A DNA stretch of 39,888 nucleotides from Candidatus Cloacimonadales bacterium (GTDB taxonomy: Bacteria; Cloacimonadota; Cloacimonadia; Cloacimonadales; TCS61), in contig JAWOEN010000036.1 of NCBI GenBank assembly GCA_046482725.1, positions 1 through 39,888 on the forward strand, given 5' to 3'. The notes below the pieces were generated by a model. That model saw only the letters and a list, made by a program, of their open reading frames with translations. It searched no databases and had not been told where the DNA came from. A program made the translations under genes and the position numbers. How positions within the stretch are numbered: position 1 is the first letter of the stretch; every line of letters starts with the position of its first letter. Below are positions 1 to 39,888 of this stretch, in pieces.

Positions 1-585
1 ATAGCACTTTGCCTTGACTCTTTCGCCTATCAGGCGGCTCGGAACCGAGTAACTGTTCCGCGCCACACGGATGGTGCTCCAGCTCGTCACTCTCGGCTCC
101 AGGTAAATGTTTTGCTGAAACCACACAATTACCTCTACACCAAATATGCTTCCCAAAATTGGGAACAGCGCTTGCAAGATTTTGCCGCTACTCACGAAAA
201 TGTGAGCTTTGTCACCAATCCCAATACTCAAGAACTGTATCCGCTAGCTGATATCATGATCACTGATACCGACACAACTGCAGCTTTGGAATATTCGATT
301 TTGGGCAAACCGCTTATCATAAATTATGATGCCCAGTGGTTTGCCGAAAATAGTTCTGTGGATATAGAACGCGATCTTTGTGATCTGGCTTTTCGCTATC
401 AGACCCTGCCCCAGCTGGAAACTTTGCTACAAAAATTACTGCAGGCTCCAGATAAATCTGAGCTGCAAAAGCAAAAACTAAGGCAGAAACAAATTGTAGA
501 AAAATATTTATACCAGCCAGGATTGGCTACACAAAAAGCAGTAAAAGCGATCTATCAAATATGGGAGATGAAATATGGGAGATGA
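1..585 (+). CDS. CDP-glycerol glycerophosphotransferase (TagB/TagF) family protein, C-terminal fragment; the 5' end lies outside the window
   Basis: Frame 1 is open from nt 1, whereas the ORF track starts at an internal TTG (112). 'VNVLLKPHNYLY..NWEQRL..VSFVTNPNTQELYPLADIMITDTDT' aligns closely with the C-terminal half of the 1744-2958 product ('INLLIKPHHYLY..NWEARL..VTLVTRPNTQELYPLADLMISDTGT'). Similarity to the paralogue is clear only from about nt 100 onward. Confidence 0.6.
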   Translation: MALCLDSFAYQAARNRVTVPRHTDGAPARHSRLQVNVLLKPHNYLYTKYASQNWEQRLQDFAATHENVSFVTNPNTQELYPLADIMITDTDTTAALEYSILGKPLIINYDAQWFAENSSVDIERDLCDLAFRYQTLPQLETLLQKLLQAPDKSELQKQKLRQKQIVEKYLYQPGLATQKAVKAIYQIWEMKYGR

Positions 586-588
586 AAT
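561..588 (+). repeat. Perfect 14-nt tandem duplication (atgggagatgaaat x2) spanning the stop of the upstream gene and the start of the OpgC-like gene
   Basis: Read directly: 561-574 equals 575-588. The unit contains a GGGAGA Shine-Dalgarno-like motif plus an ATG. Confidence 0.9.
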
Positions 589-1735
589 GGGAAAAAATGA
601 AAAAATAGTTCGTGATTTACGAATCGATTTCTTTCGAGGAATTGCCTTATTGATTATTGTGGCTAACCACATCGATCTATTTTCGCAAAAGTTCTATTTT
701 AAATTTTCTTTTAAATGGCTTCATCCAAATTTTTCGGATGCTGCAGAAATATTTGTTTTTCTTTCTGGATACGTTTATGGATTGGTTTACTACAAATATC
801 TTCTTAGAAACAATTTTAAGAAACTGTATTTTAAATCGTTCTTACGAGCAGTTCAACTCTATGTGATAAATCTGTTTACCTTGGTAATAATCTTAGCACT
901 TTATAGTTTTTTCCAGTTATATTTAGAACCCAATATAATAGCAGCCGGAGGATGTGCCCACTTTTTTTCAAATCCCAAACTGGCGTTAATTTACTCTACA
1001 ATCATGCTATATGCACCAGCTTTAATCAATGTTTTACCATTGTATATTGTCTTGCTGCTCACAATGCCTTTCTTCTTAAAAATTATGCAAAAAAATCGTA
1101 TAGTTGCTCTTCTCATCTCATTTGCCATCTATCTTTTACCTCATATTTTCACGCAGGTAAATTTTCCAGCCTATCCATTTGATCTAAACACCTCCTTCCC
1201 TTGGAGTCGAGGCTGGGCTTTCAATCCTTTCGCTTGGCAATTCCTCTTTGTAATAGCTATGTTTATTTCTGTTTCGTTAAAATATCATAAGCTAAAAATA
1301 CCACATAATAAAATTCTTATCTCAATTGCTATCTCATTGTTAATAGTAGCTACAATTCCTAGATTCAGCTTTATTTTGCAAAAATATGGTTTGATGGAAA
1401 CAAATTGGATTGGTCAGGTACCAGGCTTGAGTAAACGTGCTCTTTCGCCCCTCCGATTTGTCCATTTTTTCTCATTACTTTATCTAGTGAAACTCATCTT
1501 CCCTATCGATGCAAAATTTTTTCAGAGCAAAATTGCCCTACCTTTTATCAGGTGTGGTCAGCACTCCTTAGAAGTTTTCAGTTTTGGGATCATTCTGACT
1601 TACGCTAGTTATTATACATTGGAATATGTAGGAATAAATGAATTTTATTCTTATCTTATTACCTTTATTAGCTGGGGGTTAATGCTAGTTTGGGCAAAAT
1701 ATTTGGAAAACAAAAAATCATTTCAAAGAAAATAG
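575..1735 (+). CDS. OpgC-like integral membrane protein (putative polysaccharide O-acyl/succinyl transferase family)
   Basis: The N-terminus 'RDLRIDFFRGIALLIIVANH' matches the characteristic OpgC-family start, and the rest of the protein is polytopic and hydrophobic. GGGAGA lies 6 nt upstream of ATG 575; ATG 587 is an alternative start. Confidence 0.55.
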   Translation: MGDEMGKNEKIVRDLRIDFFRGIALLIIVANHIDLFSQKFYFKFSFKWLHPNFSDAAEIFVFLSGYVYGLVYYKYLLRNNFKKLYFKSFLRAVQLYVINLFTLVIILALYSFFQLYLEPNIIAAGGCAHFFSNPKLALIYSTIMLYAPALINVLPLYIVLLLTMPFFLKIMQKNRIVALLISFAIYLLPHIFTQVNFPAYPFDLNTSFPWSRGWAFNPFAWQFLFVIAMFISVSLKYHKLKIPHNKILISIAISLLIVATIPRFSFILQKYGLMETNWIGQVPGLSKRALSPLRFVHFFSLLYLVKLIFPIDAKFFQSKIALPFIRCGQHSLEVFSFGIILTYASYYTLEYVGINEFYSYLITFISWGLMLVWAKYLENKKSFQRK

Positions 1736-1743
1736 AGGTTTCT

Positions 1744-2958
1744 ATGAGTAGACTTATAAAATTGATTTTATCAAACCCATTGGCAATTTTTGAGATAATC
1801 TATTATTGGATTAAGCTTTTCTTTATGCACACTCGAGGTAGAAAATTAGTTGTTTTTAATTCACATCACGATTATTTCATCGATATTTTTAATCCGATTC
1901 ATTTAGAATTAAAAGACTATCGAGGCATAGATATCTATTATTCAATCGATACTGATGATAAAAAAATGTATTCTGCTTTAGAAGAAAAAGATCTTCATGC
2001 AAAAATAATCTCTAATAAAATTTCTCCATTTATACCCTTTGATCTATTTATCTGCTCGGAAATTACGGGACCTGATTTCCCCTTTAAGCTTCTTAAGACA
2101 AAGAAGTTGATCACCTATCATGGTAATGGAATTTCTGGTTTCCACAAAAAAATCGATGTAATAAAAAGGTTTGATGCCCATTTTGCAATCGGACCTAAGT
2201 TTAATCAGTTCTTAGAATCAATTTATCCGAATGAGAAGCTGCCTAGAATCTATAATGTGGGCTACCCCAAACTTGATATTCTATTGCAAGAGAATAAACT
2301 AACGAAAAAGCTCAAGCAACTTTATAAGATTAGGGCTGATAAGCCAACAATTTTGTATGCCCCGCACTGGAACCCTTTTGGCTCACTTCATTATTTTGAT
2401 ACTAAAATCATCGATAATCTAGTGCAATATGACATAAACCTGCTGATAAAACCTCACCATTATCTCTATGCCCAATATCCCGAAGCCAACTGGGAAGCAC
2501 GCTTAAAAAAATATGATGAAAAATATCGCAATGTGACTTTAGTAACTCGGCCCAATACACAAGAGCTATACCCATTAGCAGATTTGATGATCTCCGATAC
2601 AGGCACCTCAGCTCCTTTTGAATTCTGTATTTTGCAAAAGCCACTTTTCGTATTTGCCAATAAAGAGTGGTTTGAGGAATTTCCCGATGAAGATAATAGT
2701 GAAGAAGAGGCAATCTTGGCAGCATCAATCTGTTTTGAAGAATTTGAACAGTTTAGAGCAATGTTTCAAGAATTCATAGATCAATCAGCACTATTTCTGC
2801 AGCAATTAGCAGCGCAGAAATCACGACAGAAACATTTGATAGATTGCTTACTCTACAATCCCGGCCAAGCTACTGAGAAAGCGGTGGCTGCTATTTTAAG
2901 AGAGCTGGATCTTCAGCCCGCTGCAAAACAATCTGAACAATCTCGGGCTGACAATTAA
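1744..2958 (+). CDS. CDP-glycerol glycerophosphotransferase (TagB/TagF) family protein
   Basis: 'ILYAPHWNPFG', 'KPHHYLY' and 'NTQELYPLADLMISDTGTSAPFEF' are typical of the Glyphos_transf C-terminal domain. The start was moved to ATG 1744 because AGAGG lies 5 nt upstream; the track's start at 1690 overlaps the upstream gene. Confidence 0.7.
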   Translation: MSRLIKLILSNPLAIFEIIYYWIKLFFMHTRGRKLVVFNSHHDYFIDIFNPIHLELKDYRGIDIYYSIDTDDKKMYSALEEKDLHAKIISNKISPFIPFDLFICSEITGPDFPFKLLKTKKLITYHGNGISGFHKKIDVIKRFDAHFAIGPKFNQFLESIYPNEKLPRIYNVGYPKLDILLQENKLTKKLKQLYKIRADKPTILYAPHWNPFGSLHYFDTKIIDNLVQYDINLLIKPHHYLYAQYPEANWEARLKKYDEKYRNVTLVTRPNTQELYPLADLMISDTGTSAPFEFCILQKPLFVFANKEWFEEFPDEDNSEEEAILAASICFEEFEQFRAMFQEFIDQSALFLQQLAAQKSRQKHLIDCLLYNPGQATEKAVAAILRELDLQPAAKQSEQSRADN

Positions 2959-3820
2959 AACGAACCGGCACCATACTGCAGCCTACCCCACTAGAAGTAT
3001 AACCCTGAAGATTTTGGTATTGCCATTGGCCAGATAAGAGGTGATATGGTACGGGCGCTTCCTTGACCAAGATGATTTTACCCGGCAAACAAATCTGCCC
3101 CGCATGAGTATGCCCGGACAGCATCAGATCATATTTTCGTTCTGCAGCTTCTTGATAAAACTCTGGTGAATGTGAAATTAGCATCCTGAAACCTGCCTCC
3201 TGCAGCTGAGATTCAGCCAACTCAAAATCAGCAGAATTGTAATAATGTCCATCATCCAAACCTACCACAGTAATAGATTGCTTACCCCGAAAAATTTGTA
3301 TTGATTCATTCAACAAAACCTGTACTCCCATTTTCTCCAGTTCCAAGCCCAGCTCATAATCATCATGATTGCCCAGAACAGCGTAGACAGGAGTTTTATT
3401 TACTAGTCTTGGAATCAGCCAGCGCAATTGTTTATAAGTAAAGGCAGGATTGCCAGCAACTCGGAAGCGATAGTCTCCTCCTAAAATCAAACATTCATAT
3501 TCCAAATCAGCACATCTTTGCCAAACCAGTTCAGCTAAACTCAGAAAGCCATCAATATGCAGGTCGGAGATAAAGAGAAATTTATACCCATCAAATTCTC
3601 TCGGCAATTTAGCAAAGCCCAAGCAGACATTTTGCAGCTTGATCTTCTGAGCATTTGCAAAGCCCAGATTGTAGAGCTGGCTCCAGCTTAAGATTTTACT
3701 GATCACTCTGCTCAAGGTTAGCGAATTTTCCGGATGAAATTTTTTCTTTGTCTCTCTGGTCACCAGCTTATAATGCTGGCCTATCTCAGCTAATCGCCTC
3801 TGCTGACTTCTGGGTCTCAT
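2891..3820 (-). CDS. Calcineurin-like metallophosphoesterase (YkuE-like)
   Basis: Canonical motifs are present in order: 'ISDLHIDG', 'GGDY', 'LGNHD', 'GHTHAGQ'. The start overlaps the upstream stop by 1 nt (TGATG). Confidence 0.8.
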   Translation of the reverse strand: MRPRSQQRRLAEIGQHYKLVTRETKKKFHPENSLTLSRVISKILSWSQLYNLGFANAQKIKLQNVCLGFAKLPREFDGYKFLFISDLHIDGFLSLAELVWQRCADLEYECLILGGDYRFRVAGNPAFTYKQLRWLIPRLVNKTPVYAVLGNHDDYELGLELEKMGVQVLLNESIQIFRGKQSITVVGLDDGHYYNSADFELAESQLQEAGFRMLISHSPEFYQEAAERKYDLMLSGHTHAGQICLPGKIILVKEAPVPYHLLSGQWQYQNLQGYTSSGVGCSMVPVRFNCQPEIVQIVLQRAEDPALLK

Positions 3821-5754
3821 CAGGGAAGATAAATATAACTTTCGTCGATGTTTTCAGGTAGATTATGATACCAATTTTGCTGCAAGGTGCCAGAGGATTC
3901 TGCCCACTCGGCAAAATTTCGATAAGCCCAAGTGATCTCTTTCCGCTCTTGGGGATATTGCCACTGCAGCGGGATATTCAAGGCCCAGGGTAGATTATTA
4001 TTGCTTTTATAAAATCGACCTGCTGCTGGACTAGAATTATCATCTTCAGTGCCAAACAAGCTGAGATCTGCTTTGGAGGTAGGTGGGTAGTCAGGCAGAT
4101 GTATCTCTTTGCTAATATCTCCATTTATTCGCAAAAAGGGATTGTAAGGCAATTGATAAGCCAGATCTTCCAAGACCAATGGCGTCTGCAGAGTTAGCCC
4201 AAAGCTCACACTTTGCGGAGAAAAATATTCCATACTCTCTTCTGTATTGACGAAACCGGAGCCGGGTGGGTTCATGATATCATAGGCATCATCAAAGATA
4301 TTTACAATTAAGAGTGGATTATCATATTCAAAATCTACCTGCCCCGCCAAATCAGCTATATTACTAGGATCCACCGGTAATTCCAGAGCAAAACCATTGT
4401 GATAGGCTGCTCCGATTGCTCTTACTTTGATCTGACCGATGATATCTATTAGCCTGTTGTTGGGAGTATGGATAGTTTGGAAATTATAGCCCAGCACCAG
4501 ATCGTTCATATCATAATCACCCTGGCGCGGCCAATAATCTTCGAAAGCCAGAGTTCCCCAGCTATCTTCTGCCGGGTAATAATTATCAAAAGCTCGCTGT
4601 GGATCATCAGGATAATCGTCATAAAGATCACTGATGCCATCATTATCACTGTCTTGCACAATATCCAGAGGATTGACGTTTTCGGTGCTAATCGCCTCGA
4701 TGGGGTTGGAAGTAACATAAAAAACAGCATCATTGAAATCATCGTCTCCCTCCGGCCTTCTCAAATCCTCAAAGCCGAGCAAAAATTTTCCGCTCTCTTC
4801 ATCGTGCAGCAAAACCACGTGCTGTTGATGGGCAGGATCTGGCTCGGGATTATAATCTGAGTTGGAGTAATATCTGGTCCTGGTTTCGCTCACAGAACCA
4901 TAATTCCAGCCATTGGCTACCAAAAACCAGCCGATAACCGTACCTGCTTCAAAGCTTCCCAAATAGACTTTGTCTCCCGAATGCATACCGTCGGGAAAGA
5001 TAGAGACATTGGGAAAAATTATATTATGCTCCAGTTCCGCAGGATCTGCCGGTGCACCCGAATCCAATGAATAAGTATAGTAGCCCAGACTATTCTGATA
5101 GCCGGCACCTTCCTGCACAAAAGTTATCCAAACTTCAGCATCTGCTTCCACCACAGTATTCAGCATCGAGCCAGCTTGCAAATAGTCGGGATGATAATCG
5201 GAAACCGGATAACGCTCAGGCAGCGAAGCATCGACTCGCTGCAAAAAATCCGAGCTGATATAGTCTGTCTGCATATCAATCGGTATGCCGTTAGCATCAA
5301 ATTCTGTCACATATTCAAACCCATCTCTAGAAGTATCTACTCCTACTCTTACCGAACGTTGGGACACTCCACCGATTTGCCACTCCACCTGATTATTTTC
5401 GATAGGTAAAGTTTGGGTGCGCATAAATCCCATAACGGTCAATGAATCTAAACTGGTGGGCAAATTGAGCACTGTCTTATACTCTCCCGCCTGGTTAGTA
5501 GCGCCTCGTGCTAAGATCTTGCCGCCTGATGCTGCAGGTTTATCCATCACTCGAAAAAAGATATGGGGAACCGGTAAATTCCCATTATCCAAAAATGTGA
5601 TTTTTACCTCCACCTCTTGCACAGTTTCATAGCCAAACTGCTCAGAAATCGCCAACTCATCCATCATATCTTTGCTGGATGGATTTTTCTCTTCCAAAAG
5701 ATCGCAACCTAATAAAGATAGAATTATCAAAATCATTATCATACTATTTTTCAT
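3820..5754 (-). CDS. Lipoprotein with DUF4114-like and LruC-like domains
   Basis: The signal peptide has a lipobox ('ILSLLGC'). 'GFEDLRRPEGDDDFNDAVFYV' is a DUF4114-type motif and 'EDYWPRQGDYDMNDLVLGY' is an LruC-type motif. AAGGAG precedes the ATG. Confidence 0.55.
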   Translation of the reverse strand: MKNSMIMILIILSLLGCDLLEEKNPSSKDMMDELAISEQFGYETVQEVEVKITFLDNGNLPVPHIFFRVMDKPAASGGKILARGATNQAGEYKTVLNLPTSLDSLTVMGFMRTQTLPIENNQVEWQIGGVSQRSVRVGVDTSRDGFEYVTEFDANGIPIDMQTDYISSDFLQRVDASLPERYPVSDYHPDYLQAGSMLNTVVEADAEVWITFVQEGAGYQNSLGYYTYSLDSGAPADPAELEHNIIFPNVSIFPDGMHSGDKVYLGSFEAGTVIGWFLVANGWNYGSVSETRTRYYSNSDYNPEPDPAHQQHVVLLHDEESGKFLLGFEDLRRPEGDDDFNDAVFYVTSNPIEAISTENVNPLDIVQDSDNDGISDLYDDYPDDPQRAFDNYYPAEDSWGTLAFEDYWPRQGDYDMNDLVLGYNFQTIHTPNNRLIDIIGQIKVRAIGAAYHNGFALELPVDPSNIADLAGQVDFEYDNPLLIVNIFDDAYDIMNPPGSGFVNTEESMEYFSPQSVSFGLTLQTPLVLEDLAYQLPYNPFLRINGDISKEIHLPDYPPTSKADLSLFGTEDDNSSPAAGRFYKSNNNLPWALNIPLQWQYPQERKEITWAYRNFAEWAESSGTLQQNWYHNLPENIDESYIYLP

Positions 5755-5786
5755 ATAAACTCCTTTTTCAGATGAAATAGATAACC

Positions 5787-7316
5787 TTATTTTTTAAAAC
5801 GTCTACTGATAAATTCCTGAAATTGTGCTCTCTCCCACTTGTAGGTACCAAATCTATAATAGACTAGAATAAAAAACAGTGATGTCAACGCCAATAGCAA
5901 GAGTAATGTCAGAAAATTTTCAGGGTAAAAATAGTGTTTTAAACCCAGCGCAAAGAGCAGTGTGAGCGCCCCGATCCATAAACTGTGCAGTACAGATTGG
6001 CGGAAATATTGAAGTAGGCTAATCTGAGAAAATTTTAAACCCAGAGGGATATTGAAGCTCACAGTAAGAATAGCATTGGGAATCAGAGTGCCCAAAGCAA
6101 CTCCGATAATGCCATAATATCTGATCAGATAAATACTCAATCCCAGATTCATAGCGCATTCGATAATCGCTACTATCGATAGCTTTCGATAATGATTTCC
6201 CATCAATAAGATCTTGACGGAAGTACTGCGGAAAAACACGATCAGATACATCGAGAGCAGCAGCAATACTGCTACCAGCTGCCCATCAGCGTCATCCAGT
6301 TCCAACCAGATCTTTAGCAGTGGACGTACAAAAACAACCAGTGGCACAAACATCAAAGTGGAGATTACTCCCATCAGACGATTTGATTCGATCATAATCT
6401 TGCCCAACTTATCTTCTTGGTTACTGGCAAAAAGTGTAGCAGCAACCGGCGCCAGATTATCCAGAAATTGCGAGGCAAAAGTCTTGAACGTCATCGCCAA
6501 TTTGGATGAAATCTGATATACTGCAATCAGTGAAACCGAGGCAAAAACAGAGATCACCAATTGATCAGTCTGATAGATGATGAGATTGCTAAAGGAAATG
6601 ATATAGGCAAAGAGCGAAAAACTCATCACCTCTTTCAGTAATTTGAAATCGTATAGTTTGAAACTAATTTTTAGAGTTGGAATACTTTTATAAGAGTAGA
6701 AAGCCATCACAATATTGGTCAATAGAGCAGTTCCAATCGTGACAATAGTCATGCCCCACAAGGCCAATCCAGAGTGAATCACCCAGAGCATCAAACCAAA
6801 ATTGAGTAGATTGAAAATTATCTGAATATTGTTACGCAACTTGATCTTATGTAATCCGCGTAAGACCTCCACAAAAAAACCACTGGGAAAAACTACTGCT
6901 GTTCCCACTCCAAACATGATGAAGATTTTCTTATAATAGAGCAGATCACTGTTGGCAGAAAACTGAAACATATTTTGCAAGTTTCCTGCTAGGAAAAAAG
7001 AGACTGCCGCAATCAGAATTGCCAGAAAACTATAATTGAAAAAAACCGTGCTCAGTAAACGATTGTATTTATGCCAATCTTCTGTAACAATAGTCTGGCT
7101 GGTAGATTTTTGGATAGCGGCACCAAAGCCAAAATCCAGTAAAAGTGAGTAGCCAAAAATAGACCACAACAAAGCCCACAGACCGTATTCTTCTCGGCTC
7201 AACCCCAAAAAGAGTGTCCGCGTCAAAAATATAGTTACGATCATCATGGTTACCAATTTTCCATAATTGGAAATAGTATTGGCAATCATAGTCTTGCGCA
7301 AGCCGCTCCCAGCCAT
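5787..7316 (-). CDS. Polysaccharide biosynthesis protein / oligosaccharide flippase (Wzx-like, MOP superfamily)
   Basis: About 500 aa and polytopic, probably around 12-14 TM helices. It sits within a glycan locus, and its start overlaps the upstream stop by 1 nt (TAATG). Confidence 0.7.
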   Translation of the reverse strand: MAGSGLRKTMIANTISNYGKLVTMMIVTIFLTRTLFLGLSREEYGLWALLWSIFGYSLLLDFGFGAAIQKSTSQTIVTEDWHKYNRLLSTVFFNYSFLAILIAAVSFFLAGNLQNMFQFSANSDLLYYKKIFIMFGVGTAVVFPSGFFVEVLRGLHKIKLRNNIQIIFNLLNFGLMLWVIHSGLALWGMTIVTIGTALLTNIVMAFYSYKSIPTLKISFKLYDFKLLKEVMSFSLFAYIISFSNLIIYQTDQLVISVFASVSLIAVYQISSKLAMTFKTFASQFLDNLAPVAATLFASNQEDKLGKIMIESNRLMGVISTLMFVPLVVFVRPLLKIWLELDDADGQLVAVLLLLSMYLIVFFRSTSVKILLMGNHYRKLSIVAIIECAMNLGLSIYLIRYYGIIGVALGTLIPNAILTVSFNIPLGLKFSQISLLQYFRQSVLHSLWIGALTLLFALGLKHYFYPENFLTLLLLLALTSLFFILVYYRFGTYKWERAQFQEFISRRFKK

Positions 7317-8083
7317 TATTCAGCCTCCTCTTCAGCCTGTTCCAAGCTAAAGCTAACCACCCGATTGAGCTGATAATCCAATTTCTGATTCTCTTCACTC
7401 AGCGAAATTCTCTCACCGTGGATAATAATCTTTATCTCATTGTCAACCTGCTGAGCCAAAAATTTCTTCACTGCCAAGCCACGCCGATAGGAAAGCTGCC
7501 GATTGTATTCTGCACTTCCTCGCTCATCAGCATGAGCATGAACGATCAAAATATAAGCAGGATTTTCTGATAAAAATTTAACCAGATCAGTCATTTTGGA
7601 TTTTTCACTCTCGGCCAAATCGGCGCTATCAAAAGCAAAATAGATCTGGGGCAGCTTTATCAGCTGCTTTTCTGTAACTACTTTGATGATCTCCACGACT
7701 TCTTCTGCTGCTTCAACTTGCTCGCTAGATTCGATTTCTGCTAAATACTCTTCCTGAATTGCCGATTTTTCTTCGATCTCGACTCGCTCTTTGGCCTGAT
7801 AATCCATGAAAATCGTCATTTGCGGCGGAATAGGTGGAACTTTTAGATAGATATTTTGCGGAAACTGACTCTCATAGAAAGGCTCTGCTTTGATATTGAT
7901 AAATTTAGATTTTTCATACCAAATTGTGGTGGTCAGCGGACTAATCCCCACATATTCGTTGTTCACATAGATCTTAGCTGCTGTGGGCTGAGTTTTGATC
8001 AGGATCTTGGCTTTGCTTACACCACGTGGAATCGAGGAACAGCCGACTAGAACCAGAAAAATGAGATAGATAAAACGTTTCAT
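7316..8083 (-). CDS. PEGA-domain / OmpA-family (peptidoglycan-binding) lipoprotein
   Basis: Lipobox 'LVGCSS'. A PEGA-like segment reads 'IKTQPTAAKIYVNNEYVGISP'. The C-terminal OmpA-like domain reads 'IYFAFDSADL...HADERGSAEYNRQLSYRRGLAVKKFL'. Confidence 0.75.
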   Translation of the reverse strand: MKRFIYLIFLVLVGCSSIPRGVSKAKILIKTQPTAAKIYVNNEYVGISPLTTTIWYEKSKFINIKAEPFYESQFPQNIYLKVPPIPPQMTIFMDYQAKERVEIEEKSAIQEEYLAEIESSEQVEAAEEVVEIIKVVTEKQLIKLPQIYFAFDSADLAESEKSKMTDLVKFLSENPAYILIVHAHADERGSAEYNRQLSYRRGLAVKKFLAQQVDNEIKIIIHGERISLSEENQKLDYQLNRVVSFSLEQAEEEAE

Positions 8084-9276
8084 GATTTTTCCTTTGCAGC
8101 AACCCGAGCTCTAAAGATTTCGCCTGAGCCTGAGATTCGGTAGCTGGGAGCTGCGGCACAAATAAAGGCAGATTCTCCCTGTTTTAAGCTGATGGTTGCA
8201 CTTGCTGCCAGCTCTATCTCACCGGCTGTGCAAAGTATGATCTCGGGACTGCTCACAATATTTTCTATTTCGCCAGCAGAAATTTTTTGCCAGCTCAGCT
8301 CGAATTCTTTGGCTGGGGTGAGATAAATTTTTTGCTGCTGCTCTTGGCGAATTTTTACCTTTCTCACAGTGCCAAAATCGAAGAGCAAAGTTTTCTGCAA
8401 TTGGGCAATATCAATGTGCTTGGAAGTAAGCCCACCGCGTAAAACATTATCAGAATTTGCCATAATCTCGATGCCACTACCTTGCAAATATGAATGCAAA
8501 ATTCCTGCTTTCAGATAGAGGGCTTCGCCCGGAGCTAATTGGATGAGATTGAGATAACTGGGCGCCAAAACTCCGATATCATTCGGATATTTTCTGTTTA
8601 ATTTCAGTATCCAGTCGCAGATTAGTTGCTCCGCTTGGTCGCGCCCTGGCTGCAAATTTTGCAAGGTGGATTCTACGATTTGCCGCTGCTTGAATTGGGG
8701 TAAATTTAACATTTCCAAAAATAATTTTTGGAAAGTTTTTGCCTGCGGTTTTTGCAAAAACTGCTCACTACCCTGCGGCCAAATCTTCTGATAACGCCAA
8801 AATTTGGCTATCTCGCCAATTGATCTAAATCCACACATTGCCCAAAATGGGGTGAGAGCACAGAGCAATTCGGGCTTATGATTATTATCTTTATAATTAC
8901 GATATAGCGCCTTTTGACTTATACCCAACCTATTTTCGCGGGCAAAACCTTGTTCAGCCTGAATTTTGTTGGGATGCGCCTGAATCGATAGCGCAGATTC
9001 TGCCGATAATATTTTTAGTAAAAAAGGCAATTTCTTTTCAAAACCCGAGCTCTCTAAATCACCCAAAAAATGAGTGGGATGATGCGCGATCTGCTCAGCC
9101 AAAGATTTGACATTATCTTCCCAAATAATTTTTGAAGACGCTTTGGGATGTGCACCCATCCACATCTCCGCTTGCGGTTCTAGAGAAATCTCCTCGCCCT
9201 TCAGCTGCGCGATAAAGTCTTTGCTGCCCCAGTCATAGTGCTGGATCTCATTACTCATCTTGAATATGTTTCTCAT
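8080..9276 (-). CDS. manA: Mannose-6-phosphate isomerase, class I
   Basis: 'IQHYDWGS', 'EMWMGAHP', 'LSIQAHPNK', 'HKPELLCALTPFWAMCGFR' and 'YLKAGILHSY' are hallmarks of type I PMI. The start may instead be the internal ATG at 9258 (MSNEIQHYDWGS). Confidence 0.85.
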   Translation of the reverse strand: MRNIFKMSNEIQHYDWGSKDFIAQLKGEEISLEPQAEMWMGAHPKASSKIIWEDNVKSLAEQIAHHPTHFLGDLESSGFEKKLPFLLKILSAESALSIQAHPNKIQAEQGFARENRLGISQKALYRNYKDNNHKPELLCALTPFWAMCGFRSIGEIAKFWRYQKIWPQGSEQFLQKPQAKTFQKLFLEMLNLPQFKQRQIVESTLQNLQPGRDQAEQLICDWILKLNRKYPNDIGVLAPSYLNLIQLAPGEALYLKAGILHSYLQGSGIEIMANSDNVLRGGLTSKHIDIAQLQKTLLFDFGTVRKVKIRQEQQQKIYLTPAKEFELSWQKISAGEIENIVSSPEIILCTAGEIELAASATISLKQGESAFICAAAPSYRISGSGEIFRARVAAKEKS

Positions 9277-10424
9277 TTTTGCTTCTGCTCCATCGTCTCT
9301 TTCAATAAAATTTCTGCGGTTTGCTGCATAATCTTTGCCAAGTTATACTTTTGCGAAACATGTTGATACCCTGCTGCTGCTATCTTTCTGGCATTGGAGC
9401 TATCCTCTGCCACAGCCAAAAGCTGCTCGAAAAGATTATCTTGATACAAAAGTAGATCTACACCCGGACTCAGCTTCAGCTCTGTCGCAACTTCAGGTAT
9501 CAGCAACAATCTCTGATTTGCCCAAGCTTGCAAAATCTCCAGATCGATCTCTACTGAACCGGGAGGAATCAAATAAATATCGTTGTTTTCATAGCAAAAG
9601 TCTTCATCTTTCTGCTGGGTATGAAATTGAATTTCTTTGCCCAAGCCATAATGATCAATCTCTTTTTTCAATTTATAAATCAGCTGCGGGTTTAATTTGC
9701 CAAACAGATTATATTCAAACCGAATTCCCTGTTTCTGGAGCTTTTGCAAGGCAATAAAAATAGTAGTGAAATTTTTATTCTCGGCAATTTCCCAGCGGGA
9801 GATCAGCTTCAAAGATCTACCAAAATCAGGCAAACTTACTACTGATGGGATATCAACTCCTACCGGTAAGTAATAGAAACGCTGCAAACCATAACGCAGC
9901 TGCAACTCTTTTTCTACTCGGCGTGAATTGACAATGCTGGGATTAAAATCAATTTTCCCACCAACTGTCTGCGGTAAAAAACTCTTCAATTTTAGCTTGC
10001 TGCGCGAGATAAAATCTTCATGCACATATTTGTCGATCCAGAGCTTGGAAACTTCGAAAATCTTGGGTATCTTTAATTTCTGGATAGCCAAAACAGGAGC
10101 AACGGATATACCATCCATATCCCAAAAAAAAGTTAAGTCAGGCATAATTTCCTCAGCGATTTGCCAGGTAACATGATAATTATACTTATCCACTTTCCAA
10201 CGCTCATAAGATCCTGCATTCTCATAATTTACATATTTCAAAAAGCGCATTAACTTTTGGACTGAAAGCTGCCTATTATCTTTTTCTGCCACACCATAAT
10301 TCCCGGTTAGAATAAAGAGATCATGCCCGTTGTTATCCAAATATTTTGCCATCGCCTGGCAGCGCTCTGCTACTGTTCCCCAAGGCTGAGGTGGATAGAA
10401 ATTTACTACAAATAGAATCCTCAT
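9273..10424 (-). CDS. Glycosyltransferase, GT-B fold (GT4-like, divergent C-terminal half)
   Basis: The N-terminus 'MRILFVVNFYPPQPWG' is typical of GT4-family N-domains. The start is set at ATG 10424 because AGGAG lies 5 nt upstream; the track's start at 10430 is a GTG. Confidence 0.55.
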   Translation of the reverse strand: MRILFVVNFYPPQPWGTVAERCQAMAKYLDNNGHDLFILTGNYGVAEKDNRQLSVQKLMRFLKYVNYENAGSYERWKVDKYNYHVTWQIAEEIMPDLTFFWDMDGISVAPVLAIQKLKIPKIFEVSKLWIDKYVHEDFISRSKLKLKSFLPQTVGGKIDFNPSIVNSRRVEKELQLRYGLQRFYYLPVGVDIPSVVSLPDFGRSLKLISRWEIAENKNFTTIFIALQKLQKQGIRFEYNLFGKLNPQLIYKLKKEIDHYGLGKEIQFHTQQKDEDFCYENNDIYLIPPGSVEIDLEILQAWANQRLLLIPEVATELKLSPGVDLLLYQDNLFEQLLAVAEDSSNARKIAAAGYQHVSQKYNLAKIMQQTAEILLKETMEQKQK

Positions 10425-10432
10425 CGTCACTC

Positions 10433-10915
10433 CTAAAAATATCTGAAGATCTGTAATGGTAAACGTAGAAAATTTGATATTATCTCTTTCTGAGGCCAGA
10501 AATCTGAAAGATGACGATCCGGAAAAATATCGATCCCCAGAGCAGATTTTAGCAGATAAAGCAGATAAAATACCAAGATGAAAATCAAGGCGGCTAGAAC
10601 CACCACAAATATCGTATTGAGTAAGATTGCCAGCAAGGTCTGAGCAGCACCGCTCTTTTTCAATCGCTTTGTATCACGGCGGTCCACGCCAAATTGCAAA
10701 ACAAAATACCACTTTTTTATCAACCAGAAACGAAATTTGAGATCTACCAGATGCTTTCCTCGCAAAGGTAAGACCCGGTTTAGAAAACGTGAAAGTTCAT
10801 TACTTTGCTGATGATCTAAGCTCTGCCTGATTTGCGGATTCATCTGAGCGATATACTCGTCGATCATCTGCTGGCGCTCAGTTTTCTCAGGAATATTTTT
10901 TTTCAGATCAGACAT
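10433..10915 (-). CDS. Small membrane protein of unknown function
   Basis: 160 aa with a hydrophilic N-terminal half and one long hydrophobic segment ('LLAILLNTIFVVVLAALIFILVFYLLYLL'). It overlaps the upstream gene by 8 nt, which implies translational coupling. I recognise no family. Confidence 0.5.
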   Translation of the reverse strand: MSDLKKNIPEKTERQQMIDEYIAQMNPQIRQSLDHQQSNELSRFLNRVLPLRGKHLVDLKFRFWLIKKWYFVLQFGVDRRDTKRLKKSGAAQTLLAILLNTIFVVVLAALIFILVFYLLYLLKSALGIDIFPDRHLSDFWPQKEIISNFLRLPLQIFRYF

Positions 10916-12257
10916 TATCCGCCACCTCTTGCCGCCGATAGATTTTCCGCATAGCTGCTATCAGAGCAAAGATCAGCATCAATTGATAAAAATTATTAGT
11001 TTGACGCAAGACCCATTCCAACGTGGATTCCAGATAAATGCCAATCAAACCGCCCATCAATCCAATAGCCACAAATTGAGCTTGCTGATTTTTTAGTCGC
11101 CGCATATTCTGATAATTCATTCCCAGAAAGTAGAGCAAAAACAGAAGATAAACCAGCAAATTGTGCCAGCCGGTTTCTGCTGCAATGCTGAGGTAAGCAG
11201 TTTCTACCAAGCCATTTTTCTCTTCATAATCATCCGGAGGTAATTTTCCGTCATTCAGATAAGGATAGATCTCGCTACCATACTCATAAGGGGGATTGAC
11301 CTTTACCCCGAAATTGTTCAAACCAATACCCAAAACTTTGTCATTAGCCATTTTCACAGCAGTTTTTGCCAAGATTACTCGCGTCATGGCCGATTCTTCT
11401 GCTGCAGTTTCAAAGCGCTCGACAATAGAATCCATCGCCTTCAATAATCCTGCTAAAGCTACCAAAAGCAAAATCAAAGTGATTCCCACTTTCTTGGCAG
11501 TGAAACCTTGGGTAAATGAGAAAAACCAGACGATCGCGCAGGCAACCACAAAGAAAAACATACCGGCCCGTGAAAGTGTGGAAACCACAGAGATAGCTGC
11601 CATTCCTAAGACAAAAAGCCAATACCAGAGCTTGACGTCACGGCGATTGAGTAGATAGCCAAAAACCAGTGAGCCAAAAACTATCAGATACATTACCAAA
11701 GAATTCTGGTGCGGGAATGGTCCGGAATTTTGAAAAGTGCCATCGATATATTTCTGTTTTAGCACAACCAAACCGATATAGATAATAATGATACCAATTA
11801 TCTTCATCAGAAGTTCGATCTTTTGCCAACTGTTTATATAGTTATAGATTACCCAAAAATAGGCATACATGCGTATCATTTTCCAAATCTCGAAATAGGA
11901 ATGTACCACGTAGCCCGGTGCCGAATTGAAAATTGAGATCCAGCAAAAAAAGAAAAACAGAAAGTAGAGTCCACTTCCCGGGGGCTTTTGTGGCAAATTA
12001 TTTACCGTTTTGCGTTTTAAAATCAATTGCCAAATGATCAGCATGGCAATATCTACCAAGCCTACCTCGAATCCTCGGGAAGTTCCTCGGAAAAATTCCC
12101 GCGAAACAAAATTGATCGTTACAGTCTCCACAGTGAAAAAGATCATCAGAAAAAATACAAATTTCTCGATCTTCTCATTTTTGGCAGCCCAGCTGGTTCC
12201 CAGTGGTACTCCCACAAACAAAGCGGCAAAGAAAACAACGTATTTGAGCAGACCCAT
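10908..12257 (-). CDS. O-antigen ligase / Wzy-like polysaccharide polymerase family membrane protein
   Basis: Polytopic (around 10-12 TM helices). It has a central 'TLSRAGMFFF' Wzy_C-type motif and a large loop near the C-terminus, and it lies in a glycan locus. Confidence 0.65.
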   Translation of the reverse strand: MGLLKYVVFFAALFVGVPLGTSWAAKNEKIEKFVFFLMIFFTVETVTINFVSREFFRGTSRGFEVGLVDIAMLIIWQLILKRKTVNNLPQKPPGSGLYFLFFFFCWISIFNSAPGYVVHSYFEIWKMIRMYAYFWVIYNYINSWQKIELLMKIIGIIIIYIGLVVLKQKYIDGTFQNSGPFPHQNSLVMYLIVFGSLVFGYLLNRRDVKLWYWLFVLGMAAISVVSTLSRAGMFFFVVACAIVWFFSFTQGFTAKKVGITLILLLVALAGLLKAMDSIVERFETAAEESAMTRVILAKTAVKMANDKVLGIGLNNFGVKVNPPYEYGSEIYPYLNDGKLPPDDYEEKNGLVETAYLSIAAETGWHNLLVYLLFLLYFLGMNYQNMRRLKNQQAQFVAIGLMGGLIGIYLESTLEWVLRQTNNFYQLMLIFALIAAMRKIYRRQEVADNV

Positions 12258-12259
12258 AA

Positions 12260-13312
12260 TTATTGGCCGCCAACCTGCTTGTAGATTTCGTTCATCATCC
12301 AGCCTGTCTGTATTGCTTCCAAGCTCGGCATGATCAGGCTCAGCACCTTATTCCACGAGGCAATAGGAGAATCCGGTACATAAACTATGTCGTTGGGTTT
12401 AAGTGGAAAATCTTGAGCTTCGCCAGCCAAAATTTTGGCTGTGTCTATCTTAAATACGCGCGGATGACTGAGTCCACCTCGCACTACCAAAACTTCCGAT
12501 CTGGCATTATCGGTGAAACCACGAGCAAAAGTAATCACCTGCATCAAGGTCATCGATTCTTTATAAAGAAAATGCCAAGGCGTGCCGACTGCACCCAATA
12601 CATAAACTTCGCGATTTACACTGGAAGGAATATAGATATAATCTCCATCCAAAATCGGAATATTATGCAACATATTGCCTTCCCTGATCAATTCCTGAAA
12701 ATCGATCGGTAAAATTCTATTATTCCTGATCATATAGCTGCGTTCCAGATCGGCCAATTCGATCGTGTTGTTTTGAAAAATTCCTGAGGATAAGCCGCCT
12801 GCTTCTGCGATCACATCCACCACGCGCATGCCACCTTTTATCTCATAAACTCCCGAATTTACTACCTTGCCCACGATCGTTACATTAGCACCGGTCAATT
12901 GATAGGGGATCATCGAGATTTTGGGATAATTGATATATTCGGCCAGCCTTTCCTCGATCAATCCGGTAGCTGCTGCTACCGTGAGACCCGAAACCAAGAT
13001 CTCACCAATCAATTTGAATGAGATGGTTCCATCCGGCTTCACGATGATTCCTTCTGTACTTAAGTCAGCTTCATCATAAACAAAAATATTAAACCTGTCG
13101 CCTGCACTGATGCGATAAGTCTCAGTATCAACTTGCTGCAGATTTTGCAGCTCTTTTATCTTTTCCAGATCTTCCTGCTGCTCGCTGCGCATCTCTTCCA
13201 AATATTGTGGTTCTGCCTCGATCATCTCATCCGAGATTATTTTGTGACTCGAGCAAGCCTGGACAAAAATTATCAGGTAAATAAAAAAAATAAGCTTTCC
13301 TATTTTCATCAA
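12260..13312 (-). CDS. Polysaccharide export outer-membrane lipoprotein (Wza-like; Poly_export plus SLBB domains)
   Basis: Lipobox 'VQACSS'. 'YRISAGDRFNIFVY...IIVKPDGTISFKLIGEILVSGLT' is the Poly_export signature. Repeated SLBB-like segments follow ('VTIVGKVVNSGVYE', 'VYVLGAVGTPWHF'). Confidence 0.8.
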   Translation of the reverse strand: MMKIGKLIFFIYLIIFVQACSSHKIISDEMIEAEPQYLEEMRSEQQEDLEKIKELQNLQQVDTETYRISAGDRFNIFVYDEADLSTEGIIVKPDGTISFKLIGEILVSGLTVAAATGLIEERLAEYINYPKISMIPYQLTGANVTIVGKVVNSGVYEIKGGMRVVDVIAEAGGLSSGIFQNNTIELADLERSYMIRNNRILPIDFQELIREGNMLHNIPILDGDYIYIPSSVNREVYVLGAVGTPWHFLYKESMTLMQVITFARGFTDNARSEVLVVRGGLSHPRVFKIDTAKILAGEAQDFPLKPNDIVYVPDSPIASWNKVLSLIMPSLEAIQTGWMMNEIYKQVGGQ

Positions 13313-13327
13313 AATCTCCCAACTTTT

Positions 13328-15322
13328 TTACTGTTTGAAATAGGGTTTCTCTGAATGATTCAAAACCCCTACTATCTGCACTGAGCTGTTTTGTTTTAGA
13401 AATTTTACTGCTTTGGCCAATTTGAAGCGATCTGAATGGCGGAAGCGAGCTACAAAGGTCAAAAGATCAGAGGCAGAAGCAATAGTTTTGAACAGCTGCA
13501 AATTATAATCCACATTGAACAACTCCCAAAATATCAGATCATATCCTTTTTGGGTTGCCAGATACTTTTCTACATTTCCCGGGCTCAGCACTTTGGTAAA
13601 AGTCTGTTCATCCGATATAAAATAGGCAATATGGAAACTATCAGTAAGCTGATAGACTGCCTGGGCATCGGTTTGCTTGCCATAAAGCTGATCGTTGATC
13701 TGATACTGAGCAATCTCCTCATCACTTTCACTTACACTTTCGATCCACAGAACCCGCTTATTTTGGGAAAGAGCCAGCATTACCAGCTCTTGAATCACAA
13801 AAGTGGCACCGCAAGAGAAGCGATCTTTACCCACAGCAATTGTAGCTGTTCCAGCGGAAGGCAGGCTTTGCAGCAATTGCCCGAACAAAATCTGCAGCTT
13901 GGAATAAAATACCGGATTCGCCACATTTTCTTTATTGGGTATCTCTTCCAAACACTTGATCTGCAACACTTGCTCGAAATCGTAGGAAGATTTGACAGTA
14001 AAATCCAGCAATTCCTTCAGAGCAAAAAAGATCAGCAAGAGCAGAAAAGCAAAAAAGCCTGCTGCCAAAGCAATAATTTTGCGCCCGGAGGCTTCGGGAT
14101 ATTTGGGAGCTACAGCCGCTTCCAAAATCTCAAAATCACTGAGGTTAGATTCCATCGCAATTTTCGCCTCATTGGCGCGCTCTTTTACTTTGGTTAGCAT
14201 CTCTTGCAAAGTGTTTTGCTCGCTGACGATATCATAATATTGCCGTTCGATCGGCGATAAAACTTTCAGCTCTTCTTTTAGCAAAGCAATTTTATTGTGA
14301 TAATCTTTCACCCTTTTCTCTGTGGCAACCATCTCATTTTCATAACGATTTTTTTCCAAGATCATACTCTGGCGAATAGTGTTGGCACCATAAGTCATCG
14401 AGTCGGGTATCTTCTCTTCTGCAGCTCCGGTAGAGATCAAATTCTCCAATGAAGCAATCTCATCTCGCAACCTGAGAATCTTGGGATTTCGCTCTGTATA
14501 TTTTTGTTGTAAAATAGCTAATTCTTGCTGCAAATTTTTTAATTTACTTTCTCGAGTACCCGAAACTGTAGCTGTAAGCTCCACAGTTTGTGGCAAACCA
14601 GCGATTCTTTCTGAAATATCGGAAATCTTGGTTTGAAGCTCAGAGATTAGCAGCTGTGCATTTAGCATATCCAATTCCAAAATTTTCAGGTTATCATATT
14701 TGTTTTGAACTTCTTTTTCCAAAGATAAGATCTCTCGCTCGGCCTGAAATTGATCTAGTTCCTGCTCTATTTGGGTAATTTTCTGCTGATATATCTCGAT
14801 CTGTTGAAGATAATAATCATAGATTTTGCCACTGGCGGAATTGATAATCTCCACATAACTTTGGATAAAGACGACCGCCAGATTATTAGCGATCTTGACG
14901 GCTGTCTCTCGCTCTTGGTGTTTTGCCCTGATATTGATCAAATTGGAGCGCCTGCCGCGTGAGACATTTATCGTTCCATACATTTTGGGTGGGGTCAGCT
15001 CCAACTGCAGAGAATCGATCACTGATTGCAGATTTTTACGAGTCTTAATCGATTGAAGAATTGTATCAAAATCCATTTCGGAATACAGATATGGTACACT
15101 GGTATTGGAACTGAGATTTTTGGTATGACGGATCAAGACAGATTGTGCCTGCCAAGTATCGTCAATCGCAATTTTGGCCAGCACAAAGGCAATTATCGTA
15201 GCAATCAGCGCAATGATAATGATAAACGGAGCTTTTTTCGCCAAGCTCAAGATCAGCACACGCTTATCAAATTTTAAGTAGTCGTTTGTCTGCACTGCGG
15301 CAGTTTGATTATTATTATCCAT
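13328..15322 (-). CDS. Polysaccharide co-polymerase (Wzc/GumC-like chain-length determinant) with a degenerate C-terminal P-loop-like domain
   Basis: An N-terminal TM helix is followed by a long coiled-coil periplasmic region, a second TM helix ('IIALAAGFFAFLLLLIFFAL') and a roughly 190-aa cytoplasmic domain. That domain reads 'ATIAVGKDRFSCGATF' where a BY-kinase Walker A (GxGK[ST]) would be expected. There is no C-terminal Tyr cluster. Confidence 0.7.
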   Translation of the reverse strand: MDNNNQTAAVQTNDYLKFDKRVLILSLAKKAPFIIIIALIATIIAFVLAKIAIDDTWQAQSVLIRHTKNLSSNTSVPYLYSEMDFDTILQSIKTRKNLQSVIDSLQLELTPPKMYGTINVSRGRRSNLINIRAKHQERETAVKIANNLAVVFIQSYVEIINSASGKIYDYYLQQIEIYQQKITQIEQELDQFQAEREILSLEKEVQNKYDNLKILELDMLNAQLLISELQTKISDISERIAGLPQTVELTATVSGTRESKLKNLQQELAILQQKYTERNPKILRLRDEIASLENLISTGAAEEKIPDSMTYGANTIRQSMILEKNRYENEMVATEKRVKDYHNKIALLKEELKVLSPIERQYYDIVSEQNTLQEMLTKVKERANEAKIAMESNLSDFEILEAAVAPKYPEASGRKIIALAAGFFAFLLLLIFFALKELLDFTVKSSYDFEQVLQIKCLEEIPNKENVANPVFYSKLQILFGQLLQSLPSAGTATIAVGKDRFSCGATFVIQELVMLALSQNKRVLWIESVSESDEEIAQYQINDQLYGKQTDAQAVYQLTDSFHIAYFISDEQTFTKVLSPGNVEKYLATQKGYDLIFWELFNVDYNLQLFKTIASASDLLTFVARFRHSDRFKLAKAVKFLKQNSSVQIVGVLNHSEKPYFKQ

Positions 15323-15333
15323 TCAAATCCTTA

Positions 15334-16761
15334 TTAACTAAAAAATCCATTCTGAAAGTATTTGCGCACGGAGAAAAGACGATTAAAACTGAAAAGAAAG
15401 ATAATCTTCAGCATCAATCGAATCGAGCTATTGTAATTGTAAAAAATCTCATGTAGCAAAAAATTTCCATCATCAAAATTGCTGGCATAGACTTCCGAAT
15501 AGCTTATTACTGCCGGATGGTAATTATCCAGCTTATCCAAGAATATTCTTCCATAACTATCAGCTGGAATCGGACGATTTCCCACCAAGGCAAGTTTGCC
15601 CGATAGTACCTGGAGCAAGAGGGGATATTTATCTAGAGAAAAACGGATAAACCAGCGATTGCAAAATTTGGATTTTTTGATGGTTACCAAAGGCAAGCTA
15701 AATTTATTGCCATTTAGATCCTGATAAAACTCGGACTGAGAAAAATTTATTTTGGAGATCGGCACCAAGGCAAGCCCCAAAGCATAGGGAATCAAGCCCA
15801 AGATCAAACCTAAAAACGCCAATATTTTTTGGATAAATCGATAAAGTGAATTTTCCAAAACTCGATTTATTTTTGAGATAAAAAATTTATCTGCGATCTG
15901 TAAATGTTCGCCACTGGCAGCATCGATTAGATAGTTTTTATAGACGATTTTATTGTTGATCTCGAGATTACTGCCCAGATAGGTTTGATCGTAGACGATG
16001 CTGCCACTTACTGTCGTGGAAGTATCGATGATTACATTATTACCAATCACAGAATTTGCCAATATTTGGCAGTTATCATACATCTGCACATCATTCCCGA
16101 TCATAAAGGGTTTTTCGAAATTACTATGATGGGCATTGAAAGCTACATTTTTCCCGATGAATTCGCCTGACTTGTTACTATAGCCCGGCAGAAAATAATT
16201 ATCTGGCTGCTGAGTCAGAATTCGCTGATTGATCTGATAATAATCTTGCACCGAATCCAGAGCTGAGATGGATAATTGAGGAAACAAATTATCCTCTGCC
16301 AGAAAATCTATTTCGCTAAACTTGCTGCCGGCCGGAACAAAATAGATATCTTCAGCTGCTCCTCCTCGCATCGAGGCGGCTTCTGAGAGGGGTAGATAAG
16401 CAGAATCAAGCTGATCTTTATGATAGTTTAGAAAAAACAAACCATCGATTATCAATAGATCATCAGCTTGGCAAAAGCCTGAATTTTTTAGAAGAACTTT
16501 CGAGAGAGTATCTCCCGCTTTTCCCATCACATAAGAGATATTCAATCCCTTTTGCGGGCCACTACTGAAGTAGTGCTCCATCTCAGCTGTCGGGTCACTC
16601 TTGACGATACGAATCTCAGCAATGCCGTTTAGAGCGCAAAAATCTATAAAGTATTCTAAAAGCGGTTTATTTAAAATCCGCAAAAAATGGGGAAAAAGTC
16701 CTGGCATCACATCTTTTAGCCAGCTACTCTCAGCATCCACACAGTTGATCAGGCATTTCAT
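15334..16761 (-). CDS. Fusion protein: NTP-transferase-like domain, left-handed beta-helix (hexapeptide) domain and monotopic phosphoglycosyl-transferase-like domain; catalytic motifs appear degenerate
   Basis: The N-terminal 'FPHFLRILNKPLLEYFIDFCALNGIAEIRIV' resembles sugar-1-P nucleotidyltransferases, but the GxGTRL loop reads 'VDAESSWL'. Hexapeptide repeats are present ('IGKNVA','IGNDVQ','IGNNVI','LGSNLE'). A hydrophobic helix with a central Pro follows ('ILAFLGLILGLIPYALGLALV'). 'RFSLDKYPLLLQVLSGKLALVGNRP' parallels the PGT motif 'SxDELPQLxNVLxGxMSxVGPRP' with DE changed to DK. Confidence 0.6.
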   Translation of the reverse strand: MKCLINCVDAESSWLKDVMPGLFPHFLRILNKPLLEYFIDFCALNGIAEIRIVKSDPTAEMEHYFSSGPQKGLNISYVMGKAGDTLSKVLLKNSGFCQADDLLIIDGLFFLNYHKDQLDSAYLPLSEAASMRGGAAEDIYFVPAGSKFSEIDFLAEDNLFPQLSISALDSVQDYYQINQRILTQQPDNYFLPGYSNKSGEFIGKNVAFNAHHSNFEKPFMIGNDVQMYDNCQILANSVIGNNVIIDTSTTVSGSIVYDQTYLGSNLEINNKIVYKNYLIDAASGEHLQIADKFFISKINRVLENSLYRFIQKILAFLGLILGLIPYALGLALVPISKINFSQSEFYQDLNGNKFSLPLVTIKKSKFCNRWFIRFSLDKYPLLLQVLSGKLALVGNRPIPADSYGRIFLDKLDNYHPAVISYSEVYASNFDDGNFLLHEIFYNYNSSIRLMLKIIFLFSFNRLFSVRKYFQNGFFS

Positions 16762-16778
16762 TTCGGCTCCCTCGGCTT

Positions 16779-17114
16779 TTAGGCAAAGCTGGCGATTGCA
16801 GCATCCAGATCATCAAAAACATCAAAAACCTTATAAGCTCGGGTTATCTCGAAAAGCATGCGCGGCTTGGGCTGCAAATTGGCAATATAGAGATCACCAT
16901 TTTCTTTGGTGGCATTCTTCAGACAGCTCAGCAGTGCACCCAATCCGCTGCTGTCGATAAATTCCAATTCCGAGCAATCAAACACGAAATTCTTATACTC
17001 TTGCAAATAGTTTAAAAACTCTTTTTTTAATTTTGCTTCGCTAGAGCTATCCACTCTGCCCACGATCTTGACGATTCCTACTTGATCATTTGCTTTTTCC
17101 AAATAAATTTCCAT
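16779..17114 (-). CDS. STAS-domain anti-sigma-factor-antagonist-like protein (SpoIIAA/RsbV/SypA-like)
   Basis: 111 aa. 'LEFIDSSGLGALLS' contains the conserved DSSGLG phospho-serine motif, and the size is typical of the family. GGAGGTG precedes the ATG. Confidence 0.85.
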   Translation of the reverse strand: MEIYLEKANDQVGIVKIVGRVDSSSEAKLKKEFLNYLQEYKNFVFDCSELEFIDSSGLGALLSCLKNATKENGDLYIANLQPKPRMLFEITRAYKVFDVFDDLDAAIASFA

Positions 17115-17148
17115 GCTTACACCTCCGAGGTTGTTTCTTATTTATTTC

Positions 17149-17868
17149 TTAATATGCACCTTTTCCACTGAAGACTGCTCCTACAGTGCGTAAAAGTAAT
17201 GAGATATCGCTCCAGATACCGTTGTATTCTCTGATATATTGTTTATCCAGCTCCACTTGCTGTTCGAAAGGGATATCGCTTCTGCCACTCACTTGCCAGA
17301 TGCAAGTAATGCCGGGAATCACATCCAATCTTTTATGATCCTCGATCGAATATTCTGCTACTTCTCGCGGCAGAGGCGGTCTGGGACCAACCAAGCTCAT
17401 ATCTCCTTTCAGTACATTCAGAAGCTGAGGTAATTCGTCAATACTAAATCTTCTGATAATGCGACCTACCTTGGTTATCCGCGGATCTCGTTTCATCTTA
17501 AAGATCACGCCATCCCCAGATTCATTTTGCTGCAAAAGCTGATCTTTCAGCTTATCTGCATTCATCACCATCGAACGAAATTTATAAAAATCAAATTCTC
17601 GCCCATTCTTACCTACTCTGGTTTGAGAATAAAAAATTGTACCAGGATCTTCCAGATAAATCGCAATCGCAGTAAAGAGAAAGATAGGGGAAAATAGGAT
17701 CAGAAAAATTAGTGAAAAGATCAGATCCATCGAGCGTTTTAGCAAATAGGAAGATTTCAGGACAAACTCAAAAGTTGCCTGACGCTTTCTCATTCGCTTC
17801 ATCTGCTTTTTATTTGATCTTTTACCAAAACTCTGCGCAAAATCATTTAGCTCTTTTTTATCTTTCAT
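17149..17868 (-). CDS. Undecaprenyl-phosphate sugar-phosphate transferase (small monotopic PGT, PglC/WbaP C-terminal-domain family)
   Basis: 'LKRSMDLIFSLIFLILFSPIFLF', 'YKFRSM', 'RRFSIDELPQLLNVLKGDMSLVGPRPPLPRE' and 'PGITCIWQVSGRS' form a complete bacterial sugar transferase signature with the DE dyad intact. Confidence 0.85.
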   Translation of the reverse strand: MKDKKELNDFAQSFGKRSNKKQMKRMRKRQATFEFVLKSSYLLKRSMDLIFSLIFLILFSPIFLFTAIAIYLEDPGTIFYSQTRVGKNGREFDFYKFRSMVMNADKLKDQLLQQNESGDGVIFKMKRDPRITKVGRIIRRFSIDELPQLLNVLKGDMSLVGPRPPLPREVAEYSIEDHKRLDVIPGITCIWQVSGRSDIPFEQQVELDKQYIREYNGIWSDISLLLRTVGAVFSGKGAY

Positions 17869-18632
17869 AGCAGCCTCAATTTTTTTTTATCACTCTTTTT
17901 TTTCCATTTCAGCAAACGGATGATAAACAAAGGATTTCCGATAATATAGCGCCGCCACATACGAGCTGGTTCTTGCAACAATCGAAAGACCCATTCGATA
18001 CCCAATCTCCTCATCCAGAACGGAGCCCGTGGGATATTGCCGGAATAAAAATCGAAAAGTCCACCTACTCCCAGCTGAATCGGGCAGTTGATCTCGGCAA
18101 AATGCTGAGCTATCCATTTCTCCTGAAAAGGCGCTCCAAAAGCTACCAATAATATATCTGCCCGGCTGGCATTGAGCTCAGCGATAACTTCTGCACTTTC
18201 TAAGTCGCGCTCAAAATAGCCATGCCGAACCCCGACAATTTGCAGCTTCGGATATTTTCTCAACAAATTTTCTCGCATCTTTTCGGCTATGCCCGGCCTG
18301 GCTCCCAATAAAAAAAGTCGCCGCTCATGTCGCTCTGAATATTCGCAAAGCAGAGGCAATAGATCGGTTCCATTGACATTATCCACTATCTGGGTTTTGA
18401 CTATTTTGCTGGCATAACGCACACCACTGCCATCTCCCAAAATATAAGAAGTAGATTGCAAAACTCGCTTGTACTCTTCATCCAAATAGAGCTTATTGAA
18501 ACAATCCGCATTTACAAAGAAAAATTTTGCCTTCGCTTGCGCGGCAATTATCTGCTCAATCTCAGCAATCGTATCAGACTTTGTCAGATTCAGTACATTC
18601 AGATCGAACAAATTTATTACAGGATATTTCAT
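17865..18632 (-). CDS. WecB/TagA/CpsF-family glycosyltransferase (GT26)
   Basis: 'FFFVNADCFN', 'ILGDGSGVRYASK', 'LFLLGARPGIAEK', 'LLVAFGAPFQEKW' and 'GVGGLFDFYSGNIPRAP.WMRRLGIEWVFRLLQEP' are characteristic of GT26. Confidence 0.85.
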   Translation of the reverse strand: MKYPVINLFDLNVLNLTKSDTIAEIEQIIAAQAKAKFFFVNADCFNKLYLDEEYKRVLQSTSYILGDGSGVRYASKIVKTQIVDNVNGTDLLPLLCEYSERHERRLFLLGARPGIAEKMRENLLRKYPKLQIVGVRHGYFERDLESAEVIAELNASRADILLVAFGAPFQEKWIAQHFAEINCPIQLGVGGLFDFYSGNIPRAPFWMRRLGIEWVFRLLQEPARMWRRYIIGNPLFIIRLLKWKKKSDKKKLRLL

Positions 18633-19753
18633 AGCTCGCTTTCCTTGTACAATTGTATAATTTTTTCACAATGCAATTTCCATTGAAAATATTTCAAGCG
18701 GGCTCTACCTTTGTCAATAAGTTCTTTGCACTTCTCTGCATCAGAGAGTACTTCCTCTATTTTTTCAGCGATCTCAGCTGGCTTGTCTGGATTAAATAGC
18801 AGAGCTTGCTCGCCGACAACTTCCGGCAGTGGACCGCGATCGGAGCTGATTACCGGAATCCCACACGCCATCGCTTCTACCAAAGGAATGCCAAAGCCTT
18901 CATAAAAAGAGGGCATCACAAAAAGCGTTGCATTTTTATAAAGATCAATCAAATCTTCTGCAGGGAAAAAACCGGTAAAATTTATCTTATCCCGATCTGC
19001 TGAACGCTCTTTGTAGGCCAACACTTCCTCACTGCGTTCTTTGAAACCACCGGCACAAACCAGATTGTATTCTGCTTTTATCGTTTTTGGTAGGCGTTCA
19101 TAAGCTTTGATCAAATTCAGATGATTTTTACCCGGATGCTCTACCCGGGCTACATAAAGGATATATTTCTTATCACTTTCCAAGATATCTTGCCGACTCT
19201 TCTCAGCTGGCTCAGAATTGAACTTCTTGCTGTCATAGCCGTTATAAGCAACTGTAATCTTAGCTTCGGGACAATGATAAAACCTGATCAGATCGGCTTT
19301 GGTCGCCTTACTCACCGCTACGATTTTATCGACTTTCCGCAAAAAATATGGAATGACTCTTTTTATATAAAACATGCGCAATGGATCATATTTATTTTGA
19401 ATATGAAATTGGGAGAGGTCATGAAAGGTGGTGATGGTAAAAATAGGATAATAGGCAAAAATCCTGCGGTTTCCCGCCGGAAGAAAGATAAAATCATATT
19501 TTTTATATTTATATCGAAAAGGCAGGATAAAGAGATGCCAAAGCATACTATATATCGGCTTTGCCAATTTATCTGTAACTGTGATAAATCTGATATTACT
19601 ATTTTTTATCGGAAAATTATTCAGGTCATCACGTAAGATCAAAATATCTAATTTGTGCTTTTGAGAAAGCTGATAAACTACATTATTGATATAATCAGAT
19701 ATGCCACTTTGCCCTCGATCGTAAGCCAGCGCACTGATAAATATTTTATACAT
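18629..19753 (-). CDS. Glycosyltransferase family 4
   Basis: 'LFVMPSFYEGFGIPLVEAMACGIPVISSDRGPLPEVVG' is the GT4 EX7E region. The gene overlaps its neighbour by 4 nt. Confidence 0.85.
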   Translation of the reverse strand: MYKIFISALAYDRGQSGISDYINNVVYQLSQKHKLDILILRDDLNNFPIKNSNIRFITVTDKLAKPIYSMLWHLFILPFRYKYKKYDFIFLPAGNRRIFAYYPIFTITTFHDLSQFHIQNKYDPLRMFYIKRVIPYFLRKVDKIVAVSKATKADLIRFYHCPEAKITVAYNGYDSKKFNSEPAEKSRQDILESDKKYILYVARVEHPGKNHLNLIKAYERLPKTIKAEYNLVCAGGFKERSEEVLAYKERSADRDKINFTGFFPAEDLIDLYKNATLFVMPSFYEGFGIPLVEAMACGIPVISSDRGPLPEVVGEQALLFNPDKPAEIAEKIEEVLSDAEKCKELIDKGRARLKYFQWKLHCEKIIQLYKESEL

Positions 19754-19762
19754 GATTACTCC

Positions 19763-20671
19763 TTATGGTTCGTAACGCGAAAGCACATTTACTTGTCCCT
19801 TGCTAGGATCTGTATCACCGGTGCGAACTCTTTTATATCCCAAGCGCAACCCTTTGTAATGCGCCCATTGATAGACAAAGTTTCGGGGAATGATCGAGCC
19901 CATCCGAGCAAAATCTCTGGCCTGCAGATATGTGATAAAATCGCGCAGACAGCCTCTGAAGAATTTTAGCTTGGCTTTGATAATGCTAGGACGAGCAGCA
20001 TAGATAAAGGCATCAGCTTCGCCTTCTACAAATTTCCTACCAAAAATTTGCTGGAGTGTATAGTTATGAGAGTGCATAATAAGCGCATCTTTCACATATT
20101 TTATCTTCATCCCATTCTGCACAGCCCATTCGCCCCACTCTGTATCTTCCGAAGCCCAGGCCTCAGTATAAAATTTGTGCTTTTCCCAAGCGGATTTCCG
20201 CATCGCTGCCATCGGCAAAGAGAGACGTATCCAGGGCGGAGTCTCCTCCGCATCGGGAAAACTAAGTGCATAATCTTTTCTCACCCAAGTATCAGCTTCC
20301 GGACGCGGTAATTGTCTGGTAAGCGCTGCCTCGATCTCTAGATCATCAAAGGCTGCGACCAATCTTTGCAAAGTATGCTGAGAAAGAGGAACTCCATCAG
20401 AATTTTGGAAAACTATAATCTCTGCTTTGGCCTCTTTGATTGCCATATTGAGCACAGCTCCCGGATAATATTGGGTCGGCTCGATCTGGATCAAGCGACA
20501 GGGATACTCTTTGACAATATCCAAAGTACTATCAGTAGAGCCACTATCCACCACAATCAATTCAAAATCTTTGAAAGTCTGAGCATGCAAACCTGCCAAA
20601 GCTTCGGCAATTACCCAGTCAGAATTTTTACAGCGCATGATCACAGATACTTTTGGTTTTTTACTCATCAT
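19763..20671 (-). CDS. Glycosyltransferase family 2
   Basis: 'VSVIMRCKNSDWVIAEALAGLHAQTFKDFELIVVDSGSTDSTLDI' is the GT2 N-terminal signature, and 'FQNSDG' supplies a DxD-like motif. The start is set at ATG 20671 because AAGGAAG lies just upstream; the track's start at 20698 would overlap the upstream gene by 38 nt. Confidence 0.85.
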   Translation of the reverse strand: MMSKKPKVSVIMRCKNSDWVIAEALAGLHAQTFKDFELIVVDSGSTDSTLDIVKEYPCRLIQIEPTQYYPGAVLNMAIKEAKAEIIVFQNSDGVPLSQHTLQRLVAAFDDLEIEAALTRQLPRPEADTWVRKDYALSFPDAEETPPWIRLSLPMAAMRKSAWEKHKFYTEAWASEDTEWGEWAVQNGMKIKYVKDALIMHSHNYTLQQIFGRKFVEGEADAFIYAARPSIIKAKLKFFRGCLRDFITYLQARDFARMGSIIPRNFVYQWAHYKGLRLGYKRVRTGDTDPSKGQVNVLSRYEP

Positions 20672-21485
20672 TTTCTTCCTTCTTTGATAGCAGCTCACTC
20701 ATCCAGATAGTCTCATGTGCTTCTAAAAAGTCCAAGATTCTCTGGAACGAGATAAATTTGTCGCATAAATAGAGTGTGATGGGATGGATAATCAGGTTGG
20801 AGATCACGCCGTTTTTCTCATTAGCGGCCAATTGCTGCAGCACCAGGTCAGTCCACTCTTCCACATAATAAGATTCAGCGCCAAAATCATCTGACCAATT
20901 ATAGCGCTTTTGCCACTTTTCGATCCACTGGGGAGTGCGTTCAGCGTGGATCAGATGTTCATGATCCGGGATAATATTGAGGGGAAAATTGTAGATACCA
21001 CTAGGATGTTTGATCAAGCCATTGGACTCTTTTTTCACACCATCCGAGCAGATTTTGATGCCGCCAGCGTAGAGTATAGTTTCAGTATTTTTGCCATGCA
21101 TATACATATGATTTCGCCAAACCTGTAAATCCCGATTGGTTTTTTGTTTGATAATATGAGCAGTTTTGCGCAGATCGCGGCGCTGATACCAGCGCGGGCC
21201 ATTGTAGCTGTCGATCAATTTATTCCAAATGCGATGCCACAGAGTATGCTCAAAGCAATCGTAATTGTGCCCGCCCAATTCCACATTATCACTTTGGCAA
21301 ATTTGTTGCAAATCATCCCACTCTTCGGCAAAACTTTTACCCGAGATGAAGTAAGTAACTTTCACCTTGGCTTGCTGCAGCATTTTATTATAGATCTGGG
21401 CGCACTGAATTTCGCTGATCTCGCAATGCTGCTGATTTCCCGTGTTCAAGGAAGCGTGATGGATATCGCCGGTAAGACAGATCAT
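20661..21485 (-). CDS. Hypothetical protein, possibly a divergent polysaccharide deacetylase-like (NodB/CE4-related) enzyme
   Basis: It has His-rich motifs spaced like NodB motifs: 'LTGDIHH' versus TFDDG, 'ELGGHNYDCFEH' versus H[ST]xxH, and 'VWRNHMY' versus RxPY. The resemblance is weak and was judged by eye only. Confidence 0.35.
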   Translation of the reverse strand: MICLTGDIHHASLNTGNQQHCEISEIQCAQIYNKMLQQAKVKVTYFISGKSFAEEWDDLQQICQSDNVELGGHNYDCFEHTLWHRIWNKLIDSYNGPRWYQRRDLRKTAHIIKQKTNRDLQVWRNHMYMHGKNTETILYAGGIKICSDGVKKESNGLIKHPSGIYNFPLNIIPDHEHLIHAERTPQWIEKWQKRYNWSDDFGAESYYVEEWTDLVLQQLAANEKNGVISNLIIHPITLYLCDKFISFQRILDFLEAHETIWMSELLSKKEENDE

Positions 21486-22711
21486 TGGGGGCCTCCTTTT
21501 TCATCCAAAGCTATCTTATATTTTTTTAGTGTATTGACAAAGTTGAGGTCTCCATACTTGCCCCAATAGCGCAAATATGCTCGACGAAGCGCTGCAAAAT
21601 CTGCTGGAGAATCCAAGAAGTCTTGAGCAATCTCCTTAAATTTTGGCTCAGATAATTTATAGGCAAAAAGAGGGAACAAGATCGGTAATACACCGGCTTC
21701 GCCCAAAGATTTGAAGCCCAGTTTTGCTTTGAAGTTTCCGCTTTTCAAAGTTTTTTGAGTTTTCAATAAATGATAGATTTTTTTAGCAAAGGGTTTGGCT
21801 TGCCAGAATTGCTCTCCCCAAGCGTGTTGAAATGCTTTACTGGGATATTGAGACCAGATGATAGATTGCTGCTGCAAGCGCTTGCTTTCGCAGAGCAAAA
21901 AGATTTCCTGAAAATGTTCGCGCAATTCTTCTGTCCAGGCGCCAAGATCTTTGGCCAAATATTTGGGATAATCGGGTTGGAAACGAAAATTCATCGCCTC
22001 ATCATAGATCGCTTTGAATTTCTCATTTACATCAGATCTTTGCTGCATCTTCTGCTGTTTTTGCAGATAGCTCCAGCTATAATCATCCAAGAAAAAAAGC
22101 AGTGTATCGCCGTAGCCGATAATTGCTTTGATAATATGCTTCACGATCAATCTTTTTAGTTTCTCATCCAATTGAGCTTTCTCTAAGATCAGGTCATTGA
22201 TGATCATCAAAGTTCCCCGATTTACCAAGAGATTTCGGGCATCCCAAGCTGGAATTTTATCTAAAGAAAAATGTCTGAGTGCCGGCACAAAGTCAGCATT
22301 ACCATAAATTGTTTTATGACCAAAACGCATATCATACCAGATGATGCGGCAAGCAGCAGATTGCAATTTCCGGGCAGAAATCACGCTTAGATCAATCCCA
22401 ATATTCAGTTTTTTTGATTTCGCTTCCAGCTTCAGCATCAATGCTTTTTTTATGCGATCATTCTCCGATTCGCTCTGATTATTACTCAATAGTATAAAAT
22501 CAAAATTGTTATGAGGTTTTTCCATACCGGCTTCTATCACCACACCGCCTTCTCCGCGTCCATAACCACCTAGCATTATCAGTGCTTCATAATCAGATTC
22601 CGGCAAATCTTCGATGATGGTAGTTGCTATCTCTGCTACCATATCTCGGATCAATTGCTCTACTTTTTCTGTGCCACGCACGGTAAATTTCCCCCAGGCT
22701 GCTTTATCCAT
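21482..22711 (-). CDS. Hypothetical protein with an N-terminal polymerase-beta-type nucleotidyltransferase-like motif
   Basis: 'ALIMLGGYGRGEGGV....NNFDFILL' resembles the G[SG]x9-13DxD minimal NTase signature (compare the GlnD/GlnE-type 'GGYGRxE'). The C-terminal ~250 aa look helical and match no family I recognise. The gene overlaps both neighbours, by 4 nt and by 1 nt. Confidence 0.4.
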   Translation of the reverse strand: MDKAAWGKFTVRGTEKVEQLIRDMVAEIATTIIEDLPESDYEALIMLGGYGRGEGGVVIEAGMEKPHNNFDFILLSNNQSESENDRIKKALMLKLEAKSKKLNIGIDLSVISARKLQSAACRIIWYDMRFGHKTIYGNADFVPALRHFSLDKIPAWDARNLLVNRGTLMIINDLILEKAQLDEKLKRLIVKHIIKAIIGYGDTLLFFLDDYSWSYLQKQQKMQQRSDVNEKFKAIYDEAMNFRFQPDYPKYLAKDLGAWTEELREHFQEIFLLCESKRLQQQSIIWSQYPSKAFQHAWGEQFWQAKPFAKKIYHLLKTQKTLKSGNFKAKLGFKSLGEAGVLPILFPLFAYKLSEPKFKEIAQDFLDSPADFAALRRAYLRYWGKYGDLNFVNTLKKYKIALDEKGGPQ

Positions 22712-23865
22712 TATTTCCTCCCGGATATTTCATAAAAAGTTTGATACAATTTAGCGATGTGAAAATCAGGAATAAATCTCTCTTGATAATCGGCCAATCC
22801 CTGCTGACCAAATTGATTTGCCAAATCCCGATCTGCTGCCAATTTTTCGAGCGCTGATGCCAGTTTCTCCACATTATTGGAAGGCACTAAAAATCCATTT
22901 TTCCCATCTTGCAGCCAAGTAGAGATTCCACCAACATCAGTAGCGATAATTGCTGTGCCATAACTCATGGCTTCTAGGCCAGTCAATCCAAACGTCTCGG
23001 GACTGCGGCTAGGCATCAGCAAGCAGATGGCTCGCCGATAATAAGCGGCCAAGGCGCTCTGCGAAATCCTACCTGTCCAGATCACATTTTGTGATATCTG
23101 CAGCTTCTCCGCCAACTGCTTGAACTCATCTTCCTGCGCCCCGGAGCCACAAATTATCAATTGCTCGGTCAAGGCTAATTTGGCCCAAGCTCGCAATAAA
23201 ATATCGATTCCCTTACCGCGCACGATTTGACCCACGAAGAGAAAGATATCTTTCTTTTGCTCTTCTGCAATATCGGGTTCTTTGCTCGAAAACAGATGAT
23301 TAACCAAAATTTTAGCAGCGGGAAAATGATGGGCTAGCAGATGATTGCGCATATATTCCGAGCCCACAATTATCTTATCCAATTTCATATTGGCTTTTTG
23401 CTCTGCCCGCATCTTTGCCAAGCTGTTCAGTTTCAGATAGGGAAAAGCTGATTTTTTGCCGATAAATCCCAAACAGGGAAAACAGACTGGGCCAATCGGC
23501 ACCGTACATGTTTCCAATTTTCGGGTAGTGTATTTATGCTGGCGCAGACAAAATAATTTATGATCGTGAAAAAATCTGAGAACCGGGATTTTGCTTTCCA
23601 AGATCTCCAAAATTGGCTTTCTGCCATCTAATCTTTGGATGTAGATCAGATCTGGCGCAATTTCCTTGATCTGTCTTTTCAGCTCTACCATGGGAAAAGC
23701 AGCCTCAAAAAGCTGGAGAAATTTTATCTCATTTTTGCCTGCCACAGCGTAGAGCAAAGTGGATTTTACCTGATATTTTTCTCTTAGCAATTTTACGCAA
23801 TCCAACATATAGCGCTCACAGCCTCCGGTAAAATCGGCTACTTCATTTATCCATAAAACGTGCAT
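22711..23865 (-). CDS. Glycosyltransferase family 4
   Basis: 'LLMPSRSPETFGLTGLEAMSYGTAIIATDVGGISTWLQDGKNGFLV'. The start is set at ATG 23865 because AAGGAG lies 6 nt upstream, which removes the 19-nt overlap implied by the track. Confidence 0.85.
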   Translation of the reverse strand: MHVLWINEVADFTGGCERYMLDCVKLLREKYQVKSTLLYAVAGKNEIKFLQLFEAAFPMVELKRQIKEIAPDLIYIQRLDGRKPILEILESKIPVLRFFHDHKLFCLRQHKYTTRKLETCTVPIGPVCFPCLGFIGKKSAFPYLKLNSLAKMRAEQKANMKLDKIIVGSEYMRNHLLAHHFPAAKILVNHLFSSKEPDIAEEQKKDIFLFVGQIVRGKGIDILLRAWAKLALTEQLIICGSGAQEDEFKQLAEKLQISQNVIWTGRISQSALAAYYRRAICLLMPSRSPETFGLTGLEAMSYGTAIIATDVGGISTWLQDGKNGFLVPSNNVEKLASALEKLAADRDLANQFGQQGLADYQERFIPDFHIAKLYQTFYEISGRK

Positions 23866-23867
23866 TC

Positions 23868-25043
23868 TTAGCTCCTTGCTCGCCAATTATTTATCATCTC
23901 CACCAAATTTTGGGCTACCACACTATCGAGATATTTCTCATAGCTTTTCTGCTGCAGATTTGCCCCCATCTTTTCCGCGAGTTGGGGATTTTCGACCAGC
24001 TTGAGAATGGCCTCAGCAAATCCTTTTTTTTCATCTGCAATGATAATTTCATTGGGCTCAAATTCAAATCCTTCTGCCCCGATCGAGGTAGAGATTACGG
24101 CAGTTTTCAGATTGGCCGCTTCCAAGATGCGCGTTCTGGTACCCGAAGCGATCCTGATGGGTAGGATGGTAAACAGCGAATTAGCTATCTCTGCATTGAT
24201 ATCTTCTACTTCTCCTTTCAAATCCAGTAATTCCAGTTCTTTTGCTTTTGCCGCCATTTCCTCGGTTTGGTGCCGTCCCACGATTCTGATCTTCATCTGC
24301 TGCTGCTGCAATTTAGCGGCGACCAAGGGATATATTTCGTCGGTCAGAAAATCAAAAGCATCGCTGTTGGCAGCAGAATTTAATGTTCCAAAAAATAGAA
24401 TATAATTTTGCTTCGTTTGGGGAAGAGGATAATCGGCTGCTTGCATCACGTTGGGCATAACCTGCAAGAGAGATTTTGAGATAGAGTAGACGCTATCTTC
24501 TTGCGCCATCTCTTTTTCCAGATAATTGGTAAATAGAAAGAGATATGGTTTGTTGAAGAGTATTTTCTCATAATGTCTAAATTTTTTATTCTGGATATAA
24601 AAATATCTATTCTTGAAAGTGGGATTATTTTGCCAGGAGAGCTTGGTAAGGCGTGACATCAGCATGTCGATATCAAAAACTATCTTGGCATTCGGCAAAA
24701 TCTCTGCCGCTATGTCTGCTAGCAGGGCGGGAGCAGCAAAGCGAATGAAGATAATTTCATAATTATTCTCTTTCAGAATCTGCCGAAATCTGTTTGTTGC
24801 CGCTTCGGAAAAGTTCATAATAGCTTCCGGTCTATTAAACAGGGGCTTGGTCGTAGAAAGTTCATAAAAATTATGCTGCCCCACATGCTCCTGATACTGA
24901 TAATCTGGAGCTAAATAATCTTGCAAAAGTAAAAGATCAACCTCGAAATTTTCGATCAAAGCTTTCCAGATAAATTTACTTCTGTTTTTATCTCCACCCT
25001 TTTCGCCTTGAAAGGGCCGATCGATATAGAGTAGTTTTGCCAT
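23868..25043 (-). CDS. Glycosyltransferase, GT4-like
   Basis: 'ILPIRIASGTRTRILEAANLKTAVISTSIGAEGFEF' matches the common GT4 C-terminal block (GGTRxKxLEAxAxGxPVVST.IGAEG). Confidence 0.75.
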   Translation of the reverse strand: MAKLLYIDRPFQGEKGGDKNRSKFIWKALIENFEVDLLLLQDYLAPDYQYQEHVGQHNFYELSTTKPLFNRPEAIMNFSEAATNRFRQILKENNYEIIFIRFAAPALLADIAAEILPNAKIVFDIDMLMSRLTKLSWQNNPTFKNRYFYIQNKKFRHYEKILFNKPYLFLFTNYLEKEMAQEDSVYSISKSLLQVMPNVMQAADYPLPQTKQNYILFFGTLNSAANSDAFDFLTDEIYPLVAAKLQQQQMKIRIVGRHQTEEMAAKAKELELLDLKGEVEDINAEIANSLFTILPIRIASGTRTRILEAANLKTAVISTSIGAEGFEFEPNEIIIADEKKGFAEAILKLVENPQLAEKMGANLQQKSYEKYLDSVVAQNLVEMINNWRARS

Positions 25044-25045
25044 TT

Positions 25046-26290
25046 TTATCTCTCCTTCTGTTTTGCGATAACACGTTTGTAAAAATTTATTAATCTATCG
25101 GTAATCGTCTCCCAAGAATATTGATCACACACTTCCTGATAAGCTTGCGGGATGATTTCACTTTTTCTCTGGCGCATCTCATAAAATTTTTCTACCAATT
25201 CATCCAAATCGTCTTGGTGGAAAAACAAGCCAGTCGCGCCGTCAGAGATCAGCTTTTGCAAGCCGCCCACATGATGTGCTATTACCGGTAATTTACTAGC
25301 CCAAGCCTCTAGAGCCACGATACCAAACGGCTCATGAATGGAAGGTAGGATAAAATAATCCGCTGTCAAAAATGCTTTGGTCAGATCAGCGTCATCAGGA
25401 GCCAAACCGGGAATTATCGTAACCTCCGCTGCCAAATCAAATTGCTCGATCCGCTGCTGGATCTGGGCTAGATATTTTTGGGAAGTCACAGGCCCGATCA
25501 AGAGAGTATGGACTTTTTCTCCTTGCTTTTTCAGGCGCTGCTGCAGATCGATTATTCTTATCTGATTTTTTTGATAATCAATCCTACTCACGCAAAGTAA
25601 GATTTCAGCATCACTCTCAATCTGATGTTTTTCGCGAAAATCATTATTATCTATCGCTTCGAATTTTTCTATATCAACCGCATTGGGTAGATACTCTACC
25701 AGTTTATCAGGATATTGGGCTTTGGTCGTCAGATATTCGTTATACCCAACACAGATTATCCCATCTGCATCGCTCAGAAAATGTGAGTTTTGATGAATTA
25801 GATCAAAAATTTTCCCGTAATTAAAGCTATGTTTCAGAGGTTGCATCATCTCTGCAATCTCACTTTGGGGCACTTCGAAAAATCCGCCATGAAAAGAGAT
25901 GACATAGGGAATATTGCGCTTTTGGGCTACTCTGCGCACAGTGTTGGCCAGGCGCTGCATAGTGTGGCAATGCAAGATCTGCAACTCAGGTTTTTGCAGT
26001 AGATATTTATAGAGTTGAGGAGAGTAAGGATTGCCGCCTTTCTTATCCAGAATATCTTGGTTTTTTTGGTTCAAGTTCAGGTAAGGATAAAAATAGTCAA
26101 AGCGCCTGATTTGCAAGCCTTCAACTGTTTCATGCTGTTTCGAACAAAGAGCTTTGGTCGCCAATATCTCGGTGGGATGCCCTTTCTTTTGCAACTGTTT
26201 GGAGCTATTAAAAACCACAGTTTCAGTTCCGCCCCATTCCTCAAAAGTAAATCTTCTCAGAATCTGACTGGAAACAATTTCATCTCGCAT
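25046..26290 (-). CDS. Glycosyltransferase family 4
   Basis: 'FILPSIHEPFGIVALEAWASKLPVIAHHVGGLQKLISDGATGLFF'. The gene begins 1 nt after the stop of the upstream sensor gene. Confidence 0.85.
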   Translation of the reverse strand: MRDEIVSSQILRRFTFEEWGGTETVVFNSSKQLQKKGHPTEILATKALCSKQHETVEGLQIRRFDYFYPYLNLNQKNQDILDKKGGNPYSPQLYKYLLQKPELQILHCHTMQRLANTVRRVAQKRNIPYVISFHGGFFEVPQSEIAEMMQPLKHSFNYGKIFDLIHQNSHFLSDADGIICVGYNEYLTTKAQYPDKLVEYLPNAVDIEKFEAIDNNDFREKHQIESDAEILLCVSRIDYQKNQIRIIDLQQRLKKQGEKVHTLLIGPVTSQKYLAQIQQRIEQFDLAAEVTIIPGLAPDDADLTKAFLTADYFILPSIHEPFGIVALEAWASKLPVIAHHVGGLQKLISDGATGLFFHQDDLDELVEKFYEMRQRKSEIIPQAYQEVCDQYSWETITDRLINFYKRVIAKQKER

Positions 26291-26291
26291 A

Positions 26292-29200
26292 TTACACCTT
26301 CTCTTTTATTTTTATCGTGGTTTCATTCATCTCGCCCAGCCGCTTCAGGCTTATTTCAGCAGCGATAGAATAGATGATCTGCATGCCAAAACCTCCACTC
26401 CGCTCAATATCAGCATTTAGACAATCACAATTTCTCTCCGGCAATTCCCACTCTCTTCCCTTGTCCCAGAAAGTGAGAAAAATATCTTGATTGATAACCA
26501 GTTCCAATCCGATGACTTCTGCCCGATCTTGTTGGATTCCATGTCGAATAATATTGCTCAGATATTCGTTGATCAGCAGCTCTACTCGATCTGCCAAAGG
26601 CTCATTCTGCAAAGTATCTTTGACGATTTCATTGCATTCTGCTCCCAGATCGGCAATGTTTTCCAAATTCGGTTTTAGCGTAAAAATCTTGCGAAATTCC
26701 GGTTTGAGCTTCTCGACTAATTTTTTGAATGTCAGCAGCGTAAAATCATCTGTGCTGATATCATAATTCTGCTCTTTCAAAATAGCCAAAAAATTCTCCG
26801 GCAGTGAAATAGCCGAGGTAAAATCTCCTTGCTGTTCGATAAATTTGTGGAAACCGGCTAAACCAAACTGCTCGCCTGCTGCATTTTCGCATTCGAATAT
26901 ACCATCTGTGTAGAGCATAAATGCTTTCTCTGCAGAAAATTCCACCACACCTTCTGCCTCTGGTAAATAGTCAAAATCTTGGCTCCAACCCACCGGAATC
27001 GAGCCGCCTTCATCGATAATTTTTACCTCTTTCTGCACCAAATCATATTGGATCAGGGGAGGATGCCCCGCACTGAAATAGCGGATTTCCTCTTGTTCAT
27101 TGTCGATAATGCAAAGCAAAATGGTCAGATAATTTTCATGAAAAAGATCTGCTGCCAAGATCTTATTTAGTTTCTGCAAAATAAAGCTGGGCGATAGCTG
27201 CTCTTCTGGGCTGGAAACGATCATGTTGATGATAGATTTCACCGCAGTCATCATCAGGGCAGCTTGCACTCCATGCCCCGAGATATCCCCGATGTAAACC
27301 AAGGTTTTATTGGCAGAAAGCTTGATGATATCAAAGAGATCGCCACCGATGAGACTGGATGGTTTGTAGGTGGAAGAAAAAATTATCTCATCTTGTTTGG
27401 TCAGCCAATCCGGCAAAAGATATTGTTGCACTGAAGAGGCAATATCCAGCTCTTTCAGAAGAGAATTATACATTTGATTCAGATAATCTTCATTGGCTTG
27501 GCGGTTGATGGCAGCTCCGATAGAATCTGCTACCATGGTAAGTGTCTCCACTTCCATCTGGCTCCATTTTCTTTGCTCTTCTATCATGTCAAAGCCGATA
27601 AAACCCCAGAAAATCTCATTGGCAAAAATCGGCACCAACAAAATGCTACTCACCTGATTTCCTGCCAAAAATTTATTGTCTGGAGCTATCTCCTGCACAT
27701 TGCCATAGATCGATGCTTTATCGAGCAATCTGCCCAACCAATCAGCAAAACCCAAATCACTGTAGCTGTAGACAGTATCTGCCTCCAAGCTCACCGAAAG
27801 TTTTTGAGCCCGCTCGGTTTGCCAACTGTGAGCATATTTCATCAGCATCGAGCCTTCAGCACTTTCCATATTTTCAAAGAGATAAACGCGATCTACCTCC
27901 AAAACTTTGCCATACTTTTCCAAAATAAGCTTGATGCTCTCCTGCCAATCTTTTTTGGTAAGGAAGAGATTGGATGAAACCGATAAAGCTTGCAGAATCT
28001 TATCGCGTTGAGCTAAGTTCTTTTCTGTGTTTTGTCTACTCTTGATATTAACAATAATCTGAGAAAAAAGTTTTAGGAGATTTACTTCTTTATTGGAATA
28101 AGTATTTTGTTTTTTCACCGAATCAAATCCCACAAAGCCGAAGCATTTCTGGCCTGCCATAAGGGGGATGGTGATCAAACTTTTTACCTGCTGCGGCTCC
28201 AAGATCTTTCTTACCGAGTCAGATTTATCCAACTCAAAGATATCGGGAATATATAGGATTTCGCCTTGGCTATGTGCTTCTACCCATTGGGGCATAGCAC
28301 TAAAAGGCACCCGCTGCAATTCATCTATCTGCGCAGATATTCCTTTCGCACACCATTCATAGGTGTTAATGCAGATTTCTTTATCCCAGTCATAATCAAA
28401 AATATAAGCACGATCTGCTTGGGCAAAAGCACCCAATTCTCGCAGGCCATTATTGGTAGCTGAATCGATATCTTTTAAATCTAGATTGATATACTTGGTT
28501 GAAATGTTCATCAGAATATTTTGCAAACCACTTTGATACTGAAGTTCCGCTTCTGCCTGCTTGCGCTTGCTAATATCTTCCAAAACTCCATCAAAATAGA
28601 TAATGCTCTTATTCTGATAGATCGCCTTGGAATTGATCGCTATCCAAAAATGTGTGCCATCTTTCTTCTGCATCTCTGCTTCAAAACGCTGGACCTGACC
28701 TTTATCGATCAATTTCTTTAGCAAGCTCTCACGCTGCTGCGGTTTTACATAAAAATCCTTCACATTCTTCTGCATCAGCTCGGACATAGAATCATAGCCA
28801 AACATCTTGACCATGGCCGGATTGGCTGAAAGTAGATGCCCCTGCAGAGTAGAGCGATAAATCCCGATGGGAATATTGGTTTGCAAAGTGCGATATTGCT
28901 CTTCGCTCTTGGCCAATTTTTCTGCTGCCAATCTGCGCTCTGTGACATCTTCAAAGCTGACAATGGCTCCGTAAAATTCCTCATTTTCCAATAAATCTAT
29001 GCTGTATAAGATCTTGACCTGAGCTCCTCGCTTGCTATAAAGCTCATCTTCCTGCTCAAATTTGGCAGTATTCAGATCAGCAAAATCTACCTCAAAGATA
29101 TCAGTCTGAAATACTTCCTGAGGACGTTTGCCCAGCATCTCTTGCAAGCTATAGCCGGTTATTTTCTCAGCTCGCACATTCCAGCTGGTGATCCGATTGT

Positions 29201-29891
29201 TCAAATCTATACTAAAAATTGCACTGGGCACCAGCTGATTGATCGTTTCGGCAAAATTTTTGGCTTCGGTAAATTCATCCAAGATCATCTTCAGCTGATT
29301 CTGATTGCGCTGGGATTCCAGATACATCGACTGAAATTTTTTGGTAGAGCTAATGCGAAGATAATTGGCCACATAGGCAAAATAGTAAGCCAAAAGCAGC
29401 AGCAGCACAGAAGTTTGCATCTCTACTTGCAGATTTCCCCAATACAAGCTGGCAATAGTAGCCAATAAAATGGTGCTGCTGATAAAGACAAACCAGCGAA
29501 ATGATAAGAGAAAGATGCCCACTCCCAAAATCATCAATAAAATATTGATTAGCCACAAAGGTTCTTGTTCCAGATTCATCAAAGTGAGAGTGTTGAGAAA
29601 AACCAATAATATTACGAAACTGACTGTATGATAAATATATTTTTGCGGTAATTTTTCATATTGGATGGAAAATAGCACAACTAAAGAGATGAGCACTGTT
29701 ATCCCATTTAAGGTCGCCATAAAATTGCTGTACTCTGCCTCAACGAAAAAAATCTGTCCCAAAACAAAAAAACTGAAAAGCAACGACAAACCTATACAAA
29801 GCGAACGTACATTCTGATAAAACATATACAAAATACGCAGGTCCAGCTCATTCTTTTCCAGTTGTTCCAGATTTATCTGCTTGTTTTCCAT
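26292..29891 (-). CDS. Membrane-anchored multidomain sensor: TM region, 2 PAS, 2 GAF, PP2C/SpoIIE-type Ser phosphatase (RsbU-like) and an RsbW/SpoIIAB-like HATPase domain
   Basis: Residue numbers follow the ORF track. About 5-6 TM helices span aa 35-185. The PAS regions include 'SAIFSIDLNNRITSWNVRAEKITGY' and 'IGIYRSTLQGHLLSANPAMVKMFGY'. The GAF-like regions include 'ADRAYIFDYD...ITIPLMAGQKCFGFVGFD' and 'VDRVYLFEN...ILLVPIFANEIFWGFIGFD'. SpoIIE motifs are 'GGDLFDI', 'GDISGHG', 'AGHPP' and 'YTDG'. The kinase-like N-box is 'NEYLSNIIRHG' and the G-box is 'GGFGMQII'. The start is set at ATG 29891 because AAGGAGA lies 6 nt upstream. Confidence 0.8.
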   Translation of the reverse strand: MENKQINLEQLEKNELDLRILYMFYQNVRSLCIGLSLLFSFFVLGQIFFVEAEYSNFMATLNGITVLISLVVLFSIQYEKLPQKYIYHTVSFVILLVFLNTLTLMNLEQEPLWLINILLMILGVGIFLLSFRWFVFISSTILLATIASLYWGNLQVEMQTSVLLLLLAYYFAYVANYLRISSTKKFQSMYLESQRNQNQLKMILDEFTEAKNFAETINQLVPSAIFSIDLNNRITSWNVRAEKITGYSLQEMLGKRPQEVFQTDIFEVDFADLNTAKFEQEDELYSKRGAQVKILYSIDLLENEEFYGAIVSFEDVTERRLAAEKLAKSEEQYRTLQTNIPIGIYRSTLQGHLLSANPAMVKMFGYDSMSELMQKNVKDFYVKPQQRESLLKKLIDKGQVQRFEAEMQKKDGTHFWIAINSKAIYQNKSIIYFDGVLEDISKRKQAEAELQYQSGLQNILMNISTKYINLDLKDIDSATNNGLRELGAFAQADRAYIFDYDWDKEICINTYEWCAKGISAQIDELQRVPFSAMPQWVEAHSQGEILYIPDIFELDKSDSVRKILEPQQVKSLITIPLMAGQKCFGFVGFDSVKKQNTYSNKEVNLLKLFSQIIVNIKSRQNTEKNLAQRDKILQALSVSSNLFLTKKDWQESIKLILEKYGKVLEVDRVYLFENMESAEGSMLMKYAHSWQTERAQKLSVSLEADTVYSYSDLGFADWLGRLLDKASIYGNVQEIAPDNKFLAGNQVSSILLVPIFANEIFWGFIGFDMIEEQRKWSQMEVETLTMVADSIGAAINRQANEDYLNQMYNSLLKELDIASSVQQYLLPDWLTKQDEIIFSSTYKPSSLIGGDLFDIIKLSANKTLVYIGDISGHGVQAALMMTAVKSIINMIVSSPEEQLSPSFILQKLNKILAADLFHENYLTILLCIIDNEQEEIRYFSAGHPPLIQYDLVQKEVKIIDEGGSIPVGWSQDFDYLPEAEGVVEFSAEKAFMLYTDGIFECENAAGEQFGLAGFHKFIEQQGDFTSAISLPENFLAILKEQNYDISTDDFTLLTFKKLVEKLKPEFRKIFTLKPNLENIADLGAECNEIVKDTLQNEPLADRVELLINEYLSNIIRHGIQQDRAEVIGLELVINQDIFLTFWDKGREWELPERNCDCLNADIERSGGFGMQIIYSIAAEISLKRLGEMNETTIKIKEKV

Positions 29892-29958
29892 GGGCGATCT
29901 CCTTGGTACCATAATTTGCTATTGCCGCTTTTATCTGTAAAGATTTTTTTCTGATCTA

Positions 29959-29989
29959 CAAAAAATGGCGGAAGAGTAATTCTTCCGCC
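29959..29989 (-). terminator. Rho-independent terminator of nrdJ
   Basis: A 9-bp GC-rich stem (ggcggaaga / tcttccgcc, 29967-29975 paired with 29981-29989) encloses a 5-nt loop. On the minus strand it is followed by ATTTTTTG, and it lies 34 nt past the nrdJ stop. Confidence 0.75.
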
Positions 29990-30022
29990 TGCTTAACGCA
30001 ATTAACTAAAAAAAAGTTCAGG

Positions 30023-32278
30023 TTAACACTTGGACCAACCGCAACTATTACATTTCATGCAGCCTTCGCTATGCTCGACCGTGCTGCCACAATCGGGGCA
30101 AACTCCACTCTGCTTGCCACTGGCAGGTTTTTTAGAAACAGTCACGTTTTTGTTGATCTCTTCAATATCGTGCAAAGAAGCGCTATCGATGTGCAAAAAA
30201 TTCTCCAGCGCTTTGGATAAGCCATCGGCGCAAGAGGTGATCACCTTGCCCTTATGCCACATCGGAGACGGACAGCGGATGCCCCGTATTTGGCGGATGA
30301 TCGATTCTAATTTGAGATTGGAGCGCAAGCCCAAAGAAGTCAGCCGCGCGATAGCTTCCAATTGTGCACTGGCACAGCCTCCCACTTTTCCCATCTGGGT
30401 AAATACTTCGCAAGGTCCTTCGCTATCACTATTGACTGTCACATAAAGATGCCCACAGCCAGTTTCGATCTTTTGCGTAATTCCGGTGGTGATATCGGGG
30501 CGTTTGCGCGGCATCACATTAGATTTTTGCTCGGAAGATTTTGCTTTTTCTGCTTTGTTACCGATGTTCAATACTTGATTGCTACGGCTACCGTCACGAT
30601 AGACTGTCACGCCTTTGCAACCAAGATCATAAGCCAATTGATACGCCATCTGAATATCTTCTTTGCCGGCATCTTGGGTAAAATTGATAGTTTTGGATAC
30701 TGCGTTATCGACATATTTTTGGAAAGCAGCCTGCATGCGGATATGCCATTCTGGTCTGATATCATGCGAGGTGACAAAGATCTCTTTGATCTCCTGAGGA
30801 ATTTCATCCAAATGAGCCACACTACCGGCTTCGGAAACTTTTTCCATCAATTCCAAAGAGAAGATGCCGGCTGCTTTTACTGCTGCTTCAAAGTGAGGAT
30901 TGATGTAGAGCAATTTTTCTCCATCCATCACATTTTTCACATAGACCAAAGAAAATTGCGGTTCAATGCCGCTGGAAGTATTGGCGATCATACTGATAGT
31001 CCCGGTGGGAGCAATCGTGGTGACGGTGGCATTACGGATGCCTTTGGCAGCGATTTCGGCTTGCAGTTCTTGCCAGGCAAATTGTTTATCTTCCCGCAGC
31101 AGCTTTTGGGTTTGATAGATACTGCCCTCAAAATTGGGGAAGCTACCAGCACTTTCTGCCAATTGCAAAGATTTCTGCTTGGCATGATAATCGATAAACT
31201 CCATGATCTCTTCTGCCAAATCCACAGCAGCTTCGCTATCGTAGGGCAATTTCATCTTGTAGAGCAGATCAGCCCAACCCATCACGCCGAGGCCGATCTT
31301 ACGATTAGATTTTACCATCTCATCTATTTCCGGTAGCGGAAAAGCACTGCGATTGATCACATCATCCAAAAATTCTACACTAGCGCCCACAACCTGCTGC
31401 AATTTTTCCCAGTCAAATTCGCCTTGATAGAGTTCAGCTAAATTTATCGAGCCCAGATTACAGGCCTCATTGGGCAGAAGCGGCTGCTCGCCGCAAGGAT
31501 TTGTGCTTTCCAATTCTCCGATCTGCGGAGTGGGATTGTGCTGATTGATGCGATCGAGAAAGACGATTCCCGGCTCACCGTTTTTGTGCGCCATCTCTAC
31601 GATCAGATTGAAAACTTCGCGCGCTTTCAGCTTATCTTTTACCTCCTGGTTATGCGGTGAGATCAGCTCATATTCGCTATCGCTCTGCACTGCCTGCATA
31701 AAATCTTCGGTAATGCCCACACTGAGGTTAAAATTTGTCAATTCAGTAGTATCTTCTTTGCAGGTGATAAATTCCATGATCTGGGGATGAGTGACGCTGA
31801 GAATTGCCATATTGGCGCCGCGCCGAGTTCCACCCTGTTTCACCGCATCGGTAGCGCTGTTGAAAACTTTCAGGAAAGACAGCGGCCCGCTGGATACTCC
31901 GTTGGTGCTGCGCACTCGGGCATTGGCCTCGCGCAATCTGCTAAAACTAAAGCCAGTGCCGCCTCCACTTTTATGAATCAAGGCAGCGTTCTTGATCGCG
32001 CCAAAAATACTCTCCATACTATCTTCTATCGGCAAGACAAAGCAAGCTGATAGCTGCTGTAGATCGTTGCCGGCGTTCATCAAAGTGGGCGAATTCGGCA
32101 AAAACAATCCCGAATCCAAAAGTTCAATATAGCGCTCTTTTTTGGCTGCATCTCCACCACTTATATCATTGGCAACCCGCTTCACCAAAGCTTGCCAATC
32201 CTCGATCGGCTCTCCTTGCTCATCTTTGATAAAATATCTTTTACGTAAAACCGTTAAAGCATTCTCAGTTAAATTCAT
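30023..32278 (-). CDS. nrdJ: Adenosylcobalamin-dependent ribonucleoside-(tri/di)phosphate reductase, class II
   Basis: The monomeric ~750-aa architecture shows 'PTLMNAG', 'LSACFVLPIEDSM', 'HKSGGGTGFSFSRLR', 'GGTRRGANMAIL' and 'NPCGEQPLLPNEACNLGSINL'. The C-terminal Cys-rich tail reads 'CPDCGSTVEHSEGCMKCNSCGWSKC'. AGGAGAG precedes the ATG. Confidence 0.9.
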   Translation of the reverse strand: MNLTENALTVLRKRYFIKDEQGEPIEDWQALVKRVANDISGGDAAKKERYIELLDSGLFLPNSPTLMNAGNDLQQLSACFVLPIEDSMESIFGAIKNAALIHKSGGGTGFSFSRLREANARVRSTNGVSSGPLSFLKVFNSATDAVKQGGTRRGANMAILSVTHPQIMEFITCKEDTTELTNFNLSVGITEDFMQAVQSDSEYELISPHNQEVKDKLKAREVFNLIVEMAHKNGEPGIVFLDRINQHNPTPQIGELESTNPCGEQPLLPNEACNLGSINLAELYQGEFDWEKLQQVVGASVEFLDDVINRSAFPLPEIDEMVKSNRKIGLGVMGWADLLYKMKLPYDSEAAVDLAEEIMEFIDYHAKQKSLQLAESAGSFPNFEGSIYQTQKLLREDKQFAWQELQAEIAAKGIRNATVTTIAPTGTISMIANTSSGIEPQFSLVYVKNVMDGEKLLYINPHFEAAVKAAGIFSLELMEKVSEAGSVAHLDEIPQEIKEIFVTSHDIRPEWHIRMQAAFQKYVDNAVSKTINFTQDAGKEDIQMAYQLAYDLGCKGVTVYRDGSRSNQVLNIGNKAEKAKSSEQKSNVMPRKRPDITTGITQKIETGCGHLYVTVNSDSEGPCEVFTQMGKVGGCASAQLEAIARLTSLGLRSNLKLESIIRQIRGIRCPSPMWHKGKVITSCADGLSKALENFLHIDSASLHDIEEINKNVTVSKKPASGKQSGVCPDCGSTVEHSEGCMKCNSCGWSKC

Positions 32279-32816
32279 CTTTCTCTCCTAAAAAAATTGT
32301 TGGCTATCTCATCATAACTCGCTTCTGGGCGGCTAAAATAATTTGCGGAATCTTAGCAAGCTCTGATCTGCTGCCTCTGCATCAAATTCACAGCGAGTCA
32401 ATTATATTTTCCAAGCTAAAAAGCAAGAGACAAGTTACCCTGTCAATTAAGTTTTGTTTAGACAACCTTCCCTCCCAAAAAGCAAATATTGCCTTGGCGA
32501 AATAGCATATTATCTCAAAAATTTAGCTCAAGCTCCACCTGACTTCGTCTCTCCAAAAACTTTAGCTTCATCTTTACTGCTCTTTTCATGCTCATCTTGC
32601 TTGCTCATGTTTTAGATGATAAATTTTCATAAATTGTAGGCATTACAAATAAGTAACCAGCTCAGCACGAAATAAGCTAAATTCTTGTCTGAAAAGATTT
32701 AAACAAAAGCAGCTAATTAGGTTCAACAATAAATATCATCAAAAAAAAATAATAACCTTGACCATCCGTTATTCATTCAATTTCACTGCTCTGCAAAATT
32801 AAGATAGGAGTCTTTT

Positions 32817-34859
32817 ATGCTAAACAGAAAAAAAATTATCTTTTACGTATTCATGCTATTACTAATCCCCGGATTACTCAGCGCCCAATCATTTCAAAAA
32901 ATCGACAATGTGGATTATCTGCAATTACCCGCCGTCGATGACGCCTTTTCTAGCGCAGAAATATTCATTACTCTCGACAATTCAGCAGCTGCCGAAACTG
33001 TGAGCTTTGGCTTGGGTAAATTGGGAATCGGTGGAGATTCCGAAGATTCCAAGGGTTCATCTATTGATGACTTTGTGAAAGAAGTTTTTGCCAACCAAAC
33101 TGAAAAGTATGCAACTTGGGATTTATTCGAAGATTTTACTTTGAACGAAAATACCGGAATGCTGAAAATCGTGTTAACATTTGCTCCGGACAACAGCGCC
33201 AAACCGATGATGGAGCCGATGAAAAACAAAGACGGACTTTATCAGTTTAACTACCGCACAAACAGCTCCATGCAAGTGTATGATGCATCCGAGAAACTGC
33301 TTTATGAAAAAGAATTTGCCGCCATTAGTGGAACAGCTGTCTCAAAGAGCTGGGACAAAGGCGCCACCAGTATGGTTTCGGTTTCCGATTCTGATGAAGT
33401 GGAATACACTCCTTATGAAGCAGGCTGCCGGGACGGCGTGGTGCAATATGCCAAGCGTGTAATCTACGGAATGTACGGTATCAAGAGATTGCAAGCACCT
33501 CTGGGTGTAGCTGAGATCAAGAAACAGAAAGATTCCAAAAAAGTTCAGAGAGATTTTAATGATCTGATCGCCAACCGCAAAGGTATACTTTTGGATGTAA
33601 CAGAAATGACTCAGGCCCAAGCTGCTATCGAATATTGGGAAAGTATTTTGGAAAGCACCCGCGAGGAATATCTCTGGGCTGTACATTATAATCTGGCTAT
33701 TGCTTATGGCTGGGTTTTGGATGCAGAAAAATCTCAGCAACATATCGAAAAAGTTGCAGAATTGAACTCGGATATCTTTGATAAGATCAAAAATAAATCG
33801 GGCTCTTTCCGCGGCAAAGATTTAGATATGCTGGAAGCTTATAACAACGGTCAACCTTTCTGCCAATATTTTGCGGCCGGTATCAACAAATATCCCTCCA
33901 TCTCCAAAATGCTGGATATCGACGCTTATCGCGTAGCGCACACTATGACAATCAATGAAGTGCTGAGCAATATCATAGATTTGCCGGTAGCCCTCCCGCT
34001 CTTTCCCTATCACGAAGAGCTGGGAATGAAAAAATGCGAAGGTGAGATCAGCTACCAAGGCGAAGTTATCGCTTCCTTTGATTATGATTTGGAGAAGAAA
34101 AATATCGTAGGTCTCAGCATCAAAGGGACCAAGAATTCCAAACTGGATGACTTGAAAGAATCTGTCAGCCTCACTTCGGCTGCGGATCTCTCGCCCAATG
34201 AAAAAAGAAGAGTCTACTATAATTTAGGTGTGCCAAGATCTTCCGGATATTATGGACTTACTGATGGACCTACTCTTTTCTTGAATGACTACAATCGCAC
34301 CAGCAAAAGCTTGTTACCGATTTATCGTCTACCAGATGTAGCGCAAAACCAGGAAATCACCCTTGAGGGCGGTCAATTCAAAAACCAGTTTACCGATGCC
34401 TACTTTATCGCAGAATCGATCACTTCGGGCAATCAATGGTTCTCCAATAGATATGATTTTGGCGATTCAATGGCGGTAGAATTTGTAGCAGACAAGACTA
34501 TCCTGAAAGCAGAAGCGCTGAACGTGGGCGATAATGGAATTCCTGCTCAGTACAAGGTTAGTATGGATGTAAAAGACGCATCTTTAATTTTGAATGTAAA
34601 GATCAAAAGCAAATTTGGTGAGACCACCAATGCTGAACAGACTCGCCGGATAAGAGAGCAATCTAGATTGGAGCCCACCATTCGTCAAATCGTGATGGAT
34701 CATCTCAGCAAAACTGCTGATAATCTGCAACAAGGTGAAAAGCATTTTAGCTTTACTTACAGTCATACCTACGATCTGGAAAGCAAAACTGATGATAAGG
34801 GAAATTGGACAGAGCTAAAGATTGGTGATTATACGATCAGTCGTGAGATAAAGTATTAG
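32817..34859 (+). CDS. Secreted protein of unknown function (680 aa)
   Basis: AGGAG lies 6 nt upstream of the ATG. There is a clear Sec signal peptide ('IIFYVFMLLLIPGLLSAQSF'). I recognise no family motif. A strong terminator follows the gene. Confidence 0.65.
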   Translation: MLNRKKIIFYVFMLLLIPGLLSAQSFQKIDNVDYLQLPAVDDAFSSAEIFITLDNSAAAETVSFGLGKLGIGGDSEDSKGSSIDDFVKEVFANQTEKYATWDLFEDFTLNENTGMLKIVLTFAPDNSAKPMMEPMKNKDGLYQFNYRTNSSMQVYDASEKLLYEKEFAAISGTAVSKSWDKGATSMVSVSDSDEVEYTPYEAGCRDGVVQYAKRVIYGMYGIKRLQAPLGVAEIKKQKDSKKVQRDFNDLIANRKGILLDVTEMTQAQAAIEYWESILESTREEYLWAVHYNLAIAYGWVLDAEKSQQHIEKVAELNSDIFDKIKNKSGSFRGKDLDMLEAYNNGQPFCQYFAAGINKYPSISKMLDIDAYRVAHTMTINEVLSNIIDLPVALPLFPYHEELGMKKCEGEISYQGEVIASFDYDLEKKNIVGLSIKGTKNSKLDDLKESVSLTSAADLSPNEKRRVYYNLGVPRSSGYYGLTDGPTLFLNDYNRTSKSLLPIYRLPDVAQNQEITLEGGQFKNQFTDAYFIAESITSGNQWFSNRYDFGDSMAVEFVADKTILKAEALNVGDNGIPAQYKVSMDVKDASLILNVKIKSKFGETTNAEQTRRIREQSRLEPTIRQIVMDHLSKTADNLQQGEKHFSFTYSHTYDLESKTDDKGNWTELKIGDYTISREIKY

Positions 34860-34895
34860 GAATTGGCTCGAAGCTAAACTCAAGTGAATACTGAT

Positions 34896-34933
34896 AAAAA
34901 TTGGGGTAGATCTTTTTCTACCCCAATTTTTTT
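34896..34933. terminator. Bidirectional rho-independent terminator between convergent genes
   Basis: A perfect 10-bp stem (ttggggtaga 34901-34910 paired with tctaccccaa 34917-34926) encloses a 6-nt loop. It is flanked by an A5 run upstream and a T7 run downstream, so either transcript ends in a U tract. Confidence 0.8.
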
Positions 34934-34981
34934 ATGAACTTTCCCAGCTCCCCGATAAGCTACCTCAAGTATTATAGCGGC

Positions 34982-36415
34982 TTATTTTTTTTTGAGCTCA
35001 ACGCCTCTATGCTGCCAAAAATTTCGTAGCTGCTGAAGTGAAAAAAGCTGATAATTTCTTTTCCGGGCAATTTTATTGAGCTGCCAGTACAAGTTACCCC
35101 AGCCGGGATAATCTATCTTATCAAAAAGATGAGTGTGCCAAACAAAAGAGAGATGTGTTTGATGTAAGGCAGCAGTTCTTAGCAGCTCAGCGATCTTTCT
35201 TTTGGCTCGCCCCGCTTTGCCCTGCGCCAGACGATAAAGTGCTCGGTCGGTAACTGCTACCGGAATTTCCAAAACTCTAAAAGGACGATCTTCGGCTAGA
35301 TTATAAGGGTAAAAAGGATAAGAAATTCCAGCTCGAAAACCGATCGCTTCATAAAAGCCAAGGCTGCTGTCATAAGCTATCTTGGCTCGTTCCAGATTGG
35401 TAAAAAGCTTTTGGTAATTGCAGTTCAGGTAGCGAGTGCGAAAGCCCTGCACCGGCAAGCCGGATAATTTATCCAACTCTTTTTGCAGATAATCATATTG
35501 ATAGGCAGCTTCCTTGCTGCCTTGCAAATTGAGATTACAATTCTTCAAGCTCTGCAGCAATTCTGCCTGCAGCTGCTCATCGGCAAAATAGTTCATACGG
35601 CTGTCGGGAAATTTATCATAGGTCAGGATAAAGCAATCGGCAGCGCGCTGCTGCTTGCGGTTTTTGGCCAAAATATTTTGCATGACATAGCTAGAACGCC
35701 AATATTTCAGACCGAATTTATGCGTAAAAATCCTTAGCCATTTTTGCCAATTTTTATGGCTAAAGAATTTCTCTTTGCGCTCTTGCAAAGATTTTAGATG
35801 GTTCTCTGTCCAATATTGCCAATAATCGATATTGTGAGAAAGCGAAACAGCAAATTTCTGATCATTCCAGAGGTTCTGCAAATTGTATTCGGAAAAGAGT
35901 CTGGTGAGGATACTTTGTAAGATTTCACAATAGCGATCTACCACCGGAATCTCGGTGAAGCCTCGCTGAGATTGCAAACTTTCTTGATGCGGATAAAAAT
36001 GTTTGGGCTCTACCATTTTGGGCGCAGCATATTCTTGCCAGCAAGAGAGCCAATAAAAAGCGGAAGCGATAATATCTTTGCGCAGAAAAGCATTTTTGGC
36101 TGTATAATGCACGATCTCACCCGATAATGAAAAGAGAAAGGGAATGTATTCGTTGCCATATTTCACCAGATTCAGATCAACGCTTTTATACAATTTGCGA
36201 GCTGTAAAGAAATTGGCAGTTTCAGGATCGTGATAGATTTTCAGAGGATATTTGTCCTTGGTTCTTTCTCCATAATAGAGATGAATATCCTGCATGGTAA
36301 ATTCTGTAAAAAAGATTGGCTCTACTCCCAAGATCTGGCAGATAGTGCTAAAAGTATATTTTGCTTTGGGCAGAAAACTAGGTTTGATATTGAGGTAAAT
36401 ATGTAATTTTTCCAT
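34982..36415 (-). CDS. DUF7033-like / polysaccharide-deacetylase-family-like protein
   Basis: The N-terminus 'MEKLHIYLNIKPSFLPKAKYTFSTICQILGVEP' and 'DIIASAFYWLSCWQEYAAP...ESLQSQRGFTEIPVVDRY' resemble, from memory, a family usually annotated as polysaccharide deacetylase family protein. The start is set at ATG 36415, 1 nt after the upstream stop; the track's longer ORF overlaps that gene by 104 nt. Confidence 0.45.
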   Translation of the reverse strand: MEKLHIYLNIKPSFLPKAKYTFSTICQILGVEPIFFTEFTMQDIHLYYGERTKDKYPLKIYHDPETANFFTARKLYKSVDLNLVKYGNEYIPFLFSLSGEIVHYTAKNAFLRKDIIASAFYWLSCWQEYAAPKMVEPKHFYPHQESLQSQRGFTEIPVVDRYCEILQSILTRLFSEYNLQNLWNDQKFAVSLSHNIDYWQYWTENHLKSLQERKEKFFSHKNWQKWLRIFTHKFGLKYWRSSYVMQNILAKNRKQQRAADCFILTYDKFPDSRMNYFADEQLQAELLQSLKNCNLNLQGSKEAAYQYDYLQKELDKLSGLPVQGFRTRYLNCNYQKLFTNLERAKIAYDSSLGFYEAIGFRAGISYPFYPYNLAEDRPFRVLEIPVAVTDRALYRLAQGKAGRAKRKIAELLRTAALHQTHLSFVWHTHLFDKIDYPGWGNLYWQLNKIARKRNYQLFSLQQLRNFWQHRGVELKKK

Positions 36416-36416
36416 A

Positions 36417-37640
36417 TTACTCCTGATTCCTGATAATTTTAATCGCCTCGATCTGATAAGTCTTGCGGGCCGGATATAAGGTGGTGATGAAACTGATGAA
36501 AATAACCAGCAGAGGCACAAATATGAAATAGGCCAGCTCCAATTTCACCGGCAGCCAAACTAGCGGAAAGCCGGGAACCGGGATCGAGATAAAGGGTGAT
36601 ACCTGCTGAGTGATCAGCAGAGCCAAAGCCAATAAGACTCCGATCAATGTGCCCAAACTGCCCAAAATTGTCCCGATCAAAACAAAGATCTGCCAGATAT
36701 CTCGATCTGCCATACCCATCGCTTTCAAAACGCCAATCTCAGTTCGCTTTTCTGTTACCAATTTGATAAAGTTTCCGATCATATTGAATGATGCGATCAC
36801 GATCATCAAAGCCAGCACAAAAAACATCACTGCTTTCTCCAGCTTGATCGCATTGAAGAGATTTGCTTCAAATTCGCTCCAATCTTCCACCTGGTATTCA
36901 GCGCCCAACAGCTGCGAAATCTGCTGCGCCACTGCTGCAGACTTTTCCGGCTGATAGGTAGAGACCTCGATGCGACTTACAGCGTTGGGCTCGCCCAAAA
37001 AATATTGCCCGTTGGCCAGAGAGATATAAGAGTGCAAAGAATTGAATTCCGGTAAATCCGAGCTAATAAGGCCAACTACTTTCATTTTCTTGCTTTTGGG
37101 TAGCAAGCCCAGAGGAGTGGGTATCGTACCCAAAGGCGAACTGAGAGTTACATACTCGCCCACTGTCGCCTGCAGCTCGACCGACATACCCAAGCCCAGA
37201 ATTATCCCATCTTCTGCCAAATCTGCGGCCGTGGGTGCACCCACCACAATATTACCCAAGACCGGAGCTATCTTCTGATAATTTTGATAATTGACACCGC
37301 CCGCTATGGTCGAGACTATCTTTTGCTTTTTCTGCAACATCAGCTCGCTTTCGCAAATGGCGGCTGCGCCCTTTACCTGCGGCATCTGCTGCAAGCTCTG
37401 CACCAGCTGCTGATGATTTTCCACAGCGGCATAATCTTGCCGATAGATGCGGATCTCTGCTTTGGAGCCGATTACCCGTTTTTGCATATCCTCATCAAAG
37501 CCATTCATCACGCTGGAGACCACCAACAATGAGAAGACTCCGATAATGATGCCCGAGAGAGCCAACAGATTGGCAAAACTGAAAAATAGCTTGTGTCGCT
37601 TTTTTAGATAGCGCAGAGCAATCTTGATATTTAATCTCAT
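36417..37640 (-). CDS. Lipoprotein-releasing system permease, LolC/LolE family (FtsX/MacB-type ABC permease)
   Basis: 'IALRYLKKRHKLFFSFANLLALSGIIIGVFSLLVVSSVMNGFDEDMQKRVIGSKAEIRI' is the typical LolC/E N-terminus. The topology fits: TM1, a large periplasmic domain, then 3 C-terminal TM helices. 'EKRTEIGVLKAMGM' is the FtsX motif. Confidence 0.8.
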   Translation of the reverse strand: MRLNIKIALRYLKKRHKLFFSFANLLALSGIIIGVFSLLVVSSVMNGFDEDMQKRVIGSKAEIRIYRQDYAAVENHQQLVQSLQQMPQVKGAAAICESELMLQKKQKIVSTIAGGVNYQNYQKIAPVLGNIVVGAPTAADLAEDGIILGLGMSVELQATVGEYVTLSSPLGTIPTPLGLLPKSKKMKVVGLISSDLPEFNSLHSYISLANGQYFLGEPNAVSRIEVSTYQPEKSAAVAQQISQLLGAEYQVEDWSEFEANLFNAIKLEKAVMFFVLALMIVIASFNMIGNFIKLVTEKRTEIGVLKAMGMADRDIWQIFVLIGTILGSLGTLIGVLLALALLITQQVSPFISIPVPGFPLVWLPVKLELAYFIFVPLLVIFISFITTLYPARKTYQIEAIKIIRNQE

Positions 37641-37664
37641 AATCTCTCGCTTAGTTTCGGTCTG

Positions 37665-37693
37665 ATGCTAATAGTCAAAAAGCTTTTTGTCAA
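37665..37693 (-). promoter_or_regulatory. Candidate sigma70-type promoter for the LolC/E-like gene, overlapped by a 14-nt perfect palindrome
   Basis: On the minus strand the sequence reads TTGACA (37693-37688), a 17-nt spacer, then TAGCAT (37670-37665), about 25 nt upstream of the ATG. The palindrome caaaaagctttttg (37676-37689) fills the spacer. This is prediction by consensus only. Confidence 0.35.
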
Positions 37694-37932
37694 TTCTAGT
37701 TTCTCAGCTCTAATCCATTCTAACCTAATGCTACCTTTTTTCATTATCAATTCCTCAAAGATATTGAGCTTCCCAAACCTCATAATGTAGATTTTTAGAA
37801 ATTTTCTACCTTGTGGGATTAAGCAGGTTCTTTTAGCTCATCAACTTCTTTTCTACTATTCTTATTTTTTTATTGATACATAGTTTGAATGCTCGAAAGT
37901 TTGGTCAAGTCTATAATCTTATCGCTTGGCAT

Positions 37933-37964
37933 AATAAAACGGAGCAACCTTTCGGGCTACTCCG
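37933..37964 (-). terminator. Rho-independent terminator of lysS
   Basis: The minus-strand RNA cggaguagcc-cgaaa-gguugcuccg forms a 10-bp stem including 2 G-U pairs, followed by UUUUAUU. The two wobble positions are mismatches on the plus strand, which supports the minus orientation. It lies 30 nt past the lysS stop. Confidence 0.65.
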
Positions 37965-37993
37965 CCAATTTATCATACTTTCGAAAAGAGAAA

Positions 37994-39487
37994 TTATTCC
38001 GGTTTCATGGTGGGGAAAAGAATCACTTCTTTGATCGAGCGGTTATTGGTAAATAGCATCACCAAACGATCGATGCCGATTCCCAAGCCGCCTGTCGGTG
38101 GCATGCCATACTCTAGTGCTTCGATAAAATCTTCATCCACCACATTGGCTTCCACATCTCCCAGCTCACGCAATTTGGCCTGAGCTTCCAATCTGCTGCG
38201 CTGATCTTGCGCGTCATTCAGCTCGGTGAAAGCGTTGCCATATTCGTTACCATTGATAAAAAATTCAAATCTTTCCACCAATTTGGGCTGACCCGGCTTG
38301 CCTTTGGCCAAAGGTGAAACTTCTTTGGGATAATCGGTGACAAAAGTCGGCTGAATCAATTTTGGCTCCACATAGATGTCAAACAGCTCGGTAATCAATT
38401 GCCCGGCTCCGGCCTTGGGATCAAATTCGATTTTGTGCTCGCTAAAGAAAGCTTGGATTTTTTCCAGATCAAAATCAGCCGCATCAAAGCCGGTTTGTTC
38501 CTGGATCAGATCAGTCATCGCGGCTCGGCGCCAAGGCTTGGCCAACGAGATCTGCTCTCCGTCAAATTCGATACTATCAGTGCCAAAGATCTTCCGCGCC
38601 ATCGTGTAAATCATATCTTCGGTCAAGTCCATCATTCCGCTCAGATCAGTATACGCCTGATAGATTTCCACCGCTGTAAATTCGGGATTATGAGTTTTAT
38701 CCATACCTTCGTTGCGGAAATTTTTGCCGATCTCATATACTTTTTCAAAGCCACCCACGATCAGGCGTTTCAGATAGAGCTCGGTCGCGATCCGCAAATA
38801 GAGCGGAATATCCAAAGTGTTGTGATGAGTGACAAAGGGTCGAGCATTGGCTCCGCCATAAAGTGGCTGCAAAATGGGAGTTTCCACTTCCAAAAATCCT
38901 GCCGCATCCAGATAGCGGCGCATCTCACGCAGCATCTGAGCTCGCACCAGGAAGTTTTGCTTAATCTCAGGATTTAACAGCAGATCGAGATATCTTTTCC
39001 GATAGCGTAATTCCACGTCGGAAAATTCATCAAAACGCTCTTTTTTCCCATCGACTACTTTCTCTTTTACCACAGGAAGTGGCTTCAGGGTTTTCCCTAA
39101 AATTTTCACCTTAGAAGCTCGCACCGAATATTCGCCACGCTGAGTAATAAAGCACTCACCTGTAATTTGTACAAAATCGCCCAGATCCAAAAGCTTGAAA
39201 ATCTCGTAATTGGCTTCTCCCACAATATCTTTTTTCACAAATAACTGAATCTTGCCGCTGTCATCTGCCAAATTACCAAAACCCACCTTACCTTGACGGC
39301 GCATAGCGAGTAATCGCCCGGCAACCGTCACCACCTTAGATTCCGCAACAAATGCTTCCTGATTTGCCCGAAGTTGGTCTATCTTATGAGTTCTTTCTGA
39401 TAAGCCGGGATAGGGATCTACGCCCATTTCCTGCAGCTTGGCTAATTTCTGTCTTCTAACTGCCAGCAGTTGATTTGTGTTTTCCAT
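37994..39487 (-). CDS. lysS: Lysine--tRNA ligase, class II
   Basis: The N-terminal OB-fold region ('VTVAGRLLAMRRQGKVGFGNLADDSGKIQLFV') precedes the class II motifs ('YLRIATELYLKRLIVGGFEKVYEIGKNFRNEG', 'HNPEFTAVEIYQAY', 'PPTGGLGIGIDRLVMLFT'). The start is set at ATG 39487 because AGGAGA lies upstream; the track's extra 9 codons would include that Shine-Dalgarno sequence. Confidence 0.9.
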   Translation of the reverse strand: MENTNQLLAVRRQKLAKLQEMGVDPYPGLSERTHKIDQLRANQEAFVAESKVVTVAGRLLAMRRQGKVGFGNLADDSGKIQLFVKKDIVGEANYEIFKLLDLGDFVQITGECFITQRGEYSVRASKVKILGKTLKPLPVVKEKVVDGKKERFDEFSDVELRYRKRYLDLLLNPEIKQNFLVRAQMLREMRRYLDAAGFLEVETPILQPLYGGANARPFVTHHNTLDIPLYLRIATELYLKRLIVGGFEKVYEIGKNFRNEGMDKTHNPEFTAVEIYQAYTDLSGMMDLTEDMIYTMARKIFGTDSIEFDGEQISLAKPWRRAAMTDLIQEQTGFDAADFDLEKIQAFFSEHKIEFDPKAGAGQLITELFDIYVEPKLIQPTFVTDYPKEVSPLAKGKPGQPKLVERFEFFINGNEYGNAFTELNDAQDQRSRLEAQAKLRELGDVEANVVDEDFIEALEYGMPPTGGLGIGIDRLVMLFTNNRSIKEVILFPTMKPE

Positions 39488-39703
39488 AAAAATTATTATC
39501 TCCTGTTTTTTCAATAAGTTCTGATTATTTGAGGCTGGTTTTTATGTCAAGTAGAGGCGTGGAGAAAGGGAAAAGATCAAAGAAAAAAGTAAAAGAACAC
39601 AGAATAAAGAGATCCGCCTATGCAAAGAGTAGCAAGCAGATTATTGCTACGGTGGACAAGAAAGAAATCCGCCTACGCCCGATACTCGGGTCTTCGGCCC
39701 GAC

Positions 39704-39740
39704 AAGAAAGAAAAAAATGGAAGGCAGTAGTGATCTTGAG
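39704..39740 (+). repeat. Copy 1 of an imperfect direct repeat (..agaaaaaaATGGAAGgcagtagtgatcttgag)
   Basis: It matches 39854-39888 apart from one substitution and two 3-nt indels, read directly from the sequence. The two copies are about 150 nt apart. Confidence 0.7.
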
Positions 39741-39836
39741 CTGGGCAGTGAGGCTTGTGCGCCCACTGGCGCATTGGGCTGATCTTCTAAATGTTGGAAA
39801 AGAGAAGAATTTATCAACGAACCCCCGAAATCCAAA

Positions 39837-39864
39837 GAAAAAAGAAAAAAGAAAAAAGAAAAAA
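39837..39864 (+). repeat. Heptanucleotide simple-sequence repeat (gaaaaaa)x4
   Basis: G residues at 39837, 39844, 39851 and 39858 are each followed by six A residues. The tract abuts ATG 39865. The equivalent position in repeat copy 1 (39710-39716) holds a single unit. Confidence 0.9.
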
Positions 39865-39888
39865 ATGGAAGTCGGCAGTAATTTTGAG
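39854..39888 (+). repeat. Copy 2 of the imperfect direct repeat, truncated by the window end
   Basis: aaaagaaaaaaATGGAAGtcggcagtaattttgag, to be compared with 39704-39740. Confidence 0.7.

Follow-up and report, generated by a model that had tools for sequence, protein, structure and literature searches.

The window considered here is the whole 39,888-nucleotide stretch of contig JAWOEN010000036.1, from a Candidatus Cloacimonadales bacterium, and it carries a polysaccharide locus (2891-29912) of 22 consecutive minus-strand open reading frames (ORFs) extending over ~27 kb. No intergenic gap exceeds 34 nt, and the ORFs overlap by 1 nt (three junctions), 4 nt (five) or 8 nt (one), with internal ATG starts giving an 11-nt overlap at one further junction, where the GT2 glycosyltransferase gene probably begins at ATG 20671, and a 2-nt gap at another; the layout thus agrees on rechecking with the initial annotation, which had given gaps of at most 35 nt and overlaps of 1, 4, 8 and 11 nt. 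The upstream neighbour, 110 nt away on the minus strand, is a class II ribonucleotide reductase gene (30023-32278), and a hairpin between the two is the upstream boundary of the locus; on one flank the visible sequence extends for only 2.9 kb. The features, in the direction of transcription, are the following:

29967..29989, minus strand: terminator-like hairpin, 9 bp (6 G-C) and then a T-run, between the ribonucleotide reductase and sensor genes
26292..29912, minus strand: membrane sensor; two PAS, two GAF stretches, SpoIIE/PP2C and HATPase_c_2 (Pfam)
25046..26290, minus strand: GT4 glycosyltransferase (Pfam)
23868..25043, minus strand: GT4-like glycosyltransferase (Pfam Glyco_trans_1_4, E 2e-18)
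22711..23886, minus strand: GT4 glycosyltransferase (Pfam Glycos_transf_1, E 1e-42)
21482..22711, minus strand: soluble 409-aa protein, no Pfam or NCBIfam match and no transmembrane (TM) segment
20661..21485, minus strand: polysaccharide deacetylase-like protein (Pfam Polysacc_deac_1, E 2e-6)
19763..20698, minus strand: GT2 glycosyltransferase (Pfam Glycos_transf_2, E 4e-20)
18629..19753, minus strand: GT4 glycosyltransferase (Pfam)
17865..18632, minus strand: GT26 WecG/TagA-type glycosyltransferase (Pfam Glyco_tran_WecG, E 4e-61)
17149..17868, minus strand: small monotopic phosphoglycosyl transferase, PGT (Pfam Bac_transf, E 2e-65; NCBIfam EPS_sugtrans, E 2e-86)
16779..17114, minus strand: single-domain STAS protein, 111 aa (PF01740, E 5e-20; PF13466, E 9e-13)
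15334..16761, minus strand: 475-aa membrane protein, here named LbHx (Pfam; NCBIfam matches sub-threshold only)
13328..15322, minus strand: polysaccharide co-polymerase (PCP), chain-length determinant-like (Pfam Wzz, weak, E 0.001)
12260..13312, minus strand: Wza-type outer-membrane polysaccharide export protein (Pfam Poly_export and SLBB)
10908..12257, minus strand: Wzy/O-antigen-ligase-like polymerase, multiple TM segments (Pfam Wzy_C, E 1e-11)
10433..10915, minus strand: 160-aa single-TM protein, no Pfam or NCBIfam family match
9273..10430, minus strand: weak GT4-like glycosyltransferase (Pfam E ~2e-4, below cut-offs)
8080..9276, minus strand: ManA, type I phosphomannose isomerase (Pfam PMI_typeI_cat, E 2e-34)
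7316..8083, minus strand: OmpA-domain protein with a PEGA domain (Pfam)
5787..7316, minus strand: Wzx-type flippase, ~12-14 hydrophobic segments (Pfam Polysacc_synt_3)
3820..5754, minus strand: DUF4114/DUF4842 protein at the array tail (Pfam)
2891..3820, minus strand: calcineurin-like metallophosphoesterase, final array gene (Pfam)

Judged by its predicted gene content, this is a Wzx/Wzy-dependent exopolysaccharide or capsule locus. The PGT, GT26, GT2, flippase, Wzy, Wza, PCP, OmpA and ManA assignments of the initial annotation all stand, while its count of about six GT4-like enzymes comes down to five, one of them weak. The PGT retains its motifs intact (KFRSM, SIDELPQ, VGPRPP, PGITCIWQ, GRS) and is the initiating enzyme of the polymer and the proposed target of the switch described below, with the second sugar probably added by the GT26 enzyme. 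The PCP has the two-TM topology of its class (TM at 33-51 and 416-434) and matches the NCBIfam chain-length determinant model TIGR03007 at E 7e-34, below the model cut-off. An ORF of 132-163 aa follows the Wzy gene, in the position of 10433..10915, in the related loci L005, L008, L090 and others, and in L002 and L006, two reduced loci, a ManA orthologue adjoins the STAS gene. The L005 locus is also bordered by a Metallophos gene, but on the opposite strand.

The same array encodes the parts of a partner switch. The sensor has ~5 TM segments at its N-terminus and, towards its C-terminus, a PP2C (SpoIIE) domain at residues 868-1063 (Pfam, E 4e-32) followed by an RsbW-type kinase domain, HATPase_c_2, at residues 1082-1200 (Pfam, E 3e-8); the phosphatase motifs GGDLFD, GDISGHG, TDG and DD and the kinase motifs E..N..H and GGFGM can be read in its sequence, and its relatives in the PDB are RssB (3es2) and Rv1364c (3ke6), the latter covering both domains. 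Its true start is likely the ATG at 29891, as first annotated, in preference to 29912, given a Shine-Dalgarno sequence (AAGGAG) 7 nt upstream. In the STAS protein, alignment to SpoIIAA and TM1442 places the phospho-serine position at Ser56 of the DSSGLG motif, the residues D54, S55, G57, L58 and G59 of which are invariant in 30 relatives. The Pfam check therefore bears out the earlier calls of STAS (PF01740/PF13466), SpoIIE and HATPase_c_2 domains; these domains, their catalytic motifs and the conserved serine are matters of observation, and the switch components, as far as sequence can tell, appear real and look catalytically competent.

The STAS gene is framed by two others in the order PGT-STAS-LbHx, with gaps of 34 nt and 17 nt. 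LbHx belongs to an uncharacterised family of ~470-aa proteins that look like a degenerate sugar nucleotidyltransferase followed by a left-handed beta-helix, then by one long hydrophobic helix and, at the C-terminus, by a domain resembling a degenerate PGT; the AF2 model (pLDDT 80) is matched by Foldseek to RmlA and tlr0611, and the family is devoid of the GGxGTRL motif and of most PGT catalytic motifs.

This arrangement recurs well beyond the window. Among the 40 GTDB species genomes whose STAS proteins are the closest relatives, a PGT and/or LbHx gene is found within 1.5-2.5 kb of the STAS gene in 33 and within the STAS cluster in 38, compared with 4 of the next 40 (80 loci in all), and the conserved cassette consists of a PP2C-kinase protein, PGT, STAS and LbHx. 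Conservation of these four genes across phyla is directly observed: the hosts are Cloacimonadota, Lentisphaerota, Kiritimatiellia, Verrucomicrobiota (including Akkermansia), Chlorobiaceae, Acidobacteriota, Desulfobacterota and one Chlamydiae MAG, and curated Pfam models agree with this for Akkermansia, Chlorobium and Granulicella. The PGT is the most conserved member (51-68% identity to cassette PGTs of other phyla). In Pontiella sulfatireligans the order is Hpt / REC-PP2C-kinase / PGT / STAS / LbHx, between a cation-efflux gene and recJ, and no other glycan genes lie nearby; the cassette genes therefore appear to be the functional unit. Variants include a Cloacimonadaceae glycan locus that keeps PGT-STAS-LbHx with the PP2C-kinase gene elsewhere, a Kiritimatiellia locus with a WecG-STAS-STAS fusion adjoining the cassette, and a kinase-STAS fusion beside PGT-LbHx in the Chlamydiae MAG.

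Several features ascribed to the locus must be revised in this light. The initial annotation had described a sigma-less partner switch within a Wzx/Wzy-type locus, which holds, and had regarded it as independently assembled, which the clustering in 38 of 40 relatives from several phyla refutes; the linkage of STAS and sensor to glycan genes is kept in relatives, and the proposed refutation by unlinked orthologues fails. The supposedly reversed domain order, PP2C and then kinase, is the standard one in HsbR/CrsR and Rv1364c. The use of PAS/GAF inputs in place of REC is correct for the window sensor and its closest relative, L001, the only two with TM/PAS/GAF input and no REC; the PP2C-kinase member in relatives is usually REC-PP2C-kinase, as in HsbR, and REC is the input domain in L005, L011, L044 and L043.

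The reading we favour, with somewhat better than even confidence, is that a partner-switch-like phospho-relay gates glycan initiation, the first committed step, post-translationally at the PGT and LbHx. The membrane sensor would integrate its TM, PAS and GAF inputs and set the phosphorylation of STAS Ser56 through opposing outputs, the PP2C phosphatase and the RsbW-type Ser kinase; STAS, most likely in its unphosphorylated form, would then act on the PGT (encoded immediately upstream), on LbHx (immediately downstream) or on both. LbHx is probably in a membrane complex with the PGT, by way of which the switch would start or stop undecaprenyl-phosphate priming. What we infer here is in which direction the regulation runs, which component is the physical target and what LbHx does.

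It is unlikely that the switch is instead transcriptional in the manner of HsbR/CrsR, with the sensor kinase also acting as an anti-sigma factor, or STAS binding one, and a sigma factor encoded elsewhere directing transcription of the locus or a wider regulon. The Pseudomonas aeruginosa HptB-HsbR-HsbA and Shewanella oneidensis CrsR-CrsA systems share with the window a PP2C-then-RsbW-type kinase protein, a separate STAS and an output in biofilm and matrix, and cassette relatives have the exact REC-PP2C-HATPase_c_2 architecture of HsbR, in many cases beside genes for Hpt proteins or hybrid histidine kinases. STAS proteins that are less closely related (33-42% identity) are found in surroundings like those of HptB-HsbR-HsbA, where glycan genes are missing. 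At least one lineage, the Chlorobiaceae, combines the cassette with transcriptional control, since a sigma-54 activator bearing an HTH domain is encoded in its clusters. In Pseudomonas the partners are RpoS, sequestered by HsbR, and FlgM, bound by HsbA; both are encoded far away (PMC6482189), so a transcriptional output may exist even with no sigma gene nearby. As first noted, none of the 32 window proteins scanned matches a Sigma70, HTH or other DNA-binding family (Pfam), and the larger gaps hold no plausible small ORFs; nor was a sigma or anti-sigma gene found in ~45 cassette loci (up to 10 kb each side), the sigma probes for the 80 genome loci being single sequences that divergent ECF sigmas would escape. 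A global sigma switch would, however, leave the adjacency of STAS to PGT and LbHx across phyla unexplained, and STAS-enzyme fusions point to enzyme partners. HsbA and CrsA also differ in having no linked PGT or LbHx and in their outputs, which are sigma-related (FlgM/FliA, RpoS) or a diguanylate cyclase (HsbD), while the window sensor differs from HsbR/CrsR in being membrane-anchored, with PAS/GAF domains and no REC.

A post-translational switch with another target, namely the GT4 at 25046-26290, ManA (precursor supply) or the PCP/Wza export machinery, seems to us rather improbable. This GT4 has orthologues right after the sensor gene in L001, L002-L004 and L006, and close behind it in L011, L005 and L013, those of L001, L002, L006, L011, L005 and L013 being 48-67% identical to it; the sensor/GT4 start and stop codons overlap in L001 and L002. 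The reduced type-B loci of Cloacimonadota (L002-L004, L006) keep only sensor-GT4-STAS-ManA and have neither PGT nor LbHx close by; the STAS paralogue there may have a different target or act in trans. The minimal cassettes (Pontiella, Kiritimatiellales, Akkermansia, Opitutales) nevertheless keep PGT and LbHx and lack GT4 and ManA, and the known fusion precedent is Bac_transf, not GT4. That the STAS and sensor regulate something unrelated and merely happen to lie within a glycan operon is very hard to credit: that many genomes have STAS, PP2C and RsbW-type genes in abundance and at scattered sites is nothing specific, whereas the same neighbours are kept by 38 of the 40 closest STAS relatives, from several phyla, and the chance of Bac_transf adjoining a given gene is well under 1% by a rough, uncomputed estimate.

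The proposed initiation control at the PGT/LbHx pair can be set against known systems. The Vibrio fischeri syp locus likewise has a bifunctional kinase/phosphatase (SypE) and a single-domain STAS protein, SypA (Ser56), inside a Wzx/Wzy-like polysaccharide locus. The remaining syp genes (OmpA-like, Wza, PCP, flippase, ligase-like, GTs, sugar transferase) are presumably also alike, and we know of no LbHx counterpart among them. The syp-like logic first proposed breaks down in the regulators: SypE is ordered kinase-REC-PP2C, in contrast to the PAS-GAF-PP2C-kinase sensor without REC, and syp carries SypF and the sigma-54 activator SypG, whereas the window has neither a histidine kinase nor an enhancer-binding protein. 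SypA has no known sigma-factor partner, is considered unlikely to be an anti-sigma antagonist, and acts below transcription (PMC10120452, PMC11112999). Mycobacterium tuberculosis Rv1364c (PAS-PP2C-kinase-STAS) is the best solved-structure match over PP2C and kinase, in the same order and also with PAS input; unlike in the window its STAS is fused, as in the Chlamydiae kinase-STAS protein. Rv1364c serves in SigF regulation and is not known to lie in a glycan locus. The Nostoc punctiforme trio HmpU/HmpV/HmpW, which governs hormogonium motility and polysaccharide with unphosphorylated STAS as the active form (PMC8256260), is similarly a partner-switch-like set linked to polysaccharide secretion; it differs in its separate phosphatase and kinase and its place in the hmp chemotaxis-like/type IV pilus system, and an adjacent PGT or LbHx is not reported.

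The closest mechanistic precedent, nearer than syp, is the HenR/Alr3423/All4160 module of Anabaena sp. PCC 7120 (Harada, Matsuoka and Ehira, Mol Microbiol 2026; PMC13555669), in which All4160, a STAS-Bac_transf fusion, is under the control of a PP2C phosphatase and kinases: the STAS domain of All4160 is a substrate of two kinases, a non-phosphorylatable variant of the protein rescues cells that lack HenR, the REC-PP2C phosphatase, and All2285 and XssP are named as related STAS-PGT proteins. As proposed here, a SpoIIE-type PP2C works with a Ser kinase to determine whether a STAS tied to Bac_transf is phosphorylated, and polysaccharide synthesis is controlled there without a sigma factor, none being found nearby here; the REC input of the Anabaena phosphatase is that of most cassette relatives. 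The differences are that STAS and PGT form one polypeptide in Anabaena and the window has a separate 111-aa STAS encoded between the PGT and LbHx genes, that the genes for phosphatase, kinase and target lie apart there and phosphatase and kinase are fused in one protein of the same operon here, and that the LbHx pseudo-enzyme is a constant member of the cassette here.

The position of the switch beside the initiating enzyme in at least six other phyla suggests direct control of polymer synthesis, not control via a sigma factor, and post-translational control of glycan assembly, as first put forward, is plausible and would now centre on the initiating PGT. The STAS-PGT strategy has been described as lineage-specific to cyanobacteria (PMC13555669), whereas no fewer than six other phyla have it in a split STAS/PGT form.

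By ORF listing and spacing analysis, the minus-strand genes between 2891 and 29912 form an unbroken series of 22 in which the largest intergenic gap is 34 nt and neighbours overlap by 1 nt (three cases), 4 nt (five cases) or 8 nt (one case), with internal ATG starts reducing two longer apparent overlaps to an 11-nt overlap and a 2-nt gap; the 22 consecutive, tightly spaced genes of the initial annotation are thereby borne out. Most of the genes are preceded by Shine-Dalgarno motifs, and GC content runs at about 0.40-0.43 throughout the locus. The features around which the argument turns are the following.

15334-16761, minus strand, LbHx, a 475-aa protein with a degenerate nucleotidyltransferase, a left-handed beta-helix and a degenerate PGT-like domain
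16779-17114, minus strand, STAS protein
17149-17868, minus strand, Bac_transf phosphoglycosyl transferase (PGT)
26292-29912, minus strand, sensor with PP2C phosphatase and RsbW-type kinase domains
29989-29967, strong terminator-like hairpin (9 bp, 6 G-C, then a T-run) in the 110-nt gap upstream of the sensor
30023-32278, class II ribonucleotide reductase (RNR) gene, beyond that gap at the upstream border of the array

For the sensor, the second ATG (29891), which had been chosen initially, is preferred to 29912 because AAGGAG lies 7 nt before it. A scan for sigma-70-type promoters found sites no more numerous than in shuffled sequence and none in the 110-nt gap, where only a weak TTTACA-17-CAAATT can be seen by eye; it is gene spacing that argues for the earlier proposal of one or a few transcripts. 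Neither Rfam nor tRNA scanning of the window gave a match, and no convincing small ORFs lie in the wider gaps between genes. To the left of the locus, where 2.9 kb of sequence is covered, the flank at 112-2958 has genes for Glyphos_transf proteins of the teichoic-acid type and for an OpgC acyltransferase, unexpected in a diderm, and the convergent plus-strand glycerophosphotransferase-like gene at 1690-2958 overlaps the last gene of the array, a minus-strand Metallophos gene, by 68 nt at their 3' ends (2891-2958). On the right, a 538-nt non-coding leader (32279-32816) lies upstream of the RNR gene, which is of the B12-dependent type, and matches neither a cobalamin riboswitch nor any other known element in Rfam; a 680-aa protein with a signal-peptide-like N-terminus (32817-34859, plus strand), lying between RNR and the DUF7033/FtsX-type (LolC-like)/LysS genes, has no Pfam or NCBIfam match.

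The gene content of the locus was assigned by Pfam, NCBIfam and a hydropathy scan. All five components of the Wzx/Wzy-dependent pathway are matched by Pfam, namely the PGT (Bac_transf, E 2e-65), the Wzx flippase, the Wzy polymerase (Wzy_C), the Wza/OPX protein, and the PCP, a two-TM chain-length-determinant-like protein whose Wzz match is weak (E 0.001) and whose NCBIfam match to TIGR03007 (E 7e-34) lies below the model cut-off, with a topology that agrees; the complete gene set recognized at the outset therefore stands. The glycosyltransferases comprise a GT26 (WecG), a GT2 and, where about six GT4-like enzymes had been counted, four clear GT4 and one weak one, alongside which the locus encodes a deacetylase-like protein, an OmpA/PEGA protein and ManA. 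Within the same operon lie a 409-aa soluble protein without a family match (21482-22711, minus strand), whose GGYGRGEGG is presumably reminiscent of Pol-beta-type nucleotidyltransferases, and, in the tail after the flippase, a 644-aa DUF4114/DUF4842 protein (3820-5754, minus strand).

The regulatory proteins carry the hallmarks of a partner switch: a STAS protein with a phosphorylatable serine, a PP2C phosphatase and an RsbW-type kinase, for which a cognate sigma factor was not found in the window or in the Pfam-annotated relatives. The STAS protein is a single domain (PF01740, E 5e-20) in which Ser56, within FIDSSGLG, aligns with the phospho-serine of SpoIIAA and TM1442, and D54, S55, G57, L58 and G59 of this motif (DSxGLG) are invariant in 30 relatives. 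The sensor begins with about five hydrophobic segments by hydropathy scan, followed by two PAS and two GAF stretches, a SpoIIE/PP2C domain (PF07228, E 4e-32) with the metal-binding motifs GGDLFD, GDISGHG, TDG and DD, and an HATPase_c_2 domain (PF13581, E 3e-8, exceeding the gathering score) in which the N-box (E..N..H) and a G2 motif reading GGFGM are both present, so that all three domains predicted initially were recovered by HMM, as was the PAS/GAF input in place of REC, Response_reg giving no Pfam match in the sensor. PP2C followed by kinase is a known arrangement: the C-terminal half matches the solved structure of P. aeruginosa RssB, and that of M. tuberculosis Rv1364c matches across both phosphatase and kinase domains. 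From the intact motifs and these structural matches, both activities look competent. The nearest named homologues of the sensor, STAS and LbHx come from Candidatus Cloacimonetes/Cloacimonadota MAGs; a full-length sensor search was swamped by PAS-domain matches and yielded only three true orthologues (57-59% identity, Cloacimonadota), and STAS and LbHx were hence used as queries.

Among the 32 window proteins scanned there was no match to sigma factors, HTH or other DNA-binding families, in keeping with the first reading of the window, nor was a Sigma70 family matched in the Pfam-annotated relatives L001-L009, L090 and L091, on which the absence of sigma factors mainly rests. Together, single-sequence SigF and RpoE probes matched only one of 80 genome loci, from a member of the Bacillota (L059), the ECF probe of the two matching none; these sigma probes are weak, and the sensitivity of the ECF probe is doubtful.

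The initial annotation had described this arrangement as following the logic of the Vibrio syp locus, which includes the sensor kinase SypF and the sigma-54-dependent activator SypG, whereas Pfam gives no HisKA, Sigma54_activat or Response_reg match in the window. SypE consists of an N-terminal RsbW-like kinase, a central REC and a C-terminal PP2C domain (PMC10120452), in contrast to the PAS-GAF-PP2C-kinase order of the window protein, which has no REC match. SypA, when unphosphorylated at Ser56, promotes biofilm formation, acting below transcription on an unknown protein target (PMC10120452), and its level of action was still termed unknown in 2024 (PMC11112999). What survives of the analogy is that the window STAS gene also lies inside a Wzx/Wzy-like polysaccharide locus, with a likeness of structural genes at the level of Pfam classes, and what does not is the SypE architecture, SypF and SypG. 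The window shares with HsbR/CrsR a PP2C domain followed by an RsbW-type kinase in one polypeptide and a separate STAS protein; HsbR, however, is a REC-PP2C-kinase protein that sequesters RpoS, and its partner HsbA binds HsbR, FlgM and HsbD (PMC6482189), the N-terminal REC being fed by an Hpt phosphorelay, whereas the window protein has no such domain. The only mechanistic precedent for coupling STAS to a PGT is a cyanobacterial fusion, Anabaena All4160, which combines STAS with Bac_transf and is phosphorylated on its STAS domain by the kinases Alr3423 and All2284; a variant of it that cannot be phosphorylated makes up for the loss of HenR, a REC-PP2C phosphatase (Harada et al. 2026, PMC13555669). 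According to these authors, proteins that join STAS to Bac_transf are seldom found outside cyanobacteria and the strategy is lineage-specific (PMC13555669). In All4160 and XssP the two domains are fused, whereas in the window they are separate genes with a 34-nt gap in different reading frames, and no description of such a split cassette emerged from full-text searches that paired partner switching with either glycosyltransferase or sugar transferase. By analogy, the locus would work in the manner of syp, with the Anabaena module as its closer counterpart.

Among the close relatives, one Cloacimonadota MAG (L001) keeps the order RNR-sensor-GT4-GT4, and a second relative (L005, STAS 52% identical) has a full syntenic locus headed by a REC-SpoIIE-HATPase_c_2 protein, in which STAS is flanked by Bac_transf and an LbH protein as in the window. 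Three loci (L008, L090, L091) show WecG-Bac_transf-STAS-LbH-...-PCP-Wza-Wzy with no sensor gene in the recovered region, and four reduced loci, termed type-B (L002-L004, L006), show HK-RR-HK-[REC-PAS-GAF-PP2C-kinase]-GT4-STAS-ManA. The window looks like a merger of the full and type-B loci with one STAS gene. TM/PAS/GAF input without REC is limited to the window and L001, its closest relative; in other Cloacimonadota the input is REC-PAS-GAF (L002 and L006) or REC-PAS (L011), and L005 and relatives from other phyla have plain REC. The LysS, FtsX/MacB-type permease, DUF7033 and RNR neighbours of the window (34982-39514) are common to the type-B loci L002 and L006 of other Cloacimonadota, in which the switch module lies between LysS and FtsX rather than after RNR; this different position among the same housekeeping neighbours indicates a local rearrangement. 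In one metagenome contig, the 836-aa REC-PAS-GAF-PP2C-kinase gene of L002 (6164-8674) is split into 550-aa and 324-aa ORFs (L003, 6103-8674). The split may stem from a frameshift or from faulty assembly, and it might reflect natural inactivation of the switch.

A wider scan, with an alignment of STAS orthologues as query and one genome per GTDB species, returned 80 loci, which were annotated with our own ORF calls and iterated HMMs seeded from window proteins; STAS positions were checked against tblastn coordinates, some being overlapped by opposite-strand ORFs. Around the 40 best STAS relatives, a small PGT lies within 1.5 kb in 30, LbHx within 2.5 kb in 28, and one or both at these distances in 33; five further loci (Victivallaceae, Opitutales) have both in the same cluster. 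The linkage of STAS relatives to glycan genes expected from the initial annotation is thus found in 38 of the 40 closest loci, whereas PGT or LbHx is adjacent in only four of the 40 weaker relatives, whose contexts are HptB-HsbR-HsbA-like, actinobacterial or canonical, as in the Bacillota locus L059, which holds STAS, a short ORF without annotation and a sigma factor resembling SigF. The cassette (PP2C-kinase, PGT, STAS and LbHx) is carried by Cloacimonadota, Victivallaceae/Lentisphaerae, Kiritimatiellales/Pontiella, Opitutales, Akkermansia and other Verrucomicrobiota, Chlorobiaceae, Desulfobacterales, Acidobacteriaceae/Granulicella and a Chlamydiae MAG, most of the relatives being MAGs of which some may be mislabelled (L010, for example, binned as 'Armatimonadota', has a STAS 60% identical to that of the window). 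Across phyla, identity to the corresponding window protein by BLASTP is 51-68% for PGT, 39-63% for STAS, 20-42% for LbHx and 24-60% for the PP2C-kinase region.

Curated Pfam annotation gives Hpt / REC-SpoIIE-HATPase_c_2 / Bac_transf / STAS / NTP_transferase+LbH in Pontiella sulfatireligans F21, where the set lies between a cation-efflux gene and recJ and therefore needs no further glycan gene nearby, and Hpt-REC-SpoIIE-HATPase_c_2 / Bac_transf / STAS / LbH in Akkermansia, the STAS there being assigned by our own HMM and BLASTP only. REC is present in L005, L011, L013, L044 (with an Hpt gene) and L043 (with Hpt fused). In Chlorobium sp. N1, curated Pfam places phosphatase and kinase on separate proteins and also identifies a sigma-54 activator with HTH_8 (L040, 7121-8419, plus strand), echoing SypG; a 433-aa ORF takes the same position in L022. 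Chlorobiaceae cassettes have a REC-PAS-PP2C protein separate from a stand-alone HATPase_c_2 kinase and, in most, a second STAS gene. Granulicella has LbHx, a half-Bac_transf-WecG fusion and PGT by Pfam, and a divergently oriented STAS with split REC-PP2C and kinase genes by our own HMM annotation. The long WecG of many cassette loci (e.g. L052, 7362-8813, minus strand; L005, 7904-9277, plus strand) carries in its N-terminal ~200 residues a partial Bac_transf-like domain, covering profile positions 88-177 in Granulicella, which the window WecG (17865-18632) does not have. In a Kiritimatiellia MAG, a 479-aa WecG (GT26) with two C-terminal STAS domains (FMDSSALGLL) adjoins a REC-PP2C-kinase / PGT / STAS / LbHx cassette (L048, 11318-12757, minus strand); this is a second kind of fusion between STAS and a glycan enzyme. 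In the Chlamydiae MAG (L064), a kinase-STAS fusion stands beside PGT-LbHx.

LbHx has no specific NCBIfam model, and its family, whose members are annotated variously as 'NDP-sugar synthase', 'sugar transferase' or 'hypothetical', comprises at least ~120-150 clusters at 50% identity (123 matches at E<=1e-30), with full-length members of 450-480 aa. In an AlphaFold model built with 44 homologues (mean pLDDT 80), structural matches of the N-terminal part are to RmlA-type nucleotidyltransferases and, at the top, to tlr0611, on which a literature search gave nothing; a long hydrophobic helix spans residues ~305-336, and the domain after it shares homology with the latter half of Bac_transf (Pfam E 4e-6 in the window, 1e-7 in Chlorobium). 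The nucleotide-binding loop GGxGTRL is absent from the consensus of the 44 members, and of the PGT motifs no more than a single Asp and some helix residues ('slD..p.l...l.g.l.l.G..p') are kept in the C-terminal domain, whereas KFRSM, SIDELPQ with its Asp-Glu dyad, VGPRPP, PGxTCxWQ and GRS are all retained in the neighbouring true PGTs. The reading of LbHx as an active bifunctional NDP-sugar synthase and PGT was rejected, the catalytic motifs of both halves being missing family-wide. From these missing motifs we infer that LbHx is probably a double pseudo-enzyme, a new and unrecognized family of this kind, and that its most plausible role is to regulate the PGT as a partner bound to the membrane.

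The neighbourhood in 38 of 40 loci and the fusions suggest that STAS is functionally coupled to the Bac_transf enzyme under the control of a PP2C phosphatase and a serine kinase. Co-location of STAS with the priming transferase and LbHx is conserved, and the kinase/phosphatase pair and phospho-serine are in place; chance co-location is very improbable. A transcriptional output like that of HsbR, through a distant sigma factor, has the REC-PP2C-kinase architecture of relatives in its favour, but no sigma factor was found in the window or the Pfam-annotated relatives, and we regard it as unlikely. The type-B loci hint at another target of post-translational control, for example ManA or the GT4 linked to the sensor, which we hold to be rather more doubtful still. 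The reading that we favour, with modest confidence, is that membrane, PAS and GAF signals would act through the sensor to set phosphorylation of STAS at Ser56, and that unphosphorylated STAS would engage the PGT/LbHx pair and so gate undecaprenyl-phosphate priming, the committed step of repeat-unit assembly. A bolder reading, which we hold to be less likely than not, is a previously undescribed four-part 'glycan-initiation switch' (HsbR-type PP2C-kinase, STAS, small PGT and LbHx), conserved in Cloacimonadota, the PVC group, Chlorobiaceae, Acidobacteriota and Desulfobacterota, with LbHx as the true switching partner; unphosphorylated STAS would bind LbHx or the PGT N-terminus and release or activate the PGT, placing polysaccharide priming directly under a signalling cascade without a sigma factor. 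The best description of the locus is STAS-controlled glycan initiation in a new, split form that combines an HsbR-type switch with a new pseudo-enzyme family.

Post-transcriptional on/off control of bacterial exopolysaccharide and capsule synthesis is poorly understood, and SypA, to our knowledge the best-studied STAS regulator in a glycan locus, has been without a known target for more than 10 years. In contrast to the lineage-specific status claimed for the fusion, STAS-PGT coupling appears here in split form in many non-cyanobacterial phyla, and the relatives add an unrecognized, always-present pseudo-enzyme partner, LbHx, a new protein family for characterization. The PGT/LbHx pair provides a concrete, testable target hypothesis for sigma-less partner switches in glycan loci, and the carriers include Akkermansia, a gut commensal, as well as Chlorobium and Pontiella, which have cultured isolates. 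The cassette is small and portable and could serve to control polysaccharide production. If the bolder reading is true, the same logic of STAS acting on the transferase that primes synthesis would explain how SypA of Vibrio works, a question long pursued, and SypR would be its candidate target.

Follow-up and report, generated by a model that had tools for sequence, protein, structure and literature searches.

The window analysed here, 39,888 nucleotides of DNA from a Candidatus Cloacimonadales bacterium, includes an ORF whose predicted product joins a nucleotidyltransferase (NT) fold, a left-handed beta-helix (LbH) and a monotopic phosphoglycosyl transferase (PGT) fold, and in which, judged from the sequence, neither enzyme fold has its catalytic residues. 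What such a protein does, and on what it acts, is the question raised by this locus. The answer we favour, with a probability of roughly 55 %, is that it is tethered to the membrane and, without being catalytic itself, serves a Wzx/Wzy-type exopolysaccharide pathway as a regulatory subunit, likely as the output of a partner switch; its partners are inferred and no interaction has been shown. The original prediction was of a pseudoenzyme or scaffold, anchored in the membrane, as receiver of a STAS signal and/or regulator of the true PGT, and the tests run, all of them computational, are consistent with that prediction.

All features described below are on the minus strand. The predicted limits of the ORF were reproduced exactly (15334–16761, 475 aa). 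Its frame is uninterrupted and is preceded, approximately 8 nt 5′ of the ATG, by a GAGGGAG Shine-Dalgarno sequence. From the N-terminus, the ORF encodes an NT-like fold, the LbH, a linker, a re-entrant helix and a PGT-like core, followed by the stop codon. The first 190 aa (16192–16761) form a degenerate sugar-1-phosphate nucleotidyltransferase fold, and the similarity already suggested for this region is supported by the single sequence (TIGR01208 rmlA_long, E=6e-10), by the family profile (E=7e-26 with UGPase 8x7s and approximately 1e-10 with RmlA structures) and by a Foldseek search using an AF2 model (pLDDT 89, pTM 0.75), which returned 8x7s (E=4.6e-15) followed by ST0452, eIF2B gamma/epsilon, GMPPA/B and AGPase. 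Together, the model and the family profile predict an overall Rossmann-like NT fold. The short LbH that follows (aa 191–292, 15886–16191) is of the eIF2B/GMPPB type (PF25084 LbH_EIF2B, E=1.2e-9), which bears out the hexapeptide repeats of the original prediction. The accompanying description as GlmU-like is imprecise, the LbH of GlmU proper being an acetyltransferase. Here, the best LbH match is the non-catalytic eIF2B type and the GlmU equivalog match is not met (TIGR01173 glmU, 15 bits vs a cut-off of 367); the N-terminal two-thirds of the protein are nearest to the RmlA-long/CugP/GMPPB/eIF2B type, which consists of an NT with a short LbH.

A low-confidence linker (aa 293–299, 15865–15885) precedes a hydrophobic helix (aa 300–336, 15754–15864) that corresponds to the re-entrant membrane helix of PglC and includes Pro325 (15787–15789), a residue that is Pro in 78 of 87 relatives. 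The AF2 model has a helix at 300–331 and a confident PGT-like core. The degenerate monotopic PGT core itself (aa 337–475, 15337–15753) scores 26.9 bits with Pfam Bac_transf (E=4e-6; cut-off 27). PF00483 reaches 14.9 bits where 21.2 is the gathering cut-off, and the single-sequence Pfam scores of the protein are all under the curated cut-offs. The family profile matches residues 5–182 of the PglC chain in 8e37 (E=7e-9), a profile of the C-terminal domain alone matches PglC residues 4–181 (E=3.6e-11), and hhalign aligns the domain with the neighbouring PGT at a probability of 94 % (E=1.4e-7). Hence, the PglC-type layout proposed for the C-terminus stands, and the fold is that of a monotopic PGT with a helix-breaking Pro and a soluble core; that the helix is re-entrant rather than transmembrane is inferred.

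The NT fold has lost more than had been suspected. As predicted, the GGxGTR nucleotide-binding loop is replaced, with CVDAESSW (aa 7–14, 16720–16743) lying opposite AGGKGIR in the alignment, and a G-rich loop is absent from all 87 aligned full-length relatives, while W14 is kept in 82 of them. The catalytic Lys of PKP is also gone from every one of the 87 relatives, being His25 in this protein and Tyr in most of the others. In addition, the motifs for base, sugar-phosphate and metal (LGTGGA, (G)D, EKP and WxDxGT) are missing and approximately 35 residues are deleted from the sugar-binding half. Other parts of the fold are tightly conserved, including the NKPLLEY motif (16651–16671) and the polar residues N31, K32, E36, D40 and N93, all of which are invariant or nearly so.

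In PglC, the Asp of the catalytic Asp-Glu dyad is the nucleophile. Whether made with profiles, HMMs or hhalign, the alignments put SLDKYP of the protein on SIDELP/SLDELP, so that Asp377-Lys378 (15628–15633) falls on the dyad, as was predicted, and no alignment uncovered a shifted dyad or G-loop. At these positions the family has D in 72 and K in 79 of 87 members, with R in 5 more; the Asp is missing in approximately 17 % of members, which have H, N, E, G, Y or other residues instead. Not one of the 199 retrieved relatives carrying both folds has an Asp-Glu dyad (DK in 119, DR in 30) and, as noted, none of the 87 aligned has the G-rich loop, so that close homologues with canonical motifs were found for neither fold. 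That the residue adjoining the Asp is almost always basic shows that the old active site is under selection, and the conserved D-[K/R] might reflect a chemistry that is residual or altered instead of a purely scaffolding role.

Asp93-Glu94 forms the active site of PglC and PRP is a nucleotide-binding motif (PMC10186338). Here, LVGNRP (15571–15588) aligns with (V/I)GPRP, making the PRP site N-R-P; family members have N in 75 of 87 cases, then R/K/H/Q, then L (49) or P (16). The replacement of PGITG by PAVIS (15502–15516) was seen in the alignments, the family consensus for this block being PG[VAI][FY]S. Among the PGT motifs, the reading that required correction concerns the KFR[ST]M block, which was thought to read VTIKK. 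It is indeed not conserved, but its counterpart is LNGNKFS (349–355), which aligns with KFKTM of PglC; in the neighbouring PGT, VTIKK is matched by the FKMKRDP block.

Full-length homologues with 29–77 % identity were found in Cloacimonadota, Lentisphaerota, Armatimonadota, Desulfobulbales, Planctomycetota, Verrucomicrobiota, Myxococcota and Delongbacteria, and at least 199 relatives in about eight phyla have both folds. Every domain is conserved in the family; the LbH is the best-conserved part (mean pairwise identity 48 %) and the PGT-like half evolves fastest. With so many relatives lacking Asp-Glu over such a range of phyla, the loss of the signatures cannot be due to recent decay. None of the 199 proteins is a catalytically intact NT-LbH-PGT ancestor and, because no such intact fusion was found, the proposal that the protein derives from a fusion of sugar-activation and priming enzymes is unsupported. 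Natural tandem proteins with one degenerate and one intact Bac_transf domain do exist and count among the precedents for the reading favoured here.

The gene and its relatives lie in polysaccharide clusters. Here it is part of a conserved block that begins with a WecG/TagA-family glycosyltransferase gene (17865–18632). Next is a small monotopic PGT of 239 aa (17149–17868), presumed to be the initiating enzyme of the pathway, in which the catalytic motifs are intact as originally reported (Bac_transf E=1.7e-65; SIDELP, LVGPRP and PGITC). It is followed by a single-domain STAS protein of 111 aa (16779–17114; STAS domain E=5e-20) with a phosphorylatable serine in DSSGLG, the gene for which ends 17 nt upstream of the start codon of the NT-LbH-PGT-like gene. 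On the other side, only 11 nt separate the stop codon of the latter from the start codon of a Wzz/PCP-like gene (13328–15322), beyond which are genes for a Wza-like exporter (12260–13312) and a Wzy_C-like protein (10908–12257). The order WecG glycosyltransferase, small intact PGT, STAS, NT-LbH-PGT-like protein, Wzz, Wza and Wzy recurs in nearly all loci. Of 55 loci, 45 have a STAS gene next to the homologue and 50 have a PGT gene no more than 2.6 kb away, and the DS[ST]G serine (DSSG/DSTG) is kept in all 62 STAS neighbours of the family.

The most invariant order is, however, that of the homologue, (a g21482-like gene), Wzz, Wza and Wzy. This order is kept in loci that have no PGT or STAS close by (L009–L012, L013 and L032). 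The tightest synteny is with Wzz-Wza-Wzy and not with the PGT, which counts against the reading favoured here. In the outliers L013 and L032, which have neither STAS nor PGT, genes for Lon, ComEC, an IS200-like element and SPFH lie upstream; since this region is rearranged, the missing PGT and STAS are uninformative there. Conversely, loci in Desulfobulbales have PGT, STAS and the homologue together and no adjacent Wzz homologue. No matches to PADLOC anti-phage defence models were obtained for the NT-LbH-PGT-like protein, the STAS protein, the sensor protein described below or g_21482.

The link to STAS signalling put forward in the original prediction gains support from two sources. At the head of the cluster is a gene for a 1206 aa sensor protein (26292–29912) with PAS-PAS-GAF domains, a SpoIIE (PP2C phosphatase) domain and, fused to it, a HATPase_c_2 (RsbW-like serine kinase) domain; the protein as a whole is presumed to be both writer and eraser of STAS phosphorylation. 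A protein with PP2C and RsbW-like kinase domains recurs in at least 12 related loci, and standalone kinases adjoin some of the homologues. The second source is a short subfamily, consisting of NT-LbH without the PGT-like domain, for which the order STAS, NT-LbH, HATPase_c_2 kinase was found in five of five contigs. The short form thus occupies, between the STAS and kinase genes, the slot of the sigma factor in rsbV-rsbW-sigB-type operons. These operons adjoin a sigma54 response regulator and are near Stealth-type capsule genes, with no Wzz or Wza neighbours; as the subfamily lacks the PGT-like domain and lies beside such genes, the effector need not be a PGT. Forty residues are common to the short and full-length subfamilies. 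A full-length form in Desulfogranum japonicum is found in the order STAS, homologue, STAS, kinase, with an RR-SpoIIE gene further downstream. It is on operon position alone, in the five contigs and in D. japonicum, that the inferred output role rests.

Attempts to identify the direct partner from co-evolution gave little. Raw mirror-tree correlations for seven genes in 33 loci were 0.71–0.94. Partial Mantel values were small and non-specific, namely 0.30 for the PGT-like half with STAS, 0.39 for STAS with PGT and 0.47 for STAS with Wzz; the NT-LbH half gave its best values with Wza (0.37) and Wzz (0.25), again a weak and non-specific signal. No Rosetta-stone fusion of STAS with the family was found, all 52 of the close STAS relatives being standalone proteins of 66–124 aa. 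Gene order cannot separate STAS, kinase, PGT or Wzz as the direct partner.

Taken with the neighbouring genes, which suggest that the protein is the missing link between a STAS/kinase/phosphatase switch and the turning on or off of a surface polysaccharide, a working model can be proposed. The PAS/GAF sensor protein would set the phosphorylation state of Ser55 in STAS. Unphosphorylated STAS would then bind the kinase domain or, alternatively, make direct contact with the NT-LbH module, and NT-LbH would be freed or activated. The dead PGT domain would keep the protein on the cytoplasmic leaflet beside the small active PGT; the two might pair in a PGT-like:PGT pseudo-heterodimer resembling the homodimer of the Lg-PGTs. 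The conserved Asp-(Lys/Arg) may retain binding of phosphate or lipid carrier without catalysis. In this way the switch would gate the first membrane-committed step, the transfer of sugar-1-phosphate to undecaprenyl phosphate. A more specific version, which we put forward only tentatively, makes the NT-LbH pseudoenzyme the equivalent of the sigma factor: sequestered by the RsbW-like kinase and released by dephosphorylated STAS, it would dock on the small PGT through its dead PGT domain as a pseudo-heterodimer and switch on the first sugar-phosphate transfer to undecaprenyl phosphate, providing post-translational control of the polysaccharide.

Several features of this model have precedents or parallels. 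The Bi-PGTs, such as Neisseria PglB in which an acetyltransferase is fused to a PGT, have been described (PMC11626204) and, like the protein studied here, have a beta-helix-bearing soluble sugar-pathway domain N-terminal to the re-entrant helix and monoPGT core. However, both halves of a Bi-PGT are active, whereas here neither has catalytic residues and the N-terminal part is an NT with a short non-catalytic LbH in place of the acetyltransferase of PglB; the Bi-PGT criterion that both fused domains be competent is not met. WbaP, which forms a dimer, also has a Rossmann-like, non-catalytic cytoplasmic module before the re-entrant helix, and this module senses nucleotide, regulates and dimerises. 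In WbaP the accessory domain, which is CoA_binding_3-like, is in cis with an active core, while in the present case NT-LbH is attached to a dead core and the active PGT is separate. Regulation of a PGT through a dimer-promoting protein–protein interaction is exemplified by the response regulator EpsW, which activates the PGT EpsZ by promoting the EpsZ dimer.

For the N-terminal part, the closest parallels are GMPPA, a dead paralogue that regulates GMPPB, together with KONJAC and eIF2B gamma/epsilon. All share the NT plus short LbH fold class, have lost NT activity and regulate by binding an active partner, but they are soluble and eukaryotic, with no membrane PGT fold and no link to STAS or partner switching. 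GMPPA still binds GDP-mannose, and the NT pocket of our protein is far more degraded.

Switching of this type is also known from polysaccharide synthesis. Anabaena All4160 is a STAS domain fused to an active PGT, which it regulates by phosphorylation. In the cyanobacterial STAS-PGT fusions All4160 and XssP (phosphatase HenR, kinase Alr3423), an RsbW-type kinase and a SpoIIE phosphatase act on STAS, and its phosphorylation controls a protein of monoPGT fold in polysaccharide synthesis without a sigma factor; in our locus the STAS protein is separate and a dead NT-LbH-PGT-like protein comes in as an intermediary. The Vibrio fischeri syp system resembles the locus in having a single-domain STAS protein, SypA, which acts post-transcriptionally on an unknown target, an RsbW-like kinase/PP2C (SypE) and a sigma54 regulator nearby. 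SypE has a receiver domain, whereas the kinase/phosphatase here has PAS/GAF sensors. The gene content of syp, which we take to be similar (OmpA-like, Wza, Wzz, Wzy_C-like, flippase, PGT and GT4s), to our knowledge includes no described NT-LbH-PGT-like gene. RsbV-RsbW-SigB and SpoIIAA-SpoIIAB-SigF follow the same operon logic (STAS antagonist, RsbW-like kinase, output and PP2C input) but their output is a sigma factor and not an NT-LbH pseudoenzyme, which is found in the order STAS, output, kinase.

Other roles for the protein have to be considered. It might act, as adaptor or regulator, on the machinery for polymerisation and export (Wzz/PCP, Wza and Wzy-like) and not on the initiating PGT, perhaps as a cytoplasmic partner that regulates the PCP, a role played by the BY-kinase domain in Wzc-type systems, and STAS control would then still be possible. 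The invariant gene order, the 11 nt spacing to Wzz and the weak tracking of Wza and Wzz by the NT-LbH half all point this way, as does the Wzz-like protein itself, in which the C-terminal 200 aa form a cytoplasmic domain that matches nothing in Pfam or the PDB and no kinase family, and that may or may not be a degenerate BY-kinase. We nonetheless consider this role rather doubtful, because one of the loci without a PGT (L013) is rearranged upstream, with an IS200-like gene and unrelated genes, Desulfobulbales dispense with an adjacent Wzz, neither Wzz nor Wza is near the short subfamily, and a PGT-like domain would pair more naturally with a PGT or with undecaprenyl-phosphate-linked intermediates. 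Less likely still is a role in the allosteric sensing of a metabolite, with the NT fold binding an NDP-sugar or nucleotide and D-[K/R] binding phosphate or the lipid carrier to provide feedback from precursor or product as in GMPPA and the WbaP DUF, the STAS protein being an extra input or unrelated. The fold class does contain dead product-sensing paralogues (GMPPA), the Lg-PGT accessory domain senses UMP, and the conserved polar residues of the NT fold, together with D377 and K/R378, could be explained in this way. Set against this, nearly all canonical NT ligand-contact motifs and part of the sugar-binding half are gone, the PRP nucleotide-binding motif is not kept in the family, and the STAS, NT-LbH, kinase operon of the short subfamily is left unexplained.

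Retained enzymatic activity with altered chemistry, as a metal-independent phosphotransferase or Und-PP-sugar hydrolase acting via Asp and Lys/Arg, seems improbable. Conservation of the putative nucleophile in 72 of 87 members, selection for a basic neighbour at the old site and retention of the PGT fold and membrane helix would all be accounted for. However, about a sixth of the family manages without the Asp, degradation has affected each of the KFR[ST]M, PRP and PGxTG blocks, no other part of the protein evolves as fast as the PGT-like half, which the short subfamily does without, and the gene for an intact PGT is only two genes distant. Finally, the low single-sequence Pfam scores might suggest a functionless copy that has recently decayed in the manner of a pseudogene, or an artefact of assembly or annotation, but there is hardly any room for this given the intact frame with its Shine-Dalgarno sequence, the many relatives with the same architecture and the same substitutions in many phyla, the conserved synteny and the confident AF2 model. 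Recent pseudogene decay in particular is ruled out by the maintained homologues, the synteny and the absence of Asp-Glu from all 199 relatives.

The non-catalytic regulatory subunit that we favour is an undescribed variant of known folds and of a known switch logic. No described example of the architecture was found in the literature, a 2021 PNAS survey of the monoPGT-fusion network being outside the scope of the search, and no publication joining 'phosphoglycosyl transferase' and 'pseudoenzyme' was found in the literature searched. The literature consulted divides monoPGTs into three classes, the small, the large and the active bifunctional enzymes, and a pseudoenzyme class would be added to the superfamily if our reading is correct. 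Control of the first membrane-committed step of polysaccharide synthesis is only now emerging, from EpsW-EpsZ, the WbaP DUF, CapM phosphorylation and All4160, and the family provides a concrete candidate receiver for STAS proteins of polysaccharide loci such as SypA. Should the more specific, tentative version of the model hold, no molecular target of a SypA-type STAS protein would have been defined earlier, and a pseudo-PGT would be known for the first time. The fusion, dead in both of its enzyme folds, is seen in what we infer to be the output slot of partner-switching operons in about eight phyla, and its carriers include the cultured species D. japonicum, Desulforhopalus vacuolatus and Victivallis vadensis. 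Relatives are listed in databases as 'NDP-sugar synthase', 'sugar transferase' or 'glycosyltransferase', names that are probably wrong as functional annotations.

The target, an ORF of 475 aa (15334-16761, minus strand), is preceded by a GAGGGAG ribosome-binding site and starts 17 nt after the stop codon of the STAS gene; 11 nt separate its own stop from the start codon of the Wzz-like gene. When the single sequence was scanned against profiles, residues 24-105 matched NTP_transferase (Pfam, E=0.02) and rmlA_long (TIGR01208, E=6e-10), residues 209-281 matched LbH_EIF2B/Hexapep (E=1.2e-9), and residues 369-456 matched positions 81-172 of the 179 in the Bac_transf profile (E=4e-6; 26.9 bits against a cut-off of 27). 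These three putative domains, predicted from the sequence alone, are weak but coherent, and the doubt attached to them was removed by a family profile built from 87 full-length homologues. This profile matched the NT-LbH UDP-glucose pyrophosphorylase 8x7s (E=7e-26), eIF2B epsilon (E=7e-15) and RmlA structures (approximately 1e-10), as well as the entire phosphoglycosyl transferase (PGT) fold of PglC (8e37, E=7e-9), including its N-terminal membrane helix. PglC was also matched by the C-terminal domain profile alone (E=3.6e-11), and hhalign gave a probability of 94 % for the relationship with the intact PGT two genes upstream. An AF2 model from the alignment was confident (pLDDT 89, pTM 0.75) and runs from an alpha/beta domain through a beta-helix, a low-confidence linker (293-299) and a long helix (300-331) to an alpha/beta core. 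Foldseek grouped the N-terminal two-thirds with tlr0611/8x7s, ST0452, eIF2B gamma/epsilon, GMPPA/GMPPB, VTC1-KJC2 and ADP-glucose pyrophosphorylases. Hence, the three-part layout of the original prediction is borne out by the profile matches, hhalign, AF2 and Foldseek, with the NT, LbH and PGT-like parts each recovered in profile alignments.

The claim that both catalytic signatures are broken also stands, as in the alignments the G-loop is gone and D-K occupies the place of the D-E dyad. Against canonical NT-LbH enzymes, the target has CVDAESSW in place of AGGKGIR, a deletion of approximately 35 residues in the NT part, and no counterpart of LGTGGA, EKP or WxDxGT; the Lys position of PKP is His25 (Tyr in most relatives). 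N31-K32-P33 and E36 of the NT part are invariant or nearly so. In PglC, the Asp93-Glu94 dyad is the centre of the active site and PRP is a nucleotide-binding motif (PMC10186338). SLDKYP of the target aligns with SIDELP/SLDELP; of 87 relatives, 72 retain Asp377, and 79 have Lys and 5 have Arg at the Glu position. Likewise, GPRP has become GN(R/K/H)(L/P) in the family and PGITG has become PG(V/A/I)(F/Y)S. One detail has to be corrected: VTIKK is not the counterpart of the KFR[ST]M block, as KFKTM of PglC aligns with LNGNKFS (349-355). The target fails as an active nucleotidyltransferase, as GlmU and as an active monotopic PGT, and we regard it as probably non-catalytic. Binding of a phosphate-bearing ligand may or may not have persisted at the conserved Asp-(Lys/Arg).

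Full-length homologues share 29-77 % identity with the target, the nearest loci being in Cloacimonadota MAGs (56-64 %); the window itself is most probably from an uncultured member of this phylum. With one genome per species, 75 loci were found at E 1e-17 or better, spanning Cloacimonadota, Victivallales/Lentisphaeria (including Victivallis vadensis DSM 14823), Armatimonadota, Desulfobulbales (Desulfogranum japonicum DSM 18378, Desulforhopalus vacuolatus DSM 9700, Desulfopila and Desulfotalea), Sedimentisphaeraceae, Verrucomicrobiota, Myxococcota, Delongbacteria and Spirochaetia. When the PGT-like domain was used for an exhaustive HMM search, 248 proteins were retrieved at E<=1e-10. Most of the best 150 have the 440-490 aa architecture; the majority of the shorter proteins resemble fragments, and canonical PGTs come in from approximately E=1e-17. 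Asp-Glu was absent from all 199 retrieved proteins that include both NT-LbH and PGT-like parts (DK in 119, DR in 30, HK in 11, NK in 6, and others) and was confined to canonical PGTs, which also have GPRP and PGxTG. Mean pairwise identity within the family is 37 % for the NT part, 48 % for LbH and 31 % for the PGT-like core, and constraint acts on each domain. Recent decay of the target, which would have left close relatives with canonical motifs, was rejected on the grounds of this constraint, the spread over many phyla and the family-wide loss of Asp-Glu.

Between approximately 2.9 and 29.9 kb of the window, all genes lie closely packed on the minus strand. At the head is a 1206 aa sensor protein (26292-29912) with PAS-PAS-GAF, SpoIIE/PP2C (aa 868-1063) and an RsbW-like HATPase_c_2 kinase (aa 1082-1200) in one chain. 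It is followed by several GT4 and GT2 glycosyltransferases, a polysaccharide deacetylase, a 409 aa protein of no known family (21482-22711), a WecG/TagA glycosyltransferase, the small intact PGT (17149-17868), STAS (16779-17114) and the target. Then come a Wzz/PCP-like protein, for which the best model was the XrtA-system chain-length determinant (E=7e-34), a Wza-like exporter, a Wzy_C-like protein, phosphomannose isomerase, an OmpA/PEGA protein and a Wzx-like flippase. Together, these genes form an exopolysaccharide cluster of the Wzx/Wzy type that carries its own partner-switching set. In overall make-up, it appears similar to the Vibrio fischeri syp locus; the sensor protein looks like the bifunctional regulator SypE, but has PAS/GAF inputs and no receiver domain. 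The distal end encodes a 644 aa DUF4114 and DUF4842 protein (3820-5754, minus strand). The 664 aa Wzz-like protein ends in a cytoplasmic domain of approximately 200 aa (13328-13930, minus strand) for which no family or structure match was detected; GKDRFSCGAT within it could be a degenerate Walker-A, making it a possible dead BY-kinase domain.

The order WecG, PGT, STAS, target, (g21482-like gene), Wzz, Wza, Wzy was found in nearly all of 80 loci examined by tblastn with the window proteins. In the 55 loci where the sequence extends at least 2.6 kb upstream of the target homologue, STAS adjoins it in 45, a PGT is no more than 2.6 kb away in 50, and both hold in 42. In Victivallaceae, the STAS gene lies 7-8 kb upstream, beside the SpoIIE/kinase gene. 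At least 12 loci have the phosphatase/kinase module upstream, and the upstream region is rearranged in the two loci that lack STAS and PGT. The DS[ST]G serine is kept in all 62 neighbouring STAS proteins. Some loci vary: a Cloacimonadales genome (L048) has three tandem STAS genes in the approximately 1.2 kb directly before the target homologue, and in Desulfobulbales and Myxococcota loci the homologue is flanked by one STAS gene on either side. In D. japonicum, the gene 5' of STAS encodes a 698 aa weak Bac_transf-WecG-Bac_transf fusion (L085:2791-4887), which in locus L086 (2563-4634) is split into 274 aa weak-Bac_transf and 406 aa WecG-Bac_transf proteins; the weak Bac_transf adds a second degenerate PGT-like element to these Desulfobulbales clusters. 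The soluble 409 aa protein, which has no match in Pfam, NCBIfam or the PDB, includes GGYGRGEGG...NFDFILL, similar to a Pol-beta/GlnD-type nucleotidyltransferase motif with the first Asp changed to Asn. In most related loci (e.g. L013:11449-12594), its homologues directly follow the target homologue, and it may, therefore, belong to the same module.

One homologue, P0088 (339 aa), is NT-LbH only, without the PGT-like domain, and lies between STAS and a standalone HATPase_c_2 kinase, adjoined by Stealth-type capsule genes and a sigma54 response regulator. With P0088 as the query, a short subfamily (316-347 aa) was retrieved, and the STAS, NT-LbH, kinase operon was present in all five contigs (that of P0088 and four more), one with an additional RR-SpoIIE phosphatase. 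This operon (L081-L084 and L087) is always beside a divergently transcribed sigma54-dependent response regulator gene and often near genes for Stealth CR1-CR3 capsule phosphotransferase, GDP-mannose-dehydratase-type epimerase, HAD and phosphoribosyltransferase proteins. The short-subfamily loci represent different polysaccharide chemistry with the same switch. In cultured D. japonicum, the full-length homologue stands in the order STAS, homologue, STAS, HATPase_c_2, with RR-SpoIIE and Wza further downstream. Elsewhere, an intermediate-length member stands in the order STAS, homologue, (73 aa ORF), kinase. Short and long forms have 40 strongly conserved NT-LbH positions in common, and a weak but detectable homology links the standalone kinases to the C-terminal kinase domain of the 1206 aa protein. 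From the short-form operon context, the STAS/kinase link runs via the NT-LbH module, independent of the PGT-like domain. The target gene occupies the output-protein slot of a partner-switching operon, and there is good reason to believe that its product belongs to that module.

Two tandem Bac_transf domains per chain were seen in the PGT-domain proteins P0226, P0207, P0223, P0204, P0203 and P0233, and also in P0215, P0195, P0197, P0220 and P0221; Pfam confirmed both stretches in all ten scanned (P0220 was not among them). Several of them combine a canonical C-terminal copy (SLDELP, GPRP) with an N-terminal one whose dyad is degenerate (HLDKLP, ALDNLP, GLYNYP, SLADLP). No description of this architecture was found in the literature searched. 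Such natural chains with one degenerate and one intact domain show that a dead PGT core can function next to a live one.

Our preferred interpretation, to which we assign a probability of roughly 55 %, is that the target is a pseudoenzyme serving as output or adaptor of a partner switch by which polysaccharide synthesis is gated. The PAS/GAF sensor protein would set the phosphorylation state of Ser55 of STAS, according to which the kinase or STAS would bind or release the NT-LbH module, and the dead PGT domain would hold the target at the cytoplasmic leaflet, next to the small PGT, so that initiation is gated. Each step is plausible in the light of precedents: in Anabaena All4160, STAS is fused to an active PGT and phosphorylation inhibits; the PGT EpsZ is activated by a response regulator that promotes its dimer; a non-catalytic domain of the WbaP homodimer senses UMP; GMPPA, a dead NT-LbH paralogue, regulates GMPPB; and there are the tandem Bac_transf proteins. 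That the small PGT is what the target acts on is only a tentative proposal. The effector could instead be the Wzz/Wza machinery, and the tightest linkage of the target homologues is to Wzz-Wza-Wzy. The pseudoenzyme or scaffold interpretation of the original prediction is supported with caveats: fold homologies, family-wide motif loss, conservation across phyla and synteny with STAS, kinase, phosphatase, PGT and Wzz-Wza-Wzy are observed, and non-catalytic status, partner binding by NT-LbH, membrane tethering and gating are inferred.

In layout, the target is like Bi-PGT; functionally, the nearest systems are dead NT-LbH regulatory paralogues, the Lg-PGT accessory domain and non-sigma partner-switch outputs. 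No NCBIfam family model reaches its cut-off for the target, and homologues are named 'NDP-sugar synthase', 'sugar transferase', 'glycosyltransferase' or 'hypothetical protein' in their sources. No paper pairing 'phosphoglycosyl transferase' with 'pseudoenzyme' was found in a search that did not cover the 2021 monoPGT network paper. The family combines known folds with known switch logic, and the combination and role are undescribed.

Outside the cluster, a 680 aa ORF on the opposite strand (32817-34859, plus strand), between the ribonucleotide reductase and DUF7033 genes, has no Pfam match even at E<=10. The GC content is 0.47 at 30001-32000, compared to approximately 0.41 elsewhere in the window; as this rise coincides with the gene for a class II ribonucleotide reductase with a TSCPD domain (30023-32278), it is probably merely a composition effect of a conserved gene.
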